Origin: Candidatus Methylomirabilis limnetica
GTDB taxonomy: Bacteria > Methylomirabilota > Methylomirabilia > Methylomirabilales > Methylomirabilaceae
Length of the DNA stretch: 32,000 bases
Direction of reading: 5' to 3'
Assembly (NCBI RefSeq): GCF_003044035.1
Contig: NZ_NVQC01000022.1
Coordinates: forward strand, 210,001 to 242,000
In this document: piece by piece, positions 1 through 32,000 of the stretch
Position numbering within the stretch: the first letter of the stretch is position 1
How the letters are laid out: every line of letters starts with the position of its first letter
Program-made: the position numbers and the translations under genes
The notes under the pieces: generated by a model
Database searches by the model: none
What the model saw: only the letters and a program-made list of their open reading frames with translations
What the model was told of the DNA's origin: nothing

Positions 1-377
1 TGCTCCAGCAGGCCGTTCAACTCCAGCTCCGTCACATCAATATCCGCAGTCCGCTTGATCGACTCCTTCTCAAAGTTGACTCGAAGCTCCCTGAGGGTAC
101 GCTCCTGATCTGTGCTGAGTCCTAACTGCTCTTGCCACATCAGCATCTGGCTGATGAGCGGTCCTTCATGGCCCCCCCGCCCATAGAACGAGGGGCCTAT
201 CCCCTTGCCCCGCATCATCTCATGTCTCCCGCGCATCATTTCGGGAGTCATCCGGTGCCCCGTCATCCCCGGTCCACCCGCACCTTCTTCAGCCGAGGCA
301 GCCTGGTTCCACGTTGGCGGAACCACCAGTCCCAACACACCCACTAGAACCAACGCGGCTGTCACGATTGTTCGCAT
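1..377 (-). CDS. Spy/CpxP-family (LTXXQ-type) periplasmic protein; C-terminus runs off the window
   Basis: Absent from the ORF track because there is no stop in the window. Minus-strand ATG at 377 is preceded by GGAGGAAG. Translation starts MRTIVTAALVLVGVLGLVVPPTWNQAASA (signal peptide), then a Met/Gly/Arg-rich stretch, then LGLSTDQERTLRELRVNFEKESIKR (LTXXQ-like helix). Confidence 0.5.
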   Translation of the reverse strand, partial: MRTIVTAALVLVGVLGLVVPPTWNQAASAEEGAGGPGMTGHRMTPEMMRGRHEMMRGKGIGPSFYGRGGHEGPLISQMLMWQEQLGLSTDQERTLRELRVNFEKESIKRTADIDVTELELNGLLE

Positions 378-492
378 AGTCACTTCCTCCTTCTCAAATG
401 GTTTCTACGGTTTCACGGATCCATATCCGCTGCGATAACCCAAAGCCCGATTGCCACATCTTTTCCTTCGACACCCGGCGGCGGGACAAGGT

Positions 493-1506
493 TTAGTGCG
501 AGCGGACCGGGCCACCGAAAGCCTCAGCGGCCTCATGATATAGGGCCTCCGGGCACTCCTGATATCGTTGGGAAAAATGAAAGACCACCAGCTCCTTCAC
601 GTTGGCCTCGCGGGCAAGGAGTCCGGCCTGCCGCGCCGTCAAGTGGTGCCGCTCGGTCGCGCAATCCCGGTCCCGCTCCAGATACATCGCTTCGCAAAAC
701 AGGATATCCGCATCATGCGCCAGGGCTACGATCTTCTGCCGATTCTCATCGGAATATAGCGTATCAGTGACATAAGCCAGCCTCTGACCGCTCGTGATGG
801 TCACGATCTTGCCTCTAAGATCACCGAGCAGCAGCTCCTGAAATGTCTCGCCGGTTTCATCCCCGCATGGAACTCGGACTATCGTATCATCCGGCGCGCC
901 CATGCGGACCAGCCGCTTGAATTCGGTCAGCCAGGGCCCGGTCGAAAGACCGAGGCACTTCAGCCGTTCGGGGTCGATATTGATCCGCTGCGCTTCAGCC
1001 AGGGCAAAGGCAAGACACGGGATCTTGTGATCGAGATGTACCGCCTCGACCCGGAACAACGGATCGTCGACCAGCACGCCGGTAAACGGTGAAGGCGGCG
1101 GCAGATCGATCCGCTCGAAGCGAGCGCCACATGGGAAGCGTGCTGCGGTAATCTTGTCAGGGCTTACCTCGTGGACGTCGAATATGAGGGAGTACCCTTC
1201 AACCAGGTTCCAGATGTAGCCGGAGAGCTTCCCTTCGACGTTCGAGATGAGGCCTGGCGGTCCGAAGAGGCGAATCGTGTGACCACGACCGAGGACGATC
1301 CGCAGAAGATGATCGAAGCCAATAAAGTGATCGATGTGGGTGTGAGAAACAAAGATATCGGTAACCTTCAGCAGATCGGCAGGCGGCTGCGCCGTCAGAT
1401 CACCGAGATCCAACAGAAGGGCGCGTCGTTCCCACCTGAGCCTCACAAAGAGGCCGGGATCCTCGAATACCCCATTGAGGAGCCTTGATTGAAATAGATT
1501 GATCAT
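493..1506 (-). CDS. MBL-fold metallo-hydrolase, ribonuclease Z-like
   Basis: 337-aa ORF with the HxHxDH motif (VSHTHIDHFIG) and a later HLDH/FHFS pattern typical of the metallo-beta-lactamase fold. Confidence 0.75.
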   Translation of the reverse strand: MINLFQSRLLNGVFEDPGLFVRLRWERRALLLDLGDLTAQPPADLLKVTDIFVSHTHIDHFIGFDHLLRIVLGRGHTIRLFGPPGLISNVEGKLSGYIWNLVEGYSLIFDVHEVSPDKITAARFPCGARFERIDLPPPSPFTGVLVDDPLFRVEAVHLDHKIPCLAFALAEAQRINIDPERLKCLGLSTGPWLTEFKRLVRMGAPDDTIVRVPCGDETGETFQELLLGDLRGKIVTITSGQRLAYVTDTLYSDENRQKIVALAHDADILFCEAMYLERDRDCATERHHLTARQAGLLAREANVKELVVFHFSQRYQECPEALYHEAAEAFGGPVRSH

Positions 1507-1559
1507 TCCTGCAACACCGTGTCACAGAACTCGACATTCGGCGTGAGATGTTACAATCG

Positions 1560-2984
1560 TTAGCCGGCCAAATGGAAGCAGACCAGTTTCAGCTCGGTCA
1601 TCTCCTCCACGGCGTAGCGCGGACCTTCCTTGCCGAAGCCGCTTTCTTTCAGTCCCCCGTAGGGCATCAAGTCAGCACGCCATTGCGGGCCCCAGTTGAT
1701 CATCAGGTTACCCGCCTCGACCTCGCGCGCAAACCGCATCGCCCATTCCAAATTCTTAGTGAAGATGCCGGCCGCCAAGCCGTAGATCGTGTCGTTGGCC
1801 AGCGCAATCGCCTCGTCGATGGAGTCGAATCGCGTAACCGCGACCACCGGCCCGAACAGCTCATCACGGAAGATCCGCATGTCGGGGGAGACATCGGCAA
1901 CGACTGTGGGCGCGTATATAGCCCCCTGACGCACTCCACCCGTCACAACCTGCGCACCGCCTGCCACCGCCTCATTTACCCACTCCTCAACCCGGATGGC
2001 CTCTTTTTCCCGGATCATCGGACCCACCTTGGTCCGTTCGTCCAGGGGGTTGCCCGTGGTCAGAGCGGCCACCTTCGGCTTCAGGGCGTCCAGAAAATCG
2101 CCATAGATCTTTTCGCTAGTCAGGACCCGCTGCGTGGAGATGCAGACCTGCCCGGCATTCGAGTAGCCGGTCGCGGCCACAGCCAGGGCCACCTTGTCCA
2201 GATCGGCATCGGGCATGATGATGATGGGTGAGTTGCCGCCGAGTTCCATGGTGATCTTCTTGATCCCAGCCATCCGGCAAATCCGCTCTCCAACATCGCG
2301 GCTTCCAGTAAAGGTGATCTTACGGACCCGACGATCCCTGCACAGTGCGTCGCCGATCTCAGCCCCCAGGCCGGTCAGGCAGGCAATCCCGTCGGCCGGC
2401 AGGCCGGCCTCCAGCAGCACCTCCGTAAGTTTCAGCGCCGAGAGAGGGGTGTCCGTGGCCGGCTTGATGACGACCGCGTTGCCGGCCGCCAGAGCGGGTC
2501 CGACCTTATGACAGACCAGGTTCAGCGGGAAGTTGAACGGGCTGATCGCAACCACGACCCCACACGGTACGCGCAGCGTGAACCCGAACTTACCGGCAGC
2601 GCCCGGGGCGCCATCAAAGGGGATGGTCTCGCCATGTAACCGCTTGGCCTCCTCGGCTGATAGGGTCATGGTCTGCACTGCCCGGCTCACCTCGAAGCGC
2701 GACTCGGCCAGGCTCTTACCCTCCTCGAGAGTAATGGTTCTGGCGAAATCCTCGCTCCGGGCCTCAATCAGGTCTGCCGCCGCCCTCAGGATTCGATAGC
2801 GGTCGTAGCCGGGAAGCGATCCCATCGTCCGCGCGCCACGGACTGCGCCCTCCATGGCATTCTCTACATCGCCCGGATCCGCACATGGCACTCTATCGAC
2901 CACCGTTCCATCGTACGGGCTCAGGACGTTGATCTTCTTCTCTGCGTCGATCCATTGGCCGGCCGCGTACATCCGCATCGCCAC
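1560..2984 (-). CDS. NAD(P)+-dependent aldehyde dehydrogenase
   Basis: 474 aa. ALDH signatures ELGGNSP (catalytic Glu), GQVCISTQR (catalytic Cys), FTGS and PFGG-like GGLKESG. Confidence 0.9.
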   Translation of the reverse strand: MAMRMYAAGQWIDAEKKINVLSPYDGTVVDRVPCADPGDVENAMEGAVRGARTMGSLPGYDRYRILRAAADLIEARSEDFARTITLEEGKSLAESRFEVSRAVQTMTLSAEEAKRLHGETIPFDGAPGAAGKFGFTLRVPCGVVVAISPFNFPLNLVCHKVGPALAAGNAVVIKPATDTPLSALKLTEVLLEAGLPADGIACLTGLGAEIGDALCRDRRVRKITFTGSRDVGERICRMAGIKKITMELGGNSPIIIMPDADLDKVALAVAATGYSNAGQVCISTQRVLTSEKIYGDFLDALKPKVAALTTGNPLDERTKVGPMIREKEAIRVEEWVNEAVAGGAQVVTGGVRQGAIYAPTVVADVSPDMRIFRDELFGPVVAVTRFDSIDEAIALANDTIYGLAAGIFTKNLEWAMRFAREVEAGNLMINWGPQWRADLMPYGGLKESGFGKEGPRYAVEEMTELKLVCFHLAG

Positions 2985-3197
2985 TTCCCTCCTCCAGCCG
3001 CCTCCTCTTCCCTCATCACGAGACCCGGCAAACGCTCTACGGACTGCCCCTGCTTCATTCTAACAGGAGTTGGTTATTGCGAGACCAGTAATGGCTCACA
3101 ACAGAGTAGAGGTTAAGGCAGCGAGAGACGTGACCCGGCGCACTGGGCCCATTGTACGTAGGACTTCTGTGACGGGAAGGTAGGCTCCTGACTCCGC

Positions 3198-4244
3198 CTA
3201 CCCTCCCCGTGTATGCATTTCAAGGCGGGGGTCTTGTCTGAGTCTATCTACCGAGACCAACACGTCTCTAGACCGAATCTCTTTCCGCTCTTCTGCGCCG
3301 CGATCGCTTCGCATGGTCCATACGGAGACGATGGTGGAGATTATCTCTGCTTTCGAGGCCCCGGATCTGAGCGGAGATCGCAGGTCGATCCCGTGTTGGG
3401 CGTACAGGCACAAGTACCACGTCCCATCGGCGGTGAGCCGACTCCTGTCGCAGGTGCTGCAGAACGGTGTAGTTGTGGACGCGACGATGCCGAACACCGT
3501 GCCGTCCGGCAGGACAAACCGATCGGCGGGTGCAGCACTCACTGCAGCGACCGGCTCAATATAGCCGTACTGTCGCGTGAGAACCTCAAGTATCTCGGCT
3601 CTAGAGAAGACCTTGTCCATCGACCACAAAGTCGCCCCGCCCACATCCATGTACTCAATGAAGCGGACCTCGGCGCTGATCTGCTTGCCAAACTCCAGCA
3701 GATCGACGAGCTCGTCTTCGTTGACCCCCCGGATGACCACGGTATCAATCTTCAATTCCTTTAAGCCAACTTGCCCCGCAGTCTTGATCCCATTCAGCAC
3801 CTTTGCGTGGGAGTCTTTTCTTGTCAGTGCCGTGAAACGATCGGGGCGAAGAGTGTCCAGGCTCACAGTTACGCGGTGCAGACCAGCGTCATGCAGCGCC
3901 TGCGCGGCTTCAGCCAAGAGGATACCGTTTGTCGTAATGGCAAGGTCCTTGATCTGCGGGTTGCGCGCGATCATCCTGACCAGGGCTGCAAGGTCTCGGC
4001 GGACGAGCGGCTCGCCGCCAGTGAGGCGAACCTTGTTGACGCCAAGCTCGGCAAAGATATCTACCAGGCCGCTCACTTCTTCCAACGTCAGGATCTCCTT
4101 GCGCGGAAGCCAGACGTATTCTTCCTCGGGCATACAGTACTGACAACGCAGGTTGCACCTGTCGGTGACCGACAGGCGCAGATTGCGAAGAGGCCTGCTC
4201 AATGTGTCAAGAAACGTTGGGGAGTATTCGGTAAGGTGTGCCAT
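3198..4244 (-). CDS. moaA: GTP 3',8-cyclase MoaA (radical SAM, molybdenum cofactor biosynthesis)
   Basis: 348 aa. N-terminal LRLSVTDRCNLRCQYCMP (CxxxCxxC radical-SAM cluster), C-terminal CSTCDRSRLTADG second cluster, and a GG tail. Confidence 0.9.
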   Translation of the reverse strand: MAHLTEYSPTFLDTLSRPLRNLRLSVTDRCNLRCQYCMPEEEYVWLPRKEILTLEEVSGLVDIFAELGVNKVRLTGGEPLVRRDLAALVRMIARNPQIKDLAITTNGILLAEAAQALHDAGLHRVTVSLDTLRPDRFTALTRKDSHAKVLNGIKTAGQVGLKELKIDTVVIRGVNEDELVDLLEFGKQISAEVRFIEYMDVGGATLWSMDKVFSRAEILEVLTRQYGYIEPVAAVSAAPADRFVLPDGTVFGIVASTTTPFCSTCDRSRLTADGTWYLCLYAQHGIDLRSPLRSGASKAEIISTIVSVWTMRSDRGAEERKEIRSRDVLVSVDRLRQDPRLEMHTRGG

Positions 4245-4330
4245 TTGCGCTTACTCAAAAAAGCCGTCAGCAATCAGCGCTCAGCCGCCAGCCTCAGATA
4301 AATCAGATAAAATAGGGGGAGCACCAGACG

Positions 4331-4361
4331 AGCTGATAGCTGACCGCGAAAGCTGATAGCT
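4331..4361. repeat. Two exact 11-bp direct repeats AGCTGATAGCT spaced 20 bp start-to-start, in the moaA upstream region
   Basis: agctgatagct at 4331-4341 and at 4351-4361, read directly. They lie between the Rieske gene stop (4369) and the moaA start (4244). Confidence 0.6.
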
Positions 4362-4368
4362 TCTCCAC

Positions 4369-4677
4369 TTAGGGCTCCACTTCGATATCCGAGCCGTTCA
4401 CACGAACCCGATAGCAGGGCGCTGCAACTCGCGCGGGAGGCCTAATCACCTCCCCGTTCGTTACGTTGAACTTGGCCCCGTGCCAGGGGCAAGTGACAGT
4501 ACTCCCTTCAATTTCACCTTCGGAGAGGGGACCGCCATCGTGGGTACAGGTATCATCGATGGCGTGGTAGCACCCACCAACATTAAAGAGGGCGATGGTC
4601 TTGCCCCCAACCTCCACTTGCTTAGCCTGGCCGGGGGCCAACTCTCCGGTTGTTGCCACCTTCACAAACGCTGTCAT
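4369..4677 (-). CDS. Rieske [2Fe-2S] ferredoxin-type protein
   Basis: 102 aa with CTHDGGPL ... CPWHGAKF (CxH / CxxH Rieske ligands). Confidence 0.85.
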   Translation of the reverse strand: MTAFVKVATTGELAPGQAKQVEVGGKTIALFNVGGCYHAIDDTCTHDGGPLSEGEIEGSTVTCPWHGAKFNVTNGEVIRPPARVAAPCYRVRVNGSDIEVEP

Positions 4678-4718
4678 CTGTCGACCTCCCCCACCCTCGT
4701 AGCCCGAAACCCCCCGTT

Positions 4719-4740
4719 CCCCCCTTTGGTAAAAGGGGGG
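4719..4740. repeat. GC-rich REP-like hairpin (9-bp stem CCCCCCTTT/AAAGGGGGG, loop GGTA)
   Basis: Read directly in the ferredoxin-Rieske spacer. No T-tract on either strand, so it is not a classical terminator. Confidence 0.5.
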
Positions 4741-4789
4741 GGTGAGGGGGATTTCGCACCCCGTTCGGAGGGTTGCTACAAGAGCTTAC

Positions 4790-5131
4790 CTAGTGTTTCG
4801 CGGGGTACTTCTTGTAATAGAGATTGGCCTCGCTCCCCTCCTCCTCCTTCTGAGCTTCCCACACAGCTCTCTGGACCGCCACCGGAAGGGTATGTCCGTC
4901 CTTGCACGCATCGGCGTTCTGCTGGATGAAATGTTGCCACTGCTCCGGCACCTGGGTCGCTTCGAAGATCGCGGCAACCGGGCACTCCGGCTCGCAGGCG
5001 GCGCAATCGATGCACTCCTCCGGGTGAATCCAAAGGATCTCTTCACCCTCGTAGAAGCACTCCACCGGGCAGACATCTACGCACGCATGGTCTTTGGTTC
5101 CGATACATGGCTCGGCTACAATGTACGCCAT
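4790..5131 (-). CDS. fdxA: 7Fe-type ferredoxin (3Fe-4S + 4Fe-4S)
   Basis: 113 aa. [26 protein letters not shown] and [17 protein letters not shown] cluster motifs. Confidence 0.9.
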
Positions 5132-5198
5132 CGTTCTTCTCCTCGTTGATTAAGTGGTTTAGGTTGACTGAAGTTCTGATACACGCACAAACCTTTTA

Positions 5199-5510
5199 CT
5201 ACAGGAAACCAAGCTGGAGCTTGGCGGCTTCGGACAGCTTGGACGGATCCCATGGGGGATCCCAGACTACCTCGACCTGGGCATCCGCCACACCAGAGAC
5301 ACACCGCACCTTCATCTCGACCTGCGCCGGCAGTTCCGCTGCAGCCGGACAATGAGGCGACGTAAGGGTCATTGCCACCCTGGCTAAGCCAGAGGGCTCC
5401 ACCTTCACCTCATAGATCAGCCCCAGATCGTAGATATTGACAGGGATCTCGGGATCATAAACGGTGCGCAGGGCCTCGATGACCTCTGCCTCGATTTCAC
5501 TCGTATTCAT
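5199..5510 (-). CDS. sufT: SufT/DUF59 Fe-S assembly protein
   Basis: 103 aa. VYDPEIPVNIYDLGLIY and TLTSPHCP motifs typical of DUF59. Sits in the suf operon. Confidence 0.85.
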   Translation of the reverse strand: MNTSEIEAEVIEALRTVYDPEIPVNIYDLGLIYEVKVEPSGLARVAMTLTSPHCPAAAELPAQVEMKVRCVSGVADAQVEVVWDPPWDPSKLSEAAKLQLGFL

Positions 5511-5609
5511 AAGTAATCAGCTCCCAGCGGTCAGCCGTCAGCTCACGCAAAAACGCTGAGTGCTGAAGACTGATCGCTGCCTTTGTTGGCCTTGATCCGA
5601 TGAAACATC

Positions 5610-6062
5610 CTATTCCGTCGAGGAGACCTGCCCTCTCCCCTCCAGCGCGGCCTGCATGGTATGCCAGGGCAAGGTAGCACACTTAACCCGAACTGGGAAC
5701 TCTCGTACACCCGCAAAGGCGGCCAGCTTCCCAACTACGAGCGGATCACATGCAACGCTCAGATCGGCCGTGACCATTCTATGAAAGGTCTCGAAAAGGC
5801 CCTCGGCTTCCGCTGTAGTCTTGCCTTTCACAGCCGCAGTCATCATCGATGCGGAGGCTTTAGAAATTGCGCAGCCCGATCCCTGAAAGGCGATATCCCT
5901 GATTACATGATCTTCGACAAGCAGGTACACCGTAATCTGGTCGCCGCACAATGGATTATAGCCTTCCGCCGCACGGTTCGCGCCTTCCAGCTTCTGGAAA
6001 TTTCGCGGCCGCTTATTATGGTCAAGGATGACCTCCTGGTAAAGTTCGCGCAGGTCCGACAT
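5610..6062 (-). CDS. sufU: SufU-type (NifU N-terminal-like) sulfur acceptor/scaffold
   Basis: 150 aa. LYQEVILDHNKRPRN, NPLCGD, GSGCAISKASASMM and VKCATLPW motifs. The start codon overlaps the sufS stop by 1 nt. Confidence 0.85.
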   Translation of the reverse strand: MSDLRELYQEVILDHNKRPRNFQKLEGANRAAEGYNPLCGDQITVYLLVEDHVIRDIAFQGSGCAISKASASMMTAAVKGKTTAEAEGLFETFHRMVTADLSVACDPLVVGKLAAFAGVREFPVRVKCATLPWHTMQAALEGRGQVSSTE

Positions 6063-7339
6063 CAGCCAAACAGCTCGGTGACCTTGTAGATCGCCTTCAC
6101 CAGTGCGTCGATCTCGTCTCGCGTATTGTAGAAAGCCACCGACGCCCTGGCGGTGGCCGGCACGCCGAATCGCTGCAGTACCGGCTGAGCACAGTGATGG
6201 CCGGTCCGGATCGCAATCCCCTCTTGATCCAGGATCGTACCGATGTCGTGCGCGTGAACACCGTCAAGGACAAAGGACAGGATACTCGCCTTCTCTTTAG
6301 CGGTCCCGATGATCCGCAGGCCGGGGATGGCGGAGATGGCGTCCGTCGCATACGCCAACAACTCGCCCTCGTAGGCGGCAATCTGATCCAGCCCGATGCT
6401 GCTCACGTAATCGATCGCCGCGCCAAGCCCGATAGCACCTGCGATGTGGGGAGTCCCAGCCTCGAACTTTAACGGCGCCTCGTTGTAGATCGTCTTCTCA
6501 AAGGTGACCGAGAGGACCATGTCGCCCCCACCCTGGTATGGAGGCATGGCCTCGAGGAGGTGCGCCTTGCCGAACACGATGCCGATGCCGGTGGGACCAA
6601 ACAGCTTGTGACCGGAGCATACATAGAAGTCGCAGTCCAGCGCTCGCACATCCACAGGCAGATGGGGCGCGGCCTGGGCCCCATCGATCAGGACGGGCAC
6701 ACCCCGCTCATGCGCCATATCAATCACCTGCTGTACCGGGTTGATCGTGCCAAGAGCATTTGAGACGTGCACCATCGACACCAACCGCGTTCTCGGGCCG
6801 AGCAGCCGCTCATACTCGTCGAGCCGCAACTCACCGTCGTCGTTGATCGGTACGACCCGCAGGACCGCGCCAGTCTCCTTACACACAATTTGCCACGGAA
6901 CGATATTCGAGTGGTGCTCCATCTCGGTGATGAGGATCTCGTCCCCCACCGTAAGAAGTGGCCTGGCAAAGCTGTGGGCCACCAGGTTGATCCCCTCCGT
7001 GGCGCCGCGAACGAAGATGATCTCGCGCGCATCCCTCGCGTTAAGAAAGCGCGCCACCTTGGCCCTGGCACCCTCAAAGGCCTCCGTGGCCCGCTCGCTC
7101 AAGAGGTGGACCCCCCGGTGTACATTCGAGTTTTCAGTCAGGTAATACTTCTCGATCGTCTCAATGACACGCTTCGGCTTCTGACTCGTGGCCGCGGTGT
7201 CGAGGTACACCAACGGCTTGCCGCGGATCTGCTGCTGCAGGGCTGGGAAGTCCTCCCTGATTCGCGCCACGTCGAATGTCGAGCGCGCTGTAGGCTGCGC
7301 CTGCGTATCCTGTGCGGTCATCGCTGTGACTGCTCTCAT
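6062..7339 (-). CDS. sufS: Cysteine desulfurase SufS (class II aminotransferase V)
   Basis: Conserved blocks HHSN, SGHK (PLP lysine) and RTGHHCAQP (active-site Cys). I place the start at ATG 7339, which forms an ATGA overlap with the sufD stop. The ORF track extends it to 7369. Confidence 0.9.
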   Translation of the reverse strand: MRAVTAMTAQDTQAQPTARSTFDVARIREDFPALQQQIRGKPLVYLDTAATSQKPKRVIETIEKYYLTENSNVHRGVHLLSERATEAFEGARAKVARFLNARDAREIIFVRGATEGINLVAHSFARPLLTVGDEILITEMEHHSNIVPWQIVCKETGAVLRVVPINDDGELRLDEYERLLGPRTRLVSMVHVSNALGTINPVQQVIDMAHERGVPVLIDGAQAAPHLPVDVRALDCDFYVCSGHKLFGPTGIGIVFGKAHLLEAMPPYQGGGDMVLSVTFEKTIYNEAPLKFEAGTPHIAGAIGLGAAIDYVSSIGLDQIAAYEGELLAYATDAISAIPGLRIIGTAKEKASILSFVLDGVHAHDIGTILDQEGIAIRTGHHCAQPVLQRFGVPATARASVAFYNTRDEIDALVKAIYKVTELFG

Positions 7340-8706
7340 GGCGTTTCCTCGGGTACGGCGCCGTCGCAAAGCCGCGTGAGCAGAAGCGCTTCGAGCCGGG
7401 CTCGGACCGGCTCAATCTTGATCCGACCGAGCAGCTCGCTCGCAAACGCATAGGTCAGCAGGCTCCGGGCAGCCGCAAGATCGACACCGCGAGAACGCAG
7501 ATAAAACAACGCTTCCTGGTCATGCTGGCCGATGGTCGTCCCATGGGTGCATTTCACGTCATTGTTGAAGATCTCTAACTGCGGCTTGCTGTCGATGACG
7601 GCGTCCTCCGACAGCAGGAGGTTCTTGTTGGACTGCTTGGCGTCGGTTTTCTGGGCAGCCTTGTGTACGACGATCTTGCCGCTAAAGACCCCCTTCGACT
7701 TCCCATCGAGGATACCCTTGTAGAGCTGACGGCTGCTGCAATGTGGCTGCGCATGATCGATCCGCGTGTGGTTATCCACGTGCTGCCGACCCGTCACCAT
7801 ATAGAGGCCATTGAGAGTGCATTCGGCGCCTTCCCCATCGAGCACCACGTTCAGATCGTTCCGGACGAGGGCGCCGCCGAGGTCGATGGCGTGGGACGAG
7901 AACGTACTGTTGTGGCCGAGCTGCACCTGCGCCGTTGCCACGTGGAAGGCCTCCTCGCTTTCCCGCTGCACCTTATAATAGTCGATTACTGCGTTCTCGC
8001 CGCCCACGATCTCGGTGACCACATTGGTCAAATAGACGTCGTGTTCCAGGCCCACGTAGCTCTCGATGATCCGCGCCTGGCTGTGAGACCCGACCACGAT
8101 CAGGTTCCTCCGGTACGACACCGGGGCCGAGCCCCCCTCATCGTCAGTCGGCCCGAGGCGGGCGGAGGAGATGAACAACAGGTGGATGGGTGCGTCGACA
8201 ATCGTGTCCTTTGGAATGGACACGAACGCCCCATCCTCCATGAAGGCGGTGTTGAGGGCCACGAACGCCTGATCGTGGTAACCGGCGTACTGAGCCAGGT
8301 GCGCCTTGACCGAAGCCGGGTTGCTGGCGATAACCGCTGCCAGGCTGCTCACCGTGATACCTTCCGGAAGCTTCTCAAGCGACGAAAGATCGGACGAATA
8401 ATGGCCGTTCACGAAGACGAGTTGGGCGCACGCCACCCCTTCGAGAGTAACTGCGTCCATTGCGATTACGCGATGACGCGATGACGCCTGTCCGGCGCGT
8501 GTGAACGTGGTCTTGACGATCGGAGCGACGTTGGTGTACTTCCAATTTTCGAGCCGAGTCGTGGGAAACCCTAATTCGGTGAACCGGCCGAACGCCGCCC
8601 TGCGGATAAGATTGATCCACTGGGGTCGCCTACACACGCTGCCCCTCTCGAGCCGCTCGAAGTCTACGCGATAGCTGTCCAGCTCTTCCGCAACTTGAAG
8701 CATCAC
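7336..8706 (-). CDS. sufD: Fe-S cluster assembly protein SufD
   Basis: 456 aa lying between sufC and sufS. The C-terminal beta-helix region (LLLSEDAVIDSKPQLEIFNNDVKCTHGTTIG) is typical of SufB/SufD. Confidence 0.85.
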   Translation of the reverse strand: MMLQVAEELDSYRVDFERLERGSVCRRPQWINLIRRAAFGRFTELGFPTTRLENWKYTNVAPIVKTTFTRAGQASSRHRVIAMDAVTLEGVACAQLVFVNGHYSSDLSSLEKLPEGITVSSLAAVIASNPASVKAHLAQYAGYHDQAFVALNTAFMEDGAFVSIPKDTIVDAPIHLLFISSARLGPTDDEGGSAPVSYRRNLIVVGSHSQARIIESYVGLEHDVYLTNVVTEIVGGENAVIDYYKVQRESEEAFHVATAQVQLGHNSTFSSHAIDLGGALVRNDLNVVLDGEGAECTLNGLYMVTGRQHVDNHTRIDHAQPHCSSRQLYKGILDGKSKGVFSGKIVVHKAAQKTDAKQSNKNLLLSEDAVIDSKPQLEIFNNDVKCTHGTTIGQHDQEALFYLRSRGVDLAAARSLLTYAFASELLGRIKIEPVRARLEALLLTRLCDGAVPEETP

Positions 8707-8720
8707 GCCGTTGCTGCCTC

Positions 8721-9515
8721 CTACACGATTCCCCGATCGGAGTCGGGGACAGGCGCCTGTTGGGCAAGTACAGCTTCCGCCTTGATCCAGTCGTACCCTT
8801 TCGCCTCGAGTTCGAGGGCCAGCGCCTGCCCCCCTGACTTGACGATCCGCCCCTCAAAGAGCACATGGACGAAGTCGGGAGTGACGTAGTTCAGTAGCCG
8901 CTGGTAATGAGTGATCAGGATCAGGGCGCGGTCCGGGCTTCTGAGCGCATCAATGCCGTTCGCCACGATCCTCAAGGCATCGATGTCCAGGCCGGAGTCG
9001 GTCTCGTCGAGAATCGCCAGCTTGGGTTCGAGCACGGCCATCTGGAAGATCTCGTTCCGCTTCTTCTCCCCACCGGAGAAACCTTCGTTGAGCGGACGAT
9101 TCAAGAGACCCTGGTCCAGCTCGACAAGCTTCATCTTTTCCTTGATCAGATTGAGGAAGTCGATAGCATCCAGCTCTTCGAGGCCGCGGTGCTTTCTTGT
9201 GGCATTTACTGCCGCCTTCAGGAAGTAGCTGGTGCTCACCCCAGGGATCTCCACCGGATATTGGAAACCCAGGAAGACCCCCTCGCGAGCGCGCTCTTCC
9301 GGAGGCATTCGGAGCAGGTCCTTCCCCTCAAACATCACTTGGCCGGCCGTGACCTTGTAGATGTCCCGACCGGCAAGCAGATGGGCCAGGGTACTCTTGC
9401 CAGAGCCGTTCGGACCCATGACGGCATGGACCTCGCCTGCCTTGACCACAAGATCAATGCCACGCAGGATCTCGTTGTCGCCGACTTGCGCGTGCAGGTT
9501 CTTAATTATGAGCAA
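8721..9515 (-). CDS. sufC: Fe-S cluster assembly ATPase SufC
   Basis: 264 aa. Walker A GPNGSGKST, ABC signature FSGGEKKR, Walker B LAILDETDSGLD. Confidence 0.95.
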   Translation of the reverse strand: MLIIKNLHAQVGDNEILRGIDLVVKAGEVHAVMGPNGSGKSTLAHLLAGRDIYKVTAGQVMFEGKDLLRMPPEERAREGVFLGFQYPVEIPGVSTSYFLKAAVNATRKHRGLEELDAIDFLNLIKEKMKLVELDQGLLNRPLNEGFSGGEKKRNEIFQMAVLEPKLAILDETDSGLDIDALRIVANGIDALRSPDRALILITHYQRLLNYVTPDFVHVLFEGRIVKSGGQALALELEAKGYDWIKAEAVLAQQAPVPDSDRGIV

Positions 9516-9544
9516 AGGTTATCCTCTTCGAATACCCAATATAG

Positions 9545-9589
9545 GGGCAGGGCTTGCCCTGCCCAAAATGGGCGCAGCAAGCAGCGCCC
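9545..9589. repeat. Two adjacent GC-rich hairpins in the sufB-sufC spacer
   Basis: GGGCAGGG-CTTG-CCCTGCCC at 9545-9564 (8-bp stem). GGGCGCAGC-AA-GCAGCGCCC at 9570-9589 (stem with one mismatch). No following T-tract. Confidence 0.5.
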
Positions 9590-9593
9590 CTAC

Positions 9594-11054
9594 TTAGCCA
9601 ACGTTTCCCTCGAGGCTCACGCCCAGCAGCTTCTGGGCTTCTACGGCAAACTCCATCGGCAGCTCGCGCAAGACCGTCCTGCAAAAGCCGTTAACGATCA
9701 GATTGACGGCATCCTCAGCCGAGATCCCGCGCTGCTTGCAGTAGAAGAGCTGATCCTCACCGATCTTGGACGTTGACGCTTCGTGCTCGAGCTGCGAGGA
9801 GTTGTTATGCACCTCGAGGTACGGGAAGGTATGGGCGCCGCACTGATCGCCGAGCAGCAAGGAGTCGCACTGCGAGTAGTTCCGGGCGCCGGTCGCCCCC
9901 TTCATGATCTTGACCAGTCCCCGGTAGCTGTTCTGCCCGTGACCGGAGGAGATCCCCTTTGAGATGATAGTGCTCCTGGTGCGCTTGCCGATATGGATCA
10001 TCTTGGTGCCGGTATCCGCCTGCTGGTAGTGGTTGGTCAGCGCTACCGAGTAGAACTCCCCGATCGAATCATCGCCCTGCAGGATGCAGCTCGGGTACTT
10101 CCAGGTGATCGCCGAGCCGGTCTCCACCTGCGTCCAGGAGATCCTGGCGCGCTTCCCCATGCACTTGCCCCGCTTGGTGACAAAGTTGTAGATGCCGCCC
10201 TTCCCTTCCTTGTCGCCCGGATACCAGTTCTGGACCGTCGAGTACTTGATCTGGGCGTCATCGTGGGCGATCAGCTCCACGACCGCCGCGTGCAACTGAT
10301 TCTCGTCCCGCATCGGGGCGGTACACCCCTCCAGGTAGCTCACATAGGCCCCTTCATCGGCGATGATCAGGGTCCGCTCGAACTGGCCCGTCTGGGCGGC
10401 GTTGATGCGGAAGTAGGTCGAAAGCTCCATCGGGCAGCGCACGCCTTTCGGGATATAACAAAACGACCCGTCGCTGAAGACGGCGGAGTTCAGCGTTGCA
10501 AAGAAATTATCGGTGTAGGGCACCACCGACCCAAGGTACTTTCTGACCAGGTCCGGGTGATTCTGCACCGCCTCGGAAAAGGAGCCAAAGATAATCCCGA
10601 GTTCAGCCAGCTTCCCCTTGAACGTCGTAGCAACCGAGACGCTGTCAAACACCGCATCAACCGCGATGCCGCTGAGCCGCTTCCGCTCCGACAGGGGAAT
10701 GCCCAGCTTCGCGAACGTCTCCAGCAGCTTCGGATCGACCTCATCGAGACTCTTGGGTCCTTCCGTCTGCTGCTTAGGCGCCGCATAGTACCGGATGCCC
10801 TGGTAGTCGATGGGCGGATATTTGACGTTGGCCCACTTCGGCTCCGCCTCTGACTTTTCCAGCTTCACCCAATGCCGGTAGGCCTTCAAGCGCCACTGAA
10901 GCATCCAGTCGGGCTCATTTTTCTTGGCAGAGATGAGACGGACGGTATCCTCGTTCAGTCCGTGAGGAACGGACTCCTCTTCGATCTCCGTCACAAACCC
11001 GTACTTGTATTCCTGGTTGGCCAGGGCCTCGATCGCCTTCGAGCTACTACTCAC
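9594..11054 (-). CDS. sufB: Fe-S cluster assembly scaffold SufB
   Basis: 486 aa with highly characteristic SufB blocks ([44 protein letters not shown]). Confidence 0.95.
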
Positions 11055-11264
11055 GCCCTCTCCTGCTTCTGCTCTTTTTGAATCTCAAATAGCGGGGGCC
11101 TCTTCACCGGTCCCGGTGCTTGGGGCCAGCCAGCCCTCTCGCCAATAACGCTTAATATTAGCGCCATCGGCCTCTTTTTTCCACACCTTTTCCGTGTCGC
11201 GCCCTATCGCATCAATCACCACCACCGGTGGCCTCTGGAGCGTGCCTGCAACCGCCTCGACGAT

Positions 11265-11603
11265 TCAGGCGGCTCTTTCGGTCTCGACCTCGTGCTGGAT
11301 CCGGTCAAGCCAAGCCTCCGTGCGATCCCCCCAGTCCGACACGTCCATGCCCAGCAGCCGCTCAATGTCAATAGCTGACATGAACTCCCGGACCGTGAAG
11401 CCGCAGTGCGAACACCGCTTATAGTAAAACCTGCTATCGTCCTCCACCTGTACCTGTCCGATCCGATTCATACGGGCCTGGCAACATCGGCTCGGCATAG
11501 GAGGAGAGATGATCCTATGAGGGTAGCTGTTTCTGGCCTTCTTCTCCGCAGAGTATTCGATAATGCTGACCATCTGACCCCCCTGGGGCAATTGTTCCTT
11601 CAT
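11265..11603 (-). CDS. Hypothetical small zinc-ribbon protein (start uncertain: 11603, 11573 or 11735)
   Basis: The ORF contains SRCCQARMNRIG...YYKRCSHCGFTVREF, which loosely resembles an Ogr/Delta-type zinc ribbon. It sits between the receiver gene and sufB. No firm family call. Confidence 0.35.
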   Translation of the reverse strand: MKEQLPQGGQMVSIIEYSAEKKARNSYPHRIISPPMPSRCCQARMNRIGQVQVEDDSRFYYKRCSHCGFTVREFMSAIDIERLLGMDVSDWGDRTEAWLDRIQHEVETERAA

Positions 11604-11745
11604 CCCACCTCGTGGATCAGAAACGGATTTGCTCCGTCCATAGTGACGAAATACGTGAAGATGATGATTTGGACTGCTCATTTTATCACTCCAATCCAAC
11701 CTTGCGAGATCCCTCTGAAAGAGAGAGCCCTTCAATCAATCCCCA

Positions 11746-12174
11746 TCATTGTACTGATCCCGCGCCAGACGGAAACCTGGTCCTTTCGGTCTCCGACAAC
11801 CCGGCCAAGAGCACCTGCATCGCCTCGGTAGATCCTGGCGGTAGCATCGCATAGGAGACTCCTTTGTGGGAGACGACCCGCGCATCCACCTGGGGCTTCG
11901 TCGAAACCGCCACAATCGGCAGCGTCGGGGCCAACTCCTTGATGGCTGCGACGATCAGGAGGCCGTCAAGCCCAGGCGTATCCAAATCCAGGATCAGGAG
12001 ATCGGCATCCATGACCTCGACCACCCCCAGAGCCTCCAGCCCGCACTCACAGACCGTAAGGCGATACCCGTCTTTGCTGAACGCTCTGGATGCCGCGTCC
12101 ACCAGACCCGTATTATTCGAACACAACATTACATGCATGTTTACCGATCCCTCATCTGGCCTGACAACTAACAA
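11746..12174 (-). CDS. Single-domain response regulator (CheY-like receiver)
   Basis: DLLILDLDTPGLDG (phospho-acceptor Asp region), PIVAVS, and a conserved K region. An alternative start at 12138 is preceded by GAGGGA. Confidence 0.75.
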   Translation of the reverse strand: MLVVRPDEGSVNMHVMLCSNNTGLVDAASRAFSKDGYRLTVCECGLEALGVVEVMDADLLILDLDTPGLDGLLIVAAIKELAPTLPIVAVSTKPQVDARVVSHKGVSYAMLPPGSTEAMQVLLAGLSETERTRFPSGAGSVQ

Positions 12175-12292
12175 TCACTTCATATAGCAAAGATCGTACC
12201 AGCCAAATGGGCCAGCAAAATGGGGAAGGATACCTATCTAACTATATATGACTAAAGGAACGATGTGAATCAAGGGAGGATTCCCTCGTCAC

Positions 12293-12346
12293 GGGAACTC
12301 TTCAGGAGGGTGGGAATTCTTCCGAGGGGGTCGGAGTTTCTCCTGG
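12293..12346. repeat. Degenerate tandem ~20-bp repeat (GGGAAyTCTTCmGrGGGGT, about 2.7 units) abutting element copy 1
   Basis: gggaactcttcaggagggt at 12293-12311, gggaattcttccgagggggt at 12312-12331, and a partial third unit cggagtttctcctggg. Confidence 0.5.
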
Positions 12347-12645
12347 GATAATAGGGACAGACACTATTATCGTGACGATTCGTGGTGTGTACGGTCATGA
12401 TCGTGCATGCCACGGATTACCTGAGCCGTTGCATCCGGCCACCCGTATCATGTGAGGCAACGAGGGAATGATCACCAGGCGGTCGTTCGGAACGACAGCG
12501 ATTCGAAGGCACACGATGACAGAGCGGCCACTGCAAAGAGACGGGTTCATCTGGGAGGTGCGCAGGACACTGGACGAGTAATACACGTGTTGCAGAGGGG
12601 AAGACCAAGAAAGGGTTTCAATAAATAGTGTCTGTCCCTATTATC
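12347..12645 (+). mobile_element. Non-autonomous ~290-bp element (MITE/PATE-like mini-REPtron), copy 1, inverted relative to copies 2-5
   Basis: Ends GATAATAGGGACAGACACTATTATC and AATAGTGTCTGTCCCTATTATC are inverted repeats, and each can fold as a hairpin. The interior carries ATGCCACGGATTACC...CACCCGTATCATGTGAGGCAACGAGGGAATGATCACCAG, a RayT-like MPRIT..HPYHVRQRGNDHQ N-terminus broken by a stop or frameshift. Confidence 0.8.
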
Positions 12646-12676
12646 GCCTCAGCCTAGTTTTTCTTAGCCTGCTCGC

Positions 12677-15600
12677 TTATGGCTGGCCCTGATCCGGTCT
12701 GCGGTCGGGGGCCTGGCCACCACCCGAGCGCAGGTCACCGGGCAGGTCTAGGATCCGCTTGAAGATCCCGAGAACCCCTCGCTCGACCGACTGAGTCGGG
12801 ATGCCCTCAACCGCCGGCTGGGTTATGGGTCCGTGAATTCGAAACGAGATTACCAGAATGCTCTTCTCTTTCCCGAAGAGGAGCGTTCCGATCTTAAGCT
12901 CCTTCATGATCGGCAGTTCGCTGGTTGCCTTGAGAGCCTCGTCGGTGAGGCTCAGCGGTCGCACCGCGAGGACCACATCGACCGTGCGATGAGCTAAGTC
13001 AAACTGGCCGACGCCCCCGGCACGCAGGGCCGTACTCCGTAGCTTCAGGTCCTCCGTTCTCGCGATCCCATCCTTGAGATTGAAGGTCGCGCTGATGTCA
13101 TCGTAGGGCATCCCTTTCCCTTCTGGCCCCTTCTTGAAGAGCCCAGTGAGGTTGGTCATCCTCAGAACCTTCTCGATCATGAAAGAGCGTTGAATCCTCC
13201 CATCGACCATCTCGATCCGCACTCGCCCCCCAAGGGAGCGAAGAAAATACTCACCCCCTCCAGCCGTGACTACCCCGCTTGCCCGCACCTGTCCCGTCGC
13301 AAGAAATGAGTCCTGATCCTTGACGATTCGCTCGGCGCGACCCTCCTCCATGGTCAACTGAATTCGCCAGCGCCACCCGGGCTGCTCAAGTCTACCCTGG
13401 ACCGTCGCGCCCAGCGTCCCACCACCCCAGCGAGCCTGCAAATGGGTGGTCTCGACAGACGTCTCTTTGAACTGGATCTCTCCCGCAAGATGTTCCAGGG
13501 GCCCTGGATGCCCCCGAACGGTGAGCGAGGCGTCTTTCGTGCGGAGATGTCCACGATAGCGAGGAAGCCGTTGAGTCCCCTGAATCCTCACATCCAGGTC
13601 CAGCACCCCTGTGGCGTCGAGGCCATCGGGGAGCAGGGCGCTGGCCAGTGCCCCGGAGACAGCCCCTCGGATTGTCACGTCCATTTCCTCACCGATGGTC
13701 CCCCCCACGGTGACCTCAGTCCCCTCGCCTCGAAGCGACAGCGCTGAGATCATAAGTCGCCCTCCTTGAAACGCGAGACGGGTCCGATCCTGGGTCCGAA
13801 AGGCGTGCCCTCGGAAATTCAGTTGGGCCGTTTCGAGGTCCACGGTCACCCGCTCAGGCCTCTGCTCCCCGAGCCGACCGCCGATTTCGATCCGTCCTGA
13901 ACCGACTCCGTCCATCTGATTGGGAAGGGAAGCCCCGACGATCCTCAGAAGGGACCCAAGATCGCCCTTCTCCAGCGTGAGAGTTCCCTCGTATGGGCTG
14001 GCGCCCGTGGCCGTGACCACGCCTTGGAGCATGTAGCCTCGGTCAGGGAGGCTCAGGAGTCCCGTCATGCGCGCCCGAGCCCCTTCCCAGGTCAGGGTGC
14101 CGTGCCCTCGGCCGAGGCTTGTCCCCCGGTAGGCCAGGTCCCCAACCTCGAGTGTCGTCGTGACGTTTGGTTGGCCGATCGGTCCTTCCCCTTTGGCCGA
14201 GGCCCGCACCGTCCCCGTGAGCCCTGAATTCCGGAGGAGCGCCAGGCGTTCAATAGCGATCCGATTCGAGCTCAAGTCGAACTGTGACACACCATTGAAG
14301 CCTACCTCGAAGCGACCTGCGATCATCTCGCCTCCCCGGTGCAGTTCGAGGCCCTCAAGGCGAAGCCCTCTCTGATCGAGGTGCACAGTGGCGCGCCCTC
14401 GGTCCCAGTGCTCCTTGAGGATAAGGGCGTTCGTGAGCGTCACCGTGCCCTGTCCGTGGAGGGTTTCTGGCGTTCCTCGGATCTGCCCTTTGAGGGTGGC
14501 CTGTCCGGCAAGCGCGTGAGGATCGATGCCCACGAGGCGCCCGGTGTGCTCGAGCTGCGGGAAGTGGGCGTACACGCTGAGACTTACCTCCCCGTTCGGC
14601 TGAACGACGCCCTCGGCTTGCAGGCGCGCGCGGCCAATTTCGACCGTGCCCTGCCGGACGTGGATCCGACCATCTCGAGCTTCAAGGACGAACTGACCAT
14701 GACCCCGCTCTTCGGGGCGATCGATGAGATACAACTCCGCGATGCGGATGTGGGCCTGGCCTCGCAGCCCCCTGAGGTCAGCCCCTTCGCCCGTCGCCTG
14801 AATCTGGATCGTGGCCTGCCCACCCACCGGAGTCTTTTCCGTAAAGAGGCGCAGGATGTCGGCCAAATCGACCTGCTCCCCGCGCAGGGCGAGGCGGTAT
14901 CGAAGCTTCTCCCAGATAAGCATGATGTCTCCGGTCAGATCGCCTCTCGCCGTTCGTAGGGTAAGCTCCTGTAGGCGAAGCTCACGGCGATTTGCCAGAA
15001 CCGCGACGGTCATTCCCGACATAGCGACCTGCTCGATCTGCCCGTTGCCCACTGCGGCGGAACCGGTGAAAGAGGGATCTGTCAGGGGTCCTGTCGCCTT
15101 CCCCTCAAGCAGGACAGCCCCCCTAAGGGGAATGGGCAGATTCAGTGGAAAAAGCCCGTCAAGCCCACCACGCGCCTGCATGGTCAGATCAAGTGTCGCG
15201 TCGGTCAGGAAGTTGTGGATGCGACCCGCTCCCTGAACGGCGGCCCCCAGGACGGAGAGGTGGAATTGCTTGACCTGGATGTCGCCTCCGTCAACCTCCG
15301 CCCTCAGGGTGAGATCGCGAAGGAGGAACGGCGTTGCTCCTCCTTGGATCTTGCTCTCTTCAATCTTGAGCGTCCCTCCGACCACCCCTGCGGTTGCTCG
15401 CAGGTCGGCGTGGAGCCCGACCAGTGTCAGTTCGATGCCGGAGTCTCGCCAGAGGACCGATCCGTCCCGGATCTCCACGTGCTCGATGCCGACCGGCAGG
15501 AGAACGGGCATCGGTGAGCCCGGTTCCGTCTGTGGGCGTGGCAGTTCTAACCGAACGATGGGGTGACGCAGCACGATCCGGCCAAGGCGGAGGCGGAACC

Positions 15601-15967
15601 GAAGGAGGTCCATCAGGTTCGGATAAAGTTGCACCTCCTCAATCTTTGCGAGGACTCCGTCCTGGAGCCGCTCCCGGCTCGCGATTCGGACGTCCCGGAG
15701 ATTCAATGATCGGAGGACCGCGCTCACGCGTACCTCGCCGATCTGGACCTCATGGTCGAATCGTGCCTGGACCTCGGACTGGATTCGGGATCGAATCTTC
15801 GCCTGAATAGAGTGAGTCCGCAGCAGCAGGGAGATACTGCCAAGCACGAAGAGGATGAGTCCCGCCACGATTCCAATCGTGATGACGACCCACCGGGCCC
15901 GGCCAGTCACAGGCAGTGGCACGAGAGGCATACGATGCAATGACTTACCCGTCACGCCGGTATCCAA
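12677..15967 (-). CDS. AsmA/TamB-family large envelope protein (N-terminal TM anchor)
   Basis: 1096 aa. N-terminal hydrophobic helix WVVITIGIVAGLILFVLGSISLLL, a long repetitive beta-rich body, and a C-terminal region resembling the DUF490/AsmA C-terminus. The family call rests on architecture only. Confidence 0.65.
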   Translation of the reverse strand: MDTGVTGKSLHRMPLVPLPVTGRARWVVITIGIVAGLILFVLGSISLLLRTHSIQAKIRSRIQSEVQARFDHEVQIGEVRVSAVLRSLNLRDVRIASRERLQDGVLAKIEEVQLYPNLMDLLRFRLRLGRIVLRHPIVRLELPRPQTEPGSPMPVLLPVGIEHVEIRDGSVLWRDSGIELTLVGLHADLRATAGVVGGTLKIEESKIQGGATPFLLRDLTLRAEVDGGDIQVKQFHLSVLGAAVQGAGRIHNFLTDATLDLTMQARGGLDGLFPLNLPIPLRGAVLLEGKATGPLTDPSFTGSAAVGNGQIEQVAMSGMTVAVLANRRELRLQELTLRTARGDLTGDIMLIWEKLRYRLALRGEQVDLADILRLFTEKTPVGGQATIQIQATGEGADLRGLRGQAHIRIAELYLIDRPEERGHGQFVLEARDGRIHVRQGTVEIGRARLQAEGVVQPNGEVSLSVYAHFPQLEHTGRLVGIDPHALAGQATLKGQIRGTPETLHGQGTVTLTNALILKEHWDRGRATVHLDQRGLRLEGLELHRGGEMIAGRFEVGFNGVSQFDLSSNRIAIERLALLRNSGLTGTVRASAKGEGPIGQPNVTTTLEVGDLAYRGTSLGRGHGTLTWEGARARMTGLLSLPDRGYMLQGVVTATGASPYEGTLTLEKGDLGSLLRIVGASLPNQMDGVGSGRIEIGGRLGEQRPERVTVDLETAQLNFRGHAFRTQDRTRLAFQGGRLMISALSLRGEGTEVTVGGTIGEEMDVTIRGAVSGALASALLPDGLDATGVLDLDVRIQGTQRLPRYRGHLRTKDASLTVRGHPGPLEHLAGEIQFKETSVETTHLQARWGGGTLGATVQGRLEQPGWRWRIQLTMEEGRAERIVKDQDSFLATGQVRASGVVTAGGGEYFLRSLGGRVRIEMVDGRIQRSFMIEKVLRMTNLTGLFKKGPEGKGMPYDDISATFNLKDGIARTEDLKLRSTALRAGGVGQFDLAHRTVDVVLAVRPLSLTDEALKATSELPIMKELKIGTLLFGKEKSILVISFRIHGPITQPAVEGIPTQSVERGVLGIFKRILDLPGDLRSGGGQAPDRRPDQGQP

Positions 15968-15989
15968 GACGAATCATCCGCACTTCTCT

Positions 15990-16289
15990 GTTGAGATCCC
16001 CCCTGTTACGAGCAATTATATTCTGGTGGAAACTTTTGCGCTTTTGCAAAATCGCCTCGGCATGGAAGCGGCACGAGCATTTCAGGACGATATACTCCCG
16101 CTGATCAACATTGAGTTTATTGCCTCGGGTACACATCGATCCGGGGTCGCGGCCCTTCTGTCTGCATCAAGACGAGATCTCAGCATAGTGGATTGTGTCA
16201 GCTTTGAGGTCATGCGCACATCAGGGATTAACACCGTCTTTGCCTTCGACAAGCATTTTAAAGAGCAAGGGTTTACCAATATAGCCTGA
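15990..16289 (+). pseudogene. N-terminally truncated PIN-domain toxin (vapC remnant)
   Basis: The C-terminal two-thirds of a VapC-like PIN domain is present (VTSNYILVETFALLQNRLG...DLSIVDCVSFEVMRTSGINTVFAFDKHFKEQGF). The first acidic-residue block and any vapB partner are missing. The upstream part of the ORF overlaps the asmA-like gene start. Confidence 0.55.
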
Positions 16290-16354
16290 CTCTCGTAACC
16301 TTGCCTAGGGCCATTCACTGGCCCGGCCTCCGCTTAGTTGCCGCCACTAACTGA

Positions 16355-16480
16355 TGCCTGGACCAAGCGATCCGCGAGGATCTCTACTACCGCCTCAATG
16401 TCATCACTGTCTCGCTTCCACCACTCAGAGACCACCCCGAGGATATCGCCCCCTTAACTAATCGCTTCCTGGCCCAATAA
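16355..16480 (+). pseudogene. ~40-codon fragment of a sigma54-dependent (NtrC-family) AAA+ activator
   Basis: In-frame translation [40 protein letters not shown] matches the conserved [20 protein letters not shown] block. There is a stop directly upstream (16352) and no rest of the gene. Confidence 0.6.
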
Positions 16481-16732
16481 GACTGATCCGCGTGTGGTTC
16501 GCCTGGCTCACCATGAGCGGAGGGAGACATCCACGGCATGCATGACTTATGCAAGGATCAATAATTATTTCGGTTCTTCCGGCACTAGCGTGGGTACAAG
16601 AGGGCTCAATATCCCTTCTGGGGAATAGGGTAGCTGTGCTCCTACCCCTTGAGGGGAGAGGATGAAGGTGGGGGTGATCGGATCCTGGAAGGCCCGGGTA
16701 CCCACGGAACATCCGGAAGAAGCATTATTTTC

Positions 16733-16769
16733 TTGACGTATTAGTCATATATATACTACTAAGGAGTAG
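16733..16769 (+). promoter_or_regulatory. lexA promoter/operator region
   Basis: TTGACG at 16733-16738 is followed by GTATTAGTCAT. Imperfect 22-bp palindrome TTAGTcaTATATATAcTACTAA at 16741-16762. Palindrome CTACT-N4-AGTAG at 16756-16769. RBS AGGGAG at 16789 and ATG at 16800. Confidence 0.4.
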
Positions 16770-16799
16770 AGGTTCAGAGGAGAAAATCAGGGAGACTCG

Positions 16800-17393
16800 A
16801 TGGTACTCACCGACCGGCAGCGGCAGATCCTGACTTTCATCGCCACCTATAAGGCCCGGCATGGTGCCCCCCCGACGCAGCGCGAGATCGCCCAGCACTT
16901 GAAGATCTATATTCGGGGCGTCCAGTATCACCTCGAGCGTATGGAGAAGGCCGGCCATCTCACCCGCACGCCCAAGCGGGCGCGGGCCATCGAACTGCGC
17001 CAGGAGCAACGCACCACCCTCACGCCTCTACTCGGTCGGGTGGCGGCCGGCCGGCCGGTCCTGGCCGAAGAGCATATCGAGGCCACGTACCCGCTTCCCC
17101 AGGAATGGACCGGTAGCGGGAAGACCTTCCTCTTAAAGGTTCATGGCGACAGCATGCGCGATGCCCGCATCTTTGACGGCGACCTCGTGCTCGTGGCGGC
17201 GCAGCCGGAGGCCCACCCTGGCGAGATCGTTGTGGCCATGGTCGAGAACGAGGCCACGGTCAAGCGCTTCCAGACGGACGGCACGACGGTCGTCCTCATG
17301 CCGGAGAACGAGGCGTTCGCGCCGATCAGGATCACGCAAGAGCAGCGTTTTCAGATCCTGGGTAAGGTCATCGGCGTCTATCGGAAGCTGTAG
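16800..17393 (+). CDS. lexA: LexA repressor (S24 peptidase)
   Basis: 197 aa. Winged-helix N-terminus (TDRQRQILTFI...REIAQHL), cleavage site VAAGRP, catalytic Ser in HGDSM and Lys in ATVKRF. Confidence 0.9.
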   Translation: MVLTDRQRQILTFIATYKARHGAPPTQREIAQHLKIYIRGVQYHLERMEKAGHLTRTPKRARAIELRQEQRTTLTPLLGRVAAGRPVLAEEHIEATYPLPQEWTGSGKTFLLKVHGDSMRDARIFDGDLVLVAAQPEAHPGEIVVAMVENEATVKRFQTDGTTVVLMPENEAFAPIRITQEQRFQILGKVIGVYRKL

Positions 17394-17395
17394 TC

Positions 17396-18100
17396 ATGCA
17401 ACGTGTGCTTACGCCCAAGCCGCCCTTGTCCCAGTTCACCTGCGCCCTCGACCGGTGGAGCGCGCAGGGTGGCCTCGTCCTGCTCTATGGCAGTGAAGAT
17501 GTCCTCGCCTATGCCCTATTGGCGATCGCCTCGCTGCTCGCCAAAGGAGAGCATGTCGTCTTCATCGATTCGGCCAACACCGTCAACCCCTTCCTGATCG
17601 CCGAGGTCGCGACGCGCATGAACAGGCAGCCGAAAGAGCTCCTCGACTGCCTCCATATTTCACGGACCTTCACCGTCCATCAACTGGAGGCCCTCATCAC
17701 GGAACGCATCGCCAGAGCCCTGCACACCTATGCCTCACGCATCCTGATCGCCTCCGGCTTTCTCCACAACCTCTATGATGAAGACGTGGCGCCGCGGGAG
17801 GCTTGGCGGATCTTCAGAAAAGCGGTGGCCCATCTGCGGGCGCTGGCCGATGCAGGCACCCTCGTCCTGGTGGTCTGTCCCACACCAGCCGCTCGTAGTG
17901 AGCCAGGTCGAACCATCCGTCTCCGTGACCGGGACGGGCTGCTGGATGCCCTGATCGCCACGGCCGATCGAGTTGTCAAGCTGGTCACCTCCACTACTTC
18001 GGCTACGCTCAGTACAGGGCTCTCCCTGGAAAAGTCGGTCATGGTGAGGAGCACAGCTAAAAGACTTGACCGCCTCTCAGGTTTGGCATACGAAACGTAA
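17396..18100 (+). CDS. ImuA/SulA-like inactivated RecA-fold protein
   Basis: Starts 2 nt after the lexA stop. It has RecA/KaiC-like topology (LVLLYGSEDVLAYALLAIASLLAKGEHVVFIDSANTVNP...LHISRTFTVHQLEALI...RILIASGFLHNLY), but the Walker A GKT is replaced by GSEDVLAY. Confidence 0.5.
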   Translation: MQRVLTPKPPLSQFTCALDRWSAQGGLVLLYGSEDVLAYALLAIASLLAKGEHVVFIDSANTVNPFLIAEVATRMNRQPKELLDCLHISRTFTVHQLEALITERIARALHTYASRILIASGFLHNLYDEDVAPREAWRIFRKAVAHLRALADAGTLVLVVCPTPAARSEPGRTIRLRDRDGLLDALIATADRVVKLVTSTTSATLSTGLSLEKSVMVRSTAKRLDRLSGLAYET

Positions 18101-18206
18101 GCGGCTTACTGAATAGTTATACGTCGCAAGCATAGTTGTTCACATGCACCTGCGCCAGTTGATCGCAGTACAGAACAATCGGGGTTATCTGCGGACAGGA
18201 GTCTTG

Positions 18207-19196
18207 ATGCTAAGTCGATTTGAAAAACAACTCTTCGGGCTGATGACGGGCGCTTTTGCATCTCGAGCGCTTGCGATCGCGGTTCAACGAGATCTATTCA
18301 CGTGGCTGTCGCGGGGGGGAGACGGGCAGACAGTAGAACAAGTCGTCGCGTATTTGGGGTTTCAAGAGCGGACCTCACGAGTATTTCTTGATGTGCTCTC
18401 CGCGATAGGGCTCTTGCGGTGCGAGAATGGACTGTTCCGTAACACTGAGCTCTCTGAGCAGCTCTTGGTACGCGGTCGCATAGCCGATCAACGTGGCGCC
18501 GTCGCGCTGTTTGATCATTTGTATCTTGGGTGCGGAACACTTGAACACACGCTCAAAACAGGAAATCCGGCCAGCCGTGAATATGGGTACTTTTTTGGCG
18601 CCGGTACAGGTTCTTACCCGGATGATATGGACGGAAGTGGGTTTGCACCCGCGCTACTCCTCGGTGAGTTTTGGGATTTCTCCAATGCGCGGCACGTTCT
18701 CGACGTGGGCGGATGTCTCGGAGCTACAGCTCACGCGCTGGCGGCACGATATCCCAACCTTCGCGTAACGGTGTTCGACCTTCCCGAAATTTGTGAACGC
18801 GGGAAGGCCTTGTCCAAGCAGCATCCGGCATCTGACGCGCGCGTGACATTTCACCCGGGGAATTTCTTTGACGAGGACTACCCGCATGGGGTCGATACCA
18901 TTTGCTTTGTGCGCATCCTTCACGATTGGTCCGATAAGGAGGCGCTTCGTCTCTTGGAGAAAGCACATGCGGCTCTGCAACCAGGGGGACGAATCGTCAT
19001 TCTCGAAACGCTGCGCGAAGGTTCAGAGAAGGCGTCACTGACCGCATTGATCGATCTTCTGATGCTGCTAATCAGTCCGGAAGGAGGGCTAAGAACAAGA
19101 GTGGCAATGGGCAAACTCTTGCGCACTGCTGGATTTCGAAGGGTCCGGACAAAGCCAACCGCGTATCTTTATAGCCTCATTTCTGCCGAGAAATAA
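18207..19196 (+). CDS. Class I SAM-dependent O-methyltransferase (COMT/Methyltransf_2-like)
   Basis: N-terminal winged-helix dimerisation region, SAM motif VLDVGGCLGATAHALA, DLPE, then ILHDWSD and GGRIVILE. I prefer the ATG at 18207 (GGAG upstream). The ORF track starts at 18144. Local GC is about 50%. Confidence 0.8.
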   Translation: MLSRFEKQLFGLMTGAFASRALAIAVQRDLFTWLSRGGDGQTVEQVVAYLGFQERTSRVFLDVLSAIGLLRCENGLFRNTELSEQLLVRGRIADQRGAVALFDHLYLGCGTLEHTLKTGNPASREYGYFFGAGTGSYPDDMDGSGFAPALLLGEFWDFSNARHVLDVGGCLGATAHALAARYPNLRVTVFDLPEICERGKALSKQHPASDARVTFHPGNFFDEDYPHGVDTICFVRILHDWSDKEALRLLEKAHAALQPGGRIVILETLREGSEKASLTALIDLLMLLISPEGGLRTRVAMGKLLRTAGFRRVRTKPTAYLYSLISAEK

Positions 19197-19200
19197 AACC

Positions 19201-20358
19201 ATGACAAACCGTACAGCATTGATCACAGGCGCCGCCGGCTTCCTGGGATCGTTCCTCACGGCGGCACTGCTTAATCGAGGTTGGCAGATTTACGCGCTTG
19301 TCCGTAGTAAGCCGGACCAATTACCCCAAGCGTTACTTGCGCACGAACTACGGGGTAACCCTGCCGTTCTTGAACGTCTTACCGTGCTGGAAGGCGATGT
19401 AACCCGTCCGCTACTAGGGCTCACGTCATCAATGGTTAGCAGGCTGCAGAATGTGACCGACGTATGGCACTGCGCCGCCAATTTCGAGATCGGCTCGTCG
19501 CATCGAAAAGCCATTGTTGATACTAACGTCGTTGGTACCAAACATGCGCTCGATCTCGCTCATACCCTGACAGGTCAATCCATTCGATTTCATTTCCTGA
19601 GTACAGCCTACGCCGGGCTCCAAATCAACGACACATGTTTCGAGCGCCTGAGCGACAGACGTGACGGTGCGTTTCGTACGTCGTACGAATGGACTAAATC
19701 TCGCGCTGAGCACCTTGTCATGGCGGCACGCGAGGAGCGACATCTGGATGTGCGAATCTACCGTCCGTCGGTTGTTTCCGGACATTTCACAAACGGACAG
19801 TGCCTCAGTTACAACGGATACCAGGGTGTATTTCGCGCCCTGTATATTTTGCGCCGTATGCTACAGAACGCATTCGGACCTGACTTTGACCGGAACCTGA
19901 GACTTCGCGTCGCCGCTGATCCAGACCTGCGCCTTAATCTCGTGCCGGTCGACTACGTCATTGACGCAATGATTTGCATAGCGGATCAAGAGATTTCTGG
20001 CACCCCTATCTTCAACATTACGCATTCTACGGGGAATCAGTTATCCATGCTCTTCGAGCGCGGGACCAAAGCGCTTGCACTGGAGGGGATTCAACTGTCC
20101 GACAAGCACGATTTTCGTCGGCGCCCAAAGTCTTCGTTCGAACGGCTTTTTGATCGGCTCATCCTATTTCAGGCACCCTACCTCTTAGAGTCATTGTCGT
20201 TCGATACGACGAATTACGCTCAAGTCGTACCGGGGAGACTTTTGCACGCACCAATCCTTTCGAGCGAGTATTTTGACAGAATGAACCACGTGTTACTACA
20301 TAGGCTACAAGAGGAGTTTGAAGTCGTCGCGACACCAACCGTAGACGCAGTATCCTAA
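19201..20358 (+). CDS. Extended SDR, thioester-reductase / acyl-CoA-reductase-like (NAD_binding_4-like)
   Basis: 385 aa. Rossmann motif ALITGAAGFLGSFL and catalytic YEWTKSRAE (YxxxK). Length and C-terminal domain fit terminal reductase domains. Local GC is about 50-52%. Confidence 0.7.
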   Translation: MTNRTALITGAAGFLGSFLTAALLNRGWQIYALVRSKPDQLPQALLAHELRGNPAVLERLTVLEGDVTRPLLGLTSSMVSRLQNVTDVWHCAANFEIGSSHRKAIVDTNVVGTKHALDLAHTLTGQSIRFHFLSTAYAGLQINDTCFERLSDRRDGAFRTSYEWTKSRAEHLVMAAREERHLDVRIYRPSVVSGHFTNGQCLSYNGYQGVFRALYILRRMLQNAFGPDFDRNLRLRVAADPDLRLNLVPVDYVIDAMICIADQEISGTPIFNITHSTGNQLSMLFERGTKALALEGIQLSDKHDFRRRPKSSFERLFDRLILFQAPYLLESLSFDTTNYAQVVPGRLLHAPILSSEYFDRMNHVLLHRLQEEFEVVATPTVDAVS

Positions 20359-20494
20359 GGCTGTCGAACTGTGCGGGCCGTGCTTGATCGACGTAGAACG
20401 ACCGCATCCACACGGACGCGCGCAAAAAGCGGCGCGCCGCTGATCGCTAGCGTTCGCCAAAGCAACGGGGCGCCAAAAGGCGCTGCGCTTGAAG

Positions 20495-20522
20495 CCGAAT
20501 CATGAGGAGGCATTCGGTTTTT
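20495..20522 (+). terminator. Putative intrinsic terminator after the methyltransferase/reductase pair
   Basis: CCGAAT-11 nt-ATTCGG followed by TTTTT, with a second T-run at 20529-20535. The stem is short (6 bp). Confidence 0.4.
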
Positions 20523-20533
20523 GAGCGATTTTT

Positions 20534-20563
20534 TTGACTCACGGTATTAGTCATCCGTATAAT
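20534..20563 (+). promoter_or_regulatory. Near-consensus sigma70-type promoter for the small-ORF/polB unit
   Basis: TTGACT at 20534-20539, an 18-nt spacer containing GGTATTAGTCAT, and TATAAT at 20558-20563. Confidence 0.55.
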
Positions 20564-20569
20564 TACTGT

Positions 20570-20725
20570 GTAACTACTTAGGTGTTTAGGCTGAAGGCTG
20601 AAGGTTCTAAATTATCTCGCAAGGCACGAATCGATCCATTCAAGACCTTTTCGGAGTTTTGTATGATCACGCATGACTTACCCCTAACAGCCTTCAGCCT
20701 TCAGCCTAAACACCTGAGTAGTTAC
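20570..20725. repeat. 35-bp inverted repeat (one G-U position) enclosing an 86-nt loop, at the predicted 5-prime end of the polB transcript
   Basis: Left arm 20570-20604 is gtaactacttaggtgtttaggctgaaggctgaagg. Right arm 20691-20725 is ccttcagccttcagcctaaacacctgagtagttac. A tandem cctgagtagtt x2 and a competing palindrome cacctgag...ctcaggtg (20711-20744) follow. Confidence 0.85.
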
Positions 20726-20807
20726 CTGAGTAGTTGCTCAGGTGATTTCGGGGCTTTGCCCTTCGCCATGACAACAACATAGCGGGTTACGAAAGCGAGG
20801 TGGGACC

Positions 20808-21077
20808 ATGGGGAGGACGCTGCCGACGTATAACATGCTGATCCTGCAAGAACTCGACAAGGACGAGTGGAAGCGATTTCGGCGGGCGCTGCGTAGGGAC
20901 GACCAGGAGTTGTTCGATGAGCTGTTCATCGCGCCGAAGATCCAGATGCAGGCCGGCGCCTATGCCAGCAACGCGAAGCCGTTCGAGACGATGCTGATCT
21001 GCATGCTGATCGAACTGAAACAGGAACTCAGGATTCTGGAGCAGCGAGTTGCGCACACAGAAGGGCTGGCTATTTGA
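20808..21077 (+). CDS. Hypothetical 89-aa helical protein, translationally overlapped with polB
   Basis: ATG is preceded by GAGGTGGGA. The product is charged and helical (LQELDKDEWKRFRRALRRDDQELFDELF). Its 3-prime end overlaps the polB TTG start by 29 nt. I recognise no family. Confidence 0.5.
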   Translation: MGRTLPTYNMLILQELDKDEWKRFRRALRRDDQELFDELFIAPKIQMQAGAYASNAKPFETMLICMLIELKQELRILEQRVAHTEGLAI

Positions 21078-23271
21078 TCTCTATCCGTCCAGGGACGGGA
21101 TGGTGCTTTGGCTCAAGACCGAGCAGGAATGCCTCCGCCTGGTTGACACGTACTGGGCGTCGTTTTACCTTGCCGGCCCAGACGCGGCGCTCAAGGCGTG
21201 CGTGTCCTACATGCTCCGGCAGCGCCTGCCGATCACGACGGAGTGGACAGAGCGCCGGGAGTTGTTGTCGAATCGTTTCATCCCCGTGCTCAAGGTCAGC
21301 ACGTCGAGACTCGACAGGTTCTCCGCCTTTGTCCAGTTGGCCTATCGGTTCAACCCGGAGCTCACCTTCTACAACTGCGATATCCTGCTACCGCAGCGCT
21401 ATCTCTACGAGACGGGGTTGTTCCCTCTGGCCCAGTGTGAACTGACTTACGATGAGAGCCTACGACTCAAAGAGATCCAGCTCTTGGATTCGCCGTGGGC
21501 TGTCAACTACCCCATCCCGCCGCTTCGCTTCCTGCAACTGCGGATGGAGCATGAGGCCAACCCGAGCCACGCCCGGACCACCCGGTTAATCGCGTCAGTC
21601 GATGACCGCGAGTTCGTCTTCGAGGCGGAAGGGGCAGAGCTTCTGAGGAGTCTGAACAGCCTACTCCAGAAGTACGACCCCGATGTTATCCTCTCGCGAT
21701 ACGGCGATTCGTACATCCTTCCCAGACTCCGGAGGATGGCGGATACGTGTGGCATCCCGCTTGACTTCAACAGGGACGGCGCGGCAGGGATGACCAGCAA
21801 GCAGGCCAGGAGCTTCTTCACCTACGGCAGGATCGTCTATCAGGCGGGTGCTCAGATCTTGCATGGCCGCTGGCACCTGGATATCGCGAACTCGTTTGTT
21901 GTCAAGGAGACGGGTCTGGACGGCCTGATGGAGCTGGCCCGGGTCACGAAGCTACCGGTACAGCGTTGCGCGAGGACCTCTCCAGGTACGGGCGTCTCAT
22001 CAATGCAGCTTGACGTGGCGTTCCAGGATGGCTATTTGATCCCCTGGCGCAAGCGAATGCCGGAGGATTTCAAGACCGGGAGCGAGCTGCTGCTCACAGA
22101 CAAGGGGGGCTTGGTCTTTCAGCCGCAGATTGGGTTGTACGAGCAGGTCTGCGAGCTCGACTTCAGCTCAATGTTTCCCAGCATCATGGTCAAGTATAAC
22201 ATCTCGCAGGAAACTCTGCGGTGCGCCTGCTGTCCGGAGAACAGGGTCCCGGAGATCGGCCACCACATCTGCACGAAGCGGCGGGGGCTGGTGCCTCGGA
22301 CGCTCGAGCCGGTGCTCACGCGGCGGCGCGCCTACAAGCTGCTGATGCGGCAGGCAGTCACGGCGGACGAGCGCGAGCTGTACAACAAGCGACAGTCTGC
22401 TCTCAAGTGGCTTGGCCTGGTCTCATTCGGGTATCAGGGATACCGGAACGCGCGCTTCGGACGGCTTGAAGGGCACGAGGCGGTCACCGCCTATGCGCGG
22501 GAGACGCTGCTGGCTGCCAAGGAGATCGCTGAGGCACAAGGCTACTCGCTCATCCATGCGATTGTCGATTCGATGTGGCTGAAGAAGGCGGGCGCGACAC
22601 GGGAGGATTATGAGCGGCTGGCGGCAGACATCTCGCGGCAGACCGGGCTTTCTATGGCCATTGAAGGGGTGTACCATTGGATCGCATTCCTGCCGTCACG
22701 GGTATCCCCGAAGGCACCGGTCCCCAACCGCTATTTCGGCTGTTTCGTAGACGGCACACTCAAGGTGCGGGGCCTGGAGGTCAGGCGCTCAGACACGCCG
22801 GGGTTTGTGCGGAGCGCCCAGGCTGCGATGCTTAAGACGCTCTCGCAGGCCAGAACCTACGACGAATGCACAGCGCGGGTCCCTGAACTACTCGACGAGC
22901 TGAGGGTACGCGTTGATGCACTACGAAGCGGCGGGGTACCGCTTGCGGAGTTGGCCATCTCCAGACACCTGTCTCTAGTACCTGTGGCGTACAAGACCGA
23001 CACGATCCTCTCGGAGGCGGCCAAGGACCTTGCGAGTCGAGGGGTTCATCTCTCTGCAGGTGAGACGATCCAGCTTGTGATCGTGGACTCTAAAGCCAAC
23101 GATCACGTCTCGAAAGCAAAAGCGTACGGTTTTTACGACGGCAGCCTGGGATACGATGTCGAGAAGTACACGGAACTCACGCTGAAGGCCGCAGAGTCGG
23201 TACTGTGGTTTTTAGGCTACGACTATGCCCGGTTGAAGGCGCTGATATCGGGAGAGCGCAACGACTGTTAA
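21049..23271 (+). CDS. Family-B DNA polymerase, archaeal PolB/Pol II-like, with degenerate exonuclease domain
   Basis: 740 aa, colinear by eye with Pfu-type PolB. Matching blocks are N-terminal GWLFDLY, FYNCDILLPQRYLYETGL, DPDVILSRYGDSYILPRL, motif A ELDFSSMFPSIMVKYNISQETL, motif B RQSALKWLGLVSFGYQGY, motif C LIHAIVDSMW and RGLEVRRSD. TTG start with GGAG 8 nt upstream. Confidence 0.9.
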   Translation: MRTQKGWLFDLYPSRDGMVLWLKTEQECLRLVDTYWASFYLAGPDAALKACVSYMLRQRLPITTEWTERRELLSNRFIPVLKVSTSRLDRFSAFVQLAYRFNPELTFYNCDILLPQRYLYETGLFPLAQCELTYDESLRLKEIQLLDSPWAVNYPIPPLRFLQLRMEHEANPSHARTTRLIASVDDREFVFEAEGAELLRSLNSLLQKYDPDVILSRYGDSYILPRLRRMADTCGIPLDFNRDGAAGMTSKQARSFFTYGRIVYQAGAQILHGRWHLDIANSFVVKETGLDGLMELARVTKLPVQRCARTSPGTGVSSMQLDVAFQDGYLIPWRKRMPEDFKTGSELLLTDKGGLVFQPQIGLYEQVCELDFSSMFPSIMVKYNISQETLRCACCPENRVPEIGHHICTKRRGLVPRTLEPVLTRRRAYKLLMRQAVTADERELYNKRQSALKWLGLVSFGYQGYRNARFGRLEGHEAVTAYARETLLAAKEIAEAQGYSLIHAIVDSMWLKKAGATREDYERLAADISRQTGLSMAIEGVYHWIAFLPSRVSPKAPVPNRYFGCFVDGTLKVRGLEVRRSDTPGFVRSAQAAMLKTLSQARTYDECTARVPELLDELRVRVDALRSGGVPLAELAISRHLSLVPVAYKTDTILSEAAKDLASRGVHLSAGETIQLVIVDSKANDHVSKAKAYGFYDGSLGYDVEKYTELTLKAAESVLWFLGYDYARLKALISGERNDC

Positions 23272-23275
23272 CGAG

Positions 23276-23319
23276 TGGCTGAGGGGCAAGGATTCGAACC
23301 TCGATAAGCAGATCCAGAG
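23276..23319 (-). pseudogene. 3-prime fragment of tRNA-Gln(CUG): anticodon loop to CCA, no 5-prime half
   Basis: Minus strand reads CTCTGGA-TCTGC-TTAT-CGAGG-TTCGAAT-CCTTG-CCCCTCA-G-CCA. The T-arm and GCCA end nearly match E. coli tRNA-Gln(CUG), which reads CGAGGUUCGAAUCCUCG....GCCA. No complementary 5-prime acceptor strand (TGAGGGG) or anticodon-stem partner lies upstream. Confidence 0.6.
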
Positions 23320-23572
23320 TTGTCTGACCCTCCTGTGACGGCATAAGCATCCCTGTATTTTCAATCAGTTAGACATCGGAGTGCTGGACGCTCCCCACCT
23401 ATTGTACCTCATTACCCATGAGTTCCACATCAGAGGTGGAATGCAGGCGGAATGACTGAGGTGCTAATGTGCAAACTCCAGACTATCGCCGGTGTGACCA
23501 CCGACATAATTCAAGCGTAGTTATATGCGAAGGGCGATGGTGGTTGGTGATCGCGCCTGAAGGAGCCGGAGA

Positions 23573-24199
23573 ATGAACATCGTGAATGGCGTACTACGGT
23601 GGAGCGTCCTGATCCTTGTTAGCGTGCTGGCGGTAACAGTGCCGCTGACGGAGGCGTGTGCTGGCAGCCGTGGGGGTGGTGGTCGGGGAGGTGGCAGCCA
23701 TGGCGGTGGTCATGGCGGTGCCAGCCATCATTGGGGTGGTCACCATGGTGGCCGGCATGGTCACGGAGGGTTCAGCAGTGGCGTCGTCGTCGAATTTGGT
23801 GGGTGGTGGAACCCGTGGGGGTATGGAGGGTACGCGCCGTACGGGTGGGGAGCGCCCAGATACTACGGCTACCCTGAGCACCCCTATGGTGGGTACGCTC
23901 CATCGTACGCCTACCCTCCCGCTGTGCCACCGTATGCGTACGACTACGACGCTGCGGCGGGCGGTGCGTCGCTCCAGATCGAGGTGACGCCTGGAGAGAC
24001 GGAGATCCTGGTGGATGGCACCCGGGTGGGGATGGCCAAGGAGTTTCAGGGACCGGTCATCGTCCCGGTGGCGGCTGGATCCCACACCCTGGAGTTCAGG
24101 GTGGGCGGGCTGACGATCATCGAGGACATCGTGGCCTCGCCGCGGACGACGGTGCTCATCAAACGAGATATGGGAACGACCGTGGTACCACAGCAGTAG
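23573..24199 (+). CDS. Secreted His/Gly-rich protein with C-terminal PEGA domain
   Basis: AAGGAG RBS. Signal-like N-terminus (VLILVSVLAVTVPLTEA), then GGGGRGGGSHGGGHGGASHHWGGHHGGRHGHGG, then a Tyr/Pro/Gly-rich linker. The C-terminus LQIEVTPGETEILVDGTRVG...GSHTLEFRVGG is typical of PEGA. Confidence 0.7.
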   Translation: MNIVNGVLRWSVLILVSVLAVTVPLTEACAGSRGGGGRGGGSHGGGHGGASHHWGGHHGGRHGHGGFSSGVVVEFGGWWNPWGYGGYAPYGWGAPRYYGYPEHPYGGYAPSYAYPPAVPPYAYDYDAAAGGASLQIEVTPGETEILVDGTRVGMAKEFQGPVIVPVAAGSHTLEFRVGGLTIIEDIVASPRTTVLIKRDMGTTVVPQQ

Positions 24200-24226
24200 C
24201 CGCTCCCGTCAGAGACGACCGTCTCG

Positions 24227-24518
24227 ATATAGGGATAGACACTATTCATTGAAATCCTTTCTTGGTCTTCCCCTCTGCTACGCGTGTATTACTCGTCCAG
24301 TTTCCTGCGCCCCAGATGAACCCATCCCTTCGTAGTGGCCGCCCTGTCATCGTGTACCTCCGAATCGCTGTCGTTCCGAAAGGCCGACTGGTGATCATTC
24401 CCTCGTTGTCTCACATGATACGGGTGGCCGGATGTAACGGTTCGAGCAATCCGTGGCATGCACGATCATGACCGCGAACACCGCGAATCGTCACGATAAA
24501 TAGTGTCTGTCCCTATTT
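24227..24518 (-). mobile_element. ~290-bp non-autonomous element, copy 2
   Basis: Ends ATATAGGGATAGACACTATT and AATAGTGTCTGTCCCTATTT. Interior is colinear with the other copies. The RayT-like N-terminus is on the minus strand. Confidence 0.8.
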
Positions 24519-24631
24519 ACCTCTTTACTAGCCGCTGCGTCGGGCGGCGCTCTATCTCGCCATGTGCGGCGCATGCCAAGCTACTTGCGCTGCTGAGGCC
24601 CCGCCCTGCCGATGACAGAGACCTGCGTCCC

Positions 24632-24934
24632 CTAGCGCGGGGCAGGATGTGTGGCGGTAATTCGATTCACCTTGATCTTCGCAGCGTGTCGTTCTGCCTG
24701 AGCAAGGTCATACTCCATCTGTAGACCGAGCCACACCTCGGGGCTGCTGCCGAAGGCCTTAGAAAGTCGGATCGCCATCTCCGGAGAGATCCCGGCCTTC
24801 TCGTTCACCAGGTTGTTGAGGGCCTGCCGCGTCACACCAAGGCGTTTCGCTACGTCTGTAACAGTCACTCCGAGCGACTCGATACACTCTTGGCGGACAA
24901 TCCTTCCGGGGTGGGGGGGATTCTTCATACGCAT
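24632..24934 (-). CDS. higA: HigA-family antitoxin (XRE HTH)
   Basis: MKNPPHPGRIVRQECIESLGVTVTDVAKRLGVTRQALNNLVNEKAGISPEMAIRLSKAFG is the classic HigA/VapI pattern. AGGAG RBS. The gene lies downstream of higB. Confidence 0.9.
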   Translation of the reverse strand: MRMKNPPHPGRIVRQECIESLGVTVTDVAKRLGVTRQALNNLVNEKAGISPEMAIRLSKAFGSSPEVWLGLQMEYDLAQAERHAAKIKVNRITATHPAPR

Positions 24935-24956
24935 GCCGTATTCTCCTTTTTCCCTA

Positions 24957-25235
24957 CTAGTGGTAGTCGATCAGATCTACATCATATACGTCGCCTTCCT
25001 CAAAGCGGAAGATGACTCGCCAGTTTGCCCGGACAGTCACGCTCCAGAAGCCTGTGAGGTCACCCTTGAGCCGGTGCAGTCTAAAACCTGGCAGGTTCAT
25101 TTCTTCAGACCTTCTGGCGCGGTTCAACATGAACAGGATGTTTTCGAGTTTCTCGAGTAGATCCGGGGAGACGCCCCTGACATCACCCTGTTGAAACAGC
25201 CGTCTCAACCCCTTATGCCCGAACCGTTGAATCAT
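24957..25235 (-). CDS. higB: HigB toxin (RelE/ParE superfamily, plasmid-killer type)
   Basis: 92 aa. FGHKGLRRLFQ...LHRLKGDLTGFWSVTVRANWRVIFRFEEGDVYDVDLIDYH. Confidence 0.9.
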   Translation of the reverse strand: MIQRFGHKGLRRLFQQGDVRGVSPDLLEKLENILFMLNRARRSEEMNLPGFRLHRLKGDLTGFWSVTVRANWRVIFRFEEGDVYDVDLIDYH

Positions 25236-25368
25236 GGCTCAGCGTAGCATGATTAGTGACAAGTGTCCATTGTCGTGACGAGACCCCATCTCACCGTGAC
25301 CCACATCCCCTTATGATCGCTGGAGCCGCCGCCTGAGGTTACCCGCACCTGGAAGTCGAAGTATAGTG

Positions 25369-25663
25369 ATATAGGGACAGACACTATTTATTGAAAACCT
25401 TTCTTGGCCTTCCACTCTGCAGCACGTGTATTACTCATCCAGTTTCCTGCGCACATCCCAGATGACCCCGTCTCTTCCAGTGGCCGTTCTGTCATCGTGT
25501 GCCTTTGAATCGCTGTCGTTCCTAAAGACCGCCTGACGATAATTCCCTCGTTGCCTCACATGATACGGGTGGCCGGATGCATACTGTTCGAGTAATCCGT
25601 GGCATGCACGATCATGACTGCGAACACCACAAATTGTCACGATAATAGTGTCTGTCCCTATTT
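25369..25663 (-). mobile_element. ~290-bp non-autonomous element, copy 3
   Basis: Ends ATATAGGGACAGACACTATT and AATAGTGTCTGTCCCTATTT. The right terminus word CCTATTTTT is reiterated just outside the element (to 25676). Confidence 0.8.
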
Positions 25664-25943
25664 TTCCTATTTTTCGTGCTGGGCGCTGACTGGGGTGACC
25701 TGAGGACTCCCAGGAACGGGACGAGGGGCATGGGAGGACGAGGGAGGAGTACTTGTCTCGGATTGGGTGATTCGGGTCCCAAGAGGCCGCTGAGCGGGTG
25801 AGCCCGCGTACAGAGACGTGCTCCTCGTGGGCCATGCTGGTCACGGGGTCTTCAAACCGTCGTGATCGGTTCACAATGGGATTATGGCAAAGGCTATCTC
25901 TGTTTTTGGGCACATCCTGCAACGAGACAATCGGCCGGTTTCA

Positions 25944-26171
25944 CTATTTGTTAGAAGCGTGAAGGAATTGCTCAACCGTTAATCCCGCCTTGGAGATAAG
26001 ACTGCGGAGGGTCCCGCGTGCAACTTCTGGGTGGTTAGGGATGGAGAGAGTGACGCTGTGGCCTGGTTTCGTCATGATAATGTGACTTCCCTTTTGTCGA
26101 ACTACTTGCCAACCTAGCGTTTGGAAGATTTGCGCTGCTTCAGATGGGCGAAGAATAGGGGCGGACGGCAT
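25944..26171 (-). CDS. hicA: HicA mRNA-interferase toxin
   Basis: 75 aa. LGWQVVRQKGSHIIMTKPGHSVTLSIPNHPEVARGTLRSLISKAGL is the YcfA/HicA signature. The start overlaps the hicB stop by 1 nt. Confidence 0.9.
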   Translation of the reverse strand: MPSAPILRPSEAAQIFQTLGWQVVRQKGSHIIMTKPGHSVTLSIPNHPEVARGTLRSLISKAGLTVEQFLHASNK

Positions 26172-26377
26172 TACACGGCGACTTCAACTTGACGCGTCGT
26201 GACAGTCAACGGCATGCCCATTTCAGCCCGAACTTCCAGACATTGCCTGATTGCATCCTGAATGTTGGCCTGAGCTTCCTCCTCCGTCTTGCCTTGACTG
26301 ACGCAGCCGGGAATGGCCGGACATTCCGCGACGTATATTCCGTCTTCGTCGCGTGTGATGACTATTGTGAATTTCAT
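26171..26377 (-). CDS. hicB: HicB-family antitoxin (short, RNase H-like fold only)
   Basis: I chose the internal start at 26377, which is preceded by AGGAGGAGCC. MKFTIVITRDEDGIYVAECPAIPGCVSQGKTEEEAQANIQDAI is a typical HicB N-domain. Confidence 0.85.
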   Translation of the reverse strand: MKFTIVITRDEDGIYVAECPAIPGCVSQGKTEEEAQANIQDAIRQCLEVRAEMGMPLTVTTRQVEVAV

Positions 26378-26562
26378 GTTGGCTCCTCCTTCTTGGAGTA
26401 TCCGCCGATAACAGAAGAATTGCAACTGTCCAGAAAAGATAGGTCTATCTCCGGGTTTCGCAACAGAGAGAATGTGATTTGAGGTCCTGTTCATAGGAGT
26501 CCGGTGGCCTTTTCAAGGTATCCGGAATTTGCCCAGGATATCAACGCCCCCGATCGTCAGGG

Positions 26563-26853
26563 ATATCGGGACGGACGCTATTTATTGAAATCCTTTCTTG
26601 ATCTTCCCCTCTGCACCACGTGTATGACTCGTCCAGTTTCCTGCTTCCCAGATAAACCCATCTCTTCGCAGTGGTCGCTCTGTCATCGTGTGCCTTCGAA
26701 TCGCTGTCGTGCCGAAAGACCGCCTGATGATCATTCCCTCGTTGCGTCACATGATACGGGCGGCCGGGTACAACTGTTCGGGTAATCCGTGGCATGCACG
26801 ATCATGACTGCGAACACCACGAATTGTTGCAATAATAGTGTCTGTCCCTATTT
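26563..26853 (-). mobile_element. ~290-bp non-autonomous element, copy 4 (only copy with an unbroken RayT-like N-terminal frame)
   Basis: The left end is degenerate (ATATCGGGACGGACGCTATT); the right end is AATAGTGTCTGTCCCTATTT. The minus strand encodes MPRITRTVVPGRPYHVTQRGNDHQAVFRHDSD and then loses the family pattern. Confidence 0.8.
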
Positions 26854-27021
26854 TTGATCGAGCAGTGGAAGGGGCTGCCGGTCGGCCCACTCTCTCAGAA
26901 CATCCTTGCATATCCCACCCTCGCCGAAGCGAACCGCCGGACGGCTGATCAGTATTACCGCGAGAAGCTCTTCGGACGCCCGCTCAAGAAGTGGCTCCGG
27001 TTCTTCACGCGCCCGGCCTAA
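26854..27021 (+). pseudogene. C-terminal remnant of an FAD-dependent pyridine-nucleotide-disulfide oxidoreductase (dimerisation domain)
   Basis: The frame starting right at the element-4 boundary reads LIEQWKGLPVGPLSQNILAYPTLAEANRRTADQYYREKLF...KWLRFFTRPA*. The block xxAYPTLAEA resembles the conserved HPTLSE motif. No upstream part exists. Confidence 0.45.
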
Positions 27022-27132
27022 GAAAGTGCTCTCTGTCCCTTCCGTTGTATCTATGGCTCCCCACCGCAAGTTCTCTGCTAGGCCTATCGATAAGGGGTAC
27101 CTACCGCGTTGGCAAGCCGCTTCATTTTTTAC

Positions 27133-27174
27133 TTGACACTATTAACTTTGTTTGAGTAGCATTGCTAAACAAAG
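27133..27174 (+). promoter_or_regulatory. Putative promoter with overlapping palindromic operator upstream of the HTH-MEDS gene
   Basis: TTGACA at 27133-27138, an 18-nt spacer, then TAGCAT. The 8-bp arms CTTTGTTT (27146-27153) and AAACAAAG (27167-27174) flank the -10 element. Confidence 0.35.
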
Positions 27175-27254
27175 TAAACTACTTCAAGGTGGCATGAAAA
27201 CCGGGAAGCGACTTGTCCTATCCATAGCTATTTAATTTAAGGAGATTCACTACC

Positions 27255-27995
27255 ATGAGTGGAGGGCATCTACTGAATACAAAGGAGGCGGCGAAGTTTC
27301 TTGGGGTGAGCGAAGCCTCCGTGCGACGCTGGACTGATGCGGGGACCTTGCCCTGCCAAAGGATCGGAGGTCGAAGAGAGCGGCGGTTTACGAAGGGCCA
27401 TCTCCTCCTCTTCCTAAAGGAAGGGGAGCGCCCAACAGTGACATTCCCCGTGCGGCGAGACCTCGTGATGATTGAAGGGATGGACGTGCGGGTGGGAAGC
27501 CACTTCTGCAACCTTTACAGTAACGATGAAGGGAGAGCTAGGCTTGCTATCCCCTTTCTCAAGGATGGCCTCGAATCTGACCAGACCTGCTTTCTTTTGG
27601 CCACACTTGGAGCGCAGCGAGAGATGCTGCGGGAGCTGGAAAGAGAAGGGGTGGATGTGAAGGAGGCTATGGAACGCCATCAGCTGATCGTGGCCTCTGG
27701 GTTTCCTGGAGCAAAGCAGGCACTGGCCTACTTTGAGAAGGCATTTAATGAAGCCCTGAAATCAAGGCCCGGCCATGTCCGGCTGGTAGGGGATATGACG
27801 TGGGGCTTACAGAGCATGCCGTCCGTAAAGGAGTTGATGGACTTCGAGATGCGACTTAACCTCTTTGCGAAGCGGTTCCCCATGGTGGCGATCTGCCAAT
27901 ACGATGTGAGAAGGTTCAATGGAGTTGCCATTCTTCATGTCCTCAAATGTCACCCGGATGTGTTTGGGTATCACTTTGGGAGGTTTCTGAACTAA
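27255..27995 (+). CDS. Transcriptional regulator: excisionase/MerR-type HTH fused to a MEDS (DcmR-like) sensory domain
   Basis: AAGGAG RBS. N-terminus LLNTKEAAKFLGVSEASVRRWTDAGTLPCQRIGGRRERRF. The MEDS pattern is GSHFCNLYSNDEGRARLAIPFLKDGLESDQTCFLL ... RLVGDMTW ... FEMRLN ... AICQYDVRRF ... CHPDV. Confidence 0.75.
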   Translation: MSGGHLLNTKEAAKFLGVSEASVRRWTDAGTLPCQRIGGRRERRFTKGHLLLFLKEGERPTVTFPVRRDLVMIEGMDVRVGSHFCNLYSNDEGRARLAIPFLKDGLESDQTCFLLATLGAQREMLRELEREGVDVKEAMERHQLIVASGFPGAKQALAYFEKAFNEALKSRPGHVRLVGDMTWGLQSMPSVKELMDFEMRLNLFAKRFPMVAICQYDVRRFNGVAILHVLKCHPDVFGYHFGRFLN

Positions 27996-28417
27996 GGAGG
28001 AAAAAGAAGGAGGAGCGCCGAAATAAAACAGATGTGTTAGGTCGGATAGATGTGGTGGGGTTGGCCACCCCGGCAACCCTGACTCCCTGGTCAGGGCCAC
28101 GCACCGAGCAGTGAGGGGCTGCAAGGGGAATCCTTTTGGCCCCTTCCTGTTTGGTGAGGCATCAGGATCACCAAGGCCAGCCAATAAAAACCAGGGGTGG
28201 GAGGAGGTGAAGAGGTAGATGGTCCACAAAATGGGGTCTTGACACCAGAAGGACAAGATCCTGCGGCAACCCTCTCGGTTGGAAATGCGGGGAAATGACT
28301 GGCAGCGAACAACGCACAATCACCAAGAACGGATCGTATCCAGAAACAATCGAAAGGGGCGAAACGAGTAGGTGCATGCGCTATCGACTTAACCACTCAA
28401 AGGGAGGAGAGAAAGAA

Positions 28418-29671
28418 ATGGAAAGCAGGAGCTTCTATACGCAGCTCAGCCACGCCCCCGTGCGTGCCGCTGGAAATGATGTGGATCTCTCAATCTACCG
28501 AAAGGCCGGCGAGCCCACCTATGGAAAGTTTCAATACAAGGCTCCCGCTGAGGGTCTTGTTCAGGTTAACGGGTCCCATAGCGAAAAGTTCGAGTGGACA
28601 GACAATTTTGAGATTGCCTACACAAAAGTGGGAAGCAAAGGCCCACTCGTGCTCTTCTTACACGGCGTCCCTACGAATCGAGCGCAATGGGAGGACATCC
28701 AGAGGCATGTTGGCAGATTCTGTGAAACCATCGCCATTGACATGCTCGGCATGGGTGAGAGCACCCAACCTCGTCAGTACGGTAAGAAAAAGGACAAGGG
28801 GGACAACGACCGGTGGTACTGGAAACACGATGCCGACTACATCGAAAAGCTCATGCAGCATGAGTATCCTGGTCGGAAGTTTATCTTTGTCGCTGATGAC
28901 TGGGGAAGTGGTATCGCCTCACATCATGCCGCCAAACATAATGATCGCTTGGATGCCCTCGTTCAACTGGATCCCATTGCTTTTGATGGATATCCAGTAA
29001 ACGAGATCCAAGCGATTGGCCGCGCCTCCATGATCCCTAACACACCTGAGGGGGACGCAAGGTTTGCCGCCGCATTCGGTGCGTTTGATCAGACTCTTGC
29101 GCTGATCTACAAGACTTTGGTTCACGACCCGGCTGTGTTCAATCAATACAAACTGAGACGCCTCACATTCCCATATGTTGATGTTGATTATGAGAGGAAC
29201 GGTACTGGAGATGGAGTAACCGATGTTGCGAAATCCACTACCCTTAGACTGAAGATGCACAACATCCGGGTGCTAGCCGATCGTGCAGCGATCCTCAGTC
29301 CTGCACTGCTCTTACCCTATGACGCGAAAAGGAACCCGGAGGGTGTCAAATACGAGGACATTACTGTACCAACGCTCATCATGTGGGGAGAGTACGACAA
29401 TATAATGCCTGCAGCACAAACCCAACGATTTGCGAACGTCCTCGGTACTGACAATGTTCATATAACCTACGTACCTCGTGCAGGTCACTTTGCCGGAATC
29501 GATCAACCAAGGTTCGTTGCGGACACCATCGTCAACTTTATCCGCCGCGTCAAGGGCCGCAAGGCCTTGGCTGATATCAATCTTGGTAACGAGGGTATCT
29601 GGAAGGGGGATGAGCGCCTCCTAATCGAGGAGCTCCGAGCGATTTATGGAATTGAGGTTGAACCCCACTAA
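28418..29671 (+). CDS. Alpha/beta hydrolase, haloalkane-dehalogenase/epoxide-hydrolase-like, with extra N- and C-terminal segments
   Basis: Start chosen at ATG 28418, after AGGGAGGAGAG. LVLFLHGVPTNRAQW (HGxPT), nucleophile elbow FVADDWGSGIA (Asp-Trp), and catalytic His in RAGHFAGIDQP. Local GC is about 50%. Confidence 0.8.
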   Translation: MESRSFYTQLSHAPVRAAGNDVDLSIYRKAGEPTYGKFQYKAPAEGLVQVNGSHSEKFEWTDNFEIAYTKVGSKGPLVLFLHGVPTNRAQWEDIQRHVGRFCETIAIDMLGMGESTQPRQYGKKKDKGDNDRWYWKHDADYIEKLMQHEYPGRKFIFVADDWGSGIASHHAAKHNDRLDALVQLDPIAFDGYPVNEIQAIGRASMIPNTPEGDARFAAAFGAFDQTLALIYKTLVHDPAVFNQYKLRRLTFPYVDVDYERNGTGDGVTDVAKSTTLRLKMHNIRVLADRAAILSPALLLPYDAKRNPEGVKYEDITVPTLIMWGEYDNIMPAAQTQRFANVLGTDNVHITYVPRAGHFAGIDQPRFVADTIVNFIRRVKGRKALADINLGNEGIWKGDERLLIEELRAIYGIEVEPH

Positions 29672-29742
29672 AAAACCCATCGGAGCGAATAATAGATCCA
29701 CGCTATTCGCAGGGTGTCTCCGAGGGGAGCCTGAATCTGGTA

Positions 29743-29904
29743 ATGGTCCAACAGCAAGAACGGCTCCTCACGCAGATCGACGCGGCGATCCGGCGACACA
29801 AGGCGGGGACCTATGGGCGCTACGTCGGGCGTGGCGAGGAGATCCCCCTCGCCCGGCGTTGTGCTCCGCACCAGGAGGAGTATGAGGGGCGGCCGCCTGG
29901 CTAG
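29743..29904 (+). pseudogene. Cys-less DksA/TraR-like remnant (53 codons)
   Basis: MVQQQERLLTQIDAAIRRHKAGTYGRYVGRGEEIPLARR... follows the DksA/TraR pattern L..I..AL.R...GTYG.C..CGE.I...R, but the zinc-finger Cys codons read R/Y/R. Too short for the ORF track. Confidence 0.4.
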
Positions 29905-29919
29905 TAGCCGAAGATCCAG

Positions 29920-29960
29920 TACCATGAAAAAGGAATATTAAGTGTTTGATTTTCATGGTA
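29920..29960. repeat. Conserved-stem hairpin, copy A (TACCATGAAAA / TTTTCATGGTA, 19-nt loop)
   Basis: Read directly. The stem is identical to copy B, while the loop differs at about 7 positions. Confidence 0.7.
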
Positions 29961-30033
29961 TACTCCGCACATGATCAAACGGCCGCTCACCCTCTCACGG
30001 ATCCTGCGCGCCTTGTCGCGAAGCCGCGCAGGG

Positions 30034-30328
30034 ATATAGGGACAGACACTATTTATTGAAATCCTTTCTTGGTCTTCCCCTCTGCTACACGTGTATTACT
30101 TTTCCAGTTTCCTGCGCACCTCCCAGATGACCCCATCCCTTGCCAGTGGTCGCTCTATCATCGTGTACCTCCGAATCGCTGTCGTTCCGAAAGATCGCCT
30201 GGTGATCATTCCCTCGTTGCCTCACATGATACGGGTGGCCGGGTGCTACGATTCGAGCAAGCCGTGGTATGCACGATCATGCCTACGAACACCACGAATC
30301 GTCACGATAATAGTGTCTGTCCCTATTT
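30034..30328 (-). mobile_element. ~290-bp non-autonomous element, copy 5
   Basis: Ends ATATAGGGACAGACACTATT and AATAGTGTCTGTCCCTATTT, followed by the reiterated words CTATTTTA CTATTTTC CTATTTTC (to 30348). Confidence 0.8.
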
Positions 30329-30397
30329 TACTATTTTCCTATTTTCCTGCCCGTCGCCCAGCGCTGCGATCATACTCCTCAGTAAGGCGCTACCGAT

Positions 30398-30436
30398 ACC
30401 ATGAAAAAGGAATATGGCGTATTCGATTTTCATGGT
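30398..30436. repeat. Conserved-stem hairpin, copy B (ACCATGAAAA / TTTTCATGGT)
   Basis: Same 10-bp stem as copy A in the same orientation, with loop aggaatatggcgtattcga. Confidence 0.7.
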
Positions 30437-30513
30437 GCGGCAACTGCTTCCCCGGCCCGCTCCGGGGCAATCCGGTGAAAGGACAGGTTAAAGCTACACG
30501 CTTGAAATAGCCC

Positions 30514-30539
30514 GCAGCGTCAGACGCTGCCCCTTTTTC
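30514..30539 (+). terminator. Intrinsic terminator with no obvious upstream gene
   Basis: GCAGCGT-CAG-ACGCTGC (7-bp stem) followed by CCCTTTTTCG on the plus strand. Confidence 0.5.
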
Positions 30540-30540
30540 G

Positions 30541-30569
30541 TTGACGCTGTGGGCGGTTGCAATTACGAT
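30541..30569 (+). promoter_or_regulatory. Putative promoter of the aconitase gene
   Basis: TTGACG, a 17-nt spacer, then TACGAT. It lies about 90 nt upstream of the ATG at 30660. Confidence 0.4.
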
Positions 30570-30659
30570 GAATGTGAAATGTGTGTGGTTGGTTGTACCG
30601 GCTATAACAAGATCATATGTCTCGATCATGACGATGCCACTGACCGATAGGGTGAAGCG

Positions 30660-32000
30660 ATGGGTATGAACATCGTCCAGAAGATCTTCGAGGCCCACCG
30701 GGTGGCCGGGGAGCTGGTTCCAGGGAAAGAGGTTGCGATCCGGATCGATCAGACCCTGACCCAGGACGCGACCGGAACGATGGCCTATCTGCAGTTTGAG
30801 GCGATGGGCATCCCGCGGGTCAGGACGAAGCTGTCGGTCAGCTACGTGGACCACAACATGCTGCAGACCGGTTTCGAGAACGCCGACGATCATCGGTTCC
30901 TGCAGAGCATCGCGGCCAAGTACGGCATCTACTTCTCGCGTCCGGGGAATGGGATCTGTCATCAGGTCCACCTGGAGCGGTTCAGCGCGCCGGGACAGAC
31001 CCTGCTGGGCTCCGATAGTCACACCCCGACCTGCGGCGGCGTCGGGATGATCGCCATCGGGGCAGGCGGCCTGGATGTTGCCGTGGCCATGGGGGGAGGA
31101 CCACTCTATCTCCCGATGCCAAAGGTCCTGCTGGTCCGACTCAACGGCCGGCTGGGCCCCTGGGTCGCGGCCAAGGACATCATCCTGGAGGTCTTGCGGC
31201 GGCTTACCGTGAAAGGCGGCGTGGGGAAGATCCTGGAGTACGGCGGGGAGGGGGTACAGGACCTGACCGTGCCGGAGCGGGCCACGATTACGAATATGGG
31301 GGCTGAGCTGGGCGCGACGACTTCCATCTTCCCCAGTGACGAGCAGACCCGTCGCTATCTCGCGGCGCAGGGACGTGGGAGCAGTTGGGTCCCCATGGCG
31401 CCCGACCCCGATGCCACCTACGACGAGGTGCTGGAGATCGATCTGGACCGACTTGAGCCGATGGTAGCGCGGCCCTCGAGTCCGGACAACGTCTGCCCGA
31501 TATCCGAGGTCGAGGGAACCAAAATTTCTCAGGTCTGCGTCGGAAGCTGCACGAACTCCTCCTTCCGGGATCTGATGACGGTCGCGACAATGCTGAAGGG
31601 AAAGACCGTCCACCCGGACATCAGCTTCACGGTTACGCCAGGCTCCAAGCAGGTCTATACCATGATCGCCGCCAATGGCGCGCTGGCCGATCTTATCGCA
31701 GCGGGCGGACGGATCCTGGAATCCGCCTGTGGCCCGTGCATCGGCATGGGTCAGGCGCCGGCCAGCGGAACGGCGTCGCTCAGAAGCTTTAATCGGAACT
31801 TCGAGGGGAGGAGCGGCGCACCCAACGACAAGGTCTATCTGTCCAGCCCGGAGGTCTGTGCGGCCTCCGCCCTGGCCGGAGAGATTGTTCACCCGAAGCG
31901 TGTCGGCCAACCCGTTTCGATCAGTCTACCGGAGCAATTCGCCCTTGACGACAACCTGATCGTCCCCCCCTCACCGTACCCGGAACAGGTCGAGATCGTT
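30660..32000 (+). CDS. Aconitate hydratase (aconitase family, short Aquifex-type-like); 3-prime end beyond the window
   Basis: Not in the ORF track because there is no stop in the window. The frame is open from ATG 30660 (in-frame TAG at 30648) to 32000. MGMNIVQKIFEAH...IDQTLTQDATGTMA...GICHQVHLERF...LGSDSHTPTCGG...ATITNMGAELGATTSIFPSD...VGSCTNSS...CGPCIGMGQAP...RSFNRNFEGRSG are the canonical aconitase Fe-S and substrate motifs. Confidence 0.9.
   Translation, partial: MGMNIVQKIFEAHRVAGELVPGKEVAIRIDQTLTQDATGTMAYLQFEAMGIPRVRTKLSVSYVDHNMLQTGFENADDHRFLQSIAAKYGIYFSRPGNGICHQVHLERFSAPGQTLLGSDSHTPTCGGVGMIAIGAGGLDVAVAMGGGPLYLPMPKVLLVRLNGRLGPWVAAKDIILEVLRRLTVKGGVGKILEYGGEGVQDLTVPERATITNMGAELGATTSIFPSDEQTRRYLAAQGRGSSWVPMAPDPDATYDEVLEIDLDRLEPMVARPSSPDNVCPISEVEGTKISQVCVGSCTNSSFRDLMTVATMLKGKTVHPDISFTVTPGSKQVYTMIAANGALADLIAAGGRILESACGPCIGMGQAPASGTASLRSFNRNFEGRSGAPNDKVYLSSPEVCAASALAGEIVHPKRVGQPVSISLPEQFALDDNLIVPPSPYPEQVEIV

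Follow-up and report, generated by a model that had tools for sequence, protein, structure and literature searches.

Five copies of a ~290-bp repeat lie scattered between the genes of a 32-kb stretch of the Candidatus Methylomirabilis limnetica genome (the window), which raises the question of where these repeats came from and what multiplied them. Alignment confirmed that the five copies reported in an earlier note on this DNA are colinear and homologous, the first being inverted, with a count that covers the 32-kb window alone. They are covered by repeat families D1-D4 and I1-I8, with a mean column identity of 86%. Copy 1 (12347-12645, transposase relic on the plus strand) is found directly 3' of a gene for a 1096-aa AsmA/TamB-like protein (12677-15967, minus strand). 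The other four are on the minus strand and packed into 6 kb (24.2-30.3 kb): copy 2 (24227-24518) between a 208-aa gene and higA, whose 3' ends converge on it, copy 3 (25369-25663) between higB (start at 25235) and hicA (3' end at 25944), copy 4 (26563-26853) between hicB and a divergent MEDS/HTH gene (27255), and copy 5 (30034-30328) between a small 85-aa ORF or an abhydrolase gene and the aconitase gene (from 30660). All five are intergenic.

The ends of the repeats were found to be inverted, as the same note had proposed. The 18-mer ATAGGGACAGACACTATT gave ten matches in the window at up to 3 mismatches, one per end per copy, compared with none in shuffled sequences: 12351-12368 and 12624-12641 in copy 1, 24229-24246 (1 mismatch) and 24499-24516 in copy 2, 25371-25388 and 25644-25661 in copy 3, 26565-26582 (3 mismatches, decayed) and 26834-26851 in copy 4, and 30036-30053 and 30309-30326 in copy 5. 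By this search, the paired ends of the miniature copies are perfect inverted repeats, and the true conserved unit extends over ~21 nt, AAATAGGGACAGACACTATTT. A tandem stutter, CCTATTTTT, is present immediately beyond the right end of copy 3, and another, CTATTTT/CCTATTTT, beyond that of copy 5.

Each end also folds on itself, another property ascribed to it earlier. As single-stranded DNA it reached -3.8 kcal/mol on the top strand (z = -31) and -2.4 kcal/mol on the bottom strand (z = -13), and the 8-bp stem GATAATAG/CTATTATC was recovered at one end of copy 1. The stem has only 6-7 A/T-rich pairs in this subfamily. In an unbiased set of relatives selected by protein, covariation links the two arms of an end, with a mean self-pairing of 5.04 bp versus 4.41 bp for cross-pairing, a difference exceeded in 0 of 2000 permutations; their compensatory stems include AAGTAG/CTACTT, AAAGG/CCTTT, and AAAGTCGTG/CACGACTTT. 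The foot of the hairpin is AAATAG rather than GTAG, with AAGTAG in a few relatives (L163, and a variant in L053), and the ends do not carry the tag of a GT[AG]G-type REP.

A full-length unit explains the repeats. In six relatives (L029, L069, L098, L109, L108, and L085), the same ends enclose an intact 225-aa Y1/HUH transposase gene within 746 bp; this is the sole gene of the unit and fills the space between the ends, and its stop codon overlaps one of them. Aligned with this unit, the window copies form two blocks around a 457-bp gap. The junction, near 12496/12497, 24369/24370, 25514/25515, 26705/26706, and 30180/30181 in copies 1 to 5, was identical in all 11 copies examined (the five in the window and six from other assemblies), and therefore a single deletion occurred, the product of which spread afterwards. 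The repeats are internally emptied copies of a mobile element of 746 bp, of which only the hairpin ends and fragments of the transposase gene are left, and the comparison demonstrates an origin by one 457-bp deletion followed by multiplication of the 291-bp unit, in line with the internally deleted, amplified unit postulated in the earlier note. The deletion took out codons ~31-182, and with them the HUH motif and the catalytic Tyr; it lay between the short imperfect direct repeats GAAGAT and GAAGCGAT, and the resulting unit then multiplied, by transposition, into intergenic sites. Related genomes hold a whole size series, from 746 over 291 and 105-195 to 41-58 bp, the smallest members being REPIN-like doublets, i.e., inverted-repeat pairs that fold into one hairpin. 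Miniature inverted-repeat elements (MITEs) ordinarily arise by internal deletion, so that the earlier description of the element as unusual is fair but modest.

The coding remnants fit this origin. The first ~30 codons of the transposase gene are retained, together with a previously overlooked, out-of-frame stretch of its last ~45 codons. In copy 4, which encodes the peptide MPRITRTVVPGRPYHVTQRGNDHQAVFRHDSD (26700-26795, minus strand), residues 1-30 of an 84-aa relic ORF (26541-26795, minus strand) correspond to transposase residues 1-30; past the junction, this ORF continues in the wrong frame through the C-terminal part of the gene and on beyond the element end. A second frame in copy 4 (..AIRRHTMTERPLRRDGFIW.., 26582-26734, minus strand) corresponds to the transposase near its C-terminus, at residues ~183-200 (..IRRHTMTGRPLGRDGFI..). 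Copy 4 had been thought to be the only one with an intact frame, but copy 2 also keeps its frame open from the ATG to the junction (24289-24459, 56 aa). In the remaining three the frame is broken: by a stop at codon 6 in copy 1, by a frameshift in copy 3, and by an ATG-to-ATA change of the start codon in copy 5. With a threshold as loose as E <= 10, the stub peptide alone had no match in Pfam, where none is expected for ~30 residues, nor in NCBIfam or PDB. Against the profile of the full-length family, however, it was matched by hhalign with a probability of 98.3% (E = 1.8e-14), which bears out its assignment as a RAYT/IS200-like Y1 N-terminus. The HUH and Tyr motifs are missing from the window copies, as had been noticed, because codons ~31-182 are deleted.

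PF01797 (Pfam Y1_Tnp, cutoff 23) scored 62.2 bits with L109 and 52.5 bits with L098, and the intact proteins carry the HUH (NHVHF) and Tyr (RYVERNP) motifs. An intact gene, PTL35238.1 (P0126 = WP_107563546.1), was also found in Ca. M. limnetica itself, providing the master that the earlier note had called for along with a full-length copy; its N59-H60-V-H62 and Y119-V-E-R-N-P motifs do not vary among 68 relatives. The AF2 model of the transposase (pLDDT 87.3) had its best Foldseek match (E = 3.5e-8, TM 0.67 on the target) in 4ER8_A, a complex of the E. coli REP-associated transposase (RAYT) with a REP hairpin; the next matches were the TnpA proteins of IS608, ISDra2, and IS200. The Pfam score, the two motifs, and the TnpA-type fold place the full-length relatives and the master in the Y1/HUH superfamily. 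The best-scoring NCBIfam model was REP_Tyr_transpos (NF047646), at 74.2 bits just under its cutoff of 80, while the score with transpos_IS200 (NF033573) was far lower, at 25.3 bits (cutoff 55).

The master gene lies between thiI and an NMO gene, on NODE_131 of ERZ4201064 (coverage 394), the equivalent of the window being NODE_16 of the same assembly (coverage 370). Six proteins encoded in the window are identical to Ca. M. limnetica proteins. This synteny was found in five assemblies (L109, L128, L129, L130, and L135), with flanks of 82-91% nucleotide identity, and the gene reads as single copy by a count that covers this locus. Its dN/dS of 0.11-0.30 indicates purifying selection. Its own ends are eroding, with 1 to at least 5 mismatches, and it appears to be vertically inherited and itself largely immobile. 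The miniature copies were probably spread in trans by one intact, stationary gene elsewhere in the genome. The full-length unit can be regarded as a TIRtron, here a 225-aa RAYT-like Y1/HUH gene (TIRYT) between two inverted 21-nt hairpin-forming ends, and we are confident that the repeats are MITE-like, non-autonomous derivatives of this 746-bp TIRtron that arose by a single deletion, spread, and were probably mobilised in trans by PTL35238.1. By analogy with its family, in which IS608 TnpA and E. coli TnpA-REP have been described as working in this way, the enzyme would recognise the end hairpins on single-stranded DNA and would cut and rejoin via a 5'-phosphotyrosine intermediate without target duplication; alternatively, its C-terminal extension may recognise the ends as duplex DNA. 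The flank repeats of 55 elements matched the control distribution, with no excess indicating a target-site duplication, as expected from HUH chemistry.

A different view of the present-day state shares the same deletion origin: the copies may be fossils of an old amplification that nothing mobilises today, in which case the host would keep the gene for a different function and the ends for a role of their own, e.g., protein binding or transcript 3' ends. The copies are 86-90% identical to each other (10-14% divergence, no near-identical pair) and 17-24% divergent from the resident master, and the burst is therefore old. Neither a transposition event nor an empty site was seen among the available Ca. 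M. limnetica assemblies (97.7-100% identical), which share all copy sites, and the decay of the master's own ends points in the same direction, as does the report of Bertels et al. (10.1101/2021.07.10.451892) that REPIN association is not seen outside RAYT groups 2 and 3. However, the ends diverge from the consensus at 2.0% of sites versus 8.3% in the interiors (Fisher p = 7e-7), a ~4-fold better conservation of the kind that results from recurrent selection for mobility. The master is also intact and under purifying selection, and a second family of 117 bp with the same ends in the sister genome bin48 suggests the ends are still in use. We therefore consider it rather unlikely that the copies are mere fossils, and favour mobilisation in trans by the master, although transposition activity may have ceased.

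It is very improbable that the interior encodes a functional product, such as a structured small RNA or an N-terminal peptide that regulates the transposase. The frame is open from the ATG past the junction in two of the five window copies, and remnants of the gene promoter are present within the end; however, the promoter hexamers are degraded compared with the master, and starts and frames are gone in 6 of 11 copies. Substitutions in the stub were distributed 31/25/18 over the codon positions, without favouring the third, and the stub is therefore free of coding constraint. The whole element folded no better than shuffled sequences (z = 0.05), and Rfam gave no match. The gene fragments are inert, decaying relics, neither a functional peptide nor an RNA. 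Terminal inverted repeats of 18-21 bp and a size of ~290 bp are typical MITE anatomy and could point to an ordinary MITE of a DDE-type insertion sequence, with the Y1 fragment as a passenger or a chance resemblance. This is contradicted by the full-length unit, which holds only the Y1 gene from end to end, by the absence of target-site duplications, and by the same class of flanking ends at a fixed distance in ~65 of 71 protein-selected, independently sampled gene relatives (de novo, motif-free inverted-repeat detection), and we regard it as extremely improbable. An assembly artefact or local segmental duplication, which the four copies within 6 kb might suggest, is next to impossible, being contradicted by the unique flanks, the divergence of the copies, and the same arrangement in independent assemblies (ERZ4201065, of which NODE_3 is 100% identical to the window, ERZ4201064, ERZ27287891, a JGI sample, and Logan runs). 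The interpretation in the earlier note is supported, and none of the findings that it named as refuting was obtained in substance.

Among known systems, MITEs resemble the repeats in size, terminal inverted repeats, non-coding nature, several intergenic copies, and deletion from an autonomous parent, but the parent here is of the Y1/HUH rather than the DDE type, and fixed-length target-site duplications are absent. IS200/IS605 elements and PATEs share the catalytic fold, the HUH/Tyr chemistry, hairpin recognition, and the lack of target duplication. However, IS200/IS605 ends are not inverted, with both hairpins on one strand, whereas those here are perfect inverted repeats, and these elements insert 3' of a fixed tetra- or pentanucleotide.

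Judged by sequence features, the system comes closest to the TIRtron/TIRYT class, a little-studied kind, and within it to a subclass 2.1-like type; it seems to behave like a REPIN-RAYT system. The published name TIRtron/TIRYT is more precise than the label REPtron, used at first, which in its canonical sense implies GTAG-type REPs. To our knowledge, and in the literature searched, there is no study of TIRYT biochemistry. Like published TIRtrons (PMC3733652; PMC6006769), the units here encode a RAYT-like Y1 transposase that is ~225-240 aa long and has a C-terminal extension. In both cases, the gene lies between terminal inverted repeats (six full-length units here), and such ends are also scattered alone, as dimers, or in clusters. 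The motif GGGGWSAS is represented here by AGGGACAG, at 7 of 8 positions, and in most relatives by GGGGACAG, GGGGACAC, or GGGGTCAA. An amplified, internally deleted, stub-bearing derivative and a syntenic single-copy master with eroding ends are absent from these published descriptions. The tentative assignment to subclass 2.1, based on NHVH, WQ, and Y..NP (Y-V-E-R-N-P) in a 225-aa protein with a C-terminal tail, is a motif comparison with Table 1 of Quentin et al. 2018 (PMC6006769). They described this subclass as being without REP-like structures, whereas each TIR here is a covarying hairpin.

The system also resembles REPIN-RAYT systems (PMC3116915; PMC5581495) in having a single-copy, vertically inherited, immobile Y1 transposase, at a conserved locus (thiI-NMO synteny), that would serve non-autonomous inverted-repeat elements, in its best structural match (E. 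coli RAYT, 4ER8), and in the 41-58-bp doublets of other phyla that fold into one long hairpin. It differs in lacking a GTAG-tagged REP, in scoring just below the cutoff of the NCBIfam RAYT model, in having a non-autonomous unit of 291 bp in which the gene ends are still recognisable, and in a protein that falls in a group described as not REPIN-associated. We tentatively suggest, at somewhat less than even odds, an early-stage partnership of the REPIN-RAYT type in the TIRYT group (subclass 2.1) that was thought to be partnerless, with a domesticated master, partners that reveal their deletion origin, and TIRs that act as REP-like hairpins on single strands, whose GGGACAG loop is nearly invariant and which are recognised in at least six phyla. 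If this is true, the size series in related phyla documents the birth of REPIN-like doublets.

Alignment showed that the five repeat copies, at 12347-12645 (plus strand), 24227-24518, 25369-25663, 26563-26853 and 30034-30328 (all minus strand), are colinear once copy 1 is reverse-complemented and measure 291-299 bp. Their mean column identity is 86%, and the similarity ends abruptly on both sides. A repeat finder recovered the same five-copy families in the window, and the 18-mer ATAGGGACAGACACTATT had 10 matches there at ≤3 mismatches, one per end of each copy and inverted, versus none in shuffled sequence, confirming the homologous, colinear ~290-bp copies with inverted ends described in the earlier note. 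In 175 ends taken from many genomes, conservation covers about 21 nt (AAATAGGGACAGACACTATTT) and falls off four bases beyond the 18-mer; a 25-nt top-strand version of the end reads TTAAATAGGGACAGACACTATTTAT. At 8-16 nt outside many ends (29 of the 175, loci L001-L120), part of the terminal AAATAGG(GACA) is repeated in tandem, as after copy 3 (25661-25680, CCCTATTTTTCCTATTTTT) and copy 5 (30326-30350, CCCTATTTTACTATTTTCCTATTTT). This stutter may mimic the target site, consist of excision footprints or result from slippage, and it bears on the mechanism if it reflects cleavage or the target site.

A search for the 18-mer in one genome per species yielded at least 120 loci. Among the loci listed, the inverted motif pairs fell into four size classes, 41-58, 69-195, 290-294 and 744-849 bp, the last of which contains a single gene taking up the whole interval from one end to the other. 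Its product, of 223-225 aa, starts with MPRIARIV.PG.PYH.TQRGNYRQ.(I/V)F, carries HUH (NHVHF) and tyrosine (RYVERNP) motifs, and scores 62 bits against PF01797 (Y1_Tnp; cutoff, 23). This is the full-length Y1 transposase between the same ends that the earlier note had predicted. The top NCBIfam model was REP_Tyr_transpos (74 bits, just below the cutoff of 80), and the NCBIfam IS200 model gave only 25 bits. In a fold search, the AlphaFold model (pLDDT 87) was nearest to 4ER8, the REP-associated tyrosine transposase of E. coli in complex with a REP hairpin, and then to the IS608 and ISDra2 TnpA proteins; a PDB sequence search with the intact host protein had missed 4ER8.

Copy 4 encodes the peptide MPRITRTVVPGRPYHVTQRGNDHQAVFRHDSD on the minus strand, about 40 nt inside one end. 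Scored alone, this stub matched nothing in Pfam, NCBIfam or PDB at E ≤ 10, and a word-indexed protein search with it found only two other stub ORFs. Direct scoring having given nothing, we linked the stub to the transposase via the DNA ends and then the family profile, which the window stub matched with a probability of 98.3% (E = 1.8e-14), so that its assignment to a Y1 transposase N terminus held even though the stub alone has no Pfam match. Each window copy aligns to the 746-bp full-length unit as two blocks of ~145 and ~147 bp, the 457 bp between them (3561-4017 in locus L109) being missing. The junction (..GGAACGACAGCGAT/TCGAAGG..) is identical in all five window copies and recurs in six copies of other assemblies (L005, L031, L034, L055, L056 and L106), with breakpoints at the short imperfect direct repeats GAAGAT and GAAGCGAT. 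Because the junction is common to all 11 copies, the alignments point to one deletion event and later spread of its product.

What remains between the ends is a degraded promoter and leader, codons 1-30, and the last ~45 codons, out of frame, with ..AIRRHTMTERPLRRDGFIW.. readable in another frame. These relic gene pieces are in decay: a stop at codon 6 interrupts copy 1, copy 3 is frameshifted, copy 5 no longer has its ATG, and the start codon or frame is lost in 6 of the 11 copies examined. Substitutions in the stub number 31/25/18 at codon positions 1/2/3, indicating no coding constraint, and the short "hypothetical proteins" annotated inside the repeats are relics. The whole element folded no better than shuffles (z = 0.05), and the window held no Rfam match at gathering thresholds and no tRNAs. 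In some relatives (the L095-type proteins P0095 and locus L108) the transposase ORF continues across the downstream end and gains ..NSVCPYF, the translation of AATAGTGTCTGTCCCTATTT; this peptide also occurs in spurious window ORFs.

Six window proteins exactly match PTL35773-35784 of Ca. M. limnetica, and the window is 100% identical to ENA ERZ4201065 NODE_3. The host has an intact family member, PTL35238.1/WP_107563546.1, annotated as a Ca. M. limnetica transposase (here, the master). In ERZ4201064 the master lies on NODE_131 (coverage 394) and the window-equivalent contig is NODE_16 (coverage 370), and both sequences also co-occur in ERZ27287891. The master sits between thiI and an NMO gene in five assemblies of its clade, with flanks 82-91% identical, and its pairwise dN/dS is 0.11-0.30. 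Its upstream end in M. limnetica is perfect and its downstream end has 3 mismatches; those of its counterparts have 2 mismatches (L130), at least 5 (L128), and 3 upstream and 1 downstream (L129). On the other hand, miniature copies depart from the consensus at 8.3% of interior sites and at 2.0% of end sites (Fisher p = 7e-7; p = 0.003 in the five window copies alone). Since the master ends erode while the miniature ends stay preserved, the sequences describe what we interpret as a stationary, selected gene at one syntenic locus with decaying ends, accompanied by dispersed gutted copies with preserved ends. The same pattern has been described for stationary RAYT genes and dispersed REPINs (PMC5581495; 10.1101/2021.07.10.451892). 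The copies are in place on every contig with the exact HigB protein, none of which showed an empty site, and two further look-ups gave no exact protein. All available assemblies carry the window copies at the same sites, and the copies differ from each other by 10-14%; the burst is therefore old, and activity may have ceased.

No target-site duplication above control was found in 55 elements, a result that fits HUH/Y1 single-strand chemistry and speaks against a DDE transposase. Folded alone as DNA, the window end reaches -3.8 kcal/mol on the top strand (z = -31) and -2.4 kcal/mol on the bottom strand (z = -13), and a 48-bp Elusimicrobia doublet, in which two inverted ends form one hairpin, folds at -25.5 kcal/mol. 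For the hairpin test, 80 loci were picked by protein similarity only (39-59% identity), avoiding circularity. De novo inverted-repeat detection in these loci found terminal repeats around ~65 of 71 usable genes, the upstream one typically 55-65 nt before the start codon, with the cores GGGACAG, GGGGACAG, GGGGACAC or GGGGTCAA, which are the GGGGWSAS motif of Di Nocera (PMC3733652). The outer arms are self-complementary within each end, and their differences between loci are compensatory (AAATAG/CTATTT, AAGTAG/CTACTT, AAAGG/CCTTT, AAATAGGG/CCCTATTT and AAAGTCGTG/CACGACTTT; in a more distant group, GAATT/AATTC, GAGTT/AACTC and CAATT/AATTG). Stems formed with an end's own arm averaged 5.04 bp versus 4.41 bp with another locus's arm, a difference exceeded in 0 of 2000 permutations. 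RNAalifold on 16 ends predicted no structure, variable loop lengths putting the MAFFT alignment out of register; the centre-anchored pair count uses an ascertained subset and serves as illustration only. As the arms covary and own-arm stems are longer, we think that these "TIRs" are REP-like hairpins whose loop is conserved. The end stems are short, and recognition of the ends as duplex DNA by the C-terminal tail of the enzyme is possible. Recognition of the end hairpins on single-stranded DNA, by analogy with the 4ER8 and IS608 complexes, is the reading we consider probable.

Among the loci listed, the exact 18-mer, paired or beside the gene, occurred in MAGs labelled Omnitrophota, Nitrospirota, Elusimicrobiota and Methylomirabilis, and also in Desulfobacterota/Thermodesulfobacteriota, Planctomycetota and Desantisbacteria MAGs; the proteins at these loci are only 46-57% identical to the Methylomirabilis protein. 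This cross-phylum set was ascertained by the motif itself, with ~17 chance matches expected in 596 Gb, and isolated matches in Parasalinivibrio, Pelistega, Flavobacteriales and Methanomethylovorans were discounted on that expectation. Binning errors are likely for some contigs, and MAG mis-binning may inflate the taxonomic range. A 291-bp derivative of the Methylomirabilis type, sharing the junction and 84-92% identical, was seen in "Patescibacteria" SMAG_U13113 (L055, L056 and L106) and a "Bifidobacteriaceae" MAG (L082), contigs that are most likely mis-binned rather than products of cross-phylum transfer. No viral contig carried the 18-mer. The exact core was present in only ~1/10 of the loci in the protein-selected sample; the ends therefore evolve, and the Methylomirabilis type is one subfamily. 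In Elusimicrobia locus L053 (4748-5524) the transposase gene lies between identical 48-bp REPIN-like doublets on both sides, a REPtron-like layout, and a second doublet type with the variant stem AAGTAG..CTGCTT lies ~650 bp upstream (4057-4104), beside a small gene pair. Methylomirabilis bin48 has a family of 117-bp elements whose ends are the same but whose interior is unrelated. The full-length element of a Nitrospirae MAG is preceded by two truncated copies in tandem (L069, 2121-2260), both made up of one end and ~60 nt from the 3' part of the gene.

The window contains other repeats. A separate 156-bp MITE-like element (20570-20725), with 35-nt terminal inverted repeats that are 97% complementary (GTAACTACTTAGGTGTTTAGGCTGAAGGCTGAAGG), lies between an SDR/epimerase gene and DUF8156 and has a relative (84% identity) in Methylomirabilis bin48 (L031, 4179-4253). 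Two copies of a ~45-nt palindrome (ATACCATGAAAA..TTTTCATGGTAT, arms of 10-12 bp), at 29912-29961 and 30396-30445, flank copy 5 at ~70 nt on each side; one overlaps the start of an 85-aa ORF and the other is upstream of the aconitase gene. An operator-like site or a further small repeat are possible readings of this pair. Three copies interleave with the toxin-antitoxin pairs HigB/HigA (24632-25235) and HicA/HicB (25944-26377 or 26494), a stretch (24632-26494) that may merely be gene-poor and insertion-tolerant; upstream of it are a LexA gene (16800-17393) and a family-B DNA polymerase (about 21100-23271).

Altogether, the earlier reading of an internally deleted, amplified REPtron-like unit is supported and can be refined: the repeat is MITE-like, derives from a TIRtron (a Y1 transposase gene bracketed by terminal inverted repeats) through a shared 457-bp internal deletion, and was probably mobilised in trans by the domesticated master. 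RAYT/REPIN biology rests almost wholly on Proteobacteria; there, a transposon origin of REPINs has been inferred rather than observed. Here the parent, the gene-stub intermediate and, in related genomes, minimal doublets share one 18-21-nt end, making the internal-deletion origin directly visible. This is a clean natural illustration, conceptually expected, of how REPIN-like elements can originate, in a neglected transposase class and uncultivated phyla. It means that the TIRYT class is able to maintain non-autonomous element populations in uncultivated lineages (NC10, Nitrospirota, Omnitrophota, Elusimicrobiota and Desulfobacterota), and it provides biochemical work with a 225-aa enzyme and its defined 21-nt substrate.

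Among known systems, the family falls outside IS200/IS605 because its ends are inverted, and outside the strict REPtrons because it lacks a GTAG foot and scores slightly under the NCBIfam cutoff. Of the kinds already published, the nearest is the TIRtron/TIRYT described by Di Nocera et al. 2013 (PMC3733652), which Quentin et al. 2018 (PMC6006769) equate with their subclass 2.1 (NHVH, WQ, Y..NP, ~238 aa, "no REP-like sequences"); our family fits that subclass by motif signature, the comparison being on motifs rather than on their models. In the literature searched, only these two papers mention TIRYT. Both report dispersed single and dimeric TIRs but, unlike here, no amplified gene-stub-bearing derivative, no syntenic master with eroding ends and no hairpin covariation. 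Bertels and colleagues restrict REPIN association to RAYT groups 2 and 3 (10.1101/2021.07.10.451892), a rule to which this family, outside Proteobacteria, looks like an exception.

Follow-up and report, generated by a model that had tools for sequence, protein, structure and literature searches.

Introduction

The closest described relatives of the locus analyzed here are bacterial operons for iRadA, PPB2 and PolB2, which together constitute the PolB2 mutasome, a module of archaeal origin that bacteria acquired by transfer (Makarova 2014; Kazlauskas 2020; Timinskas 2025). The bacterial PolB group G2 is nested within archaeal B2, and iRadA, PPB2, PolB2 is the sole gene order observed in bacteria, with other genes occasionally interspersed; the PPB2 family corresponds to arCOG07300 and to PF26485 (DUF8156). 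An association of the operon with lexA was reported for Leptospirillum, including L. ferriphilum LFML04_0990-0993 (Makarova 2014), and the complex has been modelled in detail as a PolB2:iRadA:PPB2x3 heteropentamer, in a study whose tables contain LexA operons from NC10 (Timinskas 2025). For damage-induced mutagenesis the PolB2 mutasome represents a widespread and only recently recognized system, an alternative to those of Pol V and ImuABC/DnaE2.

The only experimentally studied member is the archaeal PolB2/Dpo2 of Sulfolobus islandicus with its iRadA and PPB2, a homologous three-protein module with an exonuclease-dead PolB and an I-x-D motif C. Dpo2 is a damage-inducible, mutagenic extender polymerase, its genetics point to damage tolerance and targeted mutagenesis, and with the same single-Asp motif C it is a robust polymerase. 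The archaeal system differs from the bacterial one in that it is regulated by Orc1/Cdc6-type proteins and TFB3 rather than by LexA, uses PCNA rather than the β clamp and has a variable gene order; the three genes also travel together in archaea that lack LexA.

Several other error-prone systems share features with the PolB2 mutasome. The ImuA-ImuB-DnaE2 cassette, presumably analogous in role, is often headed by lexA and likewise combines a RecA-superfamily protein (often inactive), an accessory protein and an error-prone polymerase, but ImuA is RecA-derived, ImuB belongs to the Y-family and DnaE2 to the C-family. Escherichia coli Pol V (UmuD'2C-RecA) is also a multisubunit translesion polymerase with a RecA-family subunit bound through an oligomerization-type motif, and yeast Pol ζ is a multisubunit, exonuclease-dead B-family extender; the former differs in catalytic family, the latter in domain of life, and both in their small subunits. 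E. coli Pol II (group G1) is a LexA-regulated B-family enzyme, yet it consists of one subunit, has a functional DEDDy exonuclease and carries a β-clamp motif.

Results and Discussion

A split lexA-iRadA-PPB2-PolB2 locus in Candidatus Methylomirabilis limnetica

The window analyzed is a stretch of 32,000 nt from Candidatus Methylomirabilis limnetica (GCF_003044035.1 NZ_NVQC01000022.1:210001-242000), and the locus of interest, at 16733-23271, encodes the repressor LexA, a RadA-type protein whose ATPase site is lost, a short helical protein and a family-B polymerase devoid of proofreading. Judged from its sequence and from the described systems, this is very likely a bacterial PolB2 mutasome, lexA plus iRadA-PPB2-PolB2, whose compact ancestral operon has been split here and which would serve in SOS translesion or extender synthesis. 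The locus shares with the G2 operons of L. ferriphilum and the NC10 entries the same four families in the same order and on the same strand, together with the MGRT arm, the IVD motif C, the dead exonuclease, the P-loop-less RadA core and the sequence pattern of an FxxA-like loop followed by DK. In contrast to those operons, iRadA and PPB2 are parted here by two genes, a terminator, an operator-bearing promoter and a MITE-like hairpin, and no β-clamp motif is recognizable in iRadA or in PolB2, including the PolB2 tail. The first-pass annotation did not recognize the arrangement as a described mutasome; it was in fact published in 2014 (Leptospirillum, with lexA) and 2025 (NC10 operons with LexA), so the locus brings no new architecture.

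LexA and the inactive RadA-type protein

The lexA gene (16800..17393, + strand) encodes 197 aa with a winged-helix DNA-binding domain (LexA_DNA_bind, PF01726) and an S24 peptidase domain (Peptidase_S24, PF00717), and its product scores 208.8 bits with the equivalog TIGR00498, whose cutoff is 110.95. The self-cleavage site VAAG (Ala83-Gly84) is intact, and the catalytic dyad is formed by Ser118 in GDSM and Lys155 in VKRF. Two nucleotides beyond the lexA stop codon TAG, which ends at 17393, the ATG at 17396 opens iRadA (17396..18100, + strand), a 234-aa member of the RadA/Rad51 family that lacks Walker A and is predicted to be catalytically inactive: GSEDVLAY stands in place of the P-loop GxxxxGK[ST], and the P-loop is missing, with no GK[ST], in all 63 aligned relatives. 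The alignment begins at the start of the core domain, the N-terminal helical domain being absent. The intact cleavage site and dyad, the 2-nt gap and the missing Walker A agree with the first-pass annotation, which had further called the second protein ImuA-like and suggested a new mutasome in which an ImuA-type protein is retained and a PolB with a small partner replaces ImuB and DnaE2.

That reading draws on a superficial likeness of layout, as lexA is followed at once by a Walker-A-less RecA-fold gene, and on the earlier claim, borne out by a Pfam scan of nearly all ORFs of at least 120 aa, that no Y-family or C-family polymerase is encoded in the 32-kb window; neither imuB nor dnaE2 was found among the seven largest-flank ORFs examined in related loci. 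The family assignment speaks against it. The comparison of 17396..18100 with ImuA and RecA profiles that had been proposed returned RadA/Rad51-type families instead: iRadA matches Pfam Rad51 at 8.8e-5 (22.3 bits, cutoff 22) and, in NCBIfam, RadA/Dmc1/Rad51 only; a profile of 34 family members retrieves RadA structures (6.8e-9) but not RecA; and both the single sequence and the profile match solely archaeal/eukaryotic RadA/Rad51/Dmc1/RadB. NCBIfam contains an ImuA model; in neither NCBIfam nor Pfam did a family named ImuA match iRadA (E ≤ 0.1) or any of its 34 relatives (E ≤ 0.01). Foldseek with a single-sequence model of iRadA, itself of low confidence, likewise ranked RadA/DMC1 first. Since the three genes also form one unit across phyla and in LexA-less archaea, and the architecture is already published, descent from an Imu cassette is extremely improbable. 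What stands of the original proposal, with strong support from synteny across phyla, is that a LexA-controlled, exonuclease-dead PolB with its small partner and a dead RecA-fold protein looks like a mutasome analogous to ImuA-ImuB-DnaE2; the notion of an Imu cassette with swapped polymerases does not, as the module is an archaeal import.

PPB2 and PolB2

The ppb2 gene (20808..21077, + strand) starts 2,707 nt past the end of the iRadA ORF and encodes 89 aa, which homologous N-termini and synteny identify as the small helical PolB2 partner with its N-terminal MGRT arm. The protein begins MGRTLPTY, and among 68 homologues with an intact N-terminus 66 start xGRT, nearly always as MGRT; PF26485/DUF8156 is on record for the 89-aa homologues of the related loci L081, L084, L085 and L086. 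A single-sequence AF2 model places three helices, at 18-29, 33-41 and 58-85, with a low mean pLDDT of 54.9.

The polB2 gene (21049..23271, + strand) starts with TTG, overlaps ppb2 by 29 nt and encodes 740 aa that are 100% identical to an NCBI protein of Ca. Methylomirabilis limnetica. PolB2 matches PF00136 at 1.2e-34 and, over nearly its full length, NF004416 at 400.9 bits, whereas the NCBIfam Pol II models reach 37-47 bits against cutoffs of at least 570 and the match to E. coli Pol II is weak (E 3.8e-8). Judged from its motifs the exonuclease is dead, as was first noted: the ExoI DxE position reads RME, the ExoII motif NxxxFD is not conserved and has become GDS-x-ILP, and the ExoI Asp position is occupied by R, K, S, A or Q in 79/79 PolB2 sequences.

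The polymerase motifs bear on whether the locus is a decaying remnant, in which the two halves were uncoupled by the split and PolB2 does not act as a polymerase, in line with the classical prediction that it is inactive. Such decay could be read from an operon broken by cargo and a mobile hairpin element, from motif C (HAIVDS, 503-508), which has IVD instead of DTD, and from motif A, where the window protein has Phe and 75 of 79 relatives have Tyr. The first Asp of motif C is present in none of the 79 PolB2 sequences, which have I, Y or L there; the second (D507) and the motif A Asp (D371) are present in all 79. Against decay, the catalytic residues Asp371, Asp507 and Lys453 are conserved, all four cassette ORFs are full length and intact, archaeal Dpo2 with a single-Asp motif polymerizes robustly, and the same operator-promoter is kept before each separated piece in several Methylomirabilis lineages, which makes decay very unlikely. 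In group G2, a Rad51-oligomerization-like β-α loop and a conserved D(K/R) motif behind it are the predicted contacts to iRadA and the PPB2 arm. Here an FxxA-like loop, F341-K-T-G, is followed by D351-K352; of the 79 sequences, 68 conserve the F, 75 the K, 75 the A/G and 79 the D351. D351-K352 may correspond to 253-DK-254 of S. islandicus, judging by distance to motif C (154 vs. 148 residues).

Conservation of the cassette across related genomes

PolB relatives were confirmed in at least 596 of 600 candidate stretches from 185,579 bacterial and archaeal species genomes, and synteny was counted in the best 80 of these loci, 64 of which have more than 1.3 kb of upstream sequence. In the neighborhood comparison suggested by the first-pass annotation, the RecA-like gene, the small ORF and PolB are adjacent in that order in 60 of these 64 loci from many phyla. 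Across the best 80, a PPB2 homologue lies directly 5' of PolB in 71 and an iRadA homologue directly 5' of PPB2-PolB2 in 65, and a LexA-like gene occurs in the upstream flank of 28/56 of the loci in this set. The closest listed relatives, with PolB 86% and 89% identical, have a compact lexA-iRadA-ppb2-polB2 operon with overlapping genes. The linkage is far beyond chance, and the two halves of the present locus belong together. On their right flanks both the window and L081 contain toxin-antitoxin genes, joined in L081 by a TraG/TrwB-like gene, and PHROG families whose function is unknown gave matches to both PPB2 and iRadA.

Proposed function of the complex

By extrapolation from Sulfolobus and from in silico models, the bacterial PolB2 complex may carry out SOS-induced translesion or extender synthesis. 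PolB2 would bind iRadA through its FxxA-type loop, F341-K-T-G, and a PPB2 trimer would place one MGRT arm beside the PolB2 active site; like archaeal Dpo2, the complex would perform error-prone lesion bypass, chiefly by extending mismatched or lesion-paired primer ends. Induction by damage, established for S. islandicus Dpo2, is deduced for the bacterial locus from lexA linkage and operator-like sites.

A real complex with a role other than translesion synthesis, such as replication restart, regulation or a mobile or defense-island function, has also to be weighed. Stalled-fork processing and replication regulation were considered by Makarova et al., and the toxin-antitoxin flanks, the TraG/TrwB-like gene of L081 and the PHROG matches would suit a mobile setting. 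Against this, the linkage to lexA and the LexA boxes indicate an SOS regulon, the genetics of Dpo2 are those of a damage-tolerance and mutagenesis factor, and no PADLOC defense family gave a meaningful match to iRadA, PPB2 or PolB2; we consider such a role quite unlikely.

Interruption of the operon

In the window iRadA, PPB2 and PolB2 retain their order and strand, with 2.7 kb of inserted sequence separating iRadA from PPB2. Two cargo genes lie on the + strand of this insertion. The first encodes a 350-aa class-I O-methyltransferase (18144..19196; PF00891 at 5.1e-36 plus a dimerization domain), is probably co-transcribed with lexA-iRadA and does not occur in the compact operons of L081-L083 and L086, the closest listed relatives. 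The second encodes a 385-aa thioester-reductase-type SDR (19201..20358; PF07993 at 4.8e-43, TIGR01746 at 1.1e-35), which occurs in no cassette among the best 80 related loci; its one marginal match there (L016, E 3.3e-4, 19 bits) lies on the opposite strand, ~8 kb from the cassette. The lexA-iRadA-cargo unit appears to be closed by a terminator-like hairpin followed by a U7 run (20486..20535, + strand; RNA fold -25.9 kcal/mol, z -2.98), which a simple scanner missed because its loop exceeds 8 nt.

In the ppb2 leader lies a MITE/REPIN-like palindromic element (20570..20747), detected as an inverted repeat and by RNA folding. Its 35-nt arms, at 20570-20604 and 20691-20725, are 97% complementary and are accompanied by an additional, incomplete end; the fold reaches -102 kcal/mol (z -7.65), and a 24-mer of the arm is present in more than 120 unrelated metagenome contigs. 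The hairpin could impair ppb2 expression.

A shared promoter-operator module

The lexA promoter (16729..16757, + strand) has a -35 box TTCTTG, a -10 box TATACT and a palindrome TTAGT-N12-ACTAA, and contains the candidate LexA operator core GTATTAGTCAT at 16738-16748. The identical 11-mer recurs at 20544-20554 within a second promoter, TTGACT-18 nt-TATAAT (20534..20563, + strand), which precedes ppb2. It agrees with the consensus at 11 of 12 positions and is the sole such match in 16300-23600; the near-consensus promoter, the 89-aa ORF and the 740-aa PolB are located about 2.7 kb on, as originally described.

A module TATTAGTCAT...TATAAT stands upstream of both halves of the split operon. With its T-run, -35 box, TATTAGWCAW-N3 and TATAAT it spans ~45 bp, and a PWM built from six sites has two matches in the 32-kb window, both of them cassette promoters. 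The module is found ahead of every separated cassette gene in the relatives L084, L085 and L001, and solely before cassette pieces; the window has two copies, and every Methylomirabilis relative with relevant upstream sequence has one to three. Its retention before each separated piece in several Methylomirabilis lineages points to selection to keep the pieces co-regulated. Canonical LexA boxes lie between the -35 and -10 boxes of the cassette promoter in other phyla, e.g., TTGACATACGAACACTTGTTCGTATAAT in Armatimonadota, and 10 of 60 upstream regions contain GAAC-N4-GTTC boxes, for an expectation of 0.009 per region.

We infer that LexA binds the TATTAGTCAW...TATAAT module, a candidate operator of the NC10 phylum. 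The sequence could instead be a strong promoter that was duplicated, or be bound by a different regulator. Because the module overlaps the -10 box, part of its conservation is promoter signal; its two halves match imperfectly in the window and at five of the six sites overall, and it precedes no classical SOS gene in the available sequence, which contains none. Yet one copy lies before lexA, a gene expected to regulate itself, the L081 copy of the module is an 18/20 palindrome, TATTAGACATATGTATAATA, the module resembles the palindrome CTAAACATATGTATAG at Syntrophobacterales lexA-cassette promoters, and its position in the spacer is that of bona fide Cheo boxes in other phyla. A non-LexA site is accordingly the less favored reading, unlikely but a serious contender.

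In the favored reading, a compact lexA-iRadA-ppb2-polB2 ancestor was split by the insertion of the O-methyltransferase gene, the SDR reductase gene and the terminator, and ppb2-polB2 is served by a separate strong promoter in which the lexA-promoter operator is repeated. LexA would bind both operators, each overlapping a -10 box, and DNA damage would trigger RecA-stimulated LexA self-cleavage and derepress both units. More tentatively, at slightly less than an even chance, the PolB2 operon of Methylomirabilis may have been broken repeatedly by cargo, each piece (iRadA, ppb2, polB2) being re-equipped with the ~45-bp promoter-operator module, and the ppb2 leader may carry an undescribed small palindromic mobile element present in at least two phyla. 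If LexA is indeed the regulator, operon fragmentation would then have been compensated by operator duplication, unrelated cargo (the O-methyltransferase and the thioester-reductase-type SDR) would have come under SOS control, and the module would represent a previously undescribed NC10 LexA box.

The locus supplies NC10 with a candidate LexA box and is a clean natural experiment, an operon split in two with the same operator-bearing promoter on both halves, offering two short DNA fragments and one LexA protein for a direct test of SOS control in a bacterial PolB2. Further lineage-specific palindromes exist at the cassette promoters of other lineages.

Relation to known systems

The locus belongs to a system that is already known, for bacteria from computation only, as the PolB2 mutasome. 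PolB2, an inactivated RadA and arCOG07300, a helical protein of about 90 aa, are predicted to share a conserved operon in archaea and several bacteria, and in some bacteria, such as Leptospirillum ferriphilum (LFML04_0990-0993), lexA is part of the same operon (Makarova, Krupovic and Koonin, 2014, PMC4104785). The bacterial polymerase group G2 was placed deep inside archaeal B2, with a non-conserved ExoI, a missing ExoIII and one Asp in motif C (Kazlauskas et al., 2020). The names iRadA, for the inactive RadA/Rad51-type protein, and PPB2, for the small partner, were given by Timinskas, Timinskas and Venclovas (2025, PMC11791011), who modelled a PolB2:iRadA:PPB2x3 heteropentamer and identified the N-terminal MGRT arm of PPB2, a Rad51-oligomerisation-like loop and a D(K/R) motif in PolB2, and clamp-binding motifs. 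They found the bacterial gene order to be solely iRadA-PPB2-PolB2, at times with other genes interspersed, in neighbourhoods enriched in lexA, findings that are repeated in a 2026 survey. The first-pass annotation had read the window locus as a lexA-headed cassette with an ImuA-like protein, in which a family-B polymerase and a small partner may take the place of ImuB and DnaE2, and had not recognised it as a described mutasome architecture. The claim of novelty has to be withdrawn, as the architecture was published in 2014 (PMC4104785) and in 2025, when NC10 operons were tabulated in the supplement as LexA/iRadA/PPB2/PolB2 with the motif HAIVDS (PMC11791011); the ImuA affiliation was likewise lost. 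The linkage of the genes held, and the proposed function is well supported by synteny across phyla. PADLOC assigned the locus to no defence system, and its matches (PolB to an intein/homing-endonuclease model, the LexA HTH to CARF/Csa3 models) are spurious domain overlaps.

Gene content and synteny

Sequence reading and profile searches recovered all features described in the first-pass annotation, all genes being on the forward strand. lexA (16800-17393) matches TIGR00498 at equivalog level (208.8 bits, cutoff 110.95), carries LexA_DNA_bind and Peptidase_S24 domains, and retains the VAAG cleavage site (A83-G84), Ser118 and Lys155. After the lexA TAG stop, whose last base is 17393, comes the 234-aa iRadA gene (17396-18100), and next are an O-methyltransferase gene (18144-19196) and a gene for a thioester-reductase-type SDR (19201-20358), both named from profile matches. 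A terminator-like hairpin with a U-run was found by RNA folding between the end of the SDR gene and a second promoter, a sigma-70-type TTGACT-18-TATAAT at 20534-20563 that was the sole strong match of the promoter scan in this region. Downstream of it lie the 89-aa PPB2 ORF (20808-21077) and the gene for the 740-aa family-B polymerase PolB2 (21049-23271), which starts with TTG and overlaps the former by 29 nt. The window PolB2 is 100% identical to a Candidatus Methylomirabilis limnetica protein (phylum NC10). As previously stated for imuB and dnaE2, no Y-family or C-family polymerase is encoded in the 32-kb window, as judged by Pfam scans covering nearly all ORFs of at least 120 aa.

PolB relatives were sought in one genome per species, which gave at least 596 candidate stretches from Nitrospirota, Chloroflexota, Armatimonadota, Bacteroidota/Ignavibacteria, Thermodesulfobacteriota, Acidobacteriota and other phyla. 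For the best 80 of these at least 596 loci, ORFs were called and compared with the window proteins: immediately upstream of PolB there is a homologue of the 234-aa protein in 65/80 and one of the 89-aa protein in 71/80, and a LexA-like gene is present in 32/80. Within the same 80, upstream sequence exceeds 1.3 kb in 64 loci, of which 60 have both partners, and 2.2 kb in 56, of which 28 have LexA in the flank. In the closest relatives among the matches listed (PolB 89% and 86% identical) the operon is compact, lexA-RecA-like-89aa-PolB, and its genes overlap. Judged by this synteny, the two separated halves of the window locus belong together, which bears out their earlier linkage. DnaE2 and ImuB were also considered in the flanks of related loci and rejected, the seven large ORFs examined there encoding RecJ-HIRAN and UvrD fusions, oxidoreductases and others. 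One such protein, of ~1,250 aa, is a RecJ (DHH/DHHA1/OB)-HIRAN fusion encoded on the same strand a few kb downstream of PolB2 in an Armatimonadota locus (L028, 15851-19663), and the proteins of similar size and position in the Armatimonadota loci L049, L026, L021 and L008 are probably the same fusion; it may be a further damage-response gene.

Family assignment of iRadA

The family of the RecA-fold protein is settled by sequence profiles. The window protein, with GSEDVLAY at the P-loop position, matches Rad51/RadA/Dmc1 models only, and the GK[ST] P-loop is present in 0/63 aligned iRadA relatives. A profile of 34 iRadA sequences matched solely RadA/Rad51/Dmc1/RadB structures (best 6.8e-9), and each family member scanned singly against NCBIfam hit RadA/Dmc1/Rad51/RadB models only. 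ImuA identity was thus rejected: the profile check of 17396-18100 and its relatives gave RadA/Rad51/Dmc1/RadB matches, hence "ImuA-like" fits the role and not the family. Single-sequence AlphaFold2 models of iRadA (pLDDT 48; best structural matches RadA/DMC1 cores, TM about 0.5) and PPB2 (pLDDT 55) are of low confidence and were taken as weak support only.

Some iRadA homologues end in beta-clamp-binding-like tails, namely QLRLF or QLNMF in three loci (L016, L038, L056) and QPRLF in six (L024, L025, L029, L030, L033, L080), and such tails were also reported in the 2025 mutasome paper (PMC11791011). No motif of this kind is seen in the window iRadA tail (...RLSGLAYET) or in the PolB2 tail. Among viral families of unspecified function, iRadA matches phrog_16666 and PPB2 matches phrog_26583 and phrog_30126; the module or parts of it therefore also occur in virus or provirus sequences.

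Conserved motifs of PPB2 and PolB2

The window PPB2 begins with MGRTLPTY, and among 68 homologues with their N-terminus available, 66 start with xGRT (nearly all MGRT). PF26485 is assigned to PPB2 homologues by precomputed annotation, and a local Pfam search of the window protein gave no match. PolB2 motifs were counted in an alignment of 79 full-length bacterial members, the window protein included; strict regular expressions missed divergent members. D371, the Asp of motif A, and D507, the second Asp of motif C, occur in every member; the first residue of motif C is I/Y/L and never Asp, the ExoI Asp position is R/K/S/A/Q, and the F341-K-(S/T)-(A/G) element and D351-(K/R) are conserved. The window protein has a Phe, F376 (22174-22176, SMFPS), at a motif A position that is Tyr in 75/79 relatives and that we take to be the sugar steric-gate position in other B-family polymerases. 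Between motifs A and B lies a Cys cluster, C-x-C-C-x12-C (residues 392-408, window 22222-22272), with C394 and C408 in 79/79, C395 in 77/79 and C392 in 70/79 members. The aligned Pyrobaculum PolB lacks this cluster, and the 2025 mutasome paper (PMC11791011) makes no mention of it; it may bind a metal or form a disulfide pair.

Promoter-operator modules and predicted SOS control

Both window promoters contain the 11-mer GTATTAGTCAT (at 16738 and 20544; 0.14 expected at ≤1 mismatch). In Methylomirabilis relatives the cassette is in two or three pieces split by cargo genes, and every piece is preceded by (G)TATTAGWCAW-N3-TATAAT behind a T-run. The resulting module lies at 16729-16757 and 20534-20563 in the window, at 2232, 5592 and 7887 in L084, 5719 and 7654 in L085 and 1955 in L001, all three fragmented loci, and at 436 in the compact relative L081, where the site is an 18-of-20 palindrome, TATTAGACATATGTATAATA. 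A six-site PWM matched only module positions in the window and in relatives with relevant upstream sequence. These sites suggest that the module was duplicated to keep the cassette pieces co-regulated, and we infer that LexA binds them.

SOS control of the family is independently supported by Cheo-type boxes and other palindromes in other phyla, where canonical Cheo-type LexA boxes sit between TTGACA and TATAAT. In Armatimonadota such boxes (TTGACATACGAACACTTGTTCGTATAAT) lie in the -35/-10 spacer just before iRadA, and Anaerolineae cassettes have AGAAC-N4-GTTCT boxes; of all 60 upstream regions, 10 contain a box of one or the other group, versus 0.009 expected per region. Promoter palindromes were seen in Armatimonadota (L008, L021, L026, L028, L049), in Anaerolineae (L025, L029, L030, L080) and at cassette promoters of 12 other loci (L011, L013, L042, L043, L046, L047, L057, L062, L066, L069, L070, L077). 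At lexA-headed cassettes, further palindromes that differ by lineage overlap the promoters, and that of Syntrophobacterales, CTAAACATATGTATAG, resembles the Methylomirabilis site. Of the LexA-box patterns searched upstream of cassettes, Cheo-type alone was enriched, and none of the E. coli, alpha-proteobacterial, cyanobacterial, Bdellovibrio or Verrucomicrobia patterns was found. The promoter palindromes could serve as a basis for cataloguing LexA boxes of poorly studied phyla.

In the proposed mechanism, LexA would repress both transcription units via putative operators overlapping the -10 boxes, and its self-cleavage upon DNA damage would release lexA-iRadA, together with two cargo genes, and ppb2-polB2. 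iRadA, PPB2 and PolB2 would then form the complex modelled by Timinskas et al., which, by analogy with the archaeal enzyme, may elongate primers over or beyond lesions with no proofreading, giving rise to induced mutations. The present analysis provides the gene identities, the family motifs, the synteny and the operator-like sites; the complex architecture (in silico) and the TLS/extender activity are from the literature, the latter for archaeal Dpo2, the only experimentally studied member, an exonuclease-free mismatch/lesion extender that is damage-inducible and responsible for targeted mutagenesis. What is still of interest is the split-operon variant with its duplicated operator-promoter modules, the candidate NC10 LexA box, and the fact that bacterial PolB2 mutasomes have so far been seen as sequences and models alone.

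Inserted and flanking sequences

Compared with the compact relatives by junction alignment, the window carries an insertion that follows the RecA-like gene and extends to ~30 nt before the 89-aa ORF. For the O-methyltransferase and SDR genes (18144-20358), which lie between iRadA and the terminator-like hairpin, no separate promoter was detected; the lexA promoter probably drives their transcription, and the cargo would therefore be damage-inducible. The family names point to functions unrelated to repair. Among the best 80 of at least 596 loci, the methyltransferase and reductase gave marginal matches in three loci alone (E 8e-6 to 3e-4), none inside the cassette, and the cargo of Methylomirabilis relatives comprises a PEMT/ICMT methyltransferase, a dioxygenase, DoxX, EthD, DUF418 and an integrase fragment.

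The left flank of the window consists of suf/moaA housekeeping genes, and toxin-antitoxin genes are found on the right, where the variable region bordering the cassette (23573-26171) encodes a Gly/His-rich secreted protein, HigB/HigA and HicA. In L081, the variable region beside the cassette (25-321 and 4700-10223) encodes MazE, PemK, Uma2 and a TraG/TrwB-like coupling protein. The variable bordering genes of both loci hint that the cassette marks the margin of a mobile or island-like segment. Just upstream of lexA lies a short open frame of 35 aa (16373-16477), possibly the remnant of a gene, which by eye looks like the final part of a sigma-54 activator AAA+ domain; a Pfam search of this fragment gave no match.

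The ppb2 leader contains a 35-nt inverted repeat, 97% complementary (arms 20570-20604 and 20691-20725), that folds at -102 kcal/mol (z -7.65). The hairpin is no dedicated regulatory structure and belongs to a MITE/REPIN-like family of small palindromic repeats with the ends GTAACTRCTCAGGTGTTTAGGCTGAAGG... and ...CCTTCAGTCTATCTACCTGAGTAGTTAC. The window copy occupies 20570-20747 and, as comparison with the L084 leader shows, entered a few nt after the -10 box. Rfam has no such family: the whole window was searched at gathering thresholds, and E-value thresholds were applied to the leader and to five copies of the element, the sole match being a chance 18-bit sRNA hit. No autonomous copy or target duplication was seen among the copies, which are 80-250 nt long, share their ends, vary in their interiors and lie in unrelated, mostly intergenic contexts, four of them in viral contigs. 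In most copies the two arms differ in such a manner that G-U pairs are possible on one strand only. The 24-nt arm is exact in >120 metagenome contigs of 33-68% GC (L088-L211), and exact cluster look-up gave a single host label, Desulfobacterales; with this one Desulfobacterales-like host contig, the element family is therefore present in at least two phyla.

Follow-up and report, generated by a model that had tools for sequence, protein, structure and literature searches.

The window—the whole stretch of 32,000 nucleotides of Candidatus Methylomirabilis limnetica that was analysed—carries the gene of a B-family DNA polymerase, PolB2, together with those of three partners in the order lexA–iRadA–[two cargo genes]–PPB2–PolB2, whereby lexA and iRadA lie 3–4 kb upstream of polB2. 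This gene unit and the elements within it are given on the forward strand. The host is a methane-oxidising NC10 bacterium.

The first gene, lexA (16800..17393), encodes the SOS repressor of 197 aa (Pfam LexA_DNA_bind 1.3e-14, Peptidase_S24 1.3e-35), and its translation shows the VAAG cleavage site, the GDSM serine, and the VKRF lysine. It is followed by iRadA (17396..18100; 234 aa; Pfam Rad51 8.8e-5), a protein of the RecA/RadA fold with a destroyed P-loop. Its family profile matched RadA (4a6p) at 3e-9 and also RecA in the PDB, and at Walker A the G–K falls into a gap (LLYGSEDVLAY versus GPESSGKTT). Since only ~25 residues precede the core, the RadA N-terminal domain is absent. The slot of iRadA between lexA and PPB2 is conserved in relatives. 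The initial annotation of this DNA had overlooked both lexA and the inactive RadA gene.

PPB2 (20808..21077; 89 aa) is the small partner of PolB2 (DUF8156/arCOG07300). As Pfam and NCBIfam scans of this ORF gave no match, its identity was established by alignment and by the MGRT motif: the protein begins with MGRTLPTYN, which is the published MGRT arm (PMC11791011), and aligns with DUF8156 (PF26485) proteins encoded directly 5' of PolB2 at seven other loci, including L001 and L003–L007. The hint in the initial annotation that an 89-aa protein matters was well placed, as this ORF is PPB2. Its last 29 nt lie over the start of polB2, and L001 shows the same overlap. A single-sequence AF2 model is poor (pLDDT 55) and shows three helices, a helical fold that is hence weakly supported.

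The polB2 gene (21049..23271) encodes the catalytic subunit of 740 aa from a TTG start, with a GGAG 7 nt 5' of it and an N-terminus that agrees with the family consensus MxxxxxGWLFDxYP. The ORF matches a Candidatus Methylomirabilis limnetica protein with 100% identity, has more than 3000 homologs, and is annotated at NCBI merely as "DNA polymerase domain-containing protein." Pfam finds DNA_pol_B at 1.2e-34, with the exonuclease domain under the cut-off (E = 0.17). The best Foldseek matches of the AF2 model (pLDDT 91.9) are archaeal PolBs at E ~1e-40 to 1e-41 and TM ~0.70–0.71, and phmmer against solved archaeal PolBs gives 1e-51 to 1e-42. By Pfam, AF2/Foldseek, and alignments, the B-family polymerase fold is present and the exonuclease domain is kept structurally—its active site, however, is gone.

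The ORF encodes the bacterial version of PolB2, a B-family polymerase that originated in archaea and passed to bacteria. By score, archaeal PolB2-context homologs reach 440–460 bits against it over the full length, versus 179 bits for the PolB3 5mdn; the closest archaeal homologs found are 32–35% identical. NCBIfam Pol II models score 37–47 bits at cut-offs of 570–1435, and the nearest NCBIfam models, PRK05761.1-2 and PRK05761.1-4, each stay under their own cut-off. With these low scores, with degraded DEDDy and DTD motifs, and in view of the gene context, a replicative PolB1/PolB3 or E. coli Pol II-type identity was rejected.

The genes lexA–iRadA–PPB2–PolB2 are contiguous in L001, L003, and L005, and L004 (Armatimonadota) shows the order iRadA–PPB2–PolB2–DUF72. 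The four-gene unit is found in unrelated chromosomal contexts of several phyla.

Exonuclease and polymerase motifs

Motif calls were checked against solved archaeal PolBs, both by phmmer and by profile alignment, and by position mapping, and conservation was scored over 40 diverse bacterial homologs (alignment A1). The initial annotation, aligned by eye, had described degraded motifs throughout, and its calls agree with these alignments at every motif but Exo III. At Exo I, FDIE pairs with L-R165-M166-E167 (R165–E167 at 21541..21549), the Asp being lost; at Exo II, NGDxFDFxYL pairs with YGDSYILPRL (21700..21729), with I223 for the catalytic Asp. In the family columns, position 165 is never Asp in the 40 homologs, and position 223 is I or L.

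For Exo III, it had been proposed that ~55 aa carrying the motif are absent between HLDIANSF and ELARVTKLP. This placement is ruled out by phmmer and profile alignments, in which the stretch pairs with 5mdn 336–360 with no large gap. The actual shortening of ~44 aa lies upstream of the Exo III site, where residues 246–276 face 5mdn 256–330; the archaeal PolB3/PolB1 enzymes are longer by about this much between Exo II and Exo III. R274-W275-H276-L277-D278 pairs with R-Y332-V-L-D335-D336, the YxxxD of 5mdn, whereby D278 falls on D336 by phmmer and on D335 by profile alignment. Of the four exonuclease carboxylates, the Asp of Exo I and that of Exo II are lost, as is the Exo III Tyr; E167 and an Asp at or beside the Exo III position remain, and intact DxE, NxxxFD, or YxxxD residues were not found in the proper alignment.

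The Exo III segment itself persists as an invariant GRWHxD within a larger invariant block, S255...Y259-G260...G273-R274-x-H276-x-D278-xx-N281-S-F (21811..21897). D278 is invariant in alignment A1 (40/40) and nearly so in A4, and is preceded by a conserved SYFSYGR...GRxH block; the residue after it is I in the query, R in 13/40, and K in the archaeal homolog P0197, which reads HVDK at the site. PMC11791011 describes an iRadA-binding motif and, next to it, a D(K/R) motif that touches the PPB2 arm. The block at 21811..21897 may correspond to these two, in that order.

In the polymerase domain, motif A reads DFSSMFPS (22159..22182) with D371 retained and F376 for Tyr. Motif B reads KWLGLVSFG (22405..22431) with K453 retained and L457 in place of Asn. 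In motif C, DTD has become I505-V506-D507 (22561..22569), so that the first Asp is lost and the second invariant, and KxY has become N560-R561-Y562 (22726..22734). D371, K453, D507, and R561 are invariant in 40/40 homologs, and position 505 is I or L. The same signature occurs in Thermoplasmatota archaeal homologs, flanked by Rad51-like, DUF8156, and SRAP genes. PolB2, PPB2, and iRadA are under purifying selection, with dN/dS of 0.13, 0.08, and 0.25. A pattern that holds across the family, in genes so constrained, is not due to chance. It is the published PolB2 signature of an already described system, and since these unusual motifs are a normal PolB2 hallmark, they do not constitute a new discovery.

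The split operon and its duplicated promoter/operator-like element

A cargo insertion of ~2.7 kb divides the operon in two. It holds two genes outside the mutasome, one for an O-methyltransferase (18144..19196; Pfam Methyltransf_2 5e-36) and one for a reductase of the NAD_binding_4 family (19201..20358; Pfam NAD_binding_4 4.8e-43). Both are missing from the contiguous L001 operon—blastn breakpoints are 17880/20807 in the window versus 1586/1759 in L001—and at the O-methyltransferase gene GC is ~0.53–0.54 versus ~0.60 in the flanks. As iRadA lies 2.7 kb from PPB2–polB2 and its C-terminal tail is altered relative to L001, stoichiometric co-expression is not guaranteed.

Each half of the operon is preceded by a similar element. 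A promoter/operator-like element (16732..16763), read from the sequence as TTGACG and then GTATTAGTCATATATATACT, lies 5' of lexA. A second promoter, TTGACT-18-TATAAT (20534..20563; 11/12 match), would serve PPB2–polB2; it was recovered by a promoter scan and as repeat family D4, contains the shared operator-like core at 20544–20561, and has a terminator-like hairpin with a T-run just 5' of it. Two copies of the core pattern GTATTAGNCATNNNTATA are present in the window, where 0.01 would be expected. In an alignment of eight copies, the element is conserved 5' of lexA in L001 and 5' of iRadA, PPB2, and PolB2 in L097 and L099. Its non-palindromic sequence, GTATTAGTCA..GTATAAT, lies between −35 and −10 in the promoters of both lexA and PPB2. 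No clean palindrome was found when a palindromic LexA box was sought in the Methylomirabilis promoters, and the element is hence a candidate operator only; in L004, a canonical CGAACACATGTTCG LexA box stands ahead of the operon, within a TTGACA/TATAAT promoter. Since the PPB2–polB2 half bears its own copy of this lexA-type candidate element, both halves, although severed by the cargo, would stay co-regulated.

Between the second promoter and the PPB2 start, that is, in the PPB2–polB2 leader, sits a MITE-like hairpin (20570..20725; inverted repeat I1) with 35-nt arms that are 97% complementary and an RNA fold of −102 kcal/mol (z = −8.1). Exact matches to the 24-mer of its arm are present in 89 stretches, which come from many phyla. 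Copies mostly measure 150–199 nt, and the longest, in L014 with 468 nt, codes for a PF05635 protein (1.8e-33). The leader hairpin derives from a 23S-rRNA-IVS-protein gene. As an Rfam scan over the whole window gave no match, it is not a curated RNA family, and a literature search for a mobile repeat of this IVS-protein/inverted-repeat kind yielded no relevant paper.

One might read the insertion hotspot, the duplicated promoter modules, the leader hairpin, and pocket changes in the polymerase together as a remodelling in the NC10 clade, toward a re-wired and post-transcriptionally controlled mutasome of altered sugar or base selectivity that departs from the standard PolB2 extender; we regard so far-reaching a remodelling as unlikely.

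A putative bacterial mutasome among known systems

We consider it highly probable that the ORF supplies the catalytic subunit for a bacterial PolB2 mutasome with a damage-induced translesion role. The exonuclease domain would be a structural relic, and the polymerase centre would work via D371, D507, and K453. PolB2 would be made together with PPB2 and the ATPase-dead iRadA, for which PMC11791011 predicts an assembly of PolB2:PPB2(3):iRadA(1). Its likely role would be translesion synthesis induced by DNA damage, in which primer ends that are mispaired or lie opposite a lesion are extended and no proofreading takes place.

Bacterial PolB2 accompanied by arCOG07300, an inactive radA, and lexA was reported by Makarova 2014 (PMC4104785), and the mutasome model, along with an NC10 operon with IVD, by Timinskas, Timinskas & Venclovas 2025 (PMC11791011); entries of the latter's supplement include an NC10-phylum operon with HAIVDS/IVD. 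The window resembles the bacterial PolB2 group G2 operons (PMC4104785, PMC11791011, NAR 2026 PMC12926913) in its decayed exonuclease, in IVD for DxD, in an MGRT-PPB2 directly 5' with overlapping stop and start, in a P-loop-less iRadA, in an adjacent lexA, and in the order iRadA–PPB2–PolB2. In contrast to these published operons, it is interrupted by two cargo genes and the MITE-like hairpin, has a separate promoter/operator copy for PPB2–polB2, and encodes a PolB2 with the clade-specific changes Y376F, W218Y, L456G, and L463Q. Interspersed operons are treated in PMC11791011 in general terms only. The window also differs in the lack of an evident clamp motif: inspection of the translations revealed no QLxLF-like β-clamp motif at the end of iRadA (...AKRLDRLSGLAYET) or of PolB2 (...ARLKALISGERNDC). 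Such a motif in iRadA or the PolB2 C-terminus is optional and found in only a fraction of PolB2-family members.

In the literature searched, Sulfolobus islandicus Dpo2, an archaeal PolB2, represents the only biochemically characterised relatives (PMC8764526, PMC7390963), and the latter source describes it as damage-inducible. Like the window PolB2, Dpo2 has the first motif C Asp replaced (IID versus IVD), lacks an exonuclease site, and shares the PPB2 and iRadA partners—a likeness by family signature. It differs in a more decayed exonuclease domain (PMC11791011), and archaeal PolB2 regulation is tied to Orc1/Cdc6 homologs, not to LexA. Dpo2 is a robust polymerase without 3'–5' exonuclease activity that efficiently extends mismatches and lesions (PMC8764526), and catalytic activity of the window PolB2 would be expected by extrapolation from it. 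Once predicted to be dead, PolB2 is now seen in Sulfolobus as the main mutagenic polymerase induced by damage. The initial annotation's description of a proofreading-free, specialised enzyme missed the exact family, but fits both PolB2 membership and the lack of exonuclease activity in Dpo2. Its suggestion of low fidelity needs a distinction: on undamaged DNA, Dpo2 inserts nucleotides accurately, and it is error-prone because mispaired termini get extended.

The nearest solved structures, archaeal PolB3/PolB1 (Pyrobaculum 5mdn; Pfu, KOD, 9N, Pab), share the N-terminal/exonuclease/palm/fingers/thumb layout, but keep the DxE, NxxxFD, YxxxD, DTD, KxxxNSxYG, and KxY motifs that the window PolB2 does not have. 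E. coli Pol II is likewise a bacterial B-family polymerase, SOS-inducible, and with extender properties, yet it works as one subunit and has an active DEDDy exonuclease. Eukaryotic Pol zeta is a B-family, exonuclease-dead extender (PMC11791011). By analogy, the E. coli Pol V mutasome (UmuD'2C–RecA) and the mycobacterial-type ImuA–ImuB–DnaE2 cassettes are LexA-linked, multi-subunit, proofreading-free translesion systems with a RecA-fold subunit. Their catalytic subunits, however, belong to the Y or C family, their small subunits are unrelated, and iRadA is predicted to be unable to hydrolyse ATP.

This locus leaves the current understanding unchanged, and its value is that of an annotation and a pointer for experiments. 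No biochemically tested bacterial PolB2 was found in the literature searched, so a clean NC10 locus with four components and a candidate operator makes a usable test case. It bears on whether the bacterial PolB2 branch is an SOS-controlled B-family mutasome, on the contributions of PPB2 and iRadA, and on LexA control of a split operon via duplicated operators.

Alternative readings of the polymerase

The initial annotation held a non-catalytic scaffold to be equally likely. Such a dead polymerase fold, which would only bind DNA or act as a scaffold alongside iRadA and PPB2, corresponds to the pre-2020 view of PolB2, in line with the inactivation predicted by earlier comparative work (PMC4104785) and with the missing first DxD Asp, the replaced motif B Asn/Ser and KxY Lys, and the destroyed exonuclease site. 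We nevertheless judge it quite improbable, since neither the two metal-ligand Asp nor the motif B Lys varies across bacteria and archaea, R561 is equally fixed in the 40 homologs, and the dN/dS of polB2 is low. In addition, some homologs have inteins inserted right at motifs A and B, and archaeal Dpo2 is active with a motif C of IID (PMC8764526, PMC11791011). This favours an enzyme.

An active polymerase could still depart from the generic extender. Y376F, the motif B changes L456G and L463Q, and W218Y are confined to the query, P0003, P0004, P0007, and P0009; as Methylomirabilis-clade-only substitutions located in nucleotide-binding motifs, they might shift selectivity, for example toward ribonucleotides or modified nucleotides. 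The steric-gate proposal of the initial annotation belongs here: the Tyr-to-Phe change at 376 is real and occurs only in this clade, with Tyr in 36/40 homologs, yet what it implies for the gate is weak, as the steric block is formed by an aromatic ring, which Phe retains. In Y-family polymerases, the gate residue is Phe or Tyr. Because the remaining signature, partners, and context are those of a standard PolB2, a selectivity shift in place of generic extension appears very unlikely, and the damage-induced translesion enzyme remains the preferred reading.

Most improbable is that the protein, rather than being a host repair enzyme, replicates an integrated mobile element such as a plasmid, a virus, or a casposon-like element: despite HigB/HigA (24632–25235) and HicA (25944–26171) nearby, a lower GC downstream, and TraG-like and toxin–antitoxin genes adjoining the L001 operon, motif state, scores, and context led to its rejection, as a proofreading site and primase, helicase, terminal-protein, or integrase partners are absent from the window, the partners are instead lexA, iRadA, and PPB2, the same unit recurs in unrelated chromosomal contexts, and the flanks hold chromosomal housekeeping genes—the suf operon, moaA, and yhdP.

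Motif state of the polymerase and its family

The ORF at 21049–23271 (+) encodes 740 aa from a TTG start, exactly as the initial annotation gave it. A GGAG lies 7 nt upstream of this TTG and the N-terminus fits the family consensus MxxxxxGWLFDxYP, which makes the start credible. Its sequence matches, at 100% identity, a Candidatus Methylomirabilis limnetica entry annotated as "DNA polymerase domain-containing protein." It has more than 3000 homologues, with full-length ones at 45–52% identity in Nitrospiria, Armatimonadota, Hydrogenedentota, Anaerolineae, Leptospirales, and others; an exhaustive homologue search gave 823 cluster representatives below 1e-30. Its confident AF2 model (pLDDT 91.9, pTM 0.89) superposes on the PolBs 9N, KOD, Pab, and Pyrobaculum with E ~1e-40 to 1e-41 and TM ~0.70–0.71.

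The residue calls, originally made by eye, were checked by position mapping, by phmmer against solved archaeal PolBs, and by comparing a profile of 40 family sequences with the PDB. On these alignments, the initial reading is mostly correct. The Exo I Asp is lost, as both phmmer and the profile place FDIE on L-R165-M166-E167; at Exo II, NGDxFDFxYL corresponds to Y218-GDSYILPRL with I223 at the catalytic Asp position. Motif A reads DFSSMFPS, keeping D371 and replacing the Tyr by F376; motif B reads KWLGLVSFG, keeping K453 and carrying L457 instead of the Asn; motif C is I505-V506-D507 and KxY is N560-R561-Y562. Exo III was mis-registered: the stretch between HLDIANSF and ELARVTKLP, from which it was thought to be missing, is essentially gap-free against residues 336–360 of the Pyrobaculum PolB structure 5mdn. 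Hereby, R274-W275-H276-L277-D278 aligns on R-Y332-V-L-D335-D336 of 5mdn, with D278 on the catalytic D336 in phmmer and one residue off in the family-profile alignment. The true shortening of ~44 aa lies upstream of Exo III (query 246–276 versus 5mdn 256–330). The exonuclease site lacks the Asp residues of Exo I and Exo II as well as the Tyr of Exo III; the Exo III segment itself is kept and invariant. In DEDDy exonucleases, loss of these three residues is enough to abolish activity.

Among 40 diverse members, the catalytic trio D371, K453, and D507 is conserved without exception, as are R561 and G273-R274-x-H276-x-D278. Position 165 is never Asp (0/40), and positions 223 (Exo II) and 505 (motif C) are I or L in 40/40. 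The steric-gate Tyr is present in 36 of the 40; F376, Y218, G456, and Q463 occur only in the Methylomirabilis clade. The dN/dS values—0.13 for PolB2, 0.08 for PPB2, 0.25 for iRadA, and 0.23 for lexA—show that the genes are under purifying selection. Of the two readings offered initially, a specialised proofreading-free enzyme is hence the right one, with the exonuclease residues lost and D371/K453/D507 conserved; a scaffold instead of an enzyme is unlikely given this conserved trio and the purifying selection. PolB2 would polymerise DNA using D371 and D507, the pair of metal ligands established for B-family polymerases with RB69 and phi29. It would be unable to proofread and would probably serve as a TLS extender.

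Two representatives at 34–35% identity stem from Thermoplasmatota archaea and bear the same signature (HGIVDS, SYxSYGR, GRxHxDK) next to genes for Rad51-like and DUF8156 proteins, joined in one locus by an SRAP gene. Some homologues (P0122, P0169, P0166, and other representatives of 1100–1300 aa) carry inteins with LAGLIDADG endonuclease domains, either in motif B (after query aa ~455–457) or in motif A (before aa ~370).

Operon partners and the published PolB2 system

The 89-aa PPB2 ORF (20808–21077; N-terminus MGRTLPTYN) aligns end to end with DUF8156 proteins immediately upstream of PolB2 in loci L001 and L003–L007. The lexA gene (16800–17393) lies 3–4 kb upstream of polB2 and has intact HTH and S24 domains, with the AG cleavage site and the Ser/Lys residues visible. 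Directly after it, iRadA (17396–18100; 234 aa) shows a weak Rad51 match; a profile of its family finds RadA (3e-9) as well as RecA, and the Walker A G-K lands in a gap. The order lexA-iRadA-PPB2-PolB2 is contiguous in L001 (Methylomirabilis clade; PolB2 86% identical), L003 (Hydrogenedentota), and L005, and L004 (Armatimonadota) has UDG-iRadA-PPB2-PolB2-DUF72. By signature and synteny, the protein is a member of the PolB2 family.

Makarova et al. 2014 (PMC4104785) described PolB2, arCOG07300, and an inactive RadA in archaea and "several bacterial genomes," and predicted that lexA shares their operon. PPB2—a trimer with an MGRT arm—and iRadA were defined by Timinskas et al. 2025 (PMC11791011), who report an exclusive bacterial order iRadA-PPB2-PolB2 with other genes sometimes interspersed, enrichment of lexA/DUF72/SRAP, substitution of the first Asp in DxD (Sis 401-IID-403), a D(K/R) motif, and a modelled PolB2:PPB2(3):iRadA(1) complex. 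In their supplement, an NC10 operon is recorded under the type LexA-iRadA-PPB2-PolB2 with "HAIVDSIYL ... IVD." A 2026 survey recognises three groups of bacterial PolB, among them G2/PolB2 (PMC12926913). This locus is the published PolB2 system, with which it shares the lexA-iRadA-PPB2-PolB2 set and the IVD, and is an ordinary example of a family that had been described before. The invariant block aa 255–278 is predicted to combine the iRadA-binding motif with the D(K/R) residues that contact the PPB2 arm, in line with published modelling.

For Dpo2, the PolB2 of Sulfolobus islandicus, a robust, distributive polymerase activity without exonuclease activity was found, with accurate insertion on undamaged DNA and efficient extension of mismatches and lesions (PMC8764526); PMC7390963 describes it as the damage-inducible polymerase of this organism. 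No experimental work on any bacterial PolB2 turned up in the literature searched, and the remaining value of the locus lies in this experimentally untouched branch.

A candidate SOS operator and the leader hairpin

A module of T-run, TTGAC, and GTATTAGTCA..GTATAAT is found upstream of lexA (16732–16763) and PPB2 (20534–20563), with the core ATTAGTCA common to both—two matches in the window versus 0.01 expected. The PPB2-side copy scanned as promoter TTGACT-18-TATAAT (11/12). The module also precedes every separated gene in two Methylomirabilis-clade loci, with three copies in L097 and two in L099. Its invariant core occupies the −35/−10 spacer, the usual place for repressor binding. No clean palindrome was found in the Methylomirabilis module; in L004, the equivalent promoter bears a textbook CGAACACATGTTCG box. 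The module is a candidate SOS operator for NC10 and a putative LexA site. Its recurrence upstream of lexA, PPB2, and the separated genes, its place in the spacer, and the L004 box give indirect support to a predicted SOS control of the locus. In layout, the module is a terminator-like hairpin with T-run, behind which comes a promoter whose spacer carries the invariant ATTAG-CA core; further positions are 304, 3664, and 5959 in L097, 3897 and 5832 in L099, and 436 in L001.

A 156-nt hairpin (20570–20725) with 35-nt arms separates the second promoter from the PPB2 start; it folds at −102 kcal/mol (z = −8.1). The hairpin represents a repeat family spread over many phyla, with conserved inverted-repeat ends GTAACT[AG]CTCAGGTGTTTAGGCTGAAGGCTGAAGG ... 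CCTGAGTAGTTAC. The exact 24-mer arm occurs in 89 genomic stretches (L008–L096) from Desulfobacterales (many copies per genome), Nitrospira, Methylomirabilis, Brocadiaceae, Omnitrophota, Verrucomicrobia, SAR324, and Anaerolineales. Copies mostly measure 150–199 nt; at 468 nt, the copy in L014 is the longest and encodes a 117-aa PF05635 "23S rRNA-intervening sequence protein" (1.8e-33). Short copies retain just both ends of this gene. Rfam gave no match for the hairpin, and no description of the family was found in the literature searched. The repeat may be an IVS-like element, either mobile or processed by RNase III.

Insertions and surrounding genes

Breakpoints at 17880 and 20807 (blastn against L001) identify an O-methyltransferase, a NAD_binding_4 reductase, and ~450 bp of non-coding DNA as an insertion, whose GC is lower (0.53–0.54). 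L097 and L099 carry other cargo at the same place—and an additional gap between PPB2 and PolB2; the interval is an insertion hotspot. Compared with L001, iRadA differs at window 17881–18100: it has an internal 8-aa insertion, AARSEPGR, shared with L097, and a longer, different C-terminal tail, …MVRSTAKRLDRLSGLAYET, which may derive from the inserted DNA. In the 79–81% identical relatives L097 and L099, PPB2 and PolB2 are separated by ~2 kb (L097 3751–6029; L099 4169–6001), and the L099 gap holds a phage-integrase fragment. A 50-aa ORF in L097 overlaps the PolB2 start by 29 nt—the same overlap as that of the PPB2 stop in the window and L001—and may represent what is left of the PPB2 3' end.

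Ordinary chromosomal genes at 6062–11054 (−), 3198–4244 (−), and 12677–15967 (−) mark the PolB2 locus as chromosomal; they are a suf Fe-S cluster operon (SufS-like aminotransferase, two SufB/D-family genes, ABC ATPase), a MoaA-type radical SAM gene, and a YhdP/AsmA-family protein. A 208-aa ORF at 23573–24199 (+), without a Pfam match, has a signal-peptide-like N-terminus and a Gly/His-rich, then Tyr/Pro/Gly-rich low-complexity region. Just downstream of the polymerase, a lower-GC stretch holds a HigB-like toxin and HTH antitoxin pair (24632–25235, −) and a HicA toxin gene (25944–26171, −). Near-identical segments of ~35 nt, CTTGG[TC]CTTCC.CTCTGC..CGTGTATTACTC[GA]TCCAG, recur at ~24261, 25403, and 12584(−).
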